Below, in pieces: positions 1 through 32,000 of a stretch of DNA of 32,000 nucleotides. Below the pieces are notes generated by a model. That model did not search any database. It worked only from the letters and a program-made list of their open reading frames with translations, and had not been told where the DNA came from. The position numbers and the translations under genes were made by a program. The stretch lies in NCBI GenBank assembly GCA_003516025.1, contig CP023991.1, forward strand, positions 240,001-272,000. The letters run 5' to 3'. Positions within the stretch are counted from its first letter, which is position 1. Every line of letters begins with the position of its first letter. Origin of the DNA: Candidatus Saccharimonadota bacterium. GTDB lineage: Bacteria > Patescibacteriota > Saccharimonadia > Saccharimonadales > UBA4665.

Positions 1-846
1 GGTTTCGCCAGTTTTGACAGAAACAACTACAGGTTCACTGAGGAACGTATTGATGAGCTCGCGGATACTTGGTTCCAGAGTTGCCGAGAAGAAGAACGAC
101 TGGCGTTCCGCCGCCAGATTATCCAGAATGAAACGGATATCGTTGATGAAACCCATGTCCAACATGCGGTCAACCTCGTCGAGGGTAATCATGTTGAATG
201 TAGAGAGGTCCAAAGAACCGCGTTCAATGTGATCTTTAATACGTCCTGGCGTACCAATAACGATAGAAGGAAGATCTTTGAGGTCGCGGAGCTGATCACG
301 CATGTTCGAGCCACCGATGAGGACGGCACGGAATAAACCGGAACCCTTGGCAATAGAACGAAGTTCTTCTTCGATTTGCTGGGCGAGTTCGCGGGTTGGC
401 GCGATGATTAAGGCGCGAGCAAACGGTTCATTGAGCAAGCGGTGCAGGATCGGCAGTGAAAATGCCGCGGTTTTACCGGTACCGGTATTGGCGATACCAA
501 CGACGTCTTTACCGATGAGCGCATGAGGAATCGCCTGGTCCTGAATTGGTGAAGGATTTATGTAACCCTTCTCGATAATGTTCTGCTTGAGAAGTGGATG
601 AATGTCGAAATCCGCAAAAGTATGAACTGGAACGTATTCCGGGACTTCAGTTGTTACCACGGCTCGCTTAATGAAGCGCGAAGGGTCAATGTACTGCTTG
701 CTGAACTTAGGCTTGCGGCTACCGCCGCGTCCTGAGCTGAATCCGCGGCTACCGCTACGGTCGAATTGACCGCCACCACGGCTTGAAGAACCACCTGAAC
801 GGCTGTAATTATTACCGCTACTGCGGCGTTGAGATGAATATGGCAT
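1..846 (-). CDS. DEAD-box ATP-dependent RNA helicase, N-terminal ~280 aa (3' end lies beyond the window)
   Basis: Absent from the ORF track because it has no in-window stop. My minus-strand translation from the ATG (complement of 844-846) gives a Gly/Ser/Arg-rich tail, then Q motif PSPIQ, motif I ANTGTGKT, Ia PTRELA, Ib TPGR, motif II LDEVDRMLDMGF (DEVD variant) and SAT. Confidence 0.85.
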   Translation of the reverse strand, partial: MPYSSQRRSSGNNYSRSGGSSSRGGGQFDRSGSRGFSSGRGGSRKPKFSKQYIDPSRFIKRAVVTTEVPEYVPVHTFADFDIHPLLKQNIIEKGYINPSPIQDQAIPHALIGKDVVGIANTGTGKTAAFSLPILHRLLNEPFARALIIAPTRELAQQIEEELRSIAKGSGLFRAVLIGGSNMRDQLRDLKDLPSIVIGTPGRIKDHIERGSLDLSTFNMITLDEVDRMLDMGFINDIRFILDNLAAERQSFFFSATLEPSIRELINTFLSEPVVVSVKTGET

Positions 847-1007
847 AAAAATAGAATCCTTATGTGTATTAAAGGCGTTTTCGCGCAGCAAGAGCCGGCT
901 TTTTGCCCAATTTGATTAATCGATTGCTGGACAAAATCGAGTAATCAAACTTACGTACACCCGGATTCGTCAAAACAATACTTTTATTGTAGCACAAAAT
1001 ACATTAT

Positions 1008-2432
1008 ATGCCAATCCCCTTGTTACAGAGTCCCTGCTATAGTGCTTATATGCACCATATACCCATTATGGAATCTGAGTCCCTAGATGAGATGTGGTAT
1101 GGCCAGCTTCAGCCAATTATCAAGGGAATTCCGGAAACTTTTACGTTGCTGGAACCAGAACAGGATTATGTACGGCGCGAGCAAACAAAATTTTTTGCCA
1201 GTGACTGTACGCGAAACCCTGATTTATGTCCGCAGCGCCTCGACGAAGCATTCTTAGGCCAGACGCGCGAGCGTCTACAAATGCTGCTAAGCGACATACA
1301 AACACAGGAAACTAACATATTTATCAGGGAAGCGTATGAAAGACATATAACCGAACGTCTGTTGAATATTGACATGGTATTAGCGGCGGCAAAAAATGAC
1401 CATCCGCAGTTCGTTGACGCGAACATCGCGCTCTATGGTTTGCCCTCCAGGGAGATTTTTGGCGCCGCTTGCGACTGGATCCGGCAAGATGTAACAGAGG
1501 CTATGGCGGCGAACTCACGTTTGTTGGAGGCCGGTAATAACGTGCTGGAATTAGTGCCGTCAACGGCAGGTAACGCCGCAGTGCTTATGCCTGACAAGAC
1601 AGTTTTTAACAAAGTGCGCGAGCTGCACGGCCTTCCGGGCGGATATATCGATCAACTGTTTCAAGATGTAATATGGCCGAACACATCAGTCATCACGCCC
1701 GAGACCGGCGCTGCCATAACGCGGCAAGTTATCAAGAATGTGGGTTCACGTTTTCCGGTTTACGAGGCGCCCAACGGATTGTGGTCGGTGTCGCAAAGCC
1801 GAGCTACTGTTACTGCTCCATCCAGCTACAATCTCAGTGTGCCGGCATTCCGTGGTATTCTCGCTCACGAAATTGGCAGCCATCTGCTGGAGTCGGTAAA
1901 CGGTGCGCGCTCGCCTTTGCGGCTGCTGGAAATCGGACTCGACCGCTATGAGTATGGCAATGAAGGCCGCGCGGTATTACGTGAGCAGATAATGTTCGAG
2001 AATCCGCGCGACTATAATAATCAGCCCGATTGGTATCCCACCAAGGCGTCATGGGAGTACCGTTTAACGATACATCTGGTAATCTCACTGGCATATGAGT
2101 TGGGCGGACAGGCGTATTCTTTCGCTCGGTTATTCCAACTCGTCAAGGTGCTATTCACCTTTTGGACGCTGAAATACCAGCAGGACATAAACCGGGACAC
2201 AATTAACAACGGCGCGTGGAGTATGGTTGCGCGCGCCTTGAAGGGTACCGATGGAACCGCTGGTGCCTATATGAAAGATATCGTATATCTCGAGGGCAAT
2301 GTCCGCTGTTGGCAACTGGCCAAAACGAACCCGGAAAGGATACTGTACGGTGATGCCGGCAAGTTTGACATCACTAACCATAGGCATGTTATGATGCTGA
2401 CTGAACTCGGCATCTTGCCACAAACAAACTGA
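1008..2432 (+). CDS. HExxH metallopeptidase-like protein, DUF1704/MATCAP-like (QEGLA-motif family), tentative
   Basis: 474-aa ORF with HEIGSHLLE followed by YGNEGRAVLREQ, which resembles the family QEGLA motif. The true start may be the in-frame ATG at 1068 (MESESLDEMWYG). Confidence 0.5.
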   Translation: MPIPLLQSPCYSAYMHHIPIMESESLDEMWYGQLQPIIKGIPETFTLLEPEQDYVRREQTKFFASDCTRNPDLCPQRLDEAFLGQTRERLQMLLSDIQTQETNIFIREAYERHITERLLNIDMVLAAAKNDHPQFVDANIALYGLPSREIFGAACDWIRQDVTEAMAANSRLLEAGNNVLELVPSTAGNAAVLMPDKTVFNKVRELHGLPGGYIDQLFQDVIWPNTSVITPETGAAITRQVIKNVGSRFPVYEAPNGLWSVSQSRATVTAPSSYNLSVPAFRGILAHEIGSHLLESVNGARSPLRLLEIGLDRYEYGNEGRAVLREQIMFENPRDYNNQPDWYPTKASWEYRLTIHLVISLAYELGGQAYSFARLFQLVKVLFTFWTLKYQQDINRDTINNGAWSMVARALKGTDGTAGAYMKDIVYLEGNVRCWQLAKTNPERILYGDAGKFDITNHRHVMMLTELGILPQTN

Positions 2433-2440
2433 ATTATATT

Positions 2441-3139
2441 ATGGACAACAACGTACACTTTATTAGCAACACGCCCGAAGATAAGCAATGCCTGCAGGCG
2501 TCATATGCGATGATCAGGCACTTTTATGAACCTGGTTTACAGATTGACTGGGATGAATGGGCAGATCTAACGGGCTACTTGCCCGGCAAAGGCACCTGGT
2601 CGATGGCCGGCCTGATGTGGTTCAAAGAACACGGTTACGAAGTTATTCATATTGCCACTTTTGATTACCGTGAATTCGCTGAACGGGGCGCTGAATATCT
2701 CGTTGAATCGTTGGGCGAAGAAGTTGCTAACTGGGAATTAAAGTTTATGGACCTGCTGCTTGAGCAGGACCGGGCAGTTAAATTCCTGGATTCAGGTATA
2801 TGGTTAAAGCGGGAAGTCACAATAGAGGATATCTACACTTTTTTGAATCAAGGCTACCTCATAAAGTGTTTGATGAATTTGAATGCCCTAAACGGTAAGC
2901 CGGGTTATCTCGGGCATGCCGTAGTAGTCAAAGGCTATGACGAAAATGGATTGATTCTGCACGACCCTGGGCTACCGGCCCGTCCGAACCGCCACGTAAC
3001 GGTCGAGGCCTTTAAAGCGGCCTGGGGCGATCCCAACTCTGCACATTCCGAGAAAATGGATGTTATACGTAAAGTCAGTCCTCTGCGGCCCGCGCCGGAG
3101 CAAAATTTCAATCCTGTAGAACTTGCCGAAGCAGTTTAG
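2441..3139 (+). CDS. Papain-like cysteine peptidase, C39-like domain protein
   Basis: 232-aa ORF with an N-terminal KQCLQASYAMIRHF (Gln-Cys nucleophile context) and a distal GHAVVVKGYDENGLILHDPG (His...Asp). This is the pattern of C39-like peptidase domains. Confidence 0.5.
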   Translation: MDNNVHFISNTPEDKQCLQASYAMIRHFYEPGLQIDWDEWADLTGYLPGKGTWSMAGLMWFKEHGYEVIHIATFDYREFAERGAEYLVESLGEEVANWELKFMDLLLEQDRAVKFLDSGIWLKREVTIEDIYTFLNQGYLIKCLMNLNALNGKPGYLGHAVVVKGYDENGLILHDPGLPARPNRHVTVEAFKAAWGDPNSAHSEKMDVIRKVSPLRPAPEQNFNPVELAEAV

Positions 3140-3849
3140 TGTTGCCGATCGTATACGGAGACACTCGGTTCAGCTTTACGGGCGAACAGCGGGGCCAGAA
3201 TCAGCCCGGCTAAAAAGCCGCCGACATGCGCCATAAAGGCTACGCCCGTGGCTTCGCCGACAGTTTGCATGCCAAGCGTAGCCACGCCGCTAAACAGCTG
3301 CATCACGAACCAGTAAATAATGAACAAAGCTGCCGGCAAGGTAATCGGAATAAGTAAGATGATAATAAACAAAAAACCTTTCACATGGCCGCGCGGGTGC
3401 AAGCGTAAGTACGCTCCCAGGATACCGGCTATGGCGCCACTGGCACCAAGCAGTGGAACGGTGGAACCCGTGTTAAACAGTACGTAAAATACCGTCGCGA
3501 TCAGGCCGCATAAGACGTAAAACAGCAGATACCGGATGTGTCCCATGCGATCCTCGACGTTATCACCGAAAGGCAGGAGGTACAGCATGTTGCCAACGAT
3601 ATGTAACAATCCACCATGCAGGAACATTGAGGTGAGCAGGCCGATAGCAAGCGGCGAGCCGTCGGTAATATCTGCCGGTATAGCAGCGTAGCGCAAAATG
3701 AAGTCGTTGAGCGCGGTTTCCCCGCCGCTGCTCAGTAGGTATGCTTCATATCCGAACACCAACACGTTAACCAGTACTAGCAGGATGGTAATTGTAGGGA
3801 AAATGCGTCGAGGGGTATCTTCGCGGGTTCCGTAGGGTATAAAAAACAT
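3136..3849 (-). CDS. Rhomboid family intramembrane serine protease
   Basis: 237-aa polytopic ORF with HGGLLHIVGNM, the catalytic-type GASGAIAGILG (GxSG) and AHVGGFLAGL (HxxGxxxG). Confidence 0.8.
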   Translation of the reverse strand: MFFIPYGTREDTPRRIFPTITILLVLVNVLVFGYEAYLLSSGGETALNDFILRYAAIPADITDGSPLAIGLLTSMFLHGGLLHIVGNMLYLLPFGDNVEDRMGHIRYLLFYVLCGLIATVFYVLFNTGSTVPLLGASGAIAGILGAYLRLHPRGHVKGFLFIIILLIPITLPAALFIIYWFVMQLFSGVATLGMQTVGEATGVAFMAHVGGFLAGLILAPLFARKAEPSVSVYDRQH

Positions 3850-3947
3850 CGGCGGTATTCCTTTTTCCTAAGTGTAAAAGCTACGTGTAAAAAGTCATGT
3901 GAAATATTTCGTTAACTAATATAACTAATTATGACACCATTGCCTGT

Positions 3948-4922
3948 ATGAAATATATACGCAGTTTACTGGTTGTTTTTGTCGGCCTGTTTATGGCTGG
4001 CACGCGTCGCGCCCGGCTTAACCAACGTTCGCAGGGCTTGGTCGATCCGGATGATGGTAGCGTCGATAGCCCGGCCGACCTGACCGGCAAGGGCTGGAAG
4101 GTCGCCCTTAAGCGCACCAAGCAGGCATTAAAGGACAAAAACCTCAGCATGTTTGCCGCGAGCCTGGCTTACTACACCACGCTGACTTTTTTCCCGGCAG
4201 CGCTTGGCCTGGCGACGCTGTACACTACTATTGCTGGCGGGCCGGCACTTTTGGACTTACTTGATAATCTGTCACTGGTACTGCCGCCTGCCATCCAGGA
4301 TTTACTACAGCAGCAGCTCAGTCCTTTAGCTAACGCCAGCCGCGGCTCTTTGGGTGTTGCTACGGCGGTAAGCCTGGTAGTAGTGTTATGGACGGTATCG
4401 GGCGGGGTACAGAACCTTATCAAGGCCACTAACATCGCTTACGAGGCTGAGGAAACACGTGGTTTCATTAAGCTTCGGCTGGTAAGCCTAGCACTGAGCG
4501 GCGTATTTGTACTGTTTGCCGCCCTCATGTTGCTGCTTTTAGTGCTTCAAGGGGATGCTCTGCACACACTCGGTGTACCGACGGTTTTGTCGAATCTATT
4601 CCCGATCTTCCGGTGGCCGCTGTTGGTTGTAGCCCTATCGCTGGTATTGTCTGTTATCTATCGCTATGCTCCAAACCGCACAGAACCGCGGTGGTCCTGG
4701 GTGAGCTGGGGCGCCGGCGCGGCCGTTATAATCTGGTTGATCGGAACGGTGCTGTTTTTCTTTTACGCCCAGCACTTTGGCAACTTCAATAAATCGTATG
4801 GAATTTTTGCCAGCATAATTATCCTGATGACCTGGTTCAACCTGTCGTCGTTAATTGTTCTGGTAGGTGCTCAAGTGAATAAAAAACTGGAAGACGTTTC
4901 AAGTACGAATACCACAGTTTAA
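3948..4922 (+). CDS. YihY/BrkB family membrane protein
   Basis: 324-aa ORF with the family-typical FAASLAYYTTLTFFPA segment and multiple TM helices through to the C-terminus. Confidence 0.75.
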   Translation: MKYIRSLLVVFVGLFMAGTRRARLNQRSQGLVDPDDGSVDSPADLTGKGWKVALKRTKQALKDKNLSMFAASLAYYTTLTFFPAALGLATLYTTIAGGPALLDLLDNLSLVLPPAIQDLLQQQLSPLANASRGSLGVATAVSLVVVLWTVSGGVQNLIKATNIAYEAEETRGFIKLRLVSLALSGVFVLFAALMLLLLVLQGDALHTLGVPTVLSNLFPIFRWPLLVVALSLVLSVIYRYAPNRTEPRWSWVSWGAGAAVIIWLIGTVLFFFYAQHFGNFNKSYGIFASIIILMTWFNLSSLIVLVGAQVNKKLEDVSSTNTTV

Positions 4923-4934
4923 GCAAAGCAGTAT

Positions 4935-4951
4935 ACAGGTCAAATCGTTAC
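4935..4951. repeat. Cassette 1 distal arm (ACAGGTCAAATCGTTAC), followed by a G7 tract at 4963-4969
   Basis: 15/17 complementary to 7252-7268. The surrounding ~45 nt are homologous (as reverse complement) to 25076-25113 of cassette 2. Confidence 0.75.
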
Positions 4952-5168
4952 AAATCATAAATGGGGGGGTAGGTAGGCAGCGGACGAGAAAGGGAGAATA
5001 AGGAGGAGTTAGGTAATTCAAAGATGAATTAAATCTCGCATACCTATGGTATCTCTATAAACCTATCTGGTCCGCTGCGCTGTACTAACTGTACGAATAC
5101 TTACGACTGCACCGGCAGACATTGATTACGTGTAAGTAATCGCCTGGGATGCTAGCTACTGCTACTAC

Positions 5169-5191
5169 TGTCAAGGACAATTGTCCTGACA
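5169..5191. repeat. 23-nt near-perfect palindrome TGTCAAGGACAATTGTCCTGACA
   Basis: The core AGGACAATTGTCCT is a perfect 14-nt palindrome and the flanks extend it with one mismatch. It is operator-like, with unknown function. Confidence 0.5.
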
Positions 5192-5195
5192 TGCG

Positions 5196-5308
5196 CTTCA
5201 TCGGGATACCCCGAGCATTTGAGCAAACCTTGTCCACCATGCCGCTTTGTAGGCGACTGGGTATGGTGGGAGCGGCGAGCTCTCTTGCATCGGGGTATCC
5301 CGATGAAG
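5196..5308. repeat. Perfect 19-bp inverted repeat (CTTCATCGGGATACCCCGA at 5196-5214 / TCGGGGTATCCCGATGAAG at 5290-5308) with a 75-nt loop
   Basis: Read directly from the sequence. The loop contains further complementary pairs (CCACCAT/ATGGTGG and GCCGCT/AGCGGC). Confidence 0.8.
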
Positions 5309-5626
5309 AGGCTCCGTCCGCTGGTATGCGGGGTGACGGGTGCGCATGGGTGCCTTGGTAGGGCATCCGTTTACCAACATTATCCGACACGCTCGCACGC
5401 GCTGGTTGTGCCTGTAAGTTTGTGGTACAAGCCTACGTCAGATCACCGGAGTGATAACGTTTCTTGTACAGATGCCAGGTTATGGAAGACCGGCGTCTAG
5501 GTTCAGGCACATACGCGCGCAGCTGCATCGGACGATGCTAGCGGTGCTTCAGTCTGTCGACCTCAGTCAAACGGCGAATTGTAGCTGCCGAGTGATTGCC
5601 GTGAAGGCGAGAGGTTGAACAGAACT

Positions 5627-6949
5627 TCAGCAGAGGGTGATGCCGTGGTCCGCCATGTACGCCTCGGGGTCGATGTGACCACCGAAGAACGACGTACCGA
5701 CGCCAAAGTGCAGGTGCGGGCCCGTCGACTGACCACGGTTGCCCGTGTAGGCGATGAGGTCACCGGCGTTGACGTAGGTGTCGAGACCCACGTTGACGCT
5801 GTCCACGTGGCCGTACTCGGTGTACATGCCGTCGTCACCCAGGATGACCACCGCGAGGCCGAAGCCGTTGGTAGCACCTGCGCGCTTGACGTATCCGCTG
5901 GTGGCGGCGTACACCGGGTTGCCGATGGGCAGAGCCATGTCCACGCCACCGTGCTGCGTTCCCCAGCGGGGACCGAAGCCAGACGTGCAGCGGTAGCTGC
6001 TGTCGTGGAGTGGGTTCACCCAGCCGTTGTTGACCACCGGAGCGGTGCTGGCAGCGACCTCGAGGGCCGGAGCAGCGGCGGGAGTCTCCGCGGGCGTGGG
6101 CTCGGGAGCCGGCGCGGGCGGTGCGACCTGCACGGAAGTTCCGGGCAGCTTGATCACGTCGCCGGCGTAGATGACGTCGGGGTCGGTGATCTTGTCGGGG
6201 TTGAGGTTGACGATGTCAGCCACCTTGTTGGTGTCCTGGTAGGCCGCCGAAGCGATCCTGTTCAGGGTGTCACCAGACAAGATGGAGTAGTCGGTCGACT
6301 CGACGTCGGCGACGACCGGTGCGGGAGCCGGGGTGGGCTCAGGCACGGTTGCCTCGACGACGGGCTCGGGAGCCGGGGTGGGCTCAGGAGCGACAGAAGC
6401 CGCGAGGGCGACATCAGACGGAGCCTCCACCGGGACGGTGGTGACGCCAGGCTGGATGCCACCGCGGCACTGCCAGGCCTTGAGGCCCTGACCCTTGACT
6501 CCATTCCAGCCGGACACGACGCGCTCGGCGACGATGACCTGCTGGACAGGCGTGGCCTTGTCGGCGCGGGGAGCGAACTCGCCGCCTCCGTACATGAGCC
6601 AGGTGCTGGTGAGGAACTGCAGGCCACCGAAGTGGAGACCGGCCGGGTCGGCGACGTGCCAACGGAAGTCGGACTCGCAGTCGACAACGCCGGTCCAGTC
6701 GTGCTCACCGACCGTCGTGGTCTCCTCTGCCATAGCAGTGGAGGGGTGTACGAACAGGGCGGCGATGCTGATCAGGCAGGCGAACAGCGTAGCGCGGATG
6801 GCGCTGGTGCGGTTCAGCTGCAGCTCGGGCAGGCGCGGACGGAAATCCACGACGGTCTGGCCGATCAGGACGGTGTTGTGCGCGAAGAAGTACATGACTT
6901 CTCGGCTGGGGTGCTCACTTGCGCGGTGTTGCGATGACATGATTGTCAT
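5627..6949 (-). CDS. Secreted peptidoglycan hydrolase: Rpf-like transglycosylase domain + LysM + M23 (LytM) peptidase; high-GC, actinobacterial type
   Basis: Rpf-type motif DWTGVVDCESDFRWHV...GGLQFLTSTW; Pro/Ala/Glu/Thr linkers; LysM YSILSGDTLNRIASAAY...IYAGDVIKLP; M23 motifs HGGVDMA and GPHLHFGV. The AAGGAG Shine-Dalgarno (complement of 6951-6956) is better spaced for the ATG at 6940, so the start is uncertain. Confidence 0.85.
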   Translation of the reverse strand: MTIMSSQHRASEHPSREVMYFFAHNTVLIGQTVVDFRPRLPELQLNRTSAIRATLFACLISIAALFVHPSTAMAEETTTVGEHDWTGVVDCESDFRWHVADPAGLHFGGLQFLTSTWLMYGGGEFAPRADKATPVQQVIVAERVVSGWNGVKGQGLKAWQCRGGIQPGVTTVPVEAPSDVALAASVAPEPTPAPEPVVEATVPEPTPAPAPVVADVESTDYSILSGDTLNRIASAAYQDTNKVADIVNLNPDKITDPDVIYAGDVIKLPGTSVQVAPPAPAPEPTPAETPAAAPALEVAASTAPVVNNGWVNPLHDSSYRCTSGFGPRWGTQHGGVDMALPIGNPVYAATSGYVKRAGATNGFGLAVVILGDDGMYTEYGHVDSVNVGLDTYVNAGDLIAYTGNRGQSTGPHLHFGVGTSFFGGHIDPEAYMADHGITLC

Positions 6950-7047
6950 GCTCCTTGCGGGTAGGGTACTGATGGGCGTGGATGGTAGAGCGGCTCAAGC
7001 GTAATCACCAATTGTGTCGGTGAAGAGCTGAGGATGTAGCGTAGCCA

Positions 7048-7115
7048 TTCCTGGTAAGGAGGGCATCAGAATAGACTTGCCGGAAATCTACTCAAACGCC
7101 CTCCCTATACAGGAA
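7048..7115 (-). promoter_or_regulatory. Cassette 1 conserved TAGGGAG hairpin upstream of the cargo gene
   Basis: On the minus strand, TTCCTGTATAGGGAGGGC pairs with GCCCTCCTTACCAGGAA. It is positionally and sequence-homologous to hairpin 22262-22327 of cassette 2. Confidence 0.5.
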
Positions 7116-7145
7116 GGGTAAGTATTCATAACCTGCGTCCGGAGG

Positions 7146-7178
7146 CCAAAAAGAGGCCTACAACAGAGTGCAGGCCTT
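7146..7178 (-). terminator. Weak intrinsic terminator ending the cassette 1 leader RNA
   Basis: Minus strand reads GAAGGCCTGCACTCTGTTGTAGGCCTCTTTTTGG: a 6-bp AGGCCT stem, a 12-nt loop and T5. Confidence 0.4.
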
Positions 7179-7251
7179 CAGGTATGCTAAAGGGCTGAAA
7201 AGAGTGATACGAGAAGGTCTGCACTCAGTACCGGTCACAGTATTATGAACA

Positions 7252-7268
7252 GTAATGAATTGACCTGT
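7252..7268. repeat. Cassette 1 proximal arm (minus-strand reading ACAGGTCAATTCATTAC)
   Basis: 15/17 complementary to 4935-4951, 2.3 kb away. Homologous to arm 22043-22059 of cassette 2. Confidence 0.75.
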
Positions 7269-7384
7269 TAATGATCGTTCTGCGTACAATAACCATTGAT
7301 ACACGAGTTCGATGCGGGGAGTAAGTAATATGCTTGCTGGACGCAAAGAGCAGGGAACCTGGCTCCATACACAAATACTATTGT

Positions 7385-7413
7385 ATAGTACTATATTATA
7401 GTTAAATTGTCAA
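7385..7413 (-). promoter_or_regulatory. Sigma70-type promoter of cassette 1 (TTGACA-N17-TACTAT)
   Basis: Minus strand reads CTATTGACAATTTAACTATAATATAGTACTAT, homologous to the cassette 2 promoter TTATTGACATTTTAGCTATTTTGTGGTAGTAT. Confidence 0.55.
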
Positions 7414-7480
7414 TAGTATGAGATATTTACGTGATCTATATCACTGATTAACATCACTTATTTGTCTAAATACAGGAATA

Positions 7481-7909
7481 TTAGGCGCTTTGCAGGGCGG
7501 TTGAATTAGTAATATTTGTTACAAGACCGGAAATAGCCATTTCGCCATTCGCATGTTTGCCGGTAATTTTGCCACGGTCTAAAAACACCTTGTAACTGCC
7601 ATCGGTAGCACGGATCCTGTACTGCACGTCATACATATCGGCCTTGCCGGTAATCAAATCGGTCATAGCCTGCATACAATGGTCGTAGTCATCAGAGTGA
7701 ACAAGATCCGTAAATGATTTATAGTGGACAAACTTACCAGCGTCTTTATCGCTATATCCCAGCATGCGAATTTTATTAAGCCCAAAAAATATTGTGCCAG
7801 AAGGCAACTCCATAAGCCACCAGGCCATATCAGCGGCTTCAATAGCATCTTCCAGGAGGCTGAATTCTTGGCCGGTTCCATAAAAACTCATATATATGTA
7901 CAGTAACAA
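7481..7909 (-). CDS. Stand-alone PAS domain protein
   Basis: 142-aa ORF with a PAS_3-like pattern: MAWWLMELPSG...LGYSDKD...VHSDDYD...YDVQYRIRATDGSYKVFLDRGKI. Confidence 0.65.
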   Translation of the reverse strand: MLLYIYMSFYGTGQEFSLLEDAIEAADMAWWLMELPSGTIFFGLNKIRMLGYSDKDAGKFVHYKSFTDLVHSDDYDHCMQAMTDLITGKADMYDVQYRIRATDGSYKVFLDRGKITGKHANGEMAISGLVTNITNSTALQSA

Positions 7910-7945
7910 GGTTTACAGACTAAACCAAATCCTTATTGCAATTTT

Positions 7946-9124
7946 CTAAAAATGGATAAATACCAGGTCGCCAGGGAAAATGCGGGCCGTACTGTAACGT
8001 CCGTTCCAGTTGGAGTTATACTGCGAAATATTGATTGAGCCATCACTGTTTACTGAATCGACGTACATGACATGGCCGTAGGTGCCAGTGTTGCGGACAG
8101 CCACATCGCCGGCGCGTGGGTTGCCATCTACTGGAATGCCGTCGGCCCGGGCGTTGTCGTCCCATTGTTTGGCGTTACCGAAACCGCCCCAGTATGGCAT
8201 ATGTCGGCCAGAAGCACTGACAGCCCAGGCAGTATATGATACGCATTGGCGTTGATACATGCCCCATGGGTCGGGAATGTCATTAGGCCACGGAGCATTG
8301 GCGTAGGGGTAATTCGCGCCATTAATAGCGTTGACCCCGGCCGGGGCAGCTAGTTTGGTGGTTGGGCCACTGGCAGCAGCCTGCTGGCGAAGGAAGGCGG
8401 CGTTTTCGGCAGCCTGCTGTTTTTGGAGTTGAGAGATCTGTGAATTATTAGCTGCGATCGTGGCGCTGTACTGGGCTTGCTGCGACTGATTCATGGCGAG
8501 CAGCTCATCAAGTTGGGATTTTTGGCTGGCCGTCTGTGACTGCATCGTTTTATTGTCTTCCAGTAATTGGTCAACTTGATCTTTCTGCTTTTGCTCTTGA
8601 GCCTTAAGGCTATTGATGCGATCCAGGCCCTCTTTTACGCTTGCTTGAGCCGAGATGGTGTATTGTTCGCGGTCGACATATTCGCTGAGATTCTTACTTG
8701 AGGCCATCATCTCGAGCATGCTCATATCGTTTTCTATGTATAATTTGCGAACGCTCTGCGCTAAGATATGCTGCTGCTCGGCAATTTTGGCCTGTGTCTC
8801 GGCAATTTTTTGACTAATACGGGCTTGCTCAGCCTGGTTTACGCTTATTTGCGTACTTAAATTCGAAAGTGTCCTCTGTAGGGAACTTATCTGACCTTCT
8901 AGTGTAGTGGCGGTTGTTTGTAAGTCTGTCTTCGTGGACTGATTAGCGGCATTCTGGTTTTGGAGGTTTTTGATTTGGGTATTGTAGTCTACCGCTGCGG
9001 CGGTCGAGGTGACGGAAGTCGCTGCTATGGTCGCTACCGCTAGCAGTAGTGATACTGTTTTTACGTTTATATTTTTCTTAGTACAAAAACGCGCGTAAGA
9101 AAGAAAACCCATGACCCCCCTCAA
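7946..9124 (-). CDS. PcsB-like secreted peptidoglycan hydrolase (coiled coil + C-terminal CHAP domain)
   Basis: Signal/TM segment, about 200 aa of Gln-rich heptad-like coiled coil, then CHAP motifs QCVSYTAWAV (Cys) and GHVMYVDSV (His). Confidence 0.8.
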   Translation of the reverse strand: MRGVMGFLSYARFCTKKNINVKTVSLLLAVATIAATSVTSTAAAVDYNTQIKNLQNQNAANQSTKTDLQTTATTLEGQISSLQRTLSNLSTQISVNQAEQARISQKIAETQAKIAEQQHILAQSVRKLYIENDMSMLEMMASSKNLSEYVDREQYTISAQASVKEGLDRINSLKAQEQKQKDQVDQLLEDNKTMQSQTASQKSQLDELLAMNQSQQAQYSATIAANNSQISQLQKQQAAENAAFLRQQAAASGPTTKLAAPAGVNAINGANYPYANAPWPNDIPDPWGMYQRQCVSYTAWAVSASGRHMPYWGGFGNAKQWDDNARADGIPVDGNPRAGDVAVRNTGTYGHVMYVDSVNSDGSINISQYNSNWNGRYSTARIFPGDLVFIHF

Positions 9125-9225
9125 GTTACCTACACACTATAGCAACCATAAACATATACAACAAGTTATTATTTTAGTCAAAATGCTTATGCTAGATATA
9201 TAGTTCAACGGCTTAAGTACAGGGG

Positions 9226-9621
9226 TCATTCAAATGTATGGCGCACTAATTCCAGCAGCTGCCGCGGCGATAAGTCGGCCTTCACGGCACTACTGTAGGC
9301 GCCGAGACGCAGAGCTTCCGTTAACATGTCTCCCGATGACAGATTGCTGAGGACGATCACTTTAGTGTCGCTGGTATTATGGAATTTTTTCAAAAAACCT
9401 ATGCCGTCAATTTGCGGCATCATAAGATCGAGTAAAATGAGGTCAAAGTGTGACGCCTTTGTTTGGTCAAGCGCCTCCTGGCCGTTCGCGGCGATAGTAA
9501 CCTCATATGGTCCTGTGGACAGGATGATGTGATAGGTCGCGCGTAGCACTTCCTCGTCTTCGACTATAAGTATGGTGTGCATTGGTGTTTTACTTATCTC
9601 CGTATGGTAAACCGCCACCAT
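9226..9621 (-). CDS. Stand-alone response-regulator receiver (CheY-like) protein
   Basis: ILIVEDEE...DLILLDLMMPQIDG...KVIVLSN...K pattern with no output domain. The likely start is the internal MHTILIVEDE (about 9582). Confidence 0.85.
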   Translation of the reverse strand: MVAVYHTEISKTPMHTILIVEDEEVLRATYHIILSTGPYEVTIAANGQEALDQTKASHFDLILLDLMMPQIDGIGFLKKFHNTSDTKVIVLSNLSSGDMLTEALRLGAYSSAVKADLSPRQLLELVRHTFE

Positions 9622-9663
9622 AGTGAAATAATGTGAAAATTCTTACTTGTTAACCATGTGCGG

Positions 9664-10398
9664 CTACAGTTGGGCTTTCGCGAATACCACCAGATTATTG
9701 GAATAGTGCCGTGTCACGTAGTCAAACGTGCCATCACAGGTGATGAGCCGGAGTCCCGGATAATCGAGGTTTCCGTATACTTCCTGTGTTGGAAAATTGT
9801 GCTGGTCATAGCTGGCGGATTTTTCAACAGTGAAGTTGACGGCGCTGCCATCTTGGCGGTTTACCGTTATAGTATCGCCGGTTTTTACGTCTCGCAATGA
9901 CCAAAAAACGGCCTCGCCGTATATACTGCTGTCCAAATGGCCGTCAATGATAGCCGGACCGACTTCACCGGGTGTAGGCGCGCCAGTGTACCAACCGGCC
10001 TTGTCGTGCTCAGGGACTTCCAGGGCGCCATTTTCATCAAGCCCCACACCAACCAGGTTGGCATCTAGGTTGATGGCTGGGATTTGCAACCGTGTTGGCT
10101 CCGAGCGTTGTAGCCCGGCAGGCTTAACGACCGCCGGAGTAACGGGCAGAGGAGGCTGTTGGGTAGTTGAACTGGTTGGTGAATGCCGCGCCTCAACTAA
10201 GGACGCCGTAAGTTGCGCCGAGCCGGCAATAGTGATTATAAAAAGTAAAACCGTCAGGCTGTATGAAACAATTTTCTGAGTGGGCCATGAAGATAGTTCA
10301 CTCTTCAGCTGTTGCAAGGCGAATGCGTGACGCAAAGGAGTAATAAATCGCAGTTTCTCCAGATCATGAGGCTTGAGTATGTCGGTGGTATGGGGCAT
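9664..10398 (-). CDS. Class F sortase
   Basis: N-terminal TM anchor, TRLQIPAINLDANLVGVGLD, AGWYTGAPTPGEVGPAIIDGHLD (catalytic His) and LRLITCDG (catalytic Cys). Confidence 0.8.
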   Translation of the reverse strand: MPHTTDILKPHDLEKLRFITPLRHAFALQQLKSELSSWPTQKIVSYSLTVLLFIITIAGSAQLTASLVEARHSPTSSTTQQPPLPVTPAVVKPAGLQRSEPTRLQIPAINLDANLVGVGLDENGALEVPEHDKAGWYTGAPTPGEVGPAIIDGHLDSSIYGEAVFWSLRDVKTGDTITVNRQDGSAVNFTVEKSASYDQHNFPTQEVYGNLDYPGLRLITCDGTFDYVTRHYSNNLVVFAKAQL

Positions 10399-10463
10399 AT
10401 GGTTTCCTGTAGCTAAGTGGAGCGGCCGCTAGGCAGCCGCTCCAGACAAACACTTGCCGCTGG

Positions 10464-11057
10464 CTAGGCGACTGACTTGAACTGCTTGCGCAAACGGGCG
10501 ATTGCCCAGGCGCCGCTGGCAGTTGTCAACGCTACCAAACTCGCGAGATAGGTCTGGCTGCCGGCACCGGCACCGACGGCGCCGCTTGGTACGGTAACCT
10601 GCGCGACTTCACTGACAGTTGCTTCGCCTCCACCACGGCCGCCGCTTACAGCCGTCGTAGTAGTAGTTGGAGTAGCTGTGCCGCCTCCATCACCGCCACC
10701 GTTGCCACCGCTTGGCTGAGTCGTCGTACAAGCGTTGCTGCCATTATTGGTTATAACGGAATTAAAATTGGTATTACTGGAGTTGTTGGCATTGCCGCTG
10801 CCAACATTGCGGACGTCATCACTATCTTTAACCCCAACATTGCCGGACTGGGCGTCCTGAGGATTGTTATTGACCATGTCAATCCAGTTGTTATTAGAGG
10901 TATAAGCGTTACACTTATTTTCTACGGTGATCACGTTTACTGATTTATCGCCTGAATTGTCGATAAGCGCGTCCGCGTTGGCTACGCCGCCGCTAAACAT
11001 TAAACAGCCAAGGACTGCTGCGGTTGAACCTGTCGCTCTGAGTGCGGAAATTTTCAT
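10464..11057 (-). CDS. Secreted Asn/Gly/Thr-rich protein with a C-terminal hydrophobic segment and basic tail
   Basis: Signal peptide ending ANA-DA, low-complexity NNS/GGG regions, and the C-terminus YLASLVALTTASGAWAIARLRKQFK. No canonical LPXTG motif. Confidence 0.5.
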   Translation of the reverse strand: MKISALRATGSTAAVLGCLMFSGGVANADALIDNSGDKSVNVITVENKCNAYTSNNNWIDMVNNNPQDAQSGNVGVKDSDDVRNVGSGNANNSSNTNFNSVITNNGSNACTTTQPSGGNGGGDGGGTATPTTTTTAVSGGRGGGEATVSEVAQVTVPSGAVGAGAGSQTYLASLVALTTASGAWAIARLRKQFKSVA

Positions 11058-11414
11058 AAGACCCTCCTATGGTTTGTATGTACTCCTATTTCAGTCGCAC
11101 GCGCACGAAGTGTCTGTTAAATATTAGACCGAGCTTCAAACCACCACAGTTAATAACCTAGGCTTTATTGCTGCCGAGGCAGAATAAGCGGTCATAAGAC
11201 AGAGCTTTAATCTTATAGGGGGACGATCCAACTTGTTCAATACCCCAGCCATAGTACAGGGTCGTCCCGGGGGTATCGTTGCAGCGGCTGGCAGGGCTTA
11301 TTTTGCTGACATTATCTGCTCGTTTCAAGACTTTGTATGCGGCTAGCGCGTCAGAGCAGGCTAACTTTTTGGCGTTGAGGTGGCTGAGGGATATTTTTCT
11401 GTATGAGCTCCTGT

Positions 11415-11702
11415 TTAGTTACCGCTTTTGTGTAGGCCGTCTAATCGAAGAGTATTACTTTCGTCGCTATGCGTGCCGCCGCGGCCCACGTGCTTGTCGC
11501 TGATTTGCGAGCCGTTTTTGATAACATGTACGAGCGCCATGGCGTGGCCGCGGCCCAGTCCATATTCATCCTTAAGCCATGATACAATTTCACCTGCTTT
11601 CGTATTAGAGTCAAAACCCTTTTTTGTAGCTAGCTCAATAAACTCATTGGGTGTTTTGCCGGTCTTTTTTTCGATGTTGTCCAAGTATGCTTGGAATGAC
11701 AT
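11415..11702 (-). CDS. DUF4287 domain protein
   Basis: MSFQAYLDNIEKKTGKTPNEFIELA...IVSWLKDEYGLGRGHAMALVHVI matches my memory of the DUF4287 family. Confidence 0.65.
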   Translation of the reverse strand: MSFQAYLDNIEKKTGKTPNEFIELATKKGFDSNTKAGEIVSWLKDEYGLGRGHAMALVHVIKNGSQISDKHVGRGGTHSDESNTLRLDGLHKSGN

Positions 11703-11703
11703 A

Positions 11704-12066
11704 TTAAGCCTCCTTGTCTATTTCACTAATCCTGCATGTAAGTATCTCTTCTATTAACTCATCCGGCAGCGTGTTTTTGAGAGTAAATTTGATAGTGCCT
11801 TTTGAGGTCTGGTACGCGGCAAGCCGTTCGTTAAGCGATGCGGTCGGCCCCGGGGTCGGAAACAAGCTTAAATGATTTTTAAAAGCGGCGTAGTATAGTA
11901 ACGGTTTTTTCTTGTATTTGAAAGTCGGCATCATGTAGCTTACCTCTTCGGTTACTACCGGAACGTACTTTTTCACCAAACTTCTTATTCGTTCAAGCTC
12001 GTTTCTTTCAGGTTCAGGTACATTTTGCAGGTACGCGTCAACAGCTTGCTGGTCTTTGCTTTTCAT
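11704..12066 (-). CDS. DUF1801 (YdhG-like) domain protein
   Basis: 120-aa ORF with a DAYL...P...R..L..IR..V...P...E.ISY.MP.F pattern. A TATAAT box lies 6 nt upstream of the ATG. Confidence 0.65.
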   Translation of the reverse strand: MKSKDQQAVDAYLQNVPEPERNELERIRSLVKKYVPVVTEEVSYMMPTFKYKKKPLLYYAAFKNHLSLFPTPGPTASLNERLAAYQTSKGTIKFTLKNTLPDELIEEILTCRISEIDKEA

Positions 12067-12074
12067 AATGTGAT

Positions 12075-12099
12075 TATAACAAAAGTGACCTCGTTATAA
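12075..12099. repeat. 25-nt repeat TATAACAAAAGTGACCTCGTTATAA (copy of 13713-13737 with 2 mismatches)
   Basis: Direct comparison of the two intergenic regions. On the minus strand it supplies a TGTTATAAT extended -10 directly before the ATG at 12066. Confidence 0.8.
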
Positions 12100-12135
12100 T
12101 GGGGCCTAGATACAGAAGTATATGTAATGACAGTA

Positions 12136-12146
12136 TTGGAGGGCCA
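12136..12146. repeat. TTGGAGGGCCA: copy of the tRNA-Lys 3' end (att-like)
   Basis: The identical 11-mer recurs at 12874-12884. A 10-mer match to 13777-13786 covers the CCA end plus acceptor stem of tRNA-Lys. Confidence 0.7.
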
Positions 12147-12171
12147 CAGTGGAACTTGTCAGGACAAAACT

Positions 12172-12813
12172 TTATTTCACCAATCTTACGTCGGCACCAT
12201 TCATCACCAGTACCTCACCATCGTGAAGTGCCCTATATGGCATATTGTTTTCTTCAAAGTATTGAACGACTTTTTCAATCCCTTCGCTTTCGGGATGCTC
12301 GGAACGATAGTGTGGTGCAATCGAGAACTCTACAAAGCCAAGTCCTTCCCAGATAGTTTCCGTATCATAGCCTTCGGGTATTTGTTCTGGATTATCAACA
12401 AGCTCTATACCTTTTAATGTTTGAGTTGCAACACAACTGCCAGCACTAAAACCGCCATAAACCAGCGTTTCATTGGTGACCAAATCTTTGATGGATCTAT
12501 CAAAGCCACTCATTTTCATGGCTTGGCGTAATGCAAAGGAATTGCCGCCCATTACCCAAACCAGCCCATAGCTTTCAAGTTTGGCTTTTAGTGAGTCGCT
12601 ATCATCAAAATAATCCCGCAAATCTAATTCTTCGGCAGTAAGCCCGATTGTTTTCATTTTTTCTGTTTCGTTTGCTAAATAGGTTGGGCGTTTTTCATTA
12701 CCGTAAATATCTGCTGCATTCATAATAATTCCAACTTTTTTATTGGAGCCAACCAGTTTTGCTAATTCTTCCGGATGATTGCCAAGAAAGTATGACGACA
12801 GATATAACTTCAT
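12172..12813 (-). CDS. Peptidase S51 (dipeptidase E-like) family protein
   Basis: 213-aa ORF with the GGNSFALRQAM and YGGFSAGS nucleophile-elbow pattern of S51 peptidases. Confidence 0.7.
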   Translation of the reverse strand: MKLYLSSYFLGNHPEELAKLVGSNKKVGIIMNAADIYGNEKRPTYLANETEKMKTIGLTAEELDLRDYFDDSDSLKAKLESYGLVWVMGGNSFALRQAMKMSGFDRSIKDLVTNETLVYGGFSAGSCVATQTLKGIELVDNPEQIPEGYDTETIWEGLGFVEFSIAPHYRSEHPESEGIEKVVQYFEENNMPYRALHDGEVLVMNGADVRLVK

Positions 12814-12828
12814 ATGATTACTATACCA

Positions 12829-12859
12829 AATAAAAAGACTCCCCTGACGAGAAGTCTTT
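12829..12859 (-). terminator. Intrinsic terminator after the 12912-13703 gene
   Basis: Minus strand reads AAAGACT-tctcgtcagggg-AGTCTTTTTATTT. Confidence 0.6.
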
Positions 12860-12873
12860 CATAGTGCTTATGC

Positions 12874-12884
12874 TTGGAGGGCCA
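12874..12884. repeat. TTGGAGGGCCA: second internal copy of the tRNA-Lys 3' end
   Basis: Identical to 12136-12146. It lies between two single-gene cassettes. Confidence 0.7.
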
Positions 12885-12911
12885 TTGTCAGCTCTGTAGC
12901 ATCTAATGTAG

Positions 12912-13703
12912 CTAACGGTACAGGCTCGATAAGACCTCACGTAATACTATAATCCTGTCTTCACCAGGTGGCCCTGAATAGCCAGCTTGTGAGCTGACAA
13001 CGAGTACCTGGTTCGGTGATATGCGGTACAAGCCTAGTCGCCAATGTGCTTTTTTTGAGCTACCCGGCAAGTCCTCTCCATCTGGCCCATAAAGGGCAAT
13101 GCGCTCGAGATCTAACTCGTTCGCGATCTTAAACCATTCTTTACCAAAGGCAAATACTTCTTTCAGTTGCATCTCACGAACAGCATCCCAGATATATTTA
13201 CGTATGAGGTCTGCAGGCGGCTGCATCTTACCGTTCACGCCAAATGAATGCCACGGATAAAGTTCGAAATTCAGAATATCATGGATAGAAGCGGTTGGAT
13301 CATTTAGCCATCGCCGAGTGAATCCGATAGCCTTGACCCAGTATTTACTTTTGCCGCCGTGAAACGCATCCCATGACTTGGGATCAGCAGCGGGACTTCG
13401 CTCTAAGCAATAGGTGTAGCCCTGTTTTGCGATTCTTTTCGCCCAAACTCCATTTTTCGATTGTAGATCATCGTAGCCAATACCAGGATTAAGACCAAGT
13501 ATTACAACCCGAGGCTCATGTTGAATGCCACGTATATCACCTACGATCGGATCTGGGTAGTGCCGTAGATCTACTTTACCCACCCCTTTGCCTTGATAGC
13601 TAGCTTGCCAGCGCACAAGGTCAGGATCTGTCATGGGTTTGCCTTCCACCCAGTCCGCTAGGGCCTGGTCCCAAAAGTCTGCAATTCTTGTGCGCGAATC
13701 CAT
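12912..13703 (-). CDS. Hypothetical protein with possible uracil-DNA-glycosylase-superfamily motifs
   Basis: 263-aa ORF. RVVILGLNPG resembles UDG/MUG motif A (GxNPG) and ELYPWHSFG resembles motif B (HPS-type). The functional assignment is weak. Confidence 0.35.
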   Translation of the reverse strand: MDSRTRIADFWDQALADWVEGKPMTDPDLVRWQASYQGKGVGKVDLRHYPDPIVGDIRGIQHEPRVVILGLNPGIGYDDLQSKNGVWAKRIAKQGYTYCLERSPAADPKSWDAFHGGKSKYWVKAIGFTRRWLNDPTASIHDILNFELYPWHSFGVNGKMQPPADLIRKYIWDAVREMQLKEVFAFGKEWFKIANELDLERIALYGPDGEDLPGSSKKAHWRLGLYRISPNQVLVVSSQAGYSGPPGEDRIIVLREVLSSLYR

Positions 13704-13715
13704 AGGGCTTACTAT

Positions 13716-13746
13716 AACAAAAGCGACTTCGTTATAACGAAGTCGC
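13716..13746 (-). terminator. Intrinsic terminator downstream of tRNA-Lys
   Basis: Perfect 9-bp palindrome GCGACTTCG-TTATAA-CGAAGTCGC (13723-13746), followed on the minus strand by TTTTGTT. Confidence 0.6.
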
Positions 13747-13776
13747 TAGATAAGAAAATAGATTTTATAACGGAAC

Positions 13777-13853
13777 TGGAGGGCCAGGAGGGACTCGAAC
13801 CCTCGACACCCTGCTTAAGAGGCAGGTGCTCTAACCGGCTGAGCTACTGGCCC
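13777..13853 (-). tRNA. tRNA-Lys (anticodon CUU)
   Basis: Minus strand reads GGGCCAGTAGCTCAGCCGGTTAGAGCACCTGCCTCTTAAGCAGGGTGTCGAGGGTTCGAGTCCCTCCTGGCCCTCCA. It has a cloverleaf, the anticodon loop CTCTTAA, a GTTCGAG T-loop and an encoded CCA. Confidence 0.9.
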
Positions 13854-13973
13854 GGGCTGTAATTCCAAAGCTAGAATTTTGAATACAACGGAGTTACTTT
13901 AGCAAAAAATGGTAGTTTTGACAAGACATAATACCGGCAGAAACATACACTCCTATCTGTTACAATAATACAA

Positions 13974-14792
13974 ATGAAAATGCTGAATGGACGAGACCTG
14001 GCTGGATTTATTAAGGAGCGGCAGGCGCGCGAGGTGCGGGCCCTGCGCCAGGCTCATGAAATTTTCCCTCAGCTGGCCATTGTCGTCACCGTGGAGAACC
14101 CGGTCATCGACGTGTATATGCGCATGAAGGACCGTTACGGTGCCGACATACTGATAGATGTCGACGTGCACCGCGTGAGCCAGGATGACGCGCCGGCTAC
14201 AATCGCCCGGCTCAATGAGGACCCGTCAGTTCATGGCATTATCGTGCAGCTTCCACTTGAGCGTCCGGCGGAGACTAACCAGATCGTTGATCTGGTAGCA
14301 CCTGAAAAGGATGTCGATGCTCTCGGCAAAAATGCCGTATACGATCCGGCTACTCCCATGGCGATTCTGTGGTTACTGGCCGGCTATAATATAGAACTTC
14401 AGGGCAAAAAAGTCCTGCTGGTCGGCCGCGGCAAGCTGGTTGGCGCGCCCCTCGAAAGAATTTTCCAGGCTTCAGGCATCGATGTGTCGGTGGCAACCCG
14501 CGAGACGCCCGATCTTAAGGCTGAAACGCTACGGGCTGACGTTATCATTACCGCTACGGGCAGTCCGGCGATTCTGTACGCCGATATGATCAAGCGTGGC
14601 GCGGTCGTGGTAGACGCTGGCGTGGCGGGCGAGGAAGGTAAGACGGTCGGCGACCTGGCTGAGGATGTCTACGCGCGCGATGACCTGACACTGACGCCCG
14701 TAAAGGGCGGCGTCGGTCCTTTAACCGTCTGTGCCTTATTTGAAAACACTATCCGGGCCGCCAAAGCTACGGTTAATAAGGATAAAGCATGA
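13974..14792 (+). CDS. folD: Bifunctional methylenetetrahydrofolate dehydrogenase/cyclohydrolase
   Basis: 272-aa ORF with LNGRDLA...GIIVQLPL...VDALG...PATP...VLLVGRGKLVGAPL...PVKGGVGPLT, the canonical FolD layout. Confidence 0.9.
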   Translation: MKMLNGRDLAGFIKERQAREVRALRQAHEIFPQLAIVVTVENPVIDVYMRMKDRYGADILIDVDVHRVSQDDAPATIARLNEDPSVHGIIVQLPLERPAETNQIVDLVAPEKDVDALGKNAVYDPATPMAILWLLAGYNIELQGKKVLLVGRGKLVGAPLERIFQASGIDVSVATRETPDLKAETLRADVIITATGSPAILYADMIKRGAVVVDAGVAGEEGKTVGDLAEDVYARDDLTLTPVKGGVGPLTVCALFENTIRAAKATVNKDKA

Positions 14793-15427
14793 AAATAGGT
14801 GTTTTCGATTCCGGTATCGGTGGTTTGTCCGTGGCGAAGGCTATAGAACGGGCCTTACCTGAAGAGCAGATAGTCTTTCGTAATGATGCTTCCCATGTAC
14901 CGTACGGCACTAAAAAACCCGATATTCTACTGGGTTATGTCGAACCGATCCTGCAAGGCCTGGTAGTTGATGGTTGTGAGGTAATTGTCATCGCCTGCAA
15001 CACGGTTTCGACGACGCTTATCGAAGAATTACGACAACGTGTTTCAGTACCGCTGGTCGCTATGGAGCCGATGGTTAAACCGGCCGCCGGCCAGACAAAG
15101 AGCGGCGTCATCGCCATTTGTGCCACGCCGACGACCCTGAAAAGTGAGCGCTACGCCGCTCTTAAGCGACAATATGCCTCGAATATTAAAGTCTTGGAAC
15201 CCAATTGCAGTACCTGGAGCAAGATGATCGAAGACAAAAAAGTCGACCATGCCCGTATCGCCGATGTCATTACAGATGTCATTACGCTTGGTGCAGACGT
15301 GATTGTACTGGGCTGTACTCATTACCACTGGATTGAAACTGATATCAAAAAAATCGCCGACGGCAAGGCCATTGTACTGCAGCCCGAACAGGCCATTATT
15401 ACACAGCTTAAAAAGCTGCTGTCCTAG
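14789..15427 (+). CDS. murI: Glutamate racemase (short form)
   Basis: KIGVFDSGIGGLSV, IACNTVST (Cys 1) and LGCTHYHW (Cys 2). It overlaps folD by 4 nt (ATGA). Confidence 0.85.
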   Translation: MKIGVFDSGIGGLSVAKAIERALPEEQIVFRNDASHVPYGTKKPDILLGYVEPILQGLVVDGCEVIVIACNTVSTTLIEELRQRVSVPLVAMEPMVKPAAGQTKSGVIAICATPTTLKSERYAALKRQYASNIKVLEPNCSTWSKMIEDKKVDHARIADVITDVITLGADVIVLGCTHYHWIETDIKKIADGKAIVLQPEQAIITQLKKLLS

Positions 15428-16738
15428 CTACAGTGACTGTACTGCCTGCTGGAACTGCGCCGCGCGGTCTTTATAATCTTTGAACATCCCGAAACTGGCA
15501 CAACCGGTCGATAACAATACGACATCACCACTATCAGCTAAATGATGGGCTTTGCTGACGATCTCCTCCATAGTGGTACCGCCAGGGCTAAAAGCGGTAA
15601 AACCAGCCGCTCGGAGTGATGCCTCGATAGCGGGAGCGGTGTCGCCGATAAGCAGCGCGTGCTTAACATTGCCACCGGCAACTACTTGGGCGAGCTCGTC
15701 AAAGCCGGTACCCTTATCTGAACCGCCTAAAATGATAACCTTTGGTTCCTGGAATGCCTGAATAGCCACGATGGCGGTTTCCGGTGTGGTGCCAAACGAA
15801 TCGTCGTAGTAGGCAACGCCGTCCAGTGTGCGGACCAGCTCCAGGCGGTGCTCTAAACCATGGAAGGTCGTAATGACGCTCCGTACGGCTTCGCGGTTTT
15901 CTCCGGTGACTTCCCAGGTGGCGGCAATGGCGGCGCAGACGTTTTGTACGTTATGGGCACCGAGCAGGGCAATTTCATCTACGGCACATATTTCAGTCTC
16001 GCCGAAGTAAATATGTCCATCACGCGTGTATACTTCGCCAAGTTGGGCACTCAATAAGCTATAACCGCGCTGGTGGGCTTGACTGGTAGTGGAGACCTCC
16101 GTAGAAGTCGGATTATCGGCGTTATAAACCATCAGATCATCGGGAGTCTGGCGGATGAACAGCTTGCGCTTGGCATGTACGTAATCAGCAAAATCGGCGT
16201 GCCAGTTGAGGTGTTCGGGGACAATCATCAGGCAAACACCAATTTTGGGCGCGTAGCGGAAGTCGCTGAGTTGGAAGCTGGATAATTCCAGGACGGCCCA
16301 CGAAGCGGCCTGCAACTTCGGTAACAGTTCAAGTACCGGAATGCCGATATTGCCGCCCAGCTGTACGTCTTTGCCGGCGGCCTGCAAAATTTTGGTAATA
16401 AGCGTGCTGGTAGTGCCTTTCCCCTTGGTTCCGGTAATGCCGATGATGTTACGGGTCGGTGACAAGCGGAAAAACTCGTTAACCTGAGTAGTGACTTTGG
16501 CTGGATCCAATCCGGGATTACGGTCAAAAATAAGGTGCGGCGGCAGGCCGGCAGTGCGAACTATAAGGTCAAAGCGGTCTAAATCGTCTAAATAGCGGTC
16601 GCCAAGGACGCTGGCCACATGCGAGGGCAGGGATATGTCAGTTTTCTGATCAAGGATGGTTATGTCGTGGCCCTGGGAGTGGAAATAGTCAAAAGAGGAA
16701 CGGCCTTCGGTGTCAAAGCCAAGAATCGCTATGTTCAT
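15428..16738 (-). CDS. murD: UDP-N-acetylmuramoyl-L-alanine--D-glutamate ligase
   Basis: 436-aa ORF with the ITGTKGKGTTSTL P-loop, GGNIG, HGLEHRLE and YDDSFGTTPE, typical of MurD. Confidence 0.9.
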   Translation of the reverse strand: MNIAILGFDTEGRSSFDYFHSQGHDITILDQKTDISLPSHVASVLGDRYLDDLDRFDLIVRTAGLPPHLIFDRNPGLDPAKVTTQVNEFFRLSPTRNIIGITGTKGKGTTSTLITKILQAAGKDVQLGGNIGIPVLELLPKLQAASWAVLELSSFQLSDFRYAPKIGVCLMIVPEHLNWHADFADYVHAKRKLFIRQTPDDLMVYNADNPTSTEVSTTSQAHQRGYSLLSAQLGEVYTRDGHIYFGETEICAVDEIALLGAHNVQNVCAAIAATWEVTGENREAVRSVITTFHGLEHRLELVRTLDGVAYYDDSFGTTPETAIVAIQAFQEPKVIILGGSDKGTGFDELAQVVAGGNVKHALLIGDTAPAIEASLRAAGFTAFSPGGTTMEEIVSKAHHLADSGDVVLLSTGCASFGMFKDYKDRAAQFQQAVQSL

Positions 16739-16741
16739 CAG

Positions 16742-17113
16742 TTATTTAGCCGCAAGTTGGTTTTTTACCAGTTCGGCAACCTGGCGCGGTGTCATATCCG
16801 CCTTAAGGATAACAGCGCTGACGCCTTGTGACTTTACGGAATCAGGGATTTCCTGCTCGCCCTTGTTGGTGAGGATAATGACCTTTATATTTTTGCCCCA
16901 CGGCGTACCACGCATGGCTATCAGCATCTCGTCACCGGTCATTTCGGGCATCATAAGGTCTAACAGGATAATATCGGGTTTAAACTTTTGGACCAGTTCC
17001 AGGCCCAGCCGGCCGTTTTCGGCGGTTTCAACATCATAGTTTTCGGCTTCAAACTTGAAGCGGTACATCTGAGATATGGCTTGATCGTCTTCAATGATGG
17101 CTATTTTGGGCAT
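16742..17113 (-). CDS. Stand-alone response-regulator receiver protein
   Basis: IAIIEDD...DIILLDLMMPEMTG...VIILTN...K with no output domain. Confidence 0.85.
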   Translation of the reverse strand: MPKIAIIEDDQAISQMYRFKFEAENYDVETAENGRLGLELVQKFKPDIILLDLMMPEMTGDEMLIAMRGTPWGKNIKVIILTNKGEQEIPDSVKSQGVSAVILKADMTPRQVAELVKNQLAAK

Positions 17114-17150
17114 AGCTGCATTGTACCCGAGAATATTCGCTTAACGCAAC

Positions 17151-17528
17151 TCAGCAGAGAACTTCTTTAACGGTTTCGACCACTTGTGCCGGTGTATGGT
17201 GTACTTTGACGATGTAGCGGTCGACGTGTAGAAAACGCAGTGACTGCGGGGCTTCGCTTTTGCTGATGTTGGTCAGGACGATGACCCGGATGTCGCTGCC
17301 CCAGGCTGATTCGCGCAGCCGTAACAGCATCTCTTCACCCGTCATAATTGGCATCATTAAGTCCAGCAGGATAAGGTCAGGCTTCAGTTCTTTAGCTTTA
17401 TGGAGGCCGGCCAGGCCGTCTTCGGCCACGTCTGTCGTAAAGCCCTCTCTCTGGAGCTTCATATGGTAGAGGTTGCGAATGGCTTCGTCGTCCTCTACTA
17501 TCAGGATTTTTGCTTGGCGTGGCTGCAT
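17151..17528 (-). CDS. Stand-alone response-regulator receiver protein
   Basis: ILIVEDDE...DLILLDLMMPIMTG...VIVLTN...K with no output domain. It lies in tandem with 16742-17113. Confidence 0.85.
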   Translation of the reverse strand: MQPRQAKILIVEDDEAIRNLYHMKLQREGFTTDVAEDGLAGLHKAKELKPDLILLDLMMPIMTGEEMLLRLRESAWGSDIRVIVLTNISKSEAPQSLRFLHVDRYIVKVHHTPAQVVETVKEVLC

Positions 17529-17536
17529 AGCTGTGC

Positions 17537-17636
17537 TTGATTTTTATCACACTGCGTGATATATTCCAAGCAGTTACTGCTCATTAGAAGAATATCTTAA
17601 CGCGTAGGCCTTGTAAAAAGGCTTACGCGTTTTTTA
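17537..17636 (+). ncRNA. Candidate ~65-nt sRNA (promoter TTGATT-N17-TATATT plus a strong terminator)
   Basis: -35 at 17537-17542, -10 at 17560-17565 with an upstream TGa. A 13-bp hairpin AACGCGTAGGCCT/AGGCTTACGCGTT (17599-17631) is followed by T6. No upstream plus-strand gene would need this terminator. Confidence 0.3.
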
Positions 17637-17771
17637 TTTATCTAAACGCCAGTAAATATAAACATACTTGCAAAATAAGCAAAAGCATGATAGAATACTA
17701 AAACTTAATAAATAGTTATGTTTATCAAGTATCCACTTCCTTAGTACGAAATAGTCAAGAAAGCGAATAAT

Positions 17772-18197
17772 ATGAGTAATCACCCTAACGAAACCATCAA
17801 AGTAGTTGGCAAACAGCATAAGACAGTCGGCTCGGATCTCTTTAATATGAAGTTATCCCGGCACTGCCTGGCTACGCTTATTGTTGATGACGATGCTAAA
17901 CTGTATGACTCTGAAGGCTTTAAAAAAGCCGTTAGCCAAATCCTGGCCAAAGAGAATGTGGTTTATCTCGGTGACGTAACCCATAATTTTGATAACAATA
18001 GCTATACTATCGCTATCGCTCTGGCGGAATCACATATATCCGTGCATACCTGGCCGGAACGATTCGCGGTACAGCTTGATGTATTTCTGTGTAACTACAT
18101 CAATGACAATACTGAAAAGTGCGAGCGGATATTTGATGGCATAGTTGATTACTTTGGGGCGACCGAAGTAGACCGGGTATACATCAACCGGCTGTAA
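17772..18197 (+). CDS. speH: S-adenosylmethionine decarboxylase proenzyme (small, class 1)
   Basis: 141-aa ORF containing the LAESHISVHTWPE self-processing/active-site motif. Confidence 0.8.
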   Translation: MSNHPNETIKVVGKQHKTVGSDLFNMKLSRHCLATLIVDDDAKLYDSEGFKKAVSQILAKENVVYLGDVTHNFDNNSYTIAIALAESHISVHTWPERFAVQLDVFLCNYINDNTEKCERIFDGIVDYFGATEVDRVYINRL

Positions 18198-18227
18198 CAA
18201 GCTGCTCATTAAAGTAATATTCGTATT

Positions 18228-18923
18228 ATGGGTAAACATACCGCAGAGCCATCTGCTCTGAATAATTTGGCAACTATCTATCATACTGCCATGGACGAGC
18301 GGGCTGACACACCGTGGTCCGCGCGGGCCGGCGCGGTAGCGTCTGTCGGCGCCTTAGCCTTTGAATGGGGAACCGGCAATGAAGCATTATTGGGGACGAT
18401 CGGCGGGCGCTTACACGACTTAACCGATAATCCGATTATCACCGGCATAGCTACTGGAAGCGTTTCGTTTGCCGAACAGGGGACTATAGGCGTCCTGATG
18501 GCCACGACTATCAGTAATTTTCCCAAGGTCGCTGAAGCGGTACGCTCTGCCATACCCGAGCGGAAAAACGCTGAGCAATCTAAAGCCAGCCGGTTCTTGA
18601 GTGTCATGGTACTAGGGGCGGGCGTGGAACTGGCCGTTGAAAATGCCAAGCGCCCGCACAGCCGCCGCGAAAATATGCGACGGGCAATAGGAAGCGCGGC
18701 TATCGTTGGCGTGGCCACTAGCGCTATTATCGGTACCGTGTCAGGGGTTACTAAAATGGGTGCCGAACATGGTTTTGAGCAGCAGGCGAATGTCGCCGTT
18801 GATGCTGTCTCCAATCCTCTTACCTATGCAGCGGCTTTTGGGGCCGCATATGGTTATAAAAAATTGAAACAGGCCGCACAAACATCTTCCCGAAGGAAAT
18901 ATAAGCCGAAACATCTTGCATAA
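18228..18923 (+). CDS. Hypothetical membrane protein
   Basis: 231-aa ORF, Ala/Gly-rich with several hydrophobic segments and a basic C-tail. No motif recognised. Confidence 0.45.
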   Translation: MGKHTAEPSALNNLATIYHTAMDERADTPWSARAGAVASVGALAFEWGTGNEALLGTIGGRLHDLTDNPIITGIATGSVSFAEQGTIGVLMATTISNFPKVAEAVRSAIPERKNAEQSKASRFLSVMVLGAGVELAVENAKRPHSRRENMRRAIGSAAIVGVATSAIIGTVSGVTKMGAEHGFEQQANVAVDAVSNPLTYAAAFGAAYGYKKLKQAAQTSSRRKYKPKHLA

Positions 18924-18953
18924 ACATAAAGCTTATGCTATAATAGTAGTTAT

Positions 18954-19679
18954 ATGACAGAACATATTACGCACGATACCGATCCATTCGCCGATTTACC
19001 CCGGGAATTACTGCACAGTCCCGATGGTGTTTCGGTTGTTGTCGGCCGAGAAGTAACGCAGTCGGATAAGGATATTCTGTGGCCTACCATACAAGCCGGT
19101 TTTATTGATCTCAACCGTAAGTCGTACGAGAAGCAGGACATGACGCTAGAAGAGTTTGAGGCTGACATGGAATCACCTCATGTTCTAAAATACATAGCTC
19201 GCGACGAAGCCGATGCGCCGATAGGCATACTGACCGTGCATGTCGGCCTGGAGGATATTTCCTGGACCAATACCGCACCTTTGCAGGAAGTGCAGGATCA
19301 AGTCGATCCTACTGCTACGCCATATTACATCGGGACTGTGGTAGTCCCTCCCGACTTGCGTGGGACATCTACGGCCACGCGCCTGTTGCAGGGAGCGTAT
19401 TTACACTTTCAATCCGTAAATGAAGCTCAGGATAAACATTCGTTGGCGTTTTTTGATTGTGCTGAGGCGAATTACCCATGGCTGGGCCAGTTCGCCGAAG
19501 CAGTAGCCCATAAAAATGACGAATTCGCTGGCGTGCCGGCTACAGTTAATGAACTGTATGTTGACGCGTGGGTGCAGGGAGCTGATAGCGCGGTTAAAGT
19601 CCGAGAGAGCCAGGAAACGGCTTCTGATACTATTCTTGACCGCCAGCATTACTACGCCGTAGCCATTGATAAATCCTAA
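18954..19679 (+). CDS. Hypothetical protein, possibly GNAT-like acetyltransferase
   Basis: 241-aa ORF. YYIGTVVVPPDLRGTSTATRLLQGAY loosely resembles GNAT motif A. Confidence 0.3.
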   Translation: MTEHITHDTDPFADLPRELLHSPDGVSVVVGREVTQSDKDILWPTIQAGFIDLNRKSYEKQDMTLEEFEADMESPHVLKYIARDEADAPIGILTVHVGLEDISWTNTAPLQEVQDQVDPTATPYYIGTVVVPPDLRGTSTATRLLQGAYLHFQSVNEAQDKHSLAFFDCAEANYPWLGQFAEAVAHKNDEFAGVPATVNELYVDAWVQGADSAVKVRESQETASDTILDRQHYYAVAIDKS

Positions 19680-19710
19680 TAGATAAGCATAGCCGTGTTA
19701 CCATTAAGAC

Positions 19711-21900
19711 ATGCTTCAGGTCGCGCTTGTTGTAACGGCAATATGTACGCTATTTTTTGGCGTTACCGTTTTCCTCAATAACCCCAGATCACTCATTTAT
19801 AAGCTGTATCTTATATTCAGCATATCAAGTGCTTTGTGGATGGTTGTTAACGCGGTGGTAATGAGCCGGCCGGCTCAGATAAGCCCGCATGGTTTATTGG
19901 TTTTCTCGCAGTTCATTACGCCACTGGCCCTGCTTACGTCGTATATGTTTTACGTGTTCCTTCGACTGCATAACAATGATAAAGGGTTGCGTTCAATCTC
20001 GGTGCTCACGGCGATACCGACACTGTTCGTTAGCGCTTTTTCGTTTTCCCATTTCAATGTGTACCTCGACAAATACACGCAACCGACTCTCGGCATTCTG
20101 TACCCACTGTATCTGGGCGCGCTATTGTTTAACGTCGTCATGGTGTTCATCACGCTCTATAGGCCTGAATTCGTGCCTTCGCCCGGCGACAGGGCACGGC
20201 ACCAGCAGGCACGGTATTTAAAGCTGGGCGCGTTTACGTCCATCGTTCCGGCTGTTGGCATAGGGGCCATCGTGCCGTTGTTCACGGATAATGAAATCAG
20301 CAATCTCGGGCCGCTGTTTTCGGTGTTTTTCATCCTTTTTTCCGGAATTGCCATGGTACGCCATAAGCTATTTGATATACGTTTTTTCGCCGTCCGCGCG
20401 GCTGCCTATGTCACCACGATGACGATGTTGGCGATTGTCTACATCAGCCCGATTATTTTTCTGCTCGACACCTTTCTTTTAAGGGTGCCGTTTACATGGG
20501 GACGTTTTTTGCCCGAAGTCTTGCTAACCACAGTAGCCGCGTTAAGCTATGACTGGATTAAAGCCCATTTTAATGCCTTCACCCGGCGCATATTTTATAG
20601 GGACGCCTACGACCCGGCCGTGTTACTGGGGCAGTTTAACCGCCAGCTGGTATCGACTACCGACCTGGCGAAGATGTTGGAAGATAGTGCTCATTTGATC
20701 GCCAGTAACCTCAAGGCGGAGTACTGCGTTTTTATTATTAAGTCAGGCGACGTCTCGCAGATCCGTCAGTTTGGTACGACGGAAAAGATGTTCAAATTGG
20801 CTGCAATGCGAAAAGTGTGGTCGGCCTGGATGCATACCGAAAGTAATGTCATTGGTGTGGATGTCGATAACCCTACGTCAGTAAGTGTGCATGACATTTT
20901 AAACGAGCACAATGTTCCGTTACTGGTCCGGCTGTCAAGTGATAATAGCCCGGAGTCGAGTTTTGGCTGTATTCTGCTCGGTTACAAAATCAACGGCGAT
21001 CCGTACAGCGGCCAGGATATAGAAACGCTGGAGACGATTGCCGACGCGTCGGTCATCGCAATTCAGAACGCGCTTCGTTTTGAGGAAATCCAGAAGTTTA
21101 ATGTAACCCTGCAGCAGCGGATTGATGACGCTACCCGCAAACTGCGCCATACCAACGCCAAGCTGAAAATCCTTGATGAAACCAAGGACGACTTCATCTC
21201 CATGGCCTCCCATCAGCTGCGTACGCCCCTTACCAGCGTTAAGGGATATTTGAGCATGGTGCTCGACGGTGATGCTGGAAAACTGACCTCCATGCAGCGT
21301 AAAATGCTTGACCAGGCTTTCGTGAGCAGCCAGCGCATGGTGTTCCTGATAGCCGACCTGTTAAATGTTTCCCGGCTGAAAACCGGTAAATTTGTCATTG
21401 AATCCGGAGTAGTCAACCTGTCGCAAACGGTCAATGACGAGGTCAAACAGTTGAAGGAAACGGCCAAAAACCGCTCACTGGAACTGCAGTACGAAAAACC
21501 TGAACAATTCCCAGATTTATATCTGGACGACACAAAAATCCGGCAAGTTATCATGAACTTCATTGATAATGCAATTTACTACACCAAGCCAGGTGGTTTT
21601 ATACGTATTGAACTGATTGATAAGCCTGCTGCTGTTGAGTTTAAGGTCCATGATAACGGTATCGGCGTACCGACCAGTGAACAACCGCATCTTTTTACGA
21701 AGTTTTACCGTGCTGGCAACGCCCGTCGTACGAGGCCGGACGGCACCGGTCTAGGCTTATTCATGGCAAAAAAGGTAGTCGTAGCCCAGGGTGGAGCGGT
21801 CATTTTTGACAGTAAAGAAGGCAAGGGTAGTACTTTCGGCTTCATGCTTCCGAAAGACAAAGTTTCAATACCTGGAAAAGCTAAGTTATTAAGCTCATGA
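19711..21900 (+). CDS. Multi-TM sensor histidine kinase
   Basis: About 8 N-terminal TM helices, a central cytoplasmic domain, the HisKA box FISMASHQLRTPLTS and HATPase_c boxes (NFIDNAIYYT, HDNGIGV, GTGLGLFMAK). Confidence 0.85.
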   Translation: MLQVALVVTAICTLFFGVTVFLNNPRSLIYKLYLIFSISSALWMVVNAVVMSRPAQISPHGLLVFSQFITPLALLTSYMFYVFLRLHNNDKGLRSISVLTAIPTLFVSAFSFSHFNVYLDKYTQPTLGILYPLYLGALLFNVVMVFITLYRPEFVPSPGDRARHQQARYLKLGAFTSIVPAVGIGAIVPLFTDNEISNLGPLFSVFFILFSGIAMVRHKLFDIRFFAVRAAAYVTTMTMLAIVYISPIIFLLDTFLLRVPFTWGRFLPEVLLTTVAALSYDWIKAHFNAFTRRIFYRDAYDPAVLLGQFNRQLVSTTDLAKMLEDSAHLIASNLKAEYCVFIIKSGDVSQIRQFGTTEKMFKLAAMRKVWSAWMHTESNVIGVDVDNPTSVSVHDILNEHNVPLLVRLSSDNSPESSFGCILLGYKINGDPYSGQDIETLETIADASVIAIQNALRFEEIQKFNVTLQQRIDDATRKLRHTNAKLKILDETKDDFISMASHQLRTPLTSVKGYLSMVLDGDAGKLTSMQRKMLDQAFVSSQRMVFLIADLLNVSRLKTGKFVIESGVVNLSQTVNDEVKQLKETAKNRSLELQYEKPEQFPDLYLDDTKIRQVIMNFIDNAIYYTKPGGFIRIELIDKPAAVEFKVHDNGIGVPTSEQPHLFTKFYRAGNARRTRPDGTGLGLFMAKKVVVAQGGAVIFDSKEGKGSTFGFMLPKDKVSIPGKAKLLSS

Positions 21901-21903
21901 TTA

Positions 21904-21932
21904 TTGACATTTTAGCTATTTTGTGGTAGTAT
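21904..21932 (+). promoter_or_regulatory. Sigma70-type promoter of cassette 2 (TTGACA-N17-TAGTAT with an upstream TGg)
   Basis: TTGACA at 21904-21909, an exact 17-nt spacer and TAGTAT at 21927-21932. It starts 4 nt after the kinase stop codon. Confidence 0.6.
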
Positions 21933-22042
21933 GTGTACATCCTGATGAGTGGGTAGACAGAGGACGTCAATTATGATGAAAAACTGTTGCTGTCTAAGTG
22001 CTTCGGTACGTTAGGTGGGCCATTTCGACAGGGGTAATTTAA

Positions 22043-22059
22043 CAAGTCGAATCATTACA
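22043..22059. repeat. Cassette 2 proximal arm CAAGTCGAATCATTACA
   Basis: 17/17 complementary to 25097-25113, 3.0 kb downstream. Similarity continues imperfectly for about 10 more nt. Confidence 0.85.
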
Positions 22060-22133
22060 GTGCATTGATACGTACATGTATCAAATAACTGCAAGGGACG
22101 ACAGACGAAACCAGGGCAGGCTTTTATATGCAA

Positions 22134-22160
22134 CACACCGCGGAAGTGGTGTGGTTTTTT
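22134..22160 (+). terminator. Intrinsic terminator (CACACCGC-GGAA-GTGGTGTG + GTTTTTT)
   Basis: 8-bp stem including one G:U pair, a GGAA tetraloop and T6. Confidence 0.65.
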
Positions 22161-22261
22161 GCGTGTAAGAGCCTGCACTGGTTGAGTGTAAGTTTGAGTT
22201 TCGGCTCCTTACTTCCCGTGCAGATAATCTACGCACTACAACCATACTTTGCTTTTACTGT

Positions 22262-22327
22262 CCCATTGTAGGGAGTGGCTTGCTTGAGAAAACATTGTTG
22301 TCTCCAGCCAGTCACTCCCTACAGGGG
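22262..22327 (+). promoter_or_regulatory. Cassette 2 conserved TAGGGAG hairpin upstream of the cargo genes
   Basis: TGTAGGGAGTG (22267-22277) pairs with CACTCCCTACA (22313-22323), flanked by CCC/GGG. Homologous to 7048-7115. Confidence 0.5.
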
Positions 22328-22397
22328 ATTCAGTGATCTATGCTTTGGCAATCCCGCCACTGTATAGCCCAACGTCCCCTTTTTGGAGGGAACACCC

Positions 22398-22970
22398 GTG
22401 CCAACCCCCGAAGCATCTCTGGCTAAGGCTGAGCGACTCGAACGAGAGGCCGCGCAAGCCCGCCAGCGTGCCGCCGACTTGGCTGCTGCCCAAGAGCTCC
22501 GTCACAAGAAGGAGCAGGCGGAAGAGCAGTTCAGGGACGACGAGCACCGTTTCAACGACAAGGTCAACCGTCTCGTCAAGATCAGCTTCCCCCGCGAGGG
22601 CAAGAGGCCTGACCTGGCGAACTACGACAAGGACCGCGTCGGCCAGATCGAGCAAGTCATCGACGAGATCCTGGCACTATGGGAACCCCCGCAGCCTGCC
22701 CCGGCAGCGCAGCCCGATCCCGTGCCAACCCCCGCGCCTGACCCCGCAGCGGTCCTGCAGCCCGATCCCGATCCGGCCGCAGTTCCGCAGCCCGACCCCC
22801 AGGTCGTTCCCGACCCGGACCCCAACGGTCAGCCGACCGCCGCCATCCCGCAGGCCCAGCCCGCTGCTCCGCAGTCCGGTTCTGGTGCCGTACGAAGGCC
22901 CCCGGCCGCTGGCCACGGATTCCGCCGTCTACTCGACAAGGCAGGAAGCGCCTTCACCGGCCAATCCTGA
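22398..22970 (+). CDS. High-GC hypothetical protein: charged coiled-coil N-terminus plus Pro/Asp/Ala/Gln-rich repeats
   Basis: Frame of track ORF 22383-22970. I prefer the GTG at 22398, which has GGAGGG 7 nt upstream. Codons are GC3-rich. No domain recognised. Confidence 0.55.
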   Translation: MPTPEASLAKAERLEREAAQARQRAADLAAAQELRHKKEQAEEQFRDDEHRFNDKVNRLVKISFPREGKRPDLANYDKDRVGQIEQVIDEILALWEPPQPAPAAQPDPVPTPAPDPAAVLQPDPDPAAVPQPDPQVVPDPDPNGQPTAAIPQAQPAAPQSGSGAVRRPPAAGHGFRRLLDKAGSAFTGQS

Positions 22971-23006
22971 TCCTTTCCTCCCCATACTGGAAAGAAGGTC
23001 CTCGCG

Positions 23007-24851
23007 ATGTCTTACTGGCTCGCTTTCGTCATCATCGTGGCCATCACGGCTGCGGTGTGGATGTACGCCAACGCTCGTTCCTACCGACGGACCCACCGGT
23101 TCGTCATGACGCGTAACCGCCTCGGACTCGCCTTGTGCGGCTTCCTGGTGGTCTACCTGCTGACCCAGCTCCTCTGGAGTCCGCTGAGCGGCTTCCGAGT
23201 CGTCAACAACCGCGGCAACCACTGGTTCACCAACCCGTGGAGCCCGTTCTGGCCTTCGGAGTCCTTCATGGGACGTGTGGTCTTCGTGGTGATCGTCGTG
23301 ATCCTGGTCTTCGCGACCGCGGTCATCGCCTTCGCCCTCCGAAGCAACGCCCGTTCCCGCGGCATCGCGCTCTGCGTGATCGTCCTGGTCGTGCTGGTCC
23401 TGGCCCTGATCTTCTCCCCCGCCTTCAAGCGGTGGATGTGGATCGCTCTGGCCATCGGCCTGCTCGCCTGGCTGCTGCCGGTTGGCATCCACTCCAAGTG
23501 GACCGCCAAGTTGCAGGCCGTCGTGGTGCTGCTGGTGGGGCTGTTCCTCCTCGTTCCTGCCATCTGGGCCATCGACTACATGGACGTCACTGCGGTGAGT
23601 CACATGTCAGCGGCCGCTGATGACAACGGGGATGCGGAGAAGCCGTCGTTCACGTGCGCCGACAAGGGTGACCTGTCCCTCGACTGTGAGGTGTCAGACA
23701 CCGGACTCGGCAACGACGTCACCACCCACTGGGAGGTGACCGACAAGGAGGGCAACGAGGTCATCGCGCAGGCCGACCTGGACAAGCTGGAGCACACGCT
23801 CAAGCCCAACCTGAAGGTCGGCACGGCCGGTGACTTCACGGTGACCTTCTGGGCGACCAAGGGTGACGAGCAGACCGACAAGGTCTCGCACGACTACCCC
23901 GTCGCTCAGCCGGCAGCTGCCTGTGCCAACGGCTTCATCGTGAAGCAGCCTGGCCGTGAGGACTACAACCTCAACGACCAGGGTGCGGCGATCCGTGGTG
24001 CAGGCAGTGAGGAGGCGTTCCGTCAGCAGATCATCACCCAAGCGGCCGAAGACCCGCTGACGCTGTACGTCTACTACATCAACTCGCCGGCACAGAAGAC
24101 CGACCCGCTGCCCCTCAAGACGGAGCAGGACACCAACCCGGCCACCATCCTCGTCGAGGGCGGTGACATCAAGGACGGTGCCTGCTACTCCCAGAGGGCC
24201 GTCGACGCCTACAACATGTGGCTCCCGCTGTGGAAGGTCGCCGACCTCACCCACCAGGAGAGTGTCACCCACCAGGGTGCCAACTACGGCATCGAGAATG
24301 GTCAGCTCGTCCAGGATGATGGTGTCAACGTCCCCAACGAAGAGGGTGTCGACATCGCCTACCGTGACGCCAACGGCAACATCGTCGGTGAGCACTCGGC
24401 GCTCTACGTCTGCACCCAGCCGACCACCGGCGAAGCCACTCCCGGCGTCCCGCAGGGTCACACCAACAACCAGGAGGTTGAACAGCACGACGTTCCTACC
24501 GGAGACACCCCTGAGGAGGACACGCCCGACCAGGACACCCCCGACCAGGACACCCCCGAGGAGGACACGCCCGACACCGGCAAGCACGCCAGCCAGGCCC
24601 CGGTCAGTTCCGCCCCCGTCGCAACCGACCCTCGGGTCAACCCCAACGCGGGCGGCAACGGAACGCGGCCTTCGTCGTCTTCTTCGGCTCGTCCGACGCA
24701 GGCGCCGCAGCCCCAGCCCACCATGAGCGAGACACCTTCCGAGGTGCAGCAGCCCGTGCCGGCTGGTCCCGTAGCAACTTCCACGGCTGTCGCCACGGGA
24801 GATCCTGCTGCGGGTGGCGGTGACAGTGATGGGGACGGTATCCCGGACTGA
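23007..24851 (+). CDS. High-GC hypothetical membrane protein (about 6 N-terminal TM helices plus a large extracytoplasmic domain and acidic/Pro-rich tail)
   Basis: 614-aa ORF with GC3-rich codons and GGAAAGAAGG upstream. The TM block spans residues ~1-190, followed by a Cys-containing soluble region, DTPxx repeats and a Pro/Ser/Ala-rich C-terminus. No domain recognised. Confidence 0.7.
   Translation: MSYWLAFVIIVAITAAVWMYANARSYRRTHRFVMTRNRLGLALCGFLVVYLLTQLLWSPLSGFRVVNNRGNHWFTNPWSPFWPSESFMGRVVFVVIVVILVFATAVIAFALRSNARSRGIALCVIVLVVLVLALIFSPAFKRWMWIALAIGLLAWLLPVGIHSKWTAKLQAVVVLLVGLFLLVPAIWAIDYMDVTAVSHMSAAADDNGDAEKPSFTCADKGDLSLDCEVSDTGLGNDVTTHWEVTDKEGNEVIAQADLDKLEHTLKPNLKVGTAGDFTVTFWATKGDEQTDKVSHDYPVAQPAAACANGFIVKQPGREDYNLNDQGAAIRGAGSEEAFRQQIITQAAEDPLTLYVYYINSPAQKTDPLPLKTEQDTNPATILVEGGDIKDGACYSQRAVDAYNMWLPLWKVADLTHQESVTHQGANYGIENGQLVQDDGVNVPNEEGVDIAYRDANGNIVGEHSALYVCTQPTTGEATPGVPQGHTNNQEVEQHDVPTGDTPEEDTPDQDTPDQDTPEEDTPDTGKHASQAPVSSAPVATDPRVNPNAGGNGTRPSSSSSARPTQAPQPQPTMSETPSEVQQPVPAGPVATSTAVATGDPAAGGGDSDGDGIPD
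24504..24578 (+). repeat. Five tandem 15-nt repeats encoding DTP(E/D)(E/Q/T)
   Basis: GACACCCCTGAGGAG GACACGCCCGACCAG GACACCCCCGACCAG GACACCCCCGAGGAG GACACGCCCGACACC. Confidence 0.9.
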
Positions 24852-24867
24852 TCACTGTCTGTGACAC

Positions 24868-24943
24868 CCAGGGTTCCCCGGGACACGCACTTCGCTCACG
24901 CGAGGCGCATGGTAGCTTCGGCTGCTTGTCCCGGGGACCCTGG
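24868..24943 (+). terminator. GC-rich 17-bp hairpin at the end of island 2 (terminator-like, no U tract)
   Basis: CCAGGGTTCCCCGGGACA (24868-24885) pairs with TGTCCCGGGGACCCTGG (24927-24943). G+C drops immediately afterwards. Confidence 0.45.
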
Positions 24944-25096
24944 TTCCACAAATGTAATTGCAAAAAAGTATGACGTGTAGATGCGTTTTGTAGGGTGGTT
25001 GTAAGACTAAAAGTTGAAGTGTTGTTGGCCTTCGCCGACTCCATTCCTTTTATGAAATAACAACCGCCCTGCAATTACCCCCCCATTAATGTGTAT

Positions 25097-25113
25097 TGTA
25101 ATGATTCGACTTG
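25097..25113. repeat. Cassette 2 distal arm TGTAATGATTCGACTTG, preceded by a C7 tract at 25078-25084
   Basis: Perfect complement of 22043-22059. The stretch 25076-25113 is homologous to the reverse complement of 4935-4972. Confidence 0.85.
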
Positions 25114-25166
25114 CCCGGCAGCCGCCTCCGCAAGAGCAGCGTACCTTAAAAATTCGTTAAGTGGCC

Positions 25167-25195
25167 TTGACTAATCATTGTGCTTGTGATACAAT
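25167..25195 (+). promoter_or_regulatory. Putative promoter of the LPXTG protein gene (TTGACT-N17-TACAAT with an upstream TGa)
   Basis: TTGACT at 25167-25172, a 17-nt spacer and TACAAT at 25190-25195. Confidence 0.5.
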
Positions 25196-25316
25196 AAGCA
25201 TAACGAATGAAGTGGGCCGTAGTTGTCATGTCGGTATAACCGCCGACGGACTTTTAACAATTTAGCGCATTATGTAACTATTTTAAGTAACTAATCTACA
25301 CATTATGGAGGTGGAT

Positions 25317-26894
25317 ATGAAACTATTAACCCGTTTCAAAACTGTTTCACGCCGTTCCATCGCGATCATGGGCGCAGGACTGATGCTTTTTTCAGTCGCA
25401 GCTGTAGCCCTGCCTAAGTTTACTCAGGCCGCCAATGGTTCTGACCGTGAAATCAAAGCTTATACCGAAGGTATGGCTGGTTTCGACCACGTGCAATTTA
25501 ACTCCTTTACGGGAGTTCCAAACATCGGTGACGAACGTCAGTTCTTCACTGGTATGTATGACGGCGCTAACACGCCATTCTATGACACCCTCAGCGGTGC
25601 CAAGAGCGGTGACACTATGCTCGTCCGCGTATACGTTCACAACAACGCAGATAGCAGCTTGAATGCAAGCGGTGCCGGCGTTGCCAAGAACACTAAAGTC
25701 CGTGTTGCTTTGCCAACCGGTATGGCTACTACGCAAACTGCAACCGCATTTGTAAGTGCCGATAATGCTCAGCCGCAGATCGTCGAAGACAACTTCAGTA
25801 TTACTGCTGATAGTGCTGTCAATATGTCGTACGTTCCTGGTTCAGCTACTATTAAGACTAACTACCAGGACAAAGCCTTGAGTGACGATATCGTTACTAA
25901 CGGCGTTCTGGTTGGTGACAACAACACGAATGGTGATATGCCTGGCTGTTTTGACCACGTAGCCCTCGTAACTTTTAAAGTTAAGTTGACTGCCCCAGGT
26001 TATAGCCTGGACAAGAAGGTCCGTTTACACGGTACTTCTACATTCACTGAACAAGTTACTGCTAAGGCTGGCGACAAAGTCGACTTTGCTTTAGCATTTA
26101 AGAACAATGGTTCTACGACGTTGAACCAGGTTGTTCTTGGCGACCGTTTACCTGTTGGCCTAAAGTACGACTCAAGCATCGTTGCTGAGTGGAACTCAAG
26201 CCTGACTGGCAATAAGTGGACTCCTGTATCCAACAACGATTGGATCAAGGGCGGTATTAATATCGGTAATTACGCTGCTGGAGCTGCTGGCTACGTTCGC
26301 TTTACGGCTATCGTAGACGACGCCTCTAAATTGCAGTGTGGCCTCAACCGCATCACCAATGTTGGTTTTGCTAAGCCAGCCGACCAAGGCACTATCGAAG
26401 ATTCGGCCGAAGTCGATGTGACCAAGGAATGCCAGGAAGAGACCCCAACACCGGTTTACAGCTGTGACCTGCTCGAAATCACGAAGGATGACGCGTCTAA
26501 GACCGTTACCATCAAGACTATGAACACCACTGCTAAAAACGGTGCTACCCTAAAGAGCGTTGAGCTCAACTGGGGCGAAAACGGTGTAAACAACCTGACA
26601 ACCAACACACCAGTTGGCCAGACACACACCTACGCTGGTAATGGCCCATTCACCATCACAGCGACCCCAACCTTTACTGTTAACGGTAAAGACGTAAAAG
26701 CTCCTACCAACGCTAACTGCGCCAAGCAGGTAAGCTTTACAACCCCAACTACCCCTGAGACTCCTGTAACACCAGAAACTCCAACTGAGTTGCCAAACAC
26801 TGGCGCCGGTGACCTCGTCAGCATTTTTGCTGCTGTAGTTGTCCTGGGCGCTGCAATGCACCGCCTGTTCCTGAGCCGTCGCTTAACCCGCTAA
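25317..26894 (+). CDS. LPXTG-anchored cell-surface protein (sortase substrate)
   Basis: I prefer the ATG at 25317, which has GGAGGTGG upstream; the track ORF starts at 25305. It has a signal peptide, beta-rich repeat-like domains, and the C-terminal sorting signal ELPNTGAG + hydrophobic stretch + RRLTR. Confidence 0.85.
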   Translation: MKLLTRFKTVSRRSIAIMGAGLMLFSVAAVALPKFTQAANGSDREIKAYTEGMAGFDHVQFNSFTGVPNIGDERQFFTGMYDGANTPFYDTLSGAKSGDTMLVRVYVHNNADSSLNASGAGVAKNTKVRVALPTGMATTQTATAFVSADNAQPQIVEDNFSITADSAVNMSYVPGSATIKTNYQDKALSDDIVTNGVLVGDNNTNGDMPGCFDHVALVTFKVKLTAPGYSLDKKVRLHGTSTFTEQVTAKAGDKVDFALAFKNNGSTTLNQVVLGDRLPVGLKYDSSIVAEWNSSLTGNKWTPVSNNDWIKGGINIGNYAAGAAGYVRFTAIVDDASKLQCGLNRITNVGFAKPADQGTIEDSAEVDVTKECQEETPTPVYSCDLLEITKDDASKTVTIKTMNTTAKNGATLKSVELNWGENGVNNLTTNTPVGQTHTYAGNGPFTITATPTFTVNGKDVKAPTNANCAKQVSFTTPTTPETPVTPETPTELPNTGAGDLVSIFAAVVVLGAAMHRLFLSRRLTR

Positions 26895-27038
26895 GCAGAC
26901 CAGCAATTGTGCGAGCCGCCTGAAATGGCGGTTCCGCGCAATCCTGTGGATTAGCACTGGCATTTTGCTCCGCATTATGCTATGCTCACATCTAAGATCT
27001 GACAAGCACTGACTGACCGCTCTAAGAACTTTTAGACT

Positions 27039-27079
27039 ATCCCCTCGCTCATACTTTTGGGTGAGGGGATTTTCTTTTG
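27039..27079 (+). terminator. Intrinsic terminator after the LPXTG gene
   Basis: ATCCCCTC...GAGGGGAT stem followed by TTTCTTTTG. Confidence 0.65.
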
Positions 27080-27214
27080 CGGTTGATTGATCTTATCTGT
27101 TATGGTACAATTTTGCGGTCGTGGATCCTTGTAAATAAGGTCTCATATCCTTCGGATATGGCGACCTCACTCAGAAGGCAAAAAGATGTAAACACATTTT
27201 TGCCATTCCTCGTT

Positions 27215-27289
27215 CGGTCTCATCGTCTAACGGTTAGGACACCAGGTTTTCATCCTGGCAATCGGAGTTCGATTCTCCGTGAGATCACC
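27215..27289 (+). tRNA. tRNA-Glu (anticodon UUC)
   Basis: GGTCTCATCGTCTAACGGTTAGGACACCAGGTTTTCATCCTGGCAATCGGAGTTCGATTCTCCGTGAGATCACCA. It has a 7-bp acceptor stem, the anticodon loop TTTTCAT, a GTTCGAT T-loop and an encoded CCA. Confidence 0.9.
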
Positions 27290-28800
27290 AAAAGAGACTC
27301 ATCAGCTACAGATGGGTCTTTTTTCATGTTCACCAAAGAGTAAAGGGCGCTTAATTTTGGCGTTCCAAAATTATTTGTGTAGAAGTTGTACTCTATACCT
27401 TCTGGGAATATCATGCGTTGGTAGACTTCGCGCATATCGGGTGTAGCATCGGCCCATATCCGTGGCGCGTTATCCATGTAGCTCAATACGTAGTCAATGG
27501 CCTCTTGATCGGTGCCAATTTGCTGGGATAGTTTTGCAATGCTATCGGTAAGCCCTTCAATCTCCTTATTTGCTTTCAGATGTATGGATATCTTTTCCTG
27601 TTTGCTGATATCGTCGCTGACGAGCTTGTCAGTTGCTTTTTGCTTATGCTCTTCCAGGTCGTTGATCCTGTTCTGGAACTTCTTACGCTGTATGTGTAGC
27701 GTCTTGAGCTCGTCATGCCATACGCGCACGATCATAACCTTAACAAGCCGAAGGGATAGCTTATTTGGTGTTATCTGAGTAAGTAGGCCTATGAACTGTT
27801 CATTGAGCTTAAATGCAGCAATTGAAGCCTTAGAACACTTAGTGCAGTGGTACTTAGGATAGCTTTTACCACTGCCGCCAGTTGAGGCGCTCCCGCGAAC
27901 GGGGCTGCCACAAGTTGCGCAGCTTAGAAATCGGCGCAAAGGGAAATCGGGGTGGTTAACGGAGTAGCTTTCTACCTTACCGTGCTTACGCCGCTCAAGG
28001 ATGCGCTGGTTTCTCCAAAATAAGTCTTGGCTTATTATGCCCTCAAACTGGCTAGTCGGAACGTATTGGTCATTTGTATGCTGATTTCTTTCCAGACCAG
28101 CATATAAAGGGTTGCGCAGCATCTTGCCGAGTAAGCTATGGTTTAGTGATTTACCATTCGGTCGAAATAAGTCTGTTTCGTTTGCTACGGTCAGTAATTC
28201 CTTTATCGTAACGGTGTCGGTTGCGAATTCGGTCAGAAGATATGCTATCTTTTCACCAATGACAGGGTCCGCAGCCAGAATGGATTTTCCGAGTAAGTCG
28301 CGGACATTGATCAGTCCAAAGGGTGCTTTCGCCATGCGATACCCTTCATTGGCATGCCGCTTCATGTTGTCGGTAACTCGCTCCGATTTAATATCGTTGT
28401 CGACCTCGGCCATGACAGCCTTCATATAACGAAGGAGTTTATCTGATTTATTACTTACAATGTTTGAGCTAGGATCCTTGATTTCTATTTTATATTTTTT
28501 TAGCTCTGTACTGATAGCGATAAAGTCATCCATGTTTCTGGCCAAGCGGTCTACCTCGTATATGATCAAATAATGGATGTCTTTACCATGTTCTCTCAGA
28601 TAAGACAGCATATCTTGGAGCTGAGGACGATTAGCTGTCTTGGCGGATACACCTTCTTCACGAAAGGTGCGCTTAATAAGGACGCCATTTCTAAGCGCCC
28701 ATTCCTGACAACGTTCTTCTTGGTTATCAAGGCTGACGCCGTCTACCTGCTGGGTTGTTGAGACGCGTACGTATACAACAGCACGCTTTTTTATATCCAT
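27250..28800 (-). CDS. Large serine recombinase (integrase)
   Basis: 516-aa ORF with the resolvase catalytic domain AVVYVRVSTTQQ...SLDNQ...EVDRLARN, a recombinase domain, a Cys-rich zinc ribbon (CATCGSP...YHCTKC) and a coiled-coil C-terminal region. The last 40 nt overlap tRNA-Glu on the opposite strand. Confidence 0.9.
   Translation of the reverse strand: MDIKKRAVVYVRVSTTQQVDGVSLDNQEERCQEWALRNGVLIKRTFREEGVSAKTANRPQLQDMLSYLREHGKDIHYLIIYEVDRLARNMDDFIAISTELKKYKIEIKDPSSNIVSNKSDKLLRYMKAVMAEVDNDIKSERVTDNMKRHANEGYRMAKAPFGLINVRDLLGKSILAADPVIGEKIAYLLTEFATDTVTIKELLTVANETDLFRPNGKSLNHSLLGKMLRNPLYAGLERNQHTNDQYVPTSQFEGIISQDLFWRNQRILERRKHGKVESYSVNHPDFPLRRFLSCATCGSPVRGSASTGGSGKSYPKYHCTKCSKASIAAFKLNEQFIGLLTQITPNKLSLRLVKVMIVRVWHDELKTLHIQRKKFQNRINDLEEHKQKATDKLVSDDISKQEKISIHLKANKEIEGLTDSIAKLSQQIGTDQEAIDYVLSYMDNAPRIWADATPDMREVYQRMIFPEGIEYNFYTNNFGTPKLSALYSLVNMKKDPSVADESLLVISRRIELRLPG
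27294..27324 (+). terminator. Intrinsic terminator after tRNA-Glu
   Basis: AGACTCATC-agctaca-GATGGGTCT followed by TTTTTT. Confidence 0.65.
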
Positions 28801-28804
28801 TGCG

Positions 28805-29068
28805 TTATTCTACCACCGCAGATTTATGAACGGAATACTTACGGAAAATAAAACGTATGATCTGTTCCTGCTGAAGAAGGAGCTCGGTCAGTTCACCGTC
28901 GGTTAACTGGGTGGCGGACAAATCTAATAATTTACGTGCCTCTCCGACAGAGATAATTGGCTTAATATTTTGATTTTGAAGAGGTTTGGGAGCGAGTGGC
29001 CTAACCAAAGCGTCATAATGACCCTTCCTGCTTGTGCCTCTACCATGTCTGTGACAGGAGGCTTTCAC
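28805..29068 (-). CDS. Hypothetical small protein upstream of the integrase (possibly co-transcribed)
   Basis: 87-aa ORF ending 4 nt before the integrase start. No motif recognised. Confidence 0.4.
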   Translation of the reverse strand: MKASCHRHGRGTSRKGHYDALVRPLAPKPLQNQNIKPIISVGEARKLLDLSATQLTDGELTELLLQQEQIIRFIFRKYSVHKSAVVE

Positions 29069-29159
29069 CTGATCTCAGGCAAGCTTCGTGATATAACGTT
29101 TTGGCCGTGCTAGGCAATGTACTGACATTGTAACACCAACGGATGTTAATATAAGAGCT

Positions 29160-30044
29160 ATGGAACGATTTGAGTTAGAAGTAGGTCACGGTTACACCAA
29201 GGAAGCGCTTGAATCTATTTTCGCCACTAACTTTGGCGCACGTATAAAAGGCATCACTTTACGCCGACATGTTGATAATACGCCGTATGCGATTGTTTTT
29301 TCGCGGGCTGACGGTCCATATACTGACCGCGTAGAGGGTAATTCATTTTTTTACGACGGCGAAGGCACCAATAAGGACCAAAATCTTACGGCCGCCAATA
29401 ATGCGCTTGTTAAAGCAAATGAAACTGGCCGAGTTATATATGGCTTTAGGCAGGACGAAGCGGGCGGCCTTTGGCGATATCTAGGGATACTGAACGTCCT
29501 GGAGTGCTCCTATGTTCGTAAAAATGGCTTTATGACGTATGAATTTCATTTTACAGCGGATCCTGTTAGCCCGTCAGAGTACAAAAATGCTGAGGCTGCA
29601 ATTGACTCAGCCATTCAAAACACACCCGTACTTACAGAGGAAACCCATAAGGTAGCTACTAAGTCAACCGCGCGTAGTGCCGCCTTCAGTAAGAATGTTA
29701 AGAAGGCTTATGACAACACTTGCGCATTTTGCGGAAAGAAGCGGACTTCGGTAGCAGGGTATCCTGAAGTAGAGGCGGCACATATATACCCCAAAGAAAA
29801 AGACGGCGCTGACGATTACCGCAACGGAATCGCGCTATGCAGACTACATCATTGGGCTTTTGACGCTGGACTGATGGCACTTGATGACCAACTGAATATT
29901 GTTGTCAAGCAAGAGTTACGGGCAGATACGAATTATGACGATATATATAAATATGCTGATGCGCCATTGTTCCGTCCCCAAAATAACGCATTGAAACCCC
30001 ACTTGCTGTATGTAGCTGCTCACCGAGAACTGCATGGTTTCTAG
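29160..30044 (+). CDS. SRA(YDG)-like domain + HNH nuclease; candidate modification-dependent (type IV) restriction enzyme
   Basis: The N-terminal FFYDGEGTNKDQNLTAANNAL matches the SRA/YDG signature Y-x-G-x-G...DQ-x-L...N-x-AL. The C-terminal CAFCGKK...EAAHIYPK...NGIALCRLHHWAFDAG is an HNH motif. Confidence 0.65.
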   Translation: MERFELEVGHGYTKEALESIFATNFGARIKGITLRRHVDNTPYAIVFSRADGPYTDRVEGNSFFYDGEGTNKDQNLTAANNALVKANETGRVIYGFRQDEAGGLWRYLGILNVLECSYVRKNGFMTYEFHFTADPVSPSEYKNAEAAIDSAIQNTPVLTEETHKVATKSTARSAAFSKNVKKAYDNTCAFCGKKRTSVAGYPEVEAAHIYPKEKDGADDYRNGIALCRLHHWAFDAGLMALDDQLNIVVKQELRADTNYDDIYKYADAPLFRPQNNALKPHLLYVAAHRELHGF

Positions 30045-30248
30045 GATCTGCGGCTAGCAATACGGACAAGTCATTGATGAGAAACTATACAAAAACATAA
30101 GTATGTTAAATTCTACAACTACTTTTTGTTGCAAAACGCTAGATGTAGGGTTATGCTTTAATCACAAGACTCCATTGGGGGGTTCGGACGCAGCAAAAAA
30201 GCTTGGTCGCTTGATGTTAAAGTTGTGTTAATAATTTCAGTCCTGTTT

Positions 30249-30336
30249 CAAGCGTTGGTATGGGTCATCAAAGACCATATGCCAATCGGCGTAATAAACA
30301 CACGCCCATGCCAACGCTTGGTATGGGACTTTTTTG
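30249..30336 (+). promoter_or_regulatory. Four-segment alternative-hairpin element ending in a terminator
   Basis: Seg1 CAAGCGTTGGTATGGG, seg2 GACCATATGCCAA, seg3 CCCATGCCAACGCTTG, seg4 TTGGTATGGGA followed by CTTTTTT. Seg1 can pair with seg2 or seg3, and seg3 with seg1 or seg4. Confidence 0.4.
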
Positions 30337-30463
30337 TTGGAAATAATCCGCGGTGCTGACAGACCGAGTTAGCTCAAATCCTAAGTGAAATAAAAACAAA
30401 AAATAGCTTACCACGGAAGCGCGGCAAAAGCCGCCTCGTAATTTAACAACTTGGAGCAAAACA

Positions 30464-30628
30464 GTGGAAAATAACTACTGTCGCTGCCCAGTTACCTTTA
30501 GTGCAAAACGCACTCTACCGAATGGCAAAGTATTATATGCTAAGCAGTTCGGTAAGCGTTGTTGGCCGTTTGTTGTTCATAACAAAAACTGCCATCACCA
30601 AAGGCAACAGCAGTTAGAGCTAGAATAG
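30464..30628 (+). CDS. Possible small Cys-rich (zinc-ribbon-like) protein, 54 aa
   Basis: GTG start with GGAG 9 nt upstream, giving MENNYCRCPVTFSAKRTLPNGKVLYAKQFGKRCWPFVVHNKNCHHQRQQQLELE. A hairpin plus T-run follows at about 30646-30680. It is below the ORF-track size cut-off. Confidence 0.3.
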   Translation: MENNYCRCPVTFSAKRTLPNGKVLYAKQFGKRCWPFVVHNKNCHHQRQQQLELE

Positions 30629-30931
30629 ATCCTCTCACAGATCTAAGAGTCGCATTACTCGGTAAAGCGGCTCTTTTTAATTTCCCACATTGAGAAACTA
30701 AAAATAGCAGCTTTTATTACAGACGTCAATAGACGTCATGCCTCTTACAAATAGAATGTGAGCGAGATGAAGTCATATTACCCCTAAATTACGACTTGTT
30801 ACTAACAAATTATAGCCATACGTACGCTATGTGTAAAGCTATTTAACGTAAGCGTAATGGTTTTTAATTACCGTTATAATTTACCTTATGCGTTGTATCA
30901 TCTGAATAAAGTAAACAGGAGCTTAGCTAGT

Positions 30932-31120
30932 ATGAATGAAACAGTCGGTAAACCAATAGTATTTATGTACGTTATCCTGGCATTGTTTGGTGGTGCTATC
31001 ATCGGTATGATTGTGGCTAAAACAGTGTTACGAGAGGATATCGCAACATCTTATATGGTAGATACGTGCATCCGTTCACAAGATGATGATAGTAAGTACT
31101 ACAGATGCGACTATTTTTAG
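30932..31120 (+). CDS. Small single-pass membrane protein (hypothetical)
   Basis: The internal ATG at 30932 has AGGAG 10 nt upstream. Translation is MNETVGKPIVFMYVILALFGGAIIGMIVAKTVL... The track ORF starts at 30857. Confidence 0.35.
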   Translation: MNETVGKPIVFMYVILALFGGAIIGMIVAKTVLREDIATSYMVDTCIRSQDDDSKYYRCDYF

Positions 31121-31512
31121 TCGAGTACGCTTTGAATATTCAACTGAACAGCAACCAGGCTTTGAGTCTTAAACATCTGGTGATGCTTCATCATCATATC
31201 AATTGCTTTTAATTTATTCTGTGTTGTTTCAGCAGGATCGTTAATGATGCTTGTTAATTTGAGGAGCAGTAGCTCTGGCTCGAGTGACTGCATCTGTCCG
31301 AGTTTTTCCGATAGCCATTTAGGCCGATTGTGCATTAAGTTGCGGGCCGTTTCGATTGTATATCCTGACTCTACGGCAGACCGATAGCAGTTCCCGAAAC
31401 TAGGGCTGTCAGGACTAAAATAAAGGCTGATGAATTTATCTTGGCGCGGGTCTAAAGCCACTGGCTGATTTTGGGAGTACCCACCCCCGATCTGTAGTCC
31501 ATTGCTACTCAT
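31117..31512 (-). CDS. Phage terminase small subunit-like protein (Terminase_2/P27-type pattern)
   Basis: DPRQDKFISLYFSPDSPSFGNCYRSAVESGYTIETARNLM fits the TerS HTH pattern Q..F...Y....GN...A...AGYS...A. The C-terminal KLKAIDMMMKHHQMF fits the RLKALELLGKHLGMF-like segment. Confidence 0.55.
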   Translation of the reverse strand: MSSNGLQIGGGYSQNQPVALDPRQDKFISLYFSPDSPSFGNCYRSAVESGYTIETARNLMHNRPKWLSEKLGQMQSLEPELLLLKLTSIINDPAETTQNKLKAIDMMMKHHQMFKTQSLVAVQLNIQSVLD

Positions 31513-31645
31513 ATCGTAGTTCCTATTACCCCTGGAATGCGTTTAACAGGTGTTGTATGCCGTAATACCTGGTACCAGTCACCTATGTCTGACAGGATAT
31601 CGTTCCAATTCGATTGCAAGTGGTTCACCAGTTTTCGTTATACAC

Positions 31646-31673
31646 AAAAAGTCTCCGTAAGGAGGCTTTTTTG
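31646..31673. terminator. Bidirectional intrinsic terminator
   Basis: AAAAAGTCTCC-GTAA-GGAGGCTTTTTT: a 7-bp stem with one G:U pair, an A-run upstream and a T-run downstream. Confidence 0.55.
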
Positions 31674-31744
31674 TTTCATGTGTAACTGGGTAACGGTATT
31701 TTAGTTTCTCGTTCGAAGATTTGCACATCTGTTATGATAACAGC

Positions 31745-32000
31745 ATGAAAAGAGCAGTCTTCATTCATGGTTGGTACGGGCACCCTACGGATGGGTGGTG
31801 GCCATGGCTGAAAACAAGTTTAGAAGAACGGGGCTTCAATGTTTTATCACCTCAATTACCACATGAAGATAAACCCCAAGCTAAAGAATGGGTTGAGGCA
31901 ATACGTCGTATAGTCGGCACACCTGATAATGAACTTTTATTAATTGGACATAGTTTAGGCTGTATCACAATTTTGAAGTATCTTAGCACTCTGAAGGATG
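31745..32000 (+). CDS. Alpha/beta serine hydrolase, YdeN/RBBP9-like (N-terminal part; continues beyond the window)
   Basis: My translation is MKRAVFIHGWYGHPTDGWWPWLKTSLEERGFNVLSPQLP...LLLIGHSLGCITILKYL, which includes a GHSLG nucleophile elbow. Confidence 0.7.
   Translation, partial: MKRAVFIHGWYGHPTDGWWPWLKTSLEERGFNVLSPQLPHEDKPQAKEWVEAIRRIVGTPDNELLLIGHSLGCITILKYLSTLKD

Follow-up and report, generated by a model that had tools for sequence, protein, structure and literature searches.

Predicted nested pairing between the 5' and 3' untranslated regions of a peptidoglycan hydrolase gene: a probable double-clamp RNA architecture of Saccharibacteria

In bacterial rRNA operons, RNase III processing stems flank the 16S and 23S rRNAs, and phage T7 carries intercistronic RNase III sites. 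In Actinobacteria, the ydaO/c-di-AMP riboswitch precedes rpf and further genes for cell-wall hydrolases, and invertons are invertible DNA segments between inverted repeats, as in Hin/Gin and the Mpi regulon of Bacteroides. A few individual bacterial mRNAs, such as that of icaR, are known to pair their untranslated regions (UTRs) over kilobase range, and such pairing is also known from rRNA precursors. In the icaR mRNA of S. aureus, pairing of the 5' UTR with the 3' UTR governs translation and generates a site for RNase III (PMC3868564).

Analyzing a stretch of 32,000 nucleotides (the window), we found a high-GC peptidoglycan hydrolase gene enclosed on the minus strand by low-GC elements complementary to each other (cassette 1). 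At a probability of about 60%, we favor the joint reading that cassette 1 forms one transcription unit in a ~1-Mb genome of Saccharibacteria (TM7), with a promoter, a structured 5' UTR of ~430 nt, the hydrolase gene and a structured 3' UTR of ~690 nt, and that these UTRs represent a divergent copy of a "double clamp", an RNA architecture found lineage-wide around several envelope-protein operons. The clamp elements themselves exist, are conserved, covary, are strand-biased and keep a constant orientation to promoter and cargo. The features of cassette 1, in window coordinates and in the order of transcription, are:

7385..7413, minus strand: sigma-70-type promoter TTGACA-N17-TACTAT (promoter scan 10/12; conserved in L004 and L067)
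7272..7378, minus strand: 5' UTR domain 1 (three-sequence alignment and consensus fold)
7243..7271, minus strand: 5' strand of the outer clamp (motif in 62 loci, covariation, mini-construct fold)
7132..7240, minus strand: closed 5' UTR domain (consensus fold, minimum-energy fold, alignment)
7118..7130, minus strand: 5' strand of the inner clamp, AUGAAUACUUAC (complementary to 5104-5093)
7048..7115, minus strand: TAGGGAG hairpin, UAGGGAGGGC ... GCCCUCCUUA (strong in the minimum-energy fold)
5627..6949, minus strand: Rpf (transglycosylase-like)-LysM-M23 peptidoglycan hydrolase gene (Pfam)
5105..5626, minus strand: proximal 3' UTR, inside both clamps (fold z-score; alignment with L004)
5093..5104, minus strand: 3' strand of the inner clamp, GUAAGUAUUCGU (complementarity, mini-construct fold)
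4961..5092, minus strand: distal 3' UTR domain between the two clamps (alignment with L004)
4935..4960, minus strand: 3' strand of the outer clamp (covariation, mini-construct fold)

In the proposed architecture, two helices, an outer one of 17-30 bp made by the arms and an inner one of 10-18 bp, would pair the 5' UTR with the 3' UTR, looping out the ORF and holding both mRNA ends in a long duplex. The intervals between the helices would hold a conserved three-way-junction domain in the 5' UTR and a pyrimidine-rich domain in the 3' UTR. Acting in RNA, the duplex would be a processing site for an RNase III-type nuclease, in the manner of the rRNA-flanking stems or the T7 sites, or alternatively would shield both mRNA ends against exonucleases, and processing or shielding would set the mRNA amount for secreted or host-contact proteins. 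One of these two, RNase III-type processing or mRNA end protection, is likely the role of the clamp. Competing local partners, namely a block D that mimics the 3' arm and a hairpin with a U-run, could make clamp formation conditional, and a regulatory switch may have been added to the clamp.

As in the rRNA and T7 RNase III stems, the predicted kilobase-range pairing joins the 5' and 3' parts of the RNA in a duplex of at least 20 bp, and the predicted double-stranded RNA spans about two helical turns (at least 20 bp), the length of an RNase III stem. Like the rRNA stems, it has an asymmetric internal loop and strong sequence conservation within the lineage, and consecutive units can each have their own stem: the clamp array of locus L012 resembles the consecutive processing stems of an rRNA operon. 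Unlike the rRNA stems, the double clamp encloses protein-coding ORFs, with two nested helices and dedicated UTR domains, and its cleavage is a proposal. An RNase III gene (rnc) was not found in ~560 kb of Saccharibacteria DNA, as expected for so small a sample. The likeness to icaR is that a bacterial mRNA 3' UTR pairs with its own 5' UTR, here by comparative and thermodynamic evidence, and that the 3' UTR has a C-rich, anti-Shine-Dalgarno (SD)-like motif (UCCCCUG in icaR; CUCCUCCUU and C7 in cassette 1). However, icaR uses a short 3' motif on the SD region of one gene in one genus (PMC3868564), whereas the clamp is a helix of 17-30 bp far upstream of the SD, accompanied by a second helix, and this design recurs at several loci, with its sequence kept in many species. 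In cassette 1 the SD (AAGGAG, 6956-6951) is 160-310 nt downstream of both helices and so is not masked by them. With the ydaO/c-di-AMP riboswitch, cassette 1 shares a long structured leader before an Rpf-type hydrolase gene, but the window gave no RF00379 match, and unrelated cargo has this leader too.

An earlier note on this DNA had listed the parts of cassette 1, and sequence inspection recovered every one of them, with its coordinates, on the minus strand. The promoter boxes (TTGACA, 7413-7408; TACTAT, 7390-7385; 17-nt spacer) lie 68 nt past the stop of the PAS gene at 7481, TTGACA with a spacer of 16-17 nt is kept at the same place in the aligned L004 and L067, and the transcript probably starts near 7378. 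At the other end, the 3' arm (4951-4935) stops 12 nt from the yihY stop at 4922, the distance that had been reported; this arm-yihY junction is identical in the independently assembled Logan contig L001, which excludes misassembly there. Pfam assigned the neighbouring genes of the window to PAS, CHAP, YihY, rhomboid, histidine kinase and DUF11, and GC is 0.44-0.52 in the flanking genes versus 0.67 in the hydrolase ORF. The note was also right that no transposase, integrase or reverse transcriptase is encoded inside cassette 1, and that no described element has such a layout, as judged from Rfam and the searchable literature. Its claim that the low-GC flanks are a conserved scaffold held for the second high-GC block of the window (cassette 2), which has in common with cassette 1 the arms, the GAGUGCAG/CUGCACUC helix, a TAGGGAG-type hairpin and a C-rich tract before the 3' arm. 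The hydrolase matched Transglycosylase-like (Rpf; E = 1e-17), LysM (7e-6) and Peptidase_M23 (1e-23) and has a hydrophobic segment at its N-terminus. Its true start is probably the ATG at 6940, which is preferred because it agrees with the 437-aa database protein P0001 and lies 10 nt past the SD.

Searching 185,579 species genomes with the arm pattern AACARGTCNNWTCATTACNGTNCAT yielded 62 loci, nearly all in Saccharibacteria, where ~1 chance match is expected, and every locus long enough to reveal one has the complementary arm 0.5-3 kb downstream. Related genomes thus hold further copies of the scaffold, for which the note had proposed to look, with other cargo: peptidoglycan hydrolases, lysozyme-like enzymes, lipoproteins and small membrane proteins, all secreted or at the surface, at 1 to 4 copies per genome. 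The promoter is always upstream of the 5' arm, and by homology evidence the cargo is forward in all 50 informative cassettes and reversed in none. Cassette 2 represents a type with a fixed neighbourhood of histidine kinase, cassette and DUF11 surface protein; the DUF11 protein adjoins 35 loci and the histidine kinase 31. In L012, L026 and L032 cassettes form tandem arrays in which a 3' arm and the next 5' arm make a near-palindrome, and a third clamp-enclosed ORF of L012 begins 14 nt past the previous 3' arm and has no promoter of its own.

The 5' arm, ACAGGTCAATTCATTAC (7268-7252), has a UUA prefix and an inner extension to 7243, and the 3' arm, GTAACGATTTGACCTGT (4951-4935), is likewise extended inward, so that the outer helix exceeds the arms first described: 7268-7243 forms 21 pairs with 4935-4960, with small loops, in a mini-construct, and in the joined mini-construct both clamps form with pair probabilities of 0.88-1.0. 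The arms had been said to pair at 15/17 positions. This pairing is present but by itself is about what chance would give: by our estimate, 2.5 kb should contain ~0.2 such pairs, and inverted repeats of 20-31 nt that arose by chance are numerous in the window. The significance of the pairing comes only from conservation and covariation at other loci. Across 41 cassettes, 97.4% of cells in the outer helix pair, 4 pairs are altered on both sides and a G-U recurs at one position in 25 of the 41, while in the D:E helix of the closed 5' UTR domain 90.5% of cells pair, 9 of 14 pairs show compensatory changes and 0/500 shuffles reached the score, all these counts, like those for the inner helix, being drawn from loci that are not phylogenetically independent. 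In the outer-helix controls no shuffle or slid register came near the observed score, and the arms also have a one-sided bulge of 3-4 nt. Even between cassettes 1 and 2 of one genome, two arm positions differ and the partner arm has changed to match, which a single sequence-specific DNA-binding protein would not explain. For 27 of 40 cassettes, stability favors the sense over the antisense duplex (mean -37.4 vs -34.2 kcal/mol, Wilcoxon p = 2e-4). Cassette 1, whose outer helix is the weakest of the set (15/17, with A-C and U-U mismatches), is an exception, its antisense duplex being slightly more stable (-27.2 vs -24.8 kcal/mol). Predicted arm duplexes average -37 kcal/mol, ranging from about -25 to -53, and class I stems comprise ~16 + 10 bp plus extensions on the outside. 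Among ~35 species the arm does not vary over 25 nt, more conservation than a duplex needs, implying a sequence-specific partner.

The inner helix of cassette 1 joins 7127-7118 to 5095-5104 (GAAUACUUAC/GUAAGUAUUC). In L004 it reads UGAUUACUAC/GUAGUAAUCA and in other loci UGUGACUAC/GUAGUCACA, UGUGACUAUGCA and GUGACAACAC; both strands change together between cassette 1, L004 and the other loci, indicating that the pairing is preserved, and L033 has a class I equivalent. Upstream, the 5' UTR (fold z-score = -6.2) begins with domain 1, where a 5'-terminal helix (~7375-7365 with 7289-7279; 1 pair with a compensatory change in the three-sequence alignment) surrounds variable hairpins and the blocks GUAUUUGUGUAYGGAGC and CUCCCCGCAUCGAACUC are conserved. 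The closed domain is shut by CUGUGACCGG (7240-7231) pairing with CCGGACGCAGG (7142-7132) and contains the D:E helix, GAGUGCAGACCUUCU (7226-7212) with UGAAGGCCUGCACUC (7180-7166), which is its conserved and thermodynamically dominant fold. Counterparts of the TAGGGAG hairpin occur in cassette 2 (22267-22323) and in further class II loci. Beyond the gene, the 3' UTR is palindrome-rich, with a perfect 19-nt inverted pair (5196-5214/5290-5308), and has a fold z-score of -12.5 as a whole, its proximal part being very strongly structured. The proximal blocks CGGACGGAGC..UUCAUCGGGAU(A)CCCCGAUGCAAGAGAGC are kept in L004 and are non-coding, as indels relative to L004 indicate. Besides hairpins, the distal domain contains an invariant, anti-SD-like pyrimidine-rich stretch, ACCUAACUCCUCCUU (5014-5000), and a C7 tract (4969-4963); in other class II loci, too, the 3' arm is preceded by C-rich tracts. 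Judged by complementarity, the tract CUCCUCCUU (5008-5000) may pair with the SD AAGGAG, a pairing for which alignment with L004 gave no comparative support.

The earlier note had read a hairpin with T5 (7178-7146) as the end of a terminated leader. A terminator-like site is indeed present, a hairpin at 7177-7154 followed by CTTTTT (to 7148) that was flagged by our scan, but its role in termination is doubtful and at most conditional, because its 5' half belongs to the 14-pair D:E helix with its 9 compensatory pairs, and because conserved paired sequence extends past the U-run, CUUUUU being in a hairpin loop in most relatives (in cassette 1, T5 sits in the small hairpin AGGCC-UCUUUUU-GGCCU, 7159-7143). 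The site bears on whether the functional unit is simply a regulatory leader that acts on the hydrolase gene as a riboswitch or attenuator and includes an intrinsic terminator, the 3' arm being secondary or incidental. We hold this to be unlikely, even though, besides the terminator-like hairpin of cassette 1, L004 and L067 have a GC-rich hairpin directly before U5-6, which would allow a conditional attenuator, and many class II leaders carry a hairpin and U-run upstream of the arm. The 5' strand of the terminator, GAAGGCC, overlaps block E, as in a classical terminator/antiterminator choice, and block D (GGUAMUGAGUGCAGACCU) resembles the 3' arm and is able to pair with the 5' arm, like an anti-antiterminator. 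However, the dominant fold of the leader is the conserved D:E helix, and most class II relatives have CUUUUU in a loop that pairing partners flank on either side. A scan with Rfam 15 found only tRNAs in the window (two tRNA genes) and in 21 related loci, also at E < 5 and E < 1, and a leader by itself leaves unexplained why, 2 kb away, the 3' arm and the inner helix are conserved and covary. Moreover, such a leader is compatible with the clamp model rather than an exclusive alternative to it.

Pairing of inverted repeats would also be compatible with single-stranded DNA. In favor of pairing within a single RNA strand are the compensatory changes, the G-U pairs and the covarying nested helices. 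That the arms are DNA recombination sites, bounding an invertible phase-variation segment or forming att-like palindrome halves for cassette excision and integration, seems improbable to us. It would suit inverted repeats around genes that phase variation typically targets, those for secreted or surface proteins, a repeat sequence kept across loci as one recombinase would require, the near-palindromic junctions of the tandem arrays, TTAACAA recurring before the 5' arm and after the 3' arm, different cargo in different scaffolds and a large serine recombinase (27250-28800) 2.1 kb from cassette 2. But that recombinase abuts a tRNA, like a prophage or island integrase, and tblastn placed one near only 2 of 66 loci; the cargo never appears inverted and the common cassette is syntenic across species; no scaffold match was found in viral contigs, phages or plasmids; the arms have the conserved G-U position and the one-sided bulge; the two cassettes of one genome show compensatory differences; and two further nested helices with a covarying domain would make no sense for a recombinase site. 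An inverton was rejected on the single orientation in 50/50 cassettes and the rarity of the serine recombinase; as in invertons, an inverted repeat is shared by several surface-protein loci, but no inverted state was found in 50 assemblies, no invertase is linked, and the repeats enclose whole operons, not promoters, and covary as RNA does. Like integron attC cassettes, the arrays have promoter-proximal ORFs between imperfect palindromes and varied cargo in a conserved frame; unlike them, the syntenic clamp loci have no IntI, attI or GTTRRRY core. We rejected an integron cassette, there being no intI among the neighbours, only the serine recombinase, which is not cassette-linked elsewhere, and also an attC site, as the arm halves flank the cargo on opposite sides instead of lying together 3', most units have their own promoter and the flank motif is (G)TTAACAA. 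A group I/II intron or retron was rejected too: the unit has its own promoter at its start and stops short of the next gene, and Pfam and Rfam searches gave no reverse transcriptase or intron model match. We see hardly any chance for a non-autonomous transposon (MITE-like or a mobile insertion cassette) with terminal inverted repeats and a horizontally acquired passenger gene. The repeats do enclose a segment of foreign composition (GC 0.67 vs 0.49) with cargo of actinobacterial type, and bound other cargo elsewhere, but target-site duplications are absent (flanks ...ATCATTA|ACAGG and CCTGT|ATACTGC), the conserved promoter and leader lie outside the left repeat, the copies of one genome (in the window) share short blocks without near-identity, copy number is only 1-4, no transposase is associated, the elements are syntenic across species, and high GC3 equally marks the ancient, syntenic cassette 2 family. 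The mobile cassette with empty scaffolds that the earlier note had implied finds no support in these data: the commonest version sits in a stable syntenic locus, and no empty scaffold was seen among the loci examined.

New with the double clamp are a 25-30 nt clamp, a nested helix and UTR domains conserved together across many candidate-phyla-radiation species, a design used at several loci per genome, all for secreted or surface proteins. Should the clamp act in RNA, it would represent a new, phylum-scale form of post-transcriptional control or mRNA maturation in organisms whose regulation is scarcely known, it would mark a candidate host-contact regulon in episymbionts, and its sequence would offer a ready tag by which to detect such genes in metagenomes. 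For annotation, high GC and inverted-repeat flanks do not necessarily make a gene of a low-GC genome a mobile element. A far bolder view, to which we give very little credence, is that the double clamp is a modular RNA "socket" by which Saccharibacteria express, and perhaps export, genes matched to actinobacterial hosts, foreign or host-like genes, such as those for the Rpf-M23 hydrolase, lysozyme-like enzymes and lipoproteins, being recruited into duplicated UTR scaffolds to give nuclease-resistant, end-protected mRNAs; its boldest version, delivery to and translation in a high-GC host, would explain host-like codon usage. The very high GC3 of the cargo is not accounted for by the double-clamp model: it is 0.84 in the hydrolase gene versus 0.42-0.62 in the neighbouring genes, reaches 0.85 among the cargo genes just named, and is also high in the cassette 2 family. 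The hydrolase gene, which is of actinobacterial type, was in all likelihood recruited into a duplicated scaffold. Its homologues are mainly in Actinobacteria, e.g. Rhodococcus, Streptomyces and Geodermatophilus, and its Rpf segment matches tape-measure genes of Gordonia phages at 72% over ~110 nt.

Exploring the minus strand between 7413 and 4935, we found every part that the earlier note had listed for cassette 1 in its place, and we favour reading the locus as an mRNA with an end-to-end double clamp conserved in its lineage, i.e. an outer long-range helix formed by two complementary arms and an inner helix nested inside it.

Parts of cassette 1
7413-7385, minus: promoter TTGACA-N17-TACTAT (promoter scan score 10/12)
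7268-7252, minus: 5' arm ACAGGTCAATTCATTAC (sequence)
7177-7148, minus: hairpin followed by CTTTTT, terminator-like by scan
7115-7048, minus: strong TAGGGAG hairpin (fold)
6949-5627, minus: hydrolase ORF with Rpf-type transglycosylase, LysM and M23 domains (domain search)
5196-5214/5290-5308, minus: perfect 19-nt inverted pair in the palindrome-rich 3' stretch (repeat search)
4969-4963, minus: C7 tract (sequence)
4951-4935, minus: complementary 3' arm, 12 nt from the yihY stop (sequence)

The hydrolase is likely to start at ATG 6940, since a 437-aa database protein begins there and AAGGAG lies 10 nt before it. Measurement agreed with the description of a high-GC gene (GC of 0.67 vs 0.44-0.52 in the neighbouring genes). 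The junction of yihY and the arm is real, as an independent Logan assembly carries it in identical form; this identity, together with the same layout in two related loci (L004 and L067), rules out a misassembly or chimera. Taken alone, arm complementarity of 15/17 in 2.5 kb is at about chance level (~0.2 such pairs expected, by estimate), and chance inverted repeats are abundant throughout the window. Further features are UUAACAA after the 3' arm, an anti-SD-like ACCUAACUCCUCCUU, the C7 tract and a structured proximal 3' UTR of 520 nt.

Part-by-part comparison revealed the same order in cassette 2, the second high-GC block of the window (22.3-24.9 kb, plus strand).

Parts of cassette 2
Upstream of the 5' arm, plus: promoter
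22039-22065, plus: 5' arm TTAACAAGTCGAATCATTACAGTGCAT
After the 5' arm, plus: stem akin to GAGUGCAG/CUGCACUC
Before the TAGGGAG hairpin, plus: hairpin with a T-run
22267-22323, plus: TAGGGAG hairpin
After the TAGGGAG hairpin, plus: cargo of two high-GC ORFs
Between the ORFs and the 3' arm, plus: CCGCCCTGC..TACCCCCCCATTAATG
25092-25113, plus: 3' arm, 22 nt, 91% complementary

Two arm positions differ between the two cassettes, each with a matching change in the partner arm. The JGI metagenome contig L004 carries a syntenic orthologue of cassette 1 (CHAP, ABC transporter, cassette, yihY, rhomboid) that keeps the leader and trailer blocks and has a different order of hydrolase domains, LysM-Rpf-M23. 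A metagenome scan for arms of the cassette 1 type gave a single additional locus, L067, truncated before the 3' end and with the third leader of this type. A genome scan with the motif AACARGTCNNWTCATTACNGTNCAT, using one genome per species, gave 62 loci vs ~1 expected by chance; further copies of the scaffold, with various cargo, exist in other genomes. Nearly all of these loci belong to Saccharibacteria, while a few bins carry other labels. The one expected chance match is probably L042, whose contig is low in GC and labelled Flavobacteriaceae and whose match is without the conserved TT prefix. Wherever enough downstream sequence was available, the complementary arm (consensus GTAATGATCTGAYTTG) was found 0.5-3 kb downstream. 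In class I loci, those with short leaders (for example L034 5523-5468, minus; L017 4519-4574), the predicted transcript starts with a covarying 5'-terminal hairpin with a conserved apical GGUGUGAGRACC, GGAGG follows immediately before the arm, and a conserved AAGCTTGTGCTTT box lies upstream of the -35 element.

Analysis of the 16-bp core of the outer helix in 41 cassettes revealed that 97.4% of cells pair, a value that no shuffle or slid register comes near; four pairs are changed in both partners, and at one position 25 of the 41 cassettes have G-U. The helix continues outward, and also inward (AGUGCAUGUC/GACAUGCACU) beyond a bulge of 3-4 nt found on the 3' strand only, with predicted duplex energies of about -25 to -53 kcal/mol (mean -37). 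The sense-strand duplex is the more stable one in 27/40 cassettes (p = 2e-4, uncorrected for phylogeny), and the cargo, i.e. the ORF or ORFs between the arms, lies on the forward strand in all 50 informative cassettes. The inner helix likewise covaries across loci.

Strands of the inner helix by locus
Cassette 1 (7127-7118 / 5104-5095): 5' strand GAAUACUUAC, 3' strand GUAAGUAUUC
L004: 5' strand UGAUUACUAC, 3' strand GUAGUAAUCA
L009 and L031: 5' strand UGUGACUAC, 3' strand GUAGUCA(C/U)
L011 and L062: 5' strand UGUGACUAUGC(A), 3' strand (U)GCAUAGUCACA
L065: 5' strand GUGACAACAC, 3' strand GGUGAUGUCAC, one internal mismatch
L033 (class I): 5' strand GAAGCUAUAGAUUUU, 3' strand AAAAUCUAUAGCUUC

In cassette 2, a search combined with reading by eye placed the inner helix at ~22226-22250 with 24965-24989. 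The 5' UTR between the outer and inner helices forms a closed domain, in which blocks D and E pair over 14 positions (7226-7212 with 7180-7166 in cassette 1), with compensatory changes in 9 of the 14 pairs among 15 cassettes. Fold z-scores of cassette 1 were -6.2 for the 5' UTR and -12.5 for the 3' UTR, and in the predicted fold of the 5' UTR joined to the distal 3' UTR both clamps formed, their pairs having probabilities of 0.88-1.0. A genome-wide test of flank complementarity (RNAduplex on 200-nt flanks) was uninformative because shuffled flanks score equally via long gapped duplexes. Comparison across loci demonstrates a conserved, covarying and strand-biased complementarity by which the 5' UTR would pair with the 3' UTR and loop out the ORF.

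Most cassettes enclose a small membrane protein and a lipoprotein with a Pro/Thr-rich tail, in families of 25, 5 (cassette 2 among them) and 3 members; these cassettes are syntenic, adjoined by a DUF11/LPXTG protein in 35 loci and by a histidine kinase in 31. The Rpf-M23 hydrolase is the cargo of cassette 1, L004 and L067, a protein of lysozyme type in appearance (read by eye, without a domain search) is that of L006 and L054, and further cassettes enclose small proteins. A homologue search with the 614-aa protein of cassette 2 returned only the self-match, the candidates being swamped by low-complexity words. L012 (7420-5250, minus) carries three tandem clamp-enclosed ORFs of 88, 191 and ~85 aa, of which the first two hardly differ in promoter and leader and the third, without a promoter, begins 14 nt past the preceding 3' arm; arm-to-arm junctions in L026 and L032 resemble those of L012. 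Downstream of the common cassette, the DUF11/LPXTG gene shows a long-range complementary pair of its own (L033 5781-5794 with 7418-7431, also L035, L038 and L047), unlike the clamp arms in sequence (GGCAACAATGTTTT / AAAACATTGTTGCC), so end-to-end pairing may have a wider use in these genomes. An equivalent pair was looked for around the DUF11 gene of the window and was not found.

Several findings speak against a mobile element or a DNA switch: target duplications are absent, conserved sequence extends beyond the left arm, the window's two copies have only short blocks in common, the loci are syntenic and inverted cargo was not found. The sole nearby recombinase, of the large serine type and abutting a tRNA, accompanies the cassette in only 2/66 loci, and a linkage between the two was rejected. 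Searches of viral contigs, phage genomes and plasmids with the cassette gave no matches except for the Rpf coding segment, and integrons, MITEs and invertons each differ from it in their defining features. The interpretation in the earlier note is partly supported: the conserved scaffold recurs with other cargo, and support is lacking for a mobile element and for a constitutively terminated leader.

Concerning the leader, a terminator-like reading (AGGCCU...AGGCCU, then CUUUUU) takes its GGCC from block E, one strand of the covarying D:E helix, and the U-run hairpin competes with that helix. Moreover, the conserved pairing of CCGGACGCAGG with CUGUGACCGG continues past the U-run, and CUUUUU lies in a loop in most relatives of class II, to which cassettes 1 and 2 belong. 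Constitutive termination is thus not supported; a conditional attenuator is possible, because L004 and L067 have a GC-rich hairpin with U5-6 right behind it and because block D (GGUAAUGAGUGCAGACCU), a mimic of the 3' arm, could pair with the 5' arm. Other leader elements were rejected: a c-di-AMP (ydaO) or other riboswitch before the rpf gene (no Rfam match at the gathering threshold or E < 5), a hammerhead core (CUGAUGAG...GAAA) in the leader of cassette 2 (not conserved, no Rfam match), a T-box suggested by GGUGG before a terminator in class II leaders (RF00230 does not match) and a T7-like promoter (TATAGGGAG), a coincidental match whose motif makes up one strand of a hairpin that is conserved. 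Opposite the conserved ACCTAACTCCTCCTT, the plus strand carries a strong SD, AAGGAGGAG (window 5000-5030; L004 ~10195-10010, opposite the cassette), followed in L004 by a GTG-initiated hydrophobic ORF of ~60 aa resembling a type I toxin. An antisense small ORF behind AAGGAGG (plus, 5000-5014) does not explain the conservation, because the frame of ~60 aa in L004 closes after 2-3 codons in the window.

Returning to the double clamp, a double-strand-specific nuclease might cut the long duplex, in the way that rRNA precursors and T7 mRNAs are processed, or the duplex might put both mRNA ends out of reach of exonucleases. In both cases the amount of mRNA for envelope and host-contact proteins would be set in this way. 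The arm is invariant over 25 nt in ~35 species of very different GC, which implies a sequence-specific partner. No Rfam family matches the clamp elements and no paper in the searched literature deals with their sequence or design, in line with the earlier view of the layout as undescribed, and the clamp is outside any described family. The nearest known systems, rRNA processing stems and the icaR 5'-3' UTR interaction (PMC3868564), may work in a similar way to the clamp. The clamp would extend what is known of long-range UTR pairing and processing stems, and it is of interest to the RNA biology of candidate-phyla-radiation bacteria.

The window's serine recombinase gene (27250-28800, minus; Resolvase and Recombinase domains) has its end within or next to a tRNA gene (27216-27287, plus) and is followed by an SRA-HNH endonuclease gene (29160-30044), and 27216-30044 probably marks the border of an integrated element; L027 holds a recombinase 67% identical to it. 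Separately, a ~70-nt segment is duplicated 1.64 kb apart (12075-12146 and 13713-13786; 25 nt at 92% and 41 nt at 73% identity), the second copy overlapping the 3' end of the tRNA 13780-13853, a pattern that resembles a small island with direct repeats of the att type; the island would hold ORFs 12172-12813 and 12912-13703.

GC3 of the clamp-enclosed ORFs (window 5627-6949, 22399-24851) is 0.84-0.85 vs 0.42-0.62 in neighbouring genes. Across 43 cassettes (loci L004-L065 included), cargo GC3 tracks genome GC steeply and in amplified form (r = 0.81), and in low-GC species it equals the genome value. For cassette 1, transfer from Actinobacteria would fit, given its Rpf domain and mainly actinobacterial homologues; for the cassette 2 family, which is ancient and syntenic, the fit of such a transfer is not obvious. 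The Rpf coding segment (window 6047-6169; query positions 781-903 of 7413-4935) has 72% nucleotide identity over ~110 nt to tape-measure genes of 14 Gordonia terrae phages, which hints at an actinobacterial or actinophage source of the domain. Some environmental Saccharibacteria have Gordonia species as their hosts. High-GC islands in the window's genome are not confined to clamps, since a ~10-kb block of GC 0.56-0.67 (L002 1-11200, same 1.0-Mb genome) is without clamp arms; it holds seven genes without Pfam hits and an M23 peptidase (P0028) 41% identical to the M23 domain of the cargo.

Follow-up and report, generated by a model that had tools for sequence, protein, structure and literature searches.

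Two gene cassettes in a Saccharibacteria genome share a non-coding frame that may pair the two ends of their transcripts

The ~1-Mb genome of the Saccharibacteria (TM7) host contains cargo cassettes built on one common non-coding frame (n=2), both within the window, the whole 32,000-nt stretch of DNA that was analyzed (Table 1). The frame consists of a promoter, a terminator-bearing leader and two nested stretches that base-pair across a cargo of 2-3 kb. Cargo 1 has a GC content of 0.67 (GC3 0.84) and cargo 2 of 0.65-0.68; cargo GC3 is 0.84-0.85 versus 0.47-0.62 in host genes, and the scaffold is AT-richer and host-like relative to the GC-rich cargo. By composition, the cargo appears foreign; it is actinobacteria-like and encodes a peptidoglycan hydrolase and a membrane protein.

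Table 1. Features of the two cassettes, with positions in the window
Feature	Position	Strand	Remark
Cassette 1	7415-4935	-	
Promoter-like site, TTGACA-17-TACTAT	7385..7415	-	aligns with cassette 2 promoter and L015 7697-7730
Leader, ~235 nt	7145..7380	-	inferred start to end of terminator U-run
Proximal arm, LR1 5' strand, ACAGGTCAATTCATTACTGTTCATAA	7243..7268	-	
r2, GTACTGAGTGCAGACCTTC	7213..7231	-	pairs with proximal arm or with r3
r3, GAAGGCCTGCACTC, holding GCCTGCACT box, and terminator-like hairpin with U-run	7145..7179	-	
LR2 5' strand, UAUGAAUACUUAC	7118..7130	-	10 bp recovered in full-length MFE fold
Long hairpin H2 (…UAUAGGGAGGGC … GCCCUCCUUACCAGG)	7050..7113	-	between terminator and start codon; read from sequence
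Cargo 1, transglycosylase-like (Rpf-type) + LysM + peptidase M23 protein	5627..6949	-	called start 6940
3' UTR, two GC-rich hairpins, 19-nt perfect inverted repeat	5196..5308	-	75 nt apart
LR2 3' strand, GUAAGUAUUCGUA	5092..5104	-	boundary of high-GC cargo and AT-richer scaffold
C7 box (4960-4971) and distal arm, LR1 3' strand (4935-4960)	4935..4971	-	
Cassette 2	21902-25113	+	
Promoter-like site, TTGACA-17-TAGTAT with TG	21904..21932	+	consensus prediction
Leader, ~225 nt	21938..22163	+	through terminator U-run
Proximal arm, LR1 5' strand	22043..22065	+	
r2 (22109-22126) : r3 (22166-22183), holding GCCTGCACT	22109..22183	+	-25.5 kcal/mol
LR2 5' strand	22198..22259	+	includes CUUAC at 22208
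Hairpin H2, 28-nt arms, 86% complementary	22267..22323	+	inverted-repeat search
Cargo 2, 190-aa Pro-rich protein (22398-22970) and 614-aa multi-pass membrane protein (23007-24851)	22398..24851	+	
LR2 3' strand	24953..25020	+	begins where GC falls from 0.63 to 0.35
C7 box (25076-25087) and distal arm, LR1 3' strand (25091-25113)	25076..25113	+	
blastn match, promoter	7422-7385 vs 21894-21932		
blastn match, proximal arm	7271-7245 vs 22039-22065		
blastn match, 3' end	4971-4936 vs 25076-25113		

In cargo-sense orientation, blastn aligns cassettes 1 and 2 colinearly at three places only, and the promoter, arm and C7 motifs each occur exactly twice in the window, where none or ~0.35 would be expected for the long motifs. 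These colinear matches and two-copy motifs bear out the proposal of an earlier note on this DNA that the two scaffolds are paralogs. All of the sequences quoted there are present where it placed them, and homology between the two cassettes does end directly after the distal arm. In cassette 1, 12 nt separate the end of the distal arm from the stop codon of BrkB, a convergent gene, and the promoter of cassette 2 starts 5 nt past the histidine-kinase stop codon. An orthologous cassette 1 lies at the same locus in another Saccharibacterium, L015 (CHAP … cassette … convergent BrkB, Rhomboid), and L022 keeps the cassette 2 promoter behind the orthologous kinase gene. The ortholog in L015 narrows two of the note's observations: the C7 box, present in cassettes 1 and 2, is not supported as a general feature, since L015 has TACCCTAATC instead, and the sensory gene described beside the cassettes does not hold for cassette 1 in L015, where an ABC permease lies upstream. 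Rfam matched no rRNA or other family at the cassettes, and genome, metagenome and viral scans retrieved no further cassette copies.

Both cassettes have predicted sigma-70-like promoters at homologous leader positions; promoters, start sites (near 7380 in cassette 1) and terminators are consensus predictions only. Each leader has, besides this promoter, a conserved internal helix, an intrinsic terminator and a long hairpin, and the intrinsic-terminator-like hairpins are at homologous positions. Two elements reported earlier as shared were found in both cassettes, the GCCTGCACT box (7175-7167 on the minus strand and 22171-22179) and the AGGGAG hairpin (7050-7113 and 22267-22323); L015 carries a hairpin equivalent to H2. 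The internal helix, r2:r3, is kept in all three cassettes. Its duplex energy is -20.5 kcal/mol in cassette 1, where a U-A pair corresponds to a compensatory C-G in L015, and in cassette 2 it has 17/18 bp, with the hairpin of the terminator (22134-22163) inside it. The leader block around the proximal arm (7288-7202) is 85% identical to L015 7844-7928, and the flanking coding DNA is 66-70% identical, with proteins 57-70% identical. The arm-containing block is thus more conserved than the adjoining coding DNA. L015 also keeps the hairpin element of the cassette 1 3' UTR (5340-5275, 87% identical to L015 9877-9941).

The arms form the outer helix, LR1. An inverted-repeat search found the cassette 1 arms (4935-4960 / 7243-7268) to be 81% complementary over 26 nt and the cassette 2 arms (22043-22064 / 25092-25113) to be 91% complementary over 22 nt, with a perfect 17-nt core. 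LR1 of cassette 2 has 23 continuous pairs (-34.6 kcal/mol), and the 17-nt core in cassette 1 has two unpaired positions, T.T and A.C; the perfect run shared by the cassette 1 arms is only 9 nt. For a leader of ~460 nt and a trailer of ~700 nt, chance would give a perfect inverted 17-mer match ~2e-5 times. By duplex energy alone the arms are no outliers, since ordinary gene flanks in the window reach -25 to -38 kcal/mol (best 30x30 duplex); what makes them significant is the length of the exact match, the homologous position and the covariation. The two compensatory changes described earlier are real: the arms differ by two double-sided changes, at arm positions 3 and 7 (columns 4 and 8 of our LR1 alignment). 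Across the three cassettes (cassette 1, L015 and cassette 2), column 8 is A:U, U:A and G:C, and four pairs are altered on both sides. In this alignment 85.9% of cells are paired, versus 27-42% when the partner is slid. Depending on which measure is used, 21-91 of 500 shuffled alignments reached the observed values, a marginal result because there are only three sequences, two of them orthologs. Within this genome, cognate 5' and 3' arms pair at -24.7 and -34.6 kcal/mol versus -18.2 and -20.1 kcal/mol for cross-cassette pairs. Matched recombination sites in DNA would likewise give compensatory changes in inverted repeats.

A second long-range helix, LR2, is nested within the first and brackets the cargo in all three cassettes. 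In cassette 1, UAUGAAUACUUAC pairs with GUAAGUAUUCGUA, and in L015, UGAUUACUAC pairs with GUAGUAAUCA; the two differ by one A-U to U-A swap and a matched one-pair deletion, changes that fall within an otherwise poorly conserved 3' region. LR2 of cassette 2 is an imperfect duplex of ~47 predicted pairs at the homologous place (-42.1 kcal/mol, z = -4.2), and none of 500 shuffles was as good; the z-scores are modest in cassette 1 (-2.6) and L015 (-2.5). Cognate strands in this genome again pair better (-37.2 and -42.1 kcal/mol) than cross-cassette strands (-20.9 and -25.4 kcal/mol). Full-length MFE folds of the three transcripts, which are unreliable for RNAs of 2.5-3 kb, each recovered LR1 and LR2 independently. 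The sense strand forms 154 bp with 14 G.U versus 133 bp with 8 G.U for the antisense strand, a weak bias, and LR1 in cassette 1 and L015 favors the antisense strand. The third pair type that L015 adds at one arm column, the compensatory changes in LR2 and the extra conservation of the leader block strengthen the earlier argument that the complementarity itself is under selection.

The most likely reading, to which we give about an even chance, is that the frame is an RNA clamp that holds both ends of a transcript together. Whether the complementarity acts as RNA or as DNA had been left open; the evidence now leans toward RNA, in the cargo-sense transcript, and the DNA readings are weakened. 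This leaning rests on the predicted promoter and terminator, the conserved leader helices, the nesting and the weak sense-strand excess of G.U. Complementarity, nesting, conservation, compensatory changes and promoter and terminator motifs are observed at the cassettes. From these we infer transcription, RNA pairing in vivo, the involvement of a nuclease and a regulatory outcome.

We postulate that each cassette is one transcription unit in the Saccharibacteria chromosome. A strong sigma-70-type promoter would produce a ~230-nt structured leader with the proximal arm, the r2:r3 helix and an intrinsic terminator, and read-through would add H2, the high-GC, actinobacteria-like cargo and the 3' UTR. 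There is no promoter-like site between terminator and cargo in either cassette, and thus the cargo mRNA should hold both arms in cis. The position of the intrinsic terminator, past the proximal arm but before the cargo, means that a large share of transcripts may never hold both. LR1 and LR2, the latter just outside H2 and the cargo, would close the cargo into a loop of 2.3-3 kb, a panhandle. The clamp would control the fate of the mRNA (processing, stability or control); it could also shield the ends from RNases or keep the message folded in an inactive form. The proximal arm of the cassette 1 lineage could pair with r2 instead, which would free r3 to form the terminator, so that occupancy of the arm could set read-through in an attenuator-like manner. 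In predicted folds of cassette 1, the terminated leader forms 1:2 plus 3:4 and the full-length RNA forms LR1 plus 2:3. The attenuator geometry fails in cassette 2, where r1:r2 is weak (-5.3 kcal/mol) and r3 does not overlap the terminator.

It is possible, but unlikely, that the RNA acts in trans. The leader would then be a stand-alone sRNA of ~230 nt, put at ~220 nt in the earlier note, whose arm region binds the distal arm within the 3' UTR of the cargo, or a 3' UTR fragment would pair with the nascent leader and free r2 for an r2:r3 antiterminator, so that read-through feeds back positively. A strong predicted promoter and an intrinsic terminator on either side of the arm fit an sRNA gene, the cassette 1 folds fit a switch in which a sequestered arm gives 2:3, in L015 the local partner r2 (GTAATGAGTGCAGACCT) looks similar to the distal arm (GTAATGAG-CAGACCTG), and cross-cassette arms match worse than cognate ones. 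However, with both arms on the cargo mRNA, pairing in cis would outcompete pairing in trans. LR2 is 3' of the terminator, outside a short sRNA, yet it covaries too, and the weak r1:r2 and separate terminator of cassette 2 do not suit the switch.

Invertible DNA segments or transposon ends are less likely than an RNA clamp. We consider it quite improbable that the arms are sites for a site-specific recombinase, with inversion uncoupling the cargo from an external promoter (phase variation). Each cargo does lie between inverted repeats, the promoter being external to the proximal one, and the need for identical crossover regions would make compensatory arm changes expected. A large serine recombinase gene (27250-28800) lies 2.1 kb from cassette 2, and some metagenome contigs stop near arms, at 25124, 7283 and 21943. 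These contig ends, however, miss the branch points calculated for inversion in a 31-mer graph, and three contigs from two other datasets cross the arms in the reference orientation only; between them they cover the two proximal arms and, for cassette 2, the distal arm as well. Among contigs carrying cargo proteins, no inverted junction was retrieved. The recombinase adjoins a tRNA-Glu gene and resembles an integrase belonging to a separate element, and the 12-kb L015 contig had no recombinase call. On inspection of their sequence, the arms show none of the internal dyad symmetry that recombinase core sites have, and the cassette 1 arms share only the 9-nt perfect run. Inversion would also leave the nested LR2 and the conserved leader helices unexplained.

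We regard it as equally improbable that the arms mark the ends of a non-autonomous mobile element that carries genes, whether of mobile-insertion-cassette or foldback type, or of its decayed relic, with the arms and LR2 as remnants of long terminal inverted repeats. Two copies with unrelated cargo in one genome, patchy, nested, inverted complementarity over ~200 nt at each end, the end of homology at the distal arm and the foreign composition of the cargo would fit such an element. But homology among the three cassettes extends beyond the proximal arm for ~130-150 nt on its upstream side, taking in leader and promoter, and therefore the arm is not an element terminus. Genomes with 57-70% protein identity carry cassette 1 at one and the same locus, so that it has been immobile for a long time, and a dead element would not hold complementarity through double-sided changes. 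We found no flanking direct repeats or target-site duplications on reading the sequence; the scans without further copies and the host-like scaffold around GC-rich cargo also argue against mobility. Least probable is that the long-range pairing has no selected function and persists by chance, in duplicated regulatory regions made up of promoter, leader and 3' end, from an ancestral local hairpin split by cargo: the local partner r2 resembles the distal arm, ordinary gene flanks give strong chance duplexes and only three sequences are available, but this would not account for three different Watson-Crick pairs at one arm column, the matched substitution and deletion between orthologs in LR2 in a poorly conserved region, the perfect AT-rich helix of 17-23 bp retained in cassette 2, or an arm block more conserved than coding DNA.

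The cassettes resemble several known systems in part. Like invertible switches (hin/gin, fimS and Bacteroides invertible promoters), they have short inverted repeats flanking a segment; in those switches, the orientation of the segment relative to an inside or outside promoter decides expression, the repeats are sites for a dedicated recombinase and both orientations occur in populations; neither such a recombinase nor a second orientation was found for the cassettes. Mobile insertion cassettes and integron cassettes are likewise promoter-dependent modules of one or a few genes with conserved non-coding boundaries and variable cargo. However, in the former, terminal inverted repeats mark the actual ends and target duplications are present, and the latter have a local attC palindrome and need an integrase, none of which we see here.

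An RNA clamp that joins the ends of a message is rare in bacterial mRNAs and has not been described for the Saccharibacteria phylum. In rRNA processing stalks, the flanks of a 1.5-3 kb RNA pair in the precursor and covary, and the duplex, of at least ~20 bp, is a substrate for RNase III. The cassettes share the long-range pairing of flanking sequences but enclose protein-coding RNA. In the hok family, fbi 5'-3' pairing closes the message for a potentially harmful protein, and phylogenetic covariation supports the pairing. The hok mRNAs are ~400 nt, paired at the very 5' end and accompanied by antisense Sok RNA, whereas no antisense gene or toxin family was seen at the cassettes. Pairing of 5' and 3' UTRs within one mRNA is known for icaR of S. 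aureus (PMC3868564) and hbs of B. subtilis, where the contact is 14 bp (PMC5737220). The duplex modulates the action of a nuclease, RNase III in icaR (PMC3868564) and RNase Y in hbs (PMC5737220), and the icaR helix covers the Shine-Dalgarno region (PMC3868564). The cassette helices are of comparable length (13-23 bp). The start codon lies ~330 and ~170 nt downstream of them, so that, unlike in icaR, they leave the cargo ribosome-binding site uncovered. Whereas icaR and hbs have single helices across 0.4-1 kb in native genes, the cassettes have two nested helices across 2.3-3 kb, a duplicated frame, foreign-looking genes and a terminator-containing leader.

All three cassettes that we compared, the two in the window and an ortholog of cassette 1 on a separate contig (L015), have two long-range helices, each predicted to join the 5' untranslated region to the 3' untranslated region of a single putative transcription unit. 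The outer helix (LR1) joins a proximal arm in the leader to a distal arm at the 3' end, and the second (LR2) is nested within it. We give an even chance to the explanation that these helices act in the RNA as a clamp joining the ends of the transcript. The earlier note had described cassettes 1 and 2 as paralogs with matching arms, and this description of the sequence was borne out: an inverted-repeat search recovered both arm pairs. A blastn comparison with cassette 1 reverse-complemented gave colinear similarity at three places only: promoter, proximal arm, and 3' end. Motifs for the promoter, the arm, and the C7 box (which adjoins the distal arm) each occur exactly twice in the 32 kb.

The best homolog of the cassette 1 cargo protein, P0125, lies on L015, a 12-kb contig from JGI 3300053229. 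The gene order of L015 is the same as that of the window (response regulator, CHAP protein, cassette, convergent BrkB, Rhomboid), and the host proteins of the two genomes share 57-70% identity. The whole frame is present in L015: promoter, leader, U-run terminator, AGGGAG hairpin, GCCTGCACT box, and both arms (proximal, ACAGGTCTATTCATTACAGTCCAT; distal, ATGTCCTGTAATGAGCAGACCTGT), together with paired GC-rich hairpins in the 3' UTR. Over a block of 87 nt around the proximal arm, cassette 1 and L015 are 85% identical, and over a block of the 3' UTR they are 87% identical, whereas the flanking coding DNA is only 66-70% identical. This difference argues that the non-coding parts are under purifying selection, and the conservation of the blocks at this locus indicates that the cassette has been inherited there for a long time.

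Two features to which the earlier note had drawn attention are incidental. The C7 box is not kept in L015, and the adjacency of cassette 1 to a sensory gene is not general, because the gene upstream of the cassette in L015 encodes an ABC permease and not the PAS protein. Read antisense, both C7 boxes are ATG GGG GGG TA(G/A), a Met-Gly-Gly-stop mini-ORF with a G7 homopolymer; lacking conservation in L015, this mini-ORF too is probably incidental. We also rejected an icaR-like anti-Shine-Dalgarno role for the box, again because L015 does not conserve it.

The case for LR1 rests on the exact length of the match, its homologous position, and compensatory change, and not on energy. The arms are the top interaction between leader and 3' UTR in cassette 2 (-34.6 kcal/mol) and L015 (-30.9 kcal/mol), but the flanks of ordinary genes in the window, taken as a control, form chance 30x30 duplexes of -25 to -38 kcal/mol. 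We therefore dropped any claim of significance for the arms from energy alone. Duplex prediction for the whole leader against the whole trailer was uninformative, since everything pairs. LR1 has 23 continuous pairs in cassette 2 and is interrupted in L015 (24 pairs) and cassette 1 (21 pairs). In an alignment of the arms from these three sequences, 85.9% of cells are paired, compared to 27-42% when the partner strand is slid, and four pairs are altered on both sides. For example, three different pairs occupy column 8: A-U (cassette 1), U-A (L015), and G-C (cassette 2). Depending on the measure, 21 to 91 of 500 shuffles do as well as the real alignment, a marginal outcome with n=3 sequences. Within the window's genome, cognate 5' and 3' modules pair better than cross-cassette combinations.

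Scanning the leaders against the 3' UTRs identified LR2 just inside LR1. In L015 the segments homologous to LR2 of cassette 1 are UGAUUACUAC and GUAGUAAUCA. Two differences separate the 5' strands of cassette 1 and L015, an A-to-U substitution and one missing U. Both are matched on the 3' strand, by a U-to-A substitution and one missing A. The 3' sequence around LR2 is poorly conserved between the two. The LR2 duplex of cassette 2 has the same CUUAC:GUAAG core and a predicted energy of -42.1 kcal/mol, and none of 500 shuffles was as good. At the 3' edge of cargo 2, GC content drops from 0.63 to 0.35 exactly where the 3' strand of LR2 begins, and the 5' strand is directly upstream of H2, a long hairpin between the terminator and the start of the cargo. 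Thus, LR1 and LR2 are nested around H2 plus the cargo. Independent minimum free energy folds of the full-length transcripts recovered both helices in 3/3. The 3' module, which separates LR2 from the distal arm, is rich in pyrimidines and poor in G (C 0.29-0.34, G 0.14-0.18). A ACCUAACUCCUCCUU block in this module is conserved in cassette 1 and L015 and resembles either a Rho-loading (rut) site or an anti-Shine-Dalgarno sequence.

Positions of the cassette parts and of neighboring features (window coordinates unless a contig is named)
Feature	Position	Strand	Details
Cassette 1	7415-4935	minus	
Cassette 2	21902-25113	plus	
Arm pair I4 (cassette 1)	4935-4960 / 7243-7268		26 nt, 81% complementary
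Arm pair I9 (cassette 2)	22043-22064 / 25092-25113		22 nt, 91% complementary, 17-nt perfect core
LR2, cassette 1	7130-7118 / 5104-5092		UAUGAAUACUUAC with GUAAGUAUUCGUA
LR2, cassette 2	22198-22259 / 24953-25020		imperfect duplex, ~47 predicted pairs
C7 boxes	4960-4971; 25076-25087		
3' modules	4972-5030; 25021-25075; L015 10180-10246		
Cargo 1	5627-6949		Transglycosylase-LysM-M23
Cargo 1 ortholog	L015 8221-9696		LysM-Transglycosylase-M23
Cargo 2, Pro-rich protein gene	22398-22970		
Overlap of contigs L002 and L004	21884-21943		exactly 60 nt
Direct repeat	12075-12146; 13713-13786		~72 nt, ~80% identical
tRNA-Lys	13777-13853	minus	
Region of the putative integrative element	27216-32000		
tRNA-Glu	27216-27290		
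Large serine recombinase gene	27250-28800	minus	Resolvase + Recombinase + Zn_ribbon_recom
SRA-HNH protein gene	29160-30044		
Non-coding unit near tRNA-Glu, with kinase gene	L021 10578-10990		

Consensus predictions place in both leaders of the window a near-consensus sigma-70-like promoter and, ~225-235 nt downstream, an intrinsic-terminator-like hairpin, which sits between the proximal arm and the cargo. A leader that acts in trans as an sRNA is one alternative to the clamp, and we think it unlikely. In all three leaders, two regions (r2 and r3) form a helix of 14-18 bp (-20.5 to -25.5 kcal/mol); the GCCTGCACT box is located within r3, and the helix carries a compensatory U-A to C-G change between cassette 1 and L015. 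In cassette 1 and L015, the proximal arm is an alternative partner for r2, and the terminator stem shares sequence with r3. Consequently, the terminated cassette 1 leader is predicted to fold as arm:r2 plus terminator (helices 1:2 and 3:4), whereas the full-length RNA is predicted to fold as LR1 plus r2:r3. The mutually exclusive helices of an attenuator (1:2, 2:3, and 3:4, the last being the intrinsic terminator) are found in cassette 1 and partly in L015. The geometry fails in cassette 2, in which arm:r2 (1:2) has only -5.3 kcal/mol and the terminator lies within the 2:3 loop. It is possible, from these modeled folds, that occupancy of the arm affects terminator read-through in the cassette 1 lineage.

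The promoter and terminator, the conserved local helices on the same strand, the nested long-range helices, and a bias in G.U pairs all lean toward an RNA in the cargo sense, and not DNA, as the paired molecule. The G.U bias is weak (154 bp with 14 G.U on the sense strand vs 133 bp with 8 G.U on the antisense strand), and for LR1 the antisense strand was favored in two of the three cassettes (cassette 1 and L015). If the cassettes were instead invertible DNA segments, inverted repeats would be expected to flank them, and these are present (I4 and I9); a gene for a large serine recombinase also lies 2.1 kb away from cassette 2. However, the strain of the window also occurs, at 100% identity, in JGI 3300004213 and in Logan SRR6241621, and contigs of that strain from other datasets (L003, L004, and L011) span the arms only in the orientation of the reference, although assembled contigs may miss minority forms. 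Furthermore, the arms have no internal dyad symmetry, the recombinase gene abuts tRNA-Glu like the integrase gene of a separate element, and gene calls gave no such recombinase in the vicinity of cassette 1 or on L015. We consider inversion quite improbable.

We hold it just as improbable that the arms are the ends of a mobile element, such as a non-autonomous transposon or mobile insertion cassette. The proximal arm is not the terminus of an element, since homology extends past it on the upstream side and takes in the leader and promoter. There are no flanking direct repeats or target duplications at the cassettes or in L015, and the locus is stable, with cassette 1 syntenic in L015. Scans of sequence collections gave no further copies. 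A C7-plus-arm pattern had one chance match among genome contigs, in a coding region of a Syntrophaceae MAG, and a looser pattern had six chance matches among metagenome contigs, none with a partner arm (both collections are without the window's genome); two scans of viral collections for family members gave no match. That the long-range pairing has no selected function seems to us slightly less probable still. Several known architectures were rejected: an integron gene cassette (no local partner near the distal arm and no integrase-type tyrosine recombinase in the window), a hammerhead (CUGAUGAG is present at the start of the cassette 2 RNA but is not conserved in L022, from a third organism, and there is no Rfam match), a group II intron (no domain V, no Rfam hit), and a retron (no reverse transcriptase gene among the ORFs scanned). 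Rfam 15 gave only two tRNAs at the gathering threshold and nothing relevant at E<=5 in either cassette.

The serine recombinase gene overlaps the 3' end of tRNA-Glu, and the lower-GC DNA that follows encodes an SRA-HNH protein. This region resembles an integrative element with its insertion site at tRNA-Glu; a second copy of the tRNA-Glu 3' end was not found within the window. JGI contig L004 ends inside this tRNA, at 27275. On contig L021, from a more distant Saccharibacterium, the DNA after the kinase gene holds a consensus promoter, a short non-coding unit that ends in a terminator, and then tRNA-Glu. The two extra copies of the tRNA 3' end (ATTCTCCGTGAGGTCACCA) after the tRNA resemble footprints left at this same tRNA by integrative elements. 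Elsewhere in the window, a direct repeat ends in TGGAGGGCCA, the reverse complement of the tRNA-Lys 3' end, and the 1.64-kb segment between its copies holds a Peptidase_S51 gene and a 263-aa ORF. On its sequence, we read this repeat as an att-like duplication of the tRNA-Lys 3' end around a small island.

Part of cassette 2 is also present in a third organism. In L022 (kinase 60% identical), the stop codon of the kinase gene is directly followed by the promoter known from cassette 2 and the opening ~25 nt of its leader, and the contig breaks off 65 nt into the leader. Kinase-syntenic loci of more distant Saccharibacteria (L012, L014, and L021) have no cassette, high-GC island, or motifs. The best homologs of the histidine kinase next to cassette 2 are in genomes of Candidatus Saccharibacteria / Saccharimonadales, with identity of no more than 54-60%, which places the window on a Saccharibacteria (TM7, CPR) chromosome. 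A close homolog of the Saccharibacteria kinase, P0013, is deposited in a 'Marmoricola sp.' MAG (Actinobacteria), probably through a binning error driven by co-abundance, which, if so, would hint at the host genus of the lineage. Like L022, which ends within the orthologous leader, two JGI contigs of the window strain (L002 and L004) break at the cassette 2 promoter, where they overlap. These breaks hint at strain-level heterogeneity or a repeat at the junction.

The cargo differs from its surroundings in GC content (63-70% vs about 48%) and in GC3 (0.84-0.85 vs 0.47-0.62 for host genes of the window); the L015 cargo is also high in GC (GC3 of 0.72 vs 0.60-0.66 for L015 host genes). Cargo 1 encodes a transglycosylase-like (Rpf-type), LysM, and peptidase M23 protein that is related to endolysin domains and has actinobacterial homologs. 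A further homolog, P0128, was set aside: it has no scaffold and is in a run of small co-oriented genes without Pfam hits, possibly a mobile element or phage. Cargo 2 encodes a Pro-rich protein and a 614-aa membrane protein. A word-index search found no homologs of cargo 2, and a full scan found about 50 distant ones, rich in Gly, Ala, Arg, and Pro, a bias as in high-GC organisms; there were no phage or plasmid matches. The cargo 1 proteins of the window and L015 differ in the order of their N-terminal domains, and only the M23 part aligns well (58% identity). To judge from these alignments, the cargo was rearranged while the non-coding frame stayed put.

Saccharibacteria are epibionts on Actinobacteria. 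We speculate, with considerable doubt, that the promoter, terminator-gated leader, and two-helix clamp could be a dedicated, duplicable non-coding chassis for genes from the actinobacterial host, one that domesticates and tightly controls host-attack genes (a peptidoglycan hydrolase and a surface or membrane protein, for instance), and that the cargo between LR2 and the 3' module could be open to exchange or to repeated renewal from host DNA. The orthologous hydrolases, with their swapped domain order, fit this picture. The GC3 of cargo 1 is host-like in both lineages (0.84 in the window, 0.72 in L015), although their proteins have diverged to 57-70% identity. That codon usage has stayed host-like in a cassette passed on vertically poses a separate puzzle, one of gene flow from host to epibiont.

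To our knowledge, almost nothing is known of gene regulation in Saccharibacteria (CPR), and RNA regulation in the phylum is unexplored. If the clamp is real, these transcripts would be among very few bacterial mRNAs with conserved, covarying pairing of the 5' and 3' ends, the first with end pairing over kilobase distances by two nested helices, and the first cis-regulatory RNA architecture proposed for this group. The clamp would also frame the genes likeliest to act on the actinobacterial host, those for a peptidoglycan hydrolase and a high-GC membrane protein, and thus may show how epibionts control weapons able to damage their own wall.

With its two helices, the clamp would hold the cargo in a closed loop. 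Its probable role, to judge from icaR (PMC3868564), hbs (PMC5737220), and rRNA processing stalks as analogs, would be to set processing, stability, or translatability of the transcript. As in the intramolecular pairing of 5' and 3' UTRs in icaR and hbs, the complementary stretches here are in the 5' and 3' UTRs of one predicted unit. The pairing in icaR covers the Shine-Dalgarno sequence, whereas LR1 and LR2 are ~330 nt and ~170 nt upstream of the cargo start codons and leave the Shine-Dalgarno sequence uncovered. In the stalks from which RNase III processes rRNA, a long-range duplex of ~20 bp flanks the enclosed RNA; the same arrangement is found here, with cleavage by RNase III being putative.

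Follow-up and report, generated by a model that had tools for sequence, protein, structure and literature searches.

An actinobacterial-type Rpf-LysM-M23 hydrolase gene lies within a conserved noncoding cassette frame in a Saccharimonadales genome

For the wide question of how ultrasmall epibionts break into their host cells and feed on them, a protein predicted to be exported and to combine a lytic transglycosylase with a cross-link endopeptidase is a concrete and testable candidate. Penetration of the Gordonia envelope by an environmental Saccharibacterium has been seen by cryo-tomography, with no enzymes assigned (PMC11880426). The gene studied here, in a window of 32,000 nucleotides (the whole stretch of DNA analysed), encodes a protein of this kind and had been read, from the sequence alone, as a recently acquired and still unameliorated actinobacterial wall hydrolase in the genome of a Saccharibacteria-like episymbiont. 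The locus raises the question of what the protein is, where its modules come from and whether it arrived recently.

Two overlapping 440-aa ORFs occupy opposite strands, 5615-6937(+) and 5627-6949(-), as had been pointed out. The real gene is the one on the minus strand, with GC1/2/3 of 0.658/0.503/0.837. Translation likely starts at the second ATG, at 6940, which gives the 437 aa of the database protein P0001; an AAGGAG Shine-Dalgarno sequence lies 10 nt before this codon. The ORF has a GC of 0.666 and a GC3 of 0.84, compared to 0.48 and ~0.55 for the backbone, and lies 5.7 SD over backbone windows of the same length (mean 0.479, SD 0.033, max 0.54). GC3 is 0.75-0.91 in all segments of the gene. 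The four 60-nt G+C counts reported earlier (38/60, 51/60, 22/60 and 35/60) were reproduced exactly, and tetranucleotide distance flagged only 5201-7150 and 22101-25350 across the whole window, confirming that the compositional anomaly is real.

The three-domain architecture held up as well. Matches to Transglycosylas, LysM and Peptidase_M23 were all over the Pfam gathering cut-offs (Table 1), and the motifs DCES, GGLQF, STW, HGGVDMA and HLHFGV were all found in the protein. Its sole hydrophobic segment, preceded by an N-terminal extension of ~45 aa, may be a Sec signal or signal-anchor, suggesting export. The Rpf-type domain aligns with the M. tuberculosis RpfB/C/E structures (E = 1e-8 to 5e-6) and carries its catalytic Glu inside DCES (6671-6682; aa 90-93), GGLQF at aa 108, STW at aa 115 and the Cys pair C91/C161. 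In place of the usual NTGNGYYGG it has ADPAGLHFGG, a variant common to the homolog P0008. The LysM domain is bordered on both sides by Pro/Ala-rich linkers holding direct repeats (families D1-D3). The M23 domain has its full set of zinc/catalytic residues (HxxxD, internal His and HxH), in HGGVD (5933-5953, aa 333), YGH (5807-5815, aa 379) and HLH (5699-5716, aa 412), and the domain aligns end to end with PDB 9gy1 (E = 3e-29) and over its full length also with zoocin A, LytM and lysostaphin.

Table 1. Features of the hydrolase gene, its cassette (island A) and the second cassette (island B), in window coordinates
Feature	Coordinates	Strand	Basis or remark
Hydrolase ORF, Rpf-LysM-M23	5627..6949	(-)	440 aa from ATG 6949
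Hydrophobic segment, aa ~50-67, then AMA/EE	6731..6802	(-)	hydropathy scan
Rpf-type lytic transglycosylase domain, aa 83-160	6470..6703	(-)	Pfam PF06737 Transglycosylas, 61.3 bits, cut-off 27
LysM peptidoglycan-binding domain, aa 221-269	6143..6289	(-)	Pfam, 26.4 bits vs cut-off 20.9; marginal
M23 (LytM-type) zinc endopeptidase domain, aa 332-418	5696..5956	(-)	Pfam, 83.5 bits, cut-off 28.7
Promoter-like box TTGACA-17-TACTAT	7385..7413	(-)	10/12 matches; alignments
5' arm of cassette inverted repeat, ACAGGTCAATTCATTACTGTTCATAA, within leader	7243..7268	(-)	repeat search, pair I1
Leader stem-loop GAGTGCAGACCTTC...GAAGGCCTGCACTC, variable apical loop	7163..7229	(-)	repeat search, pair I3
Terminator-like hairpin (7154-7177) and T-run, then conserved TCCGGACGCAGG block (7132-7143)	7132..7177	(-)	
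Trailer, ~670 nt	4961..5626	(-)	GC intermediate, 0.40-0.66
Perfect 19-nt inverted repeat in trailer	5196-5214 / 5290-5308	(-)	
Trailer block conserved with L002	5275-5340	(-)	
Conserved anti-Shine-Dalgarno-like box ACCTAACTCCTCCTT in trailer	5000-5014	(-)	
C-run box TACCCCCCCATT in trailer	4960-4971	(-)	
3' arm of cassette inverted repeat	4935..4960	(-)	13 nt past stop codon of convergent BrkB gene
Island B, second framed cassette	21904..25114	(+)	
Island B promoter-like TTGACA-17-TAGTAT	21904-21932	(+)	
Island B 5' arm	22042-22067	(+)	
Island B leader stem	22111-22181	(+)	
Island B GC-rich cargo ORFs	22383-22970 and 23007-24851	(+)	GC3 0.85
Island B post-stop hairpin	~24867-24943	(+)	
Island B C-run box	25076-25087	(+)	
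Island B 3' arm	25089-25114	(+)	

Wherever relatives of the Rpf and M23 domains carry a name, they belong to actinobacteria themselves or to actinobacterial conjugative plasmids or phages (Streptomyces, Geodermatophilaceae, Rhodococcus, Gordonia plasmids and Rhodococcus/Mycobacterium phages), in agreement with the actinobacterial type that had been proposed. The resemblance to Streptomyces RpfD had also been stated correctly, since S. coelicolor RpfD is described as Rpf + LysM + LytM in the statements of two papers that both cite Sexton 2020 (PMC11583912, PMC11356341), one of which states that the accessory LysM and LytM domains raise the muralytic activity of its Rpf domain (PMC11583912, citing Sexton 2020). 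RpfD-type proteins of Streptomyces, many of them annotated "transglycosylase family protein", are secreted proteins of about 400-470 aa that match the window protein in all three domains and in their order. However, they are only about 30% identical to the hydrolase over the full length. The window M23 domain groups with Rhodococcus phage proteins and with the hydrolase of L002, a contig of another Saccharibacteria lineage, rather than with Streptomyces M23s, and the window Rpf domain groups with P0008 and plasmid-type Rpfs. The window gene also differs in lying in a Saccharibacterium, in its long N-terminal extension and in its framed cassette. Judged by these comparisons, the hydrolase shares the RpfD architecture without being an RpfD ortholog.

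Both modules are of the type used by actinobacterial plasmids and phages to cross the same kind of wall. Rpf+M23 proteins of Gordonia, Dietzia and Corynebacterium plasmids are 40-47% identical to the hydrolase, and one is encoded inside a conjugative transfer cluster. The protein of Gordonia hongkongensis p1 (WP_338857866.1), 40-47% identical in both catalytic domains, resembles the window gene in composition (GC3 0.88) but is 674 aa long, has no detected LysM and belongs to a transfer cluster (SCO6880 family, TraM-recognition coupling protein), whereas the window gene stands alone. Related proteins of phages, namely the lysin of Rhodococcus phage REQ1 (Orf63), the minor tail protein gp6 of Madraxi and metagenomic actinophage proteins, contain the same three modules, and their M23 domains are the nearest named sister group of the window M23. 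These are wall-breaching enzymes acting on mycolic-acid actinobacteria; they differ from the window protein in their order (Rpf-M23-LysM instead of Rpf-LysM-M23), in an identity of about 40% and in being encoded in phage genomes close to tail or packaging genes. No close relative of the hydrolase was found in viral contigs. A search with the Rpf domain alone returned only 7 candidates sharing words with the query, none with a name, and no mention of an Rpf domain in Saccharibacteria turned up in our literature search.

In neighbour-joining trees built on 81-134 columns, whose deeper nodes are weakly supported, the M23 domains of the window, L002 and the protein P0003 formed a clade nested in actinobacterial and phage sequences; the single backbone-type M23 of Saccharibacteria in the tree, from the relative L010, was placed outside them. 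The Rpf domains gave another picture. Those of the window and L002 are 35.8% identical to each other and 44-54% identical to actinobacterial Rpfs, their nearest neighbours differ, and so does the domain order of the two hydrolases. The hydrolase is thus a mosaic, with an M23 sister to that of L002 and an Rpf of other ancestry. P0008 was also considered as a full-length relative of the paralog P0028 and rejected, the M23 domain being all that the two have in common.

The Saccharibacteria identity of the backbone, proposed earlier from gene content, was borne out by the names on homologs of one neighbouring gene, the CHAP gene, whose named relatives are Candidatus Saccharibacteria/Saccharimonadales. 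The hydrolase gene is carried on a contig of 1,005,782 bp in a genome of about 1 Mb. The neighbour at 7946-9124(-) is indeed a CHAP protein by Pfam, and BrkB, Rhomboid, PAS, response regulator and sortase genes complete the neighbourhood. Transfer or phage genes were absent within about 15 kb, and the gene lies outside any transfer, tail or lysis cluster, the setting that marks hydrolases of mobile elements.

The slot between the CHAP and BrkB genes is used in other genomes as well. L002 is syntenic with the window and contains, in this same slot, a GC-rich hydrolase with the sister M23 domain (GC3 0.72 vs ~0.60 for its backbone), with flanking orthologs only 62-70% identical; the identities of the flanks indicate that the window is not sister to L002. 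In a third lineage, L017, ABC genes 62-63% identical to those of L002 are followed by the leader and then by GC-rich cargo. Two relatives, L010 and L011, have an empty slot. The empty slot of L010 carries a remnant of an ABC gene, a deletion scar, and so arose by deletion. Peptide-pattern scans of genome and metagenome contigs with BrkB as a probe for further syntenic loci gave no confirmed relatives.

Around the hydrolase gene lies a noncoding frame at or below backbone GC. Its parts are a promoter-like box, a leader of ~440 nt that contains a covarying stem, a long trailer, and an inverted repeat of 26 nt with one arm in the leader and the other in the trailer. We regard this frame as a more unusual find than the enzyme. 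The promoter-like box, whose position implies a 5' leader of ~438 nt, is conserved in island B, L002 and the distant Saccharimonadales genome L012, and the inverted arms are present in islands A and B, L002 and L012. The arm motif matches 3 times in the window, with 0.18 matches expected. The arm duplex has a dG of -24.7 kcal/mol, compared to -6.9 +/- 2.3 for shuffles, and the leader stem-loop a fold z of -4.0 (-3.8 to -6.4 for the frames). Covariation was assessed on 4-5 sequences in an alignment register that we chose: between the 5' and 3' arms 6 of 26 pairs are changed on both sides, in the leader stem 8 of 16 (8 compensatory pairs by RNAalifold), and in each case none of 500 shuffles reached the score.

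The terminator-like hairpin overlaps the 3' half of the leader stem, an arrangement that may act as an attenuator. The reading as a simple intrinsic terminator holds for island A but is not conserved cleanly: the L002 and L017 leaders place the region within an outer CCGG helix and form a larger multi-helix fold. The c-di-AMP (ydaO) riboswitch is known upstream of actinobacterial rpf genes. We rejected this reading of the leader because neither leader nor trailer had a match at gathering threshold in Rfam 15; permissive scans gave none for island A and only chance-level hits (E about 3-5) for island B and L012. Three further readings, of the arms, were set aside on inspection. First, the 5' arm of island A contains a promoter-like TTAACA-18-CATAAT, but the -10 is weak in the other frames. 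Second, the arms have no half-site symmetry of the Xer/dif kind. Third, they are inverted, not in the same orientation as in IS200/IS605-like elements.

A second, equally GC-rich island at about 22.3-25.0 kb, overlooked in the original prediction, has the same frame on the opposite strand, and L012 has it around a GC3-enriched gene. Composite frame patterns gave 0 matches in genome contigs and 0 in viral contigs; a looser pattern in metagenome contigs gave one true match (L017) and one false positive (L016, inside a P-type ATPase gene). The cargo of every frame examined is GC-rich, with GC3 of 0.84 in island A, 0.85 in island B, 0.72 in L002 and 0.69 in L012, and a GC of 0.66 in L017. Exported proteins encoded outside the frames have GC3 at backbone level. 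Homologs were identified neither for the cargo of island B, including in plasmids or phages, nor for that of L012, so foreign origin is demonstrated only for the hydrolase.

The explanation that we consider probable is that the hydrolase is an actinobacterial-derived cargo of an old, conserved frame in Saccharimonadales. The predicted product would be an exported or membrane-anchored peptidoglycan hydrolase with two activities, its Rpf-type lytic transglycosylase cutting the glycan strand and its M23 zinc endopeptidase the peptide cross-links, with LysM keeping the enzyme on the wall. Its catalytic modules, now in a Saccharibacteria genome of about 1 Mb, would descend from actinobacteria or their mobile elements. 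The cassette would have occupied the slot between the CHAP and BrkB genes since before the split of several lineages, and its cargo would have been remodelled over time by module shuffling.

Which wall the enzyme would attack is a separate question. By analogy, we favour the wall of an actinobacterial host at the contact zone, with a confidence at or slightly below even, because the nearest architectural relatives are wall-penetrating enzymes of actinobacterial plasmids and phages. The hydrolase might instead be a domesticated autolysin of foreign origin that works on the Saccharibacterium's own wall, when the cell grows, splits its septum or opens space for pili or a secretion system, alongside the PcsB-like CHAP hydrolase. 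We judge this possible but somewhat unlikely. The envelope neighbourhood, with its conserved CHAP hydrolase, two-component genes and sortase, would suit such a role, as would the fact that three lineages have kept the gene in this slot behind a native structured leader, and actinobacterial Rpf/LysM/LytM proteins do act on the producer's wall (PMC11356341, PMC11583912). However, the empty slots of L010 and L011 show the gene to be dispensable, the nearest two-domain relatives serve wall penetration in plasmid transfer and phage infection, and such fast module shuffling is more like that of arms-race than of housekeeping proteins.

The uniformly high GC3 of framed cargo, in divergent genomes and inside frames of native composition, raises another explanation, that it was made or kept in place. 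GC-biased gene conversion could do this at a hot spot of recombination, with the frames as homology arms for cassette exchange between strains by natural transformation, and so could selection on the mRNA. Cargo does vary between orthologous slots, and two contigs from short reads stop at a cassette or just within one. We nevertheless consider this unlikely, as GC1, GC2 and the Ala/Pro/Gly-rich composition are shifted too, the domains of the hydrolase are phylogenetically actinobacterial, and a third GC-rich block in the same genome (island C, on L003) is without frame motifs. The idea that island C duplicates the transfer cluster of the Gordonia plasmid was rejected, since only the M23 domain matches.

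Frames of this kind have partial parallels in known systems. Bacterial mRNAs can pair their 5' and 3' UTRs, and leader/trailer stems bracket rRNA genes for RNase III processing. The cassette frame is similar in placing complementary segments with compensatory changes up- and downstream of a gene, 2-3 kb apart, and differs in that the predicted pairing encloses a protein-coding cargo, which is not the same from locus to locus. Mobile insertion cassettes, MITE-like cargo elements and gene-inverting phase-variation switches also have inverted repeats around passenger genes and, like the frame, no transposase inside; in the frame, however, target-site duplications are absent and the conserved unit continues outward past the 5' repeat. 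The frame hints at a regulatory RNA or a device for gene exchange, undescribed so far, at a few probable host-interface genes, and as a marker it would help to locate more of them in other members of the group. A broader reading, which we advance tentatively and hold to be unlikely as a whole, is that Saccharimonadales possess a platform in which native promoter, leader, trailer and arms host interchangeable GC-rich envelope or muralytic genes at fixed slots, some captured from actinobacterial hosts, plasmids or phages, with the arms acting as a gene-bracketing RNA duplex or as a recombination site controlling expression or exchange. On such a platform, the Rpf module might breach actinobacterial host walls or even wake dormant hosts.

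The arms could also be sites at the DNA level, as terminal inverted repeats of a non-autonomous cargo element or as sites for inverting the cargo relative to an outside promoter in phase variation. Inverted repeats of 26 nt that bracket whole genes, 2.3-3.0 kb apart, with a promoter-like box outside the 5' arm, would fit this, and the arms of one cassette co-vary while duplex energy has no consistent bias between sense and antisense. The window does encode a large serine recombinase, but no recombinase is adjacent to a cassette. The paralogous similarity of islands A and B continues about 120 nt past the 5' arm to the promoter, so this arm is not terminal. Added to the missing target-site duplications, the cargo has a single orientation in three assemblies, and mismatches lean to G-U in the sense strand (7 vs 3). 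Such a role is, in our estimate, quite improbable.

Very unlikely, in light of these findings, is the original prediction of a recent and still unameliorated direct transfer from a current actinobacterial host into one genome. It draws on the GC3 and tetranucleotide anomaly and on the isolation of the protein, a singleton cluster among 5.8 billion proteins whose next relative is 58% identical over only 40% of its length. The window Rpf is also nearer to actinobacterial Rpfs than to that of L002, which fits a recent swap of at least the N-terminal modules. However, in none of the domains does the identity to an actinobacterial protein exceed about 56%. The slot is also filled in L002 and L017, and the gene is enclosed by a noncoding cassette frame of native composition that is conserved, occurs repeatedly and surrounds other GC-rich cargo too, which argues against a fresh insertion. 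The prediction had named homologs from the backbone lineage with similar GC as grounds against it: close homologs were found in that lineage, and they too are GC-rich relative to their own backbone. Of the features expected of a recent island, the anomalous composition is present, whereas the locus is not restricted to one genome and its borders have no mobility genes, att sites or target-site duplications in the ORF list and repeat search. High GC is general in cassette cargo, including island B and the distant genome, and is therefore no clock for recent transfer; strong GC anomalies in Saccharimonadales genomes need not imply one.

The last alternative, an assembly chimera or contamination in which an actinobacterial fragment was mis-joined into a Saccharibacteria contig, would account for the sharp compositional contrast but is effectively refuted by the relatives with the same arrangement, by the conserved native leader and trailer on either side of the ORF, by the presence of the gene on three contigs (among them some of 0.2-1 Mb and of more than 1 Mb) and by the Logan contigs L018 (window 2376-5322) and L001 (5298-7283), both from run SRR6241621 and possibly the same read set as the source assembly, which span both junctions at 100% identity.

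Among the measures of composition, GC3 and tetranucleotide distance were the informative ones. The hydrolase's GC3 of 0.84 counts against our main explanation, in that it has persisted although synonymous sites would be expected to reach equilibrium over such a divergence. Codon log-likelihood under a backbone model did not discriminate the island (-1.17, with backbone genes at -1.03 to -1.24), since the backbone uses its codons almost evenly.

Every feature described in the original prediction is present in the sequence. All four of its 60-nt G+C spot counts were exactly reproduced, 440-aa ORFs were seen on both strands, the three claimed domains (Transglycosylas (Rpf), LysM and Peptidase_M23) each scored over the curated Pfam cut-off, and the neighboring gene gave a Pfam CHAP match. 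The minus-strand hydrolase ORF at 5627–6949 has a coding signature with GC1/2/3 of 0.658/0.503/0.837, and its GC of 0.666 lies 5.7 SD over backbone windows of equal length. GC3 is 0.36–0.64 in the other 25 large ORFs outside two GC-rich islands, namely island A, whose cargo is the hydrolase, and a second one at 22.3–25.0 kb (island B) that the prediction did not mention. Across the 32 kb, the only outliers in tetranucleotide distance were 5.2–7.15 kb and 22.1–25.35 kb.

All window proteins that were looked up, the hydrolase among them, lie on a single 1,005,782-bp contig (NCBI, JGI, ENA, Logan). The guess of a Saccharibacteria backbone was supported by the named relatives of the adjacent CHAP protein, which belong to Candidatus Saccharibacteria/Saccharimonadales. 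Two contigs assembled independently by Logan from run SRR6241621, L018 (window 2376–5322) and L001 (window 5298–7283), match at 100% and jointly reach from the Rhomboid and BrkB genes across the entire island to native sequence upstream of it, making a chimeric join very unlikely.

The start codon is likely the second ATG (6940), 10 nt after AAGGAG, which gives a 437-aa product identical to the database protein P0001. A single hydrophobic segment at residues ~50–67, followed by AMA|EE, suggests that the protein is exported or membrane-anchored with the catalytic region on the outside. In the Rpf domain, the catalytic Glu (DCES), the GGLQF..STW core and the Cys pair are conserved, and the domain aligns with the structures of M. 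tuberculosis RpfB/C/E. HGGVD, YGH and HLH are conserved in the M23 domain, and solved M23 peptidases align across its whole length (best 9gy1, E = 3e-29). Judged from sequence, both activities should be intact, and the predicted product would combine a glycan-strand cutter with a cross-link cutter, LysM holding both on peptidoglycan. We infer that peptidoglycan outside the cell is the substrate of this intact, probably exported, two-activity muralytic enzyme, which is of actinobacterial/mobile-element type.

The proposal of a recently acquired, host-derived weapon was only partly supported: the actinobacterial character of the modules stood, and the recent arrival did not. Every named relative is actinobacterial. 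Three-domain 'transglycosylase family' proteins of Streptomyces align over the full length at about 30% identity, and the M23 domains of Geodermatophilaceae, Rhodococcus and related M23 proteins reach about 50–56%. Rpf+M23 proteins from annotated Gordonia, Dietzia and Corynebacterium plasmids share 40–47% identity in both catalytic domains, one of them encoded within a transfer cluster (SCO6880-family protein, TraM-recognition coupling protein). Rhodococcus phage relatives include the lysin of REQ1 and the minor tail protein of Madraxi, and several of the better metagenomic matches come from actinophage-like contigs that also carry LysA, LysB cutinase or tail genes. In an M23 neighbor-joining tree, the window enzyme, its nearest relative P0002 (on JGI contig L002) and the database protein P0003 form a clade nested in actinobacterial/phage sequences beside REQ1 and Madraxi; the single backbone-type Saccharibacteria M23 in the tree (from L010) falls outside it. 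As described in two papers (PMC11583912, PMC11356341), S. coelicolor RpfD has the same domain combination as the window hydrolase. Orthology to RpfD was rejected from the Rpf and M23 domain trees.

An Rpf-M23-LysM architecture was also seen in three phage-like contigs of only ~43% GC (L005, L006, L007), each encoding such a protein and Thy1. Mycolata-type lysis genes were present (Amidase_2+LGFP LysA in L005, LysB cutinase in both L005 and L006), as was an L5_gp82-like gene in L006/L007. GC3 of the Rpf-M23-LysM proteins is low (0.33–0.36 in L005 and L006); therefore this architecture also occurs in low-GC actinophages.

The window and L002 hydrolases agree well only in M23 (65% amino-acid, 70.6% nucleotide identity). 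Their Rpf domains are 35.8% identical to each other and 44–54% to other Rpfs: that of the window groups with the database protein P0008 and a plasmid-type group, that of L002 with P0043 and a Rhodococcus phage group. The domain order also differs, Rpf-LysM-M23 in the window and LysM-Rpf-M23 in L002. Within the slot, modules have been exchanged, which is typical of lysins. The literature searches turned up no mention of Rpf domains in Saccharibacteria. RpfD-like proteins and plasmid/phage Rpf-M23 hydrolases are a known kind, which the window enzyme extends to a new lineage and to which it adds a new mosaic variant.

A recent acquisition is made unlikely by the related hydrolase in the same slot of L002 and by the same leader and GC-rich cargo in L017. 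The L002 order (Rhomboid, BrkB, hydrolase, two ABC transporter genes, CHAP) corresponds to the window's slot between CHAP (7946–9124, minus strand) and BrkB, yet flanking orthologs are only 62–70% identical, and GC3 of the L002 hydrolase is 0.72 compared to about 0.60 for its backbone. In a third lineage, L017, ABC genes 62–63% identical to those of L002 precede the same leader, after which GC-rich cargo continues to the contig end. CHAP directly adjoins BrkB in L010 and L011. Since the L010 gap (11216–11314) keeps a 32-codon remnant of the gene's first ~30 codons from the ABC-ATPase that comes after CHAP in L002, L009 and L017, this empty slot arose by deletion, which indicates loss of transporter and cassette together. 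Judged by the identity of their flanks, L002 and the window are not sisters. The hydrolase cassette is kept in some lineages and lost in others, and an old cassette with later losses is the simplest history. Between cassette and CHAP, the window has a stand-alone 142-aa PAS-domain protein (7481–7909, minus strand), a position taken by a two-gene ABC transporter in L002, L017 and L009.

The ORF lies in a noncoding frame of backbone-level or lower GC (0.30–0.50) that is about 85% conserved with L002, compared to about 66% for the flanking genes.

Elements of the frame around the hydrolase gene, in order of transcription
Feature	Position	Strand
Promoter-like box TTGACA-17-TACTAT	7413–7385	−
5′ arm	7268–7243	−
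Long stem-loop of leader	7229–7163	−
Hairpin, T-run and TCCGGACGCAGG block	7177–7132, overlapping 3′ half of leader stem	−
Shine-Dalgarno sequence and ORF	about 190 nt after TCCGGACGCAGG block	−
Trailer, ~670 nt, ending in TACCCCCCCATT and 3′ arm	3′ of ORF	−
3′ arm, complementary to 5′ arm	4960–4935	−

Fold z-scores of −3.8 to −6.4 show high stability of the leader stem. With four or five sequences and an analyst-set register, 8 of its 16 pairs are changed on both sides yet still paired, a score reached by 0/500 shuffles, and the arms form standard pairs at 85.6% over 26 positions (4 cassettes) with six covarying pairs, dropping to 26–42% once the register is slid. The arm duplex is worth −25 to −35 kcal/mol compared to −7 to −10 for shuffles. 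Pairing of the leader and trailer arms in RNA is a candidate role: the stretch over which the two paralogous cassettes are similar runs from promoter box to 3′ arm, corresponding to one transcription unit; target duplications are absent; independent contigs show one orientation only; and arm mismatches lean to G-U in the sense strand (7 vs 3). However, duplex energies have no consistent strand bias. No Rfam family matches any frame region.

The trailer also contains a perfect 19-nt inverted repeat (5196–5214/5290–5308), partly conserved in L002; the ends of L018 and L001, and the overlap between them, fall precisely here (5298–5322). A 15-nt trailer box, ACCTAACTCCTCCTT, is identical between window 5000–5014 (minus strand) and L002 10189–10203 (plus strand). 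This box is similar to the anti-Shine-Dalgarno end of 16S rRNA, so that it could pair with AAGGAG of the hydrolase gene itself; on its opposite strand, a strong Shine-Dalgarno sequence precedes ATG-AAT-TAA.

The same ordered frame surrounds three further cargoes, in island B, L002 and L012. Island B (21904–25114, GC 0.65, GC3 0.85) has arms at 22042 and 25114 and an implied leader of ~444 nt, compared to ~438 nt in island A. It encodes two hypothetical proteins, one of 195 aa (coiled-coil/Pro-rich) and one of 614 aa (multi-TM, its tail rich in Pro/Thr/Asp), the latter without homologs among annotated plasmids or phages. L012, from a distant Saccharimonadales genome (GCA_036388415.1), has its cassette at 12373–13865 beside an orthologous 7TM histidine kinase (48% identity), which is the island B slot. 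Its 264-aa multi-TM cargo (GC3 0.69 vs 0.37–0.46 in adjacent genes) is unrelated in sequence to that of island B. As far as our tools show, the framed cassette, seen in few sequences, is undescribed.

Cassette cargo is GC-rich in several genomes, and other exported proteins have backbone-like GC3 (CHAP 0.545, sortase 0.539, DUF11 0.511), so high GC is no sign of recent arrival. Two compatible explanations remain: cargo may be repeatedly drawn from high-GC donors, an origin demonstrated by phylogeny only for the hydrolase, or cassettes may be recombination hot spots with GC3 raised in place.

As to the target, we tentatively favor the host wall at the attachment zone, because the closest architectural relatives are devices crossing actinobacterial walls, the gene is dispensable and its modules turn over quickly. 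An environmental Saccharibacterium penetrates the Gordonia envelope (PMC11880426). A serious rival, which we regard as rather less probable, is a domesticated self-wall autolysin acting as partner of the neighboring CHAP enzyme.

Several other loci were noted. First, another locus of this genome (L003 289–11027 and L004) has nine consecutive genes with GC3 of 0.65–0.92, almost without Pfam matches and without frame motifs. Among their products is one of 479 aa bearing a P-loop-like motif, and the last gene encodes the M23 paralog P0028, the M23 domain of which groups with the Gordonia plasmid transfer-cluster hydrolase; ordinary backbone genes (sigma-70, S11 peptidase) adjoin the block. This block may be a T4SS-like or conjugative remnant. 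Second, the anti-phage DNA glycosylase Brig1 has a clear match at 12912–13703 (minus strand; NF047634, 278 bits vs cut-off 230) in this ~1-Mb Saccharibacteria genome. Lastly, GC goes down to 0.38–0.46 from about 27 kb onward, where a large serine recombinase gene (27250–28800, minus strand) overlaps tRNA-Glu (27216–27290) at its 3′ end and is followed by an SRA+HNH nuclease gene (29160–30044); 27216–30044 may be an element integrated at tRNA-Glu.

What the first reader, a model, noticed from the sequence alone, without database searches (positions are those of the whole stretch)
21904..25113. Cassette 2: the same scaffold with a perfect 17/17 long-range inverted repeat bracketing two high-GC foreign genes
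The locus has these parts in order on the plus strand:
- near-consensus promoter (21904-21932), starting 4 nt after the histidine-kinase stop
- a structured RNA of about 220 nt containing the arm CAAGTCGAATCATTACA (22043-22059)
- a strong terminator with a GGAA loop (22134-22160)
- the TAGGGAG hairpin (22262-22327)
- two GC3-rich genes (22398-22970 and 23007-24851)
- a GC-rich hairpin (24868-24943), where G+C drops abruptly
- about 130 nt of low-GC scaffold and a C7 tract (25078-25084)
- the perfectly complementary arm TGTAATGATTCGACTTG (25097-25113)

Imperfect complementarity extends about 10 nt further.

Because a terminator separates the proximal arm from the cargo, three mechanisms are possible:
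1. The short RNA acts on the cargo mRNA 3' end by base pairing.
2. Conditional read-through produces one transcript whose ends form a stalk.
3. The arms are DNA recombination sites.

The promoter lies outside the arms. Inversion of the 3-kb segment would therefore uncouple the cargo from it.
Basis: seen in the sequence. Interest (0 to 1): 0.85.

Follow-up and report, generated by a model that had tools for sequence, protein, structure and literature searches.

The report
Long-range RNA clamp around Saccharibacteria genes
The perfect inverted repeat is the core of a long RNA helix that pairs the start and end of one messenger RNA, part of an undescribed two-piece RNA scaffold that many Saccharibacteria place around unusually GC-rich membrane and secreted protein genes.

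Summary
The window comes from a Saccharibacteria (TM7) genome.

**The arms pair as RNA, not as DNA sites.**
- The helix is 23-27 bp in 8 complete cassettes from 7 genomes. 9 of 25 pairs show compensatory double changes.
- In 48 distinct arm pairs, G·U outnumbers A·C by 105 to 17.
- The helix appears in the full-length minimum-energy fold of all 8 cassettes.

**The arms belong to a larger scaffold.** A second nested long-range helix (P3), a leader domain (P2) and a trailer hairpin (P4) complete a two-piece scaffold. With the genes removed, it folds at z = -12.8.

**Other features**
- The "strong terminator" lies inside P2 and is not conserved.
- The promoter sits at a fixed distance in relatives, and no inverted configuration was seen (0 of 38).
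- At least 119 metagenome contigs carry the family. Some hold tandem arrays of up to seven small-gene cassettes.

**The cargo is not random foreign DNA.** The 614-aa protein belongs to a family that travels with this scaffold. Its extreme GC3 is lineage-dependent and unexplained.

**Best reading.** This is a cis-acting 5'-3' mRNA clamp that controls processing, stability and translation. That function is inferred, not shown. No Rfam family or paper describes it.

The parts
21904..21932 (+). Sigma-70-type promoter of cassette 2 (TTGACA, 17-nt spacer, TG-extended TAGTAT). The inferred transcription start is near 21939-21940.
   Evidence: The homologous promoter lies at a fixed distance from the 5' arm in 28-33 of 38 metagenomic cassettes and in relatives.
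21940..22042 (+). Variable 5' domain of the leader, upstream of the clamp helix.
   Evidence: Its length and sequence vary among relatives, from about 40 nt in L007 to more than 300 nt in L020 and L022.
22043..22065 (+). P1 5' strand.
22111..22181 (+). P2 domain. The closing stem pairs CCAGGGCAGGCU (22111-22122) with AGCCUGCACUGG (22170-22181).
   Evidence: The closing stem is conserved with covariation: 97% paired and 5 of 10 pairs with double changes.
22134..22160 (+). Terminator-like hairpin plus U6, forming the apical part of P2. It is specific to this genome.
   Evidence: The hairpin is absent or different at this position in relatives.
22231..22258 (+). P3 5' strand, the second long-range helix.
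   Evidence: Present in the full-length MFE. The homologous helix covaries in 7 other cassettes.
22267..22323 (+). Pre-RBS hairpin ('TAGGGAG hairpin'). The purine-rich 5' strand resembles a Shine-Dalgarno sequence and the 3' strand resembles an anti-SD.
   Evidence: I1. An equivalent hairpin occurs in every relative, with different sequence. The SD-mimic reading is inference from the sequence.
22324..22397 (+). Conserved 5' UTR with the motif CAGGGGAUUC and the Shine-Dalgarno GGAGGG (22385-22390).
   Evidence: Shared with relatives whose downstream ORFs are not detectably homologous.
22398..22970 (+). ORF1: 190 aa, coiled-coil followed by a proline-rich region. GC3 is 0.73.
   Evidence: No Pfam or PADLOC family matched.
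23007..24851 (+). ORF2: 614 aa, with N-terminal transmembrane segments, a conserved domain of about 300 aa and an acidic/proline-rich tail. GC3 is 0.85.
24868..24943 (+). GC-rich hairpin just after the ORF2 stop codon. It has no U-run.
   Evidence: (I13).
24954..24986 (+). P3 3' strand.
24990..25072 (+). P4 trailer hairpin. The stem pairs GUAGGGUGGUUGU with ACAACCGCCCUGC.
   Evidence: An equivalent hairpin with different sequence occurs in every relative read.
25073..25090 (+). Unpaired C-rich linker that includes the C7 tract (25078-25084).
   Evidence: Relatives carry UUACCCC-type linkers.
25091..25113 (+). P1 3' strand.
4934..7413 (-). Cassette 1, the same scaffold on the minus strand. Its parts are the promoter (7413-7385), P1 5' strand (about 7268-7243), SD-like hairpin (about 7113-7050), cargo ORF (6949-5627; Rpf-like transglycosylase + LysM + M23 peptidase), 19-bp hairpin (5308-5196), C7 tract (4971-4960 region) and P1 3' strand (about 4960-4934).

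Best explanation
Cassette 2 is a single transcription unit whose mRNA is enclosed by a conserved, two-piece RNA scaffold.

**Architecture.** A leader of about 460 nt (21940-22397) and a trailer of about 260 nt (24852-25113) pair with each other through two nested long-range helices.
- P1 is the 17/17 repeat, 23 bp as RNA.
- P3 pairs 22231-22258 with 24954-24986.
- Between them lie a leader domain (P2) and a trailer hairpin (P4).
- The coding region is therefore a giant loop on a four-helix junction.

**Shown.** This is RNA-level, sense-strand, intramolecular pairing. It is conserved with compensatory changes across Saccharibacteria.

**Inferred.**
- The clamp ties the 5' and 3' ends of the mRNA into a duplex of at least 23 bp.
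- That duplex would serve as a double-strand-specific processing site (RNase III type). No terminator follows the 3' arm.
- It would also shield both ends from exonucleases.
- It would hold the leader's SD-mimic/anti-SD hairpin in a defined state. The mRNA would then be long-lived and its translation gated, as in hok-type or hbs-type 5'-3' interactions.
- In this genome a terminator-like hairpin inside P2 probably adds attenuation.

**Cargo.** The enclosed genes encode membrane-anchored or secreted proteins that probably act at the cell surface or on the actinobacterial host.
For: **Arm helix**
- 89.5% of cells are paired, 9 of 25 pairs carry double changes, and 0 of 500 shuffles reach this. 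Slid controls give 26-41%.
- One position is G·U in 6 of 8 cassettes.
- In 48 distinct arm pairs the core helix has 105 G·U and 17 A·C.
- The helix is present in the full-length MFE of all 8 cassettes.

**Other helices**
- P3 appears in all 8 MFEs. It is 91.7% paired, with 9 of 12 pairs doubly changed.
- The P2 stem is 97% paired, with 5 of 10 pairs doubly changed.
- The gene-less scaffold folds at z = -12.8. The leader alone gives z = -1.2.

**Transcription unit**
- The P3 5' strand lies downstream of the terminator. No promoter is predicted between 21932 and 25167 on the + strand.
- No terminator is predicted after the GC hairpin or after the 3' arm.
- The promoter sits at a fixed distance and points inward only from the 5' side.

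**Arrays**
- Tandem arrays in L129 (7 units) and L091 (3 units) have arms matched privately within each unit. In L129 one unit starts about 20 nt after the previous 3' arm with no promoter between.
- In the small-gene members the SD pairs with an upstream CUCCU box in the MFE.
Against: - There are no expression, end-mapping or cleavage data.
- RNase III was not found in the 1.6 Mb of fetched loci, a search that is uninformative either way.
- The arm sequence is more conserved than pairing alone requires. This hints at an unidentified protein or RNA partner.
- G·T pairs are also tolerated in folded single-stranded DNA. The wobble bias therefore proves strand-specific single-strand folding, not RNA as such.
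- The P3 alignment was registered by hand on complementarity, which inflates its score.
- The terminator at 22134-22160 looks efficient. Much transcription may stop there.
Confidence: 0.6

Rival explanations
1. Trans-acting small RNA. Transcription from 21904-21932 stops at 22160, giving an RNA of about 220 nt. Its exposed arm pairs in trans with the 3' UTR of a separately made cargo mRNA.
For: A well-formed terminator-like hairpin with a U6 run lies at 22134-22160. The arm is largely unpaired when the 226-nt piece is folded alone.
Against: - The terminator is not conserved in relatives.
- No promoter is predicted between 22160 and the genes.
- The second helix P3 needs leader sequence downstream of the terminator.
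- In the common subtype the 5' arm starts about 45 nt from the inferred transcription start of the mRNA itself.
Confidence: 0.1
2. DNA-level element. The arms are recombination sites of an invertible segment (a phase switch) or terminal inverted repeats of a cargo-carrying transposon.
For: - The inverted-repeat core is perfect and the arm sequence is strongly conserved across genomes.
- A large serine recombinase gene lies 2.1 kb downstream at 27250-28800.
- Tandem arrays and variable contents recall cassette systems.
Against: - The wobble asymmetry (105 G·U against 17 A·C) is not expected for duplex DNA sites.
- None of 38 cassettes is in the inverted configuration.
- The locus keeps the same position after the histidine kinase in six diverged genomes with 50-62% Mur-ligase identity.
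- No target-site duplication is visible at the arm boundaries.
- The interior also contains P2, P3 and P4, which covary as RNA.
Confidence: 0.04
3. The scaffold is a recognition platform for an unknown partner rather than a stability or processing device. Candidates include a dsRNA-binding or sequence-specific protein, a ligand (riboswitch-like P2), or an export or packaging machinery.
For: - Arm and P2 sequences are far more conserved than pairing alone needs, for example GGAAGCAGCGCG...CGCGCUGCUCC in dozens of contigs.
- The C-rich linker is conserved and unpaired.
- The cargo's host-like codon usage is unexplained.
Against: No candidate partner gene is consistently linked in the loci read. 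No Rfam riboswitch or other family matches. The idea is compatible with the best explanation rather than exclusive of it.
Confidence: 0.2

Closest known systems
5'/3'-UTR interaction of Bacillus subtilis hbs mRNA (Braun, Durand and Condon 2017, PMC5737220)
   Same: [quoted passage not shown] That pairing modulates ribonuclease access and couples stability to translation (abstract read).
   Different: - hbs uses a single 14-bp helix on one short mRNA.
- Here there are two nested helices (23-33 bp and 10-20 bp) plus conserved P2 and P4 domains.
- They span 0.4-3 kb.
- They form a family with more than 100 members and tandem arrays.
Type I toxin mRNAs with 5'-3' fold-back locks (hok/sok tac-fbi; Helicobacter aapA1)
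   Same: - A long-range 5'-3' pairing keeps a full-length mRNA stable but translationally inert.
- SD-sequestering and metastable leader hairpins are present (hok and aapA3 metastable structures are mentioned in PMC13000454; the tac-fbi details are my own knowledge).
- Some array members here encode small hydrophobic or C-terminally membrane-anchored proteins.
   Different: - No antisense antitoxin RNA was identified.
- The cargo here reaches 614 aa and two genes.
- The helices are much longer.
- Activation by 3' trimming is untested.
RNase III processing stalks flanking 16S and 23S rRNA, and T7 early mRNAs (textbook knowledge)
   Same: Sequences on either side of a long RNA pair over kilobases into a duplex of at least 20 bp. 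In arrays, successive units are each bracketed, as in a polycistronic precursor cut into units.
   Different: The bracketed RNA here is a protein-coding mRNA with its own promoter. Cleavage is not shown, and RNase III was not identified in the data at hand.
Staphylococcus aureus icaR 3' UTR-5' UTR pairing (own knowledge; Ruiz de los Mozos et al. 2013)
   Same: A C-rich 3' UTR element acts on the 5' UTR/SD region of the same mRNA, with RNase III involved. A conserved C-rich linker is present here (25073-25090).
   Different: In icaR the pairing directly covers the SD. Here the main helices lie far upstream of the SD, and no pairing of the C-tract with the SD was demonstrated.

Membership tests
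Cis 5'-3' UTR long-range interaction in a bacterial mRNA (hbs / icaR / hok type) | Complementary segments lie in the 5' leader and the 3' trailer of the same transcription unit. | tested here: met
   P1 pairs 22043-22065 with 25091-25113. P3 pairs 22231-22258 with 24954-24986. No internal promoter or terminator is predicted other than the P2 hairpin.
Cis 5'-3' UTR long-range interaction in a bacterial mRNA (hbs / icaR / hok type) | The pairing is maintained in evolution by compensatory changes. | tested here: met
   Within-genome paralogues in L129 also show it.
Cis 5'-3' UTR long-range interaction in a bacterial mRNA (hbs / icaR / hok type) | The pairing changes nuclease cleavage, mRNA half-life or translation. 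| not testable with these tools
   This needs RNA end mapping and mutagenesis.
RNase III processing stalk | A duplex of at least about 20 bp forms from the sequences flanking the released RNA. | tested here: met
   The helix is 23 bp in the window and up to about 33 bp with an internal loop in L091 and L129.
RNase III processing stalk | Staggered double-strand cleavage by RNase III. | not testable with these tools
   No rnc signature was found in the 1.6 Mb fetched, which is uninformative.
Invertible DNA segment (inverton / shufflon) | Both orientations occur in nature. | tested here: not met
   None of 38 metagenomic cassettes has the promoter on the 3'-arm side. All 8 genome cassettes have the same orientation.
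Invertible DNA segment (inverton / shufflon) | The repeats behave as duplex DNA sites, with no strand-specific wobble bias. | tested here: not met
   The core helix has 105 G·U against 17 A·C.
Invertible DNA segment (inverton / shufflon) | A dedicated recombinase is linked to the segment. | tested here: inconclusive
   A serine recombinase is present at 27250-28800, next to tRNA-Glu. Linkage in relatives was not examined.
Transposon or MITE with terminal inverted repeats | Variable insertion sites, target-site duplications and near-identical copies. | tested here: not met
   - The position after the histidine kinase is the same in six diverged genomes.
- The two copies in the window are only about 60-70% alike in the scaffold.
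- No duplication is seen at the arm edges.
Integron gene cassette (attC) | A compact imperfect-palindrome attC of 57-141 bp at the cassette end, promoterless cassettes, and an IntI integrase with attI. | tested here: not met
   The arms are 0.4-3 kb apart and each unit has its own promoter. No integrase-type gene is adjacent in the window.
Self-splicing intron carrying an ORF (group I / II), or any Rfam family | A match to the catalytic-core covariance model. | tested here: not met
   Only tRNAs reached the gathering threshold. Nothing credible appeared at E ≤ 10 in either cassette or in relatives.
Recently acquired foreign genes (xenologues from high-GC Actinobacteria) | Composition is atypical for the resident genome. 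| tested here: met
   Cargo GC3 is 0.73-0.85 against 0.52 ± 0.07 for native genes. NNC codons make up 90-95% against about 50% in native genes.
Recently acquired foreign genes (xenologues from high-GC Actinobacteria) | The closest homologues are in the presumed donor lineage. | tested here: inconclusive
   - Met for cassette 1: every hit that carries an organism name is from Actinobacteria, at 28-56% identity.
- Not met for cassette 2 ORF2. Its family sits inside this scaffold in other cassettes, and the only named member is from Ca. Saccharibacteria.
Recently acquired foreign genes (xenologues from high-GC Actinobacteria) | Patchy presence, with an empty site in relatives. | tested here: not met
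   The locus is occupied in all relatives where the region could be read.

The most novel reading that the evidence does not exclude
The scaffold may be a dedicated container that makes these mRNAs exceptionally stable, translationally silent and recognisable. The epibiont could then store them, or even deliver them to its actinobacterial host. Under this reading the host-like codon usage of a Saccharibacteria-specific gene family would reflect translation by host ribosomes rather than foreign ancestry. The codon figures are NNC/NNG 79-95% and A3 = 0.04.
Probability: 0.04. Interest if true: 0.97.

Novelty: new variant of a known kind. Interest (0 to 1): 0.68.

Why it matters
- **Scale.** Long-range 5'-3' pairing is known for a few individual bacterial mRNAs. 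Here it is a modular, conserved architecture. It has two nested helices plus two domains, spans up to 3 kb, and is sometimes arranged in arrays of seven units.
- **Reach.** Every one of the 11 genome loci that carries the scaffold comes from an assembly labelled Saccharibacteria/Saccharimonadales, Patescibacteria or simply 'bacterium'.
- **Biology.** Saccharibacteria are obligate epibionts with tiny genomes whose gene regulation is almost unknown. A scaffold of this kind would be a major post-transcriptional device for the surface and host-directed proteins that define their lifestyle.
- **A sharp puzzle.** The scaffold brackets genes whose codon usage departs from the rest of the genome by about 0.3 in GC3, although the family is native to these cassettes.
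- **Testability.** The structure is directly testable, because genetic tools based on natural transformation now exist for Saccharibacteria (own knowledge).

Tried and rejected
- **Exact-pattern scans.** Scans for the 3' arm plus C-tract and for the 5' arm in viral contigs found nothing. The same was true in GTDB genomes. The pattern was too specific and the window genome is not a species representative.
- **Rfam.** Searches at the gathering threshold and at E ≤ 10 on both cassettes and on relatives returned only tRNAs and chance miRNA-like hits.
- **Word-indexed protein searches.** For ORF2 the search found only the protein itself. A fragment search found nothing. The exhaustive HMMER search was needed to reveal the family.
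- **RNAduplex and simple helix-score matrices.** Cognate versus non-cognate leader/trailer pairs were not discriminating, because intramolecular competition is ignored. I replaced these with full-length MFEs and a registered alignment.
- **T7-like promoter idea.** The TATAGGGAG resemblance to a phage promoter was dropped. The motif is half of a hairpin whose sequence is not conserved in relatives.
- **Pseudoknot partner for the C7 linker.** In the window, GGGGUAAUU just 5' of P1 is complementary to AAUUACCCC. No consistent partner appears in other cassettes, so the idea is not claimed.
- **Cargo families.** Pfam and PADLOC on cargo proteins gave only coiled-coil noise.
- **RNase III.** A signature search in the fetched loci found nothing.

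Full report
**1. Observation**

- A near-consensus promoter (TTGACA, 17-nt spacer, TG-extended TAGTAT) lies at 21904-21932. It starts 4 nt after the histidine-kinase ORF.
- A terminator-like hairpin with a U-run lies at 22134-22160.
- The TAGGGAG hairpin lies at 22267-22323.
- Two ORFs lie at 22398-22970 and 23007-24851.
- G+C is 0.63-0.70 inside the cassette, against about 0.45-0.50 around it.
- A GC-rich hairpin lies at 24872-24940.
- A C7 tract lies at 25078-25084.
- The inverted repeat was reported by the repeat finder as 22 nt at 91% (22043-22064 / 25092-25113), with a perfect 17/17 core.
- A degenerate form of the arm motif is expected 0.00 times in shuffles of the window, yet it hits both cassettes.

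**2. Context**

The window is from a Saccharibacteria genome.
- A Mur-ligase query recovered 47 related loci. Most are from Saccharibacteria or Patescibacteria metagenome-assembled genomes, and the best have 62% identity.
- The proteins of the window occur on an NCBI contig of 1,005,782 bp.
- 'Cassette 1' is the same scaffold on the minus strand at 4934-7413. It has its own promoter (7413-7385), arms, SD-like hairpin, 19-bp 3' hairpin and C7 tract. Its gene encodes an Rpf-like transglycosylase + LysM + M23 peptidase.

**3. The scaffold is conserved and syntenic**

- BLASTN of the scaffold pieces against the related loci found arm and promoter homologues at the position of cassette 2, directly after the histidine kinase. 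Hits came from L007, L017, L018, L019, L020, L021 and L022.
- L055 carries a cassette-1 homologue next to the same BrkB and rhomboid genes.
- This gives eight complete cassettes from seven genomes whose flanking proteins are only 50-70% identical.

**4. The arms pair as RNA**

- In register, the helix is 22-27 bp in every cassette.
- On the 8-sequence alignment, 89.5% of cells are standard pairs. 9 of 25 pairs have changes on both sides, and no shuffle out of 500 reaches this. Sliding the partner by 1-3 columns gives 26-41%.
- One position is G·U in six of eight cassettes and G-C in the other two.
Of these, 44 had both arms.
- Over 48 distinct arm pairs, the core helix has 105 G·U against 17 A·C. 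That asymmetry is expected for a folded sense strand, not for duplex DNA sites.
- The full-length transcripts (1.9-3.3 kb) contain the arm helix in their minimum-energy structure in all eight cases.
- Contig L129 carries seven tandem units within 7.5 kb and L091 carries three. In each unit the two arms match each other rather than those of their neighbours.

**5. The arms are only the outer helix**

- The same full-length folds show a second leader-trailer helix, P3, at equivalent positions in all eight cassettes. In the window it pairs 22231-22258 with 24954-24986.
- P3 sequences differ between genomes but stay complementary. 91.7% of cells are paired against 61% in shuffles, and 9 of 12 pairs are doubly changed. 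I registered the strands by hand, which favours the structure.
- A leader domain, P2, has a conserved closing stem (CAGUGCAG... / ...CUGCACUG). It is 97% paired, with 5 of 10 pairs doubly changed.
- Every trailer has a long hairpin, P4, followed by an unpaired C-rich linker.
- I joined the window's leader (22039-22258) to its trailer (24954-25118) with a tetraloop. This 389-nt RNA has an MFE of -173.5 kcal/mol, against -97.8 ± 5.9 for shuffles (z = -12.8), and the centroid nearly equals the MFE.
- The 226-nt promoter-to-terminator piece alone is unremarkable (z = -1.2). The trailer alone gives z = -5.4.

**6. Terminator, promoter, orientation**

- The terminator-like hairpin is the apical part of P2. 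It is replaced by unrelated hairpins in relatives, so it is not a defining feature.
- The P3 5' strand lies downstream of the terminator, and no other + strand promoter is predicted before 25167. The functional RNA must therefore read through.
- No terminator is predicted after the GC-rich hairpin or after the distal arm.
- Among 38 metagenomic cassettes with both flanks, 28 have a promoter scoring at least 10 of 12 (33 at 9 of 12 or better). In most of them it starts 80-85 nt upstream of the 5' arm, and in a few up to 129 nt. None has a promoter entering from the 3' side. There is therefore no sign of inversion.

**7. The genes inside**

- Composition is extreme. GC3 is 0.73 and 0.85 for cassette 2 and 0.84 for cassette 1, against 0.52 ± 0.07 for 17 native ORFs.
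- NNC codons make up 90-95% and NNG codons 79-95%, against about 50% in native genes. A3 is 0.04.
- Cassette 1's protein has homologues whose named members are all from Actinobacteria, at 28-56% identity. In L055 the homologue has its LysM and Rpf domains in the opposite order.
- Cassette 2's 614-aa protein looked like an orphan in the word-indexed search. An exhaustive HMMER search then found 52 cluster representatives sharing its C-terminal domain of about 300 aa.
- A profile built from those representatives hits the large ORF of 20 other cassettes. The only named member is from Ca. Saccharibacteria.
- Within that family, GC3 runs from 0.34 to 0.88 and rises steeply with the G+C of the flanking genome.
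- Single-linkage BLASTP joins 41 of 84 cargo proteins, among them the large ORFs of L007 and L020.
- The 'cargo' of cassette 2 is therefore a fast-evolving gene family that belongs with the scaffold, not random foreign DNA. Its GC3 excess of 0.25-0.35 in mid-GC lineages is unexplained.
- The domain model is confident (pLDDT 92.9) but has no significant PDB match.
- Pfam and PADLOC give nothing for the cargo proteins.
- Array members encode small basic or membrane-anchored proteins of 83-189 aa.

**8. Mechanism**

*Shown.* The RNA is bipartite and conserved, and its two halves pair in cis around the coding region.

*Inferred.* I think the scaffold acts as a 5'-3' clamp.
- (a) The duplex of at least 23 bp made by the transcript's two ends is the natural substrate of a double-strand-specific RNase. 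This would define the ends, because no terminator follows the 3' arm. In arrays it would cut units apart; in L129 one unit begins about 20 nt after the previous arm with no promoter between.
- (b) Paired ends resist 5' and 3' exonucleases.
- (c) The leader carries SD-like and anti-SD-like hairpins. In the window these are UAGGGAG / CUCCCUA, and in cassette 1 UAGGGAGGGC / GCCCUCCUUA. In the small-gene subtype a CUCCU box pairs with the SD. Translation is therefore probably gated by the fold.
- (d) In the common subtype the segment GUGCAUGUC can pair in two ways. One partner is a nearby GACGCAC in the leader, and the other is GACAUGCAC in the trailer. This is the kind of alternative pairing used by toxin mRNAs to prevent co-transcriptional translation.

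The window's internal terminator would add attenuation.

**9. Comparison with known systems**

- The nearest relatives in mechanism are the 14-bp 5'/3'-UTR interaction of B. subtilis hbs (PMC5737220) and the fold-back locks and metastable hairpins of type I toxin mRNAs (PMC13000454; hok tac-fbi from my own knowledge).
- Also close are icaR and the RNase III stalks of rRNA precursors (own knowledge).
- None of these is a family to which this RNA belongs.
- Searches of Rfam 15 gave no match. Five literature searches found no description.
- The membership tests for inverton, transposon, integron cassette and ORF-bearing intron all fail on at least one defining feature.

**10. Verdict**

- The DNA-recombination and 'foreign cargo in a mobile cassette' readings are not supported.
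- What is there is an undescribed, widespread bipartite mRNA scaffold of Saccharibacteria. I class it as a new variant of a known kind of regulation.
- One real anomaly remains unexplained: the codon usage of the enclosed genes.

Noticed in passing
L129:2084-9590 and L091 (three 5' arms at sense-strand offsets 1467, 2606 and 3893 of the reverse-complemented locus; locus coordinates 11021-13471, minus strand): These are tandem arrays of seven and three arm-bracketed units. Each unit encloses one small gene of 83-278 aa, several with C-terminal or all-hydrophobic membrane segments. The arms are matched privately within each unit. In these low-GC genomes the enclosed genes are not GC-enriched.
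   Followed up: partly
window 27216-27290 and 27250-28800: A large serine recombinase gene (Resolvase + Recombinase + Zn-ribbon domains, minus strand) overlaps the 3' part of tRNA-Glu. This looks like the edge of an integrated element, 2.1 kb downstream of cassette 2.
   Followed up: no
L053 (another region of the same genome): 300-1200, 1500-2700, 3000-11000: More high-GC islands (57-68% G+C) occur in the same genome, among them an operon of seven genes, six without a recorded Pfam family and the last an M23 peptidase. None has the arm scaffold. Two islands end with a similar hairpin, CCGGGTCCGT...GGAGAGC...ACCCGGCA followed by ACCCC (about 11228-11280 on the + strand and 1480-1430 on the - strand).
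   Followed up: partly
Downstream of the 3' arm in many metagenome loci, for example L064, L101, L131, L146: A conserved TTTAACAA(N3)GGCAACAATG box is followed by the hairpin TTGATTTTATCTGCGAGATAAATCAA and a GGAG Shine-Dalgarno sequence. It appears to be the leader of the next gene and is shared by dozens of contigs.
   Followed up: no
L003 (ends 43 nt after the kinase gene), L002 (starts inside the leader), L005 (ends about 400 nt after BrkB): Independent JGI and Logan assemblies of this organism break at the edges of both cassettes. The cause may be the inverted repeats or the composition jump. Short-read MAGs may therefore under-represent these loci.
   Followed up: no
window 5627-6949 (minus strand) versus L055:8221-9696: The two cell-wall hydrolases at the syntenic cassette-1 position have their domains in different order: Rpf-LysM-M23 against LysM-Rpf-M23. 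Their M23 domains are closely similar, but the full-length alignment is only 43% identical. The flanking native proteins are 62-70% identical.
   Followed up: partly
window 12075-12099 and 13713-13737: A 25-nt direct repeat (TATAACAAAAGYGACYTCGTTATAA, 92% identity) brackets the two minus-strand genes at 12172-13703, next to tRNA-Lys (13777-13853).
   Followed up: no
window 23859-24500 (ORF2 residues about 285-498): The conserved extracellular domain of ORF2 gives a confident AlphaFold model (pLDDT 92.9). It has helices followed by a six-stranded sheet and no significant PDB match. The best hits are NTF2-like ketosteroid isomerases at E = 0.07 and TM = 0.15.
   Followed up: partly
L020:5810-6050 and L022:800-1080 (minus strands): Two relatives carry an extra conserved insert of about 250 nt between the transcription start and the 5' arm (GCAGCUGGAUGCYUGGGGCGAUUU...GGAGCGGACUGAGC...). 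It has no Rfam match.
   Followed up: no
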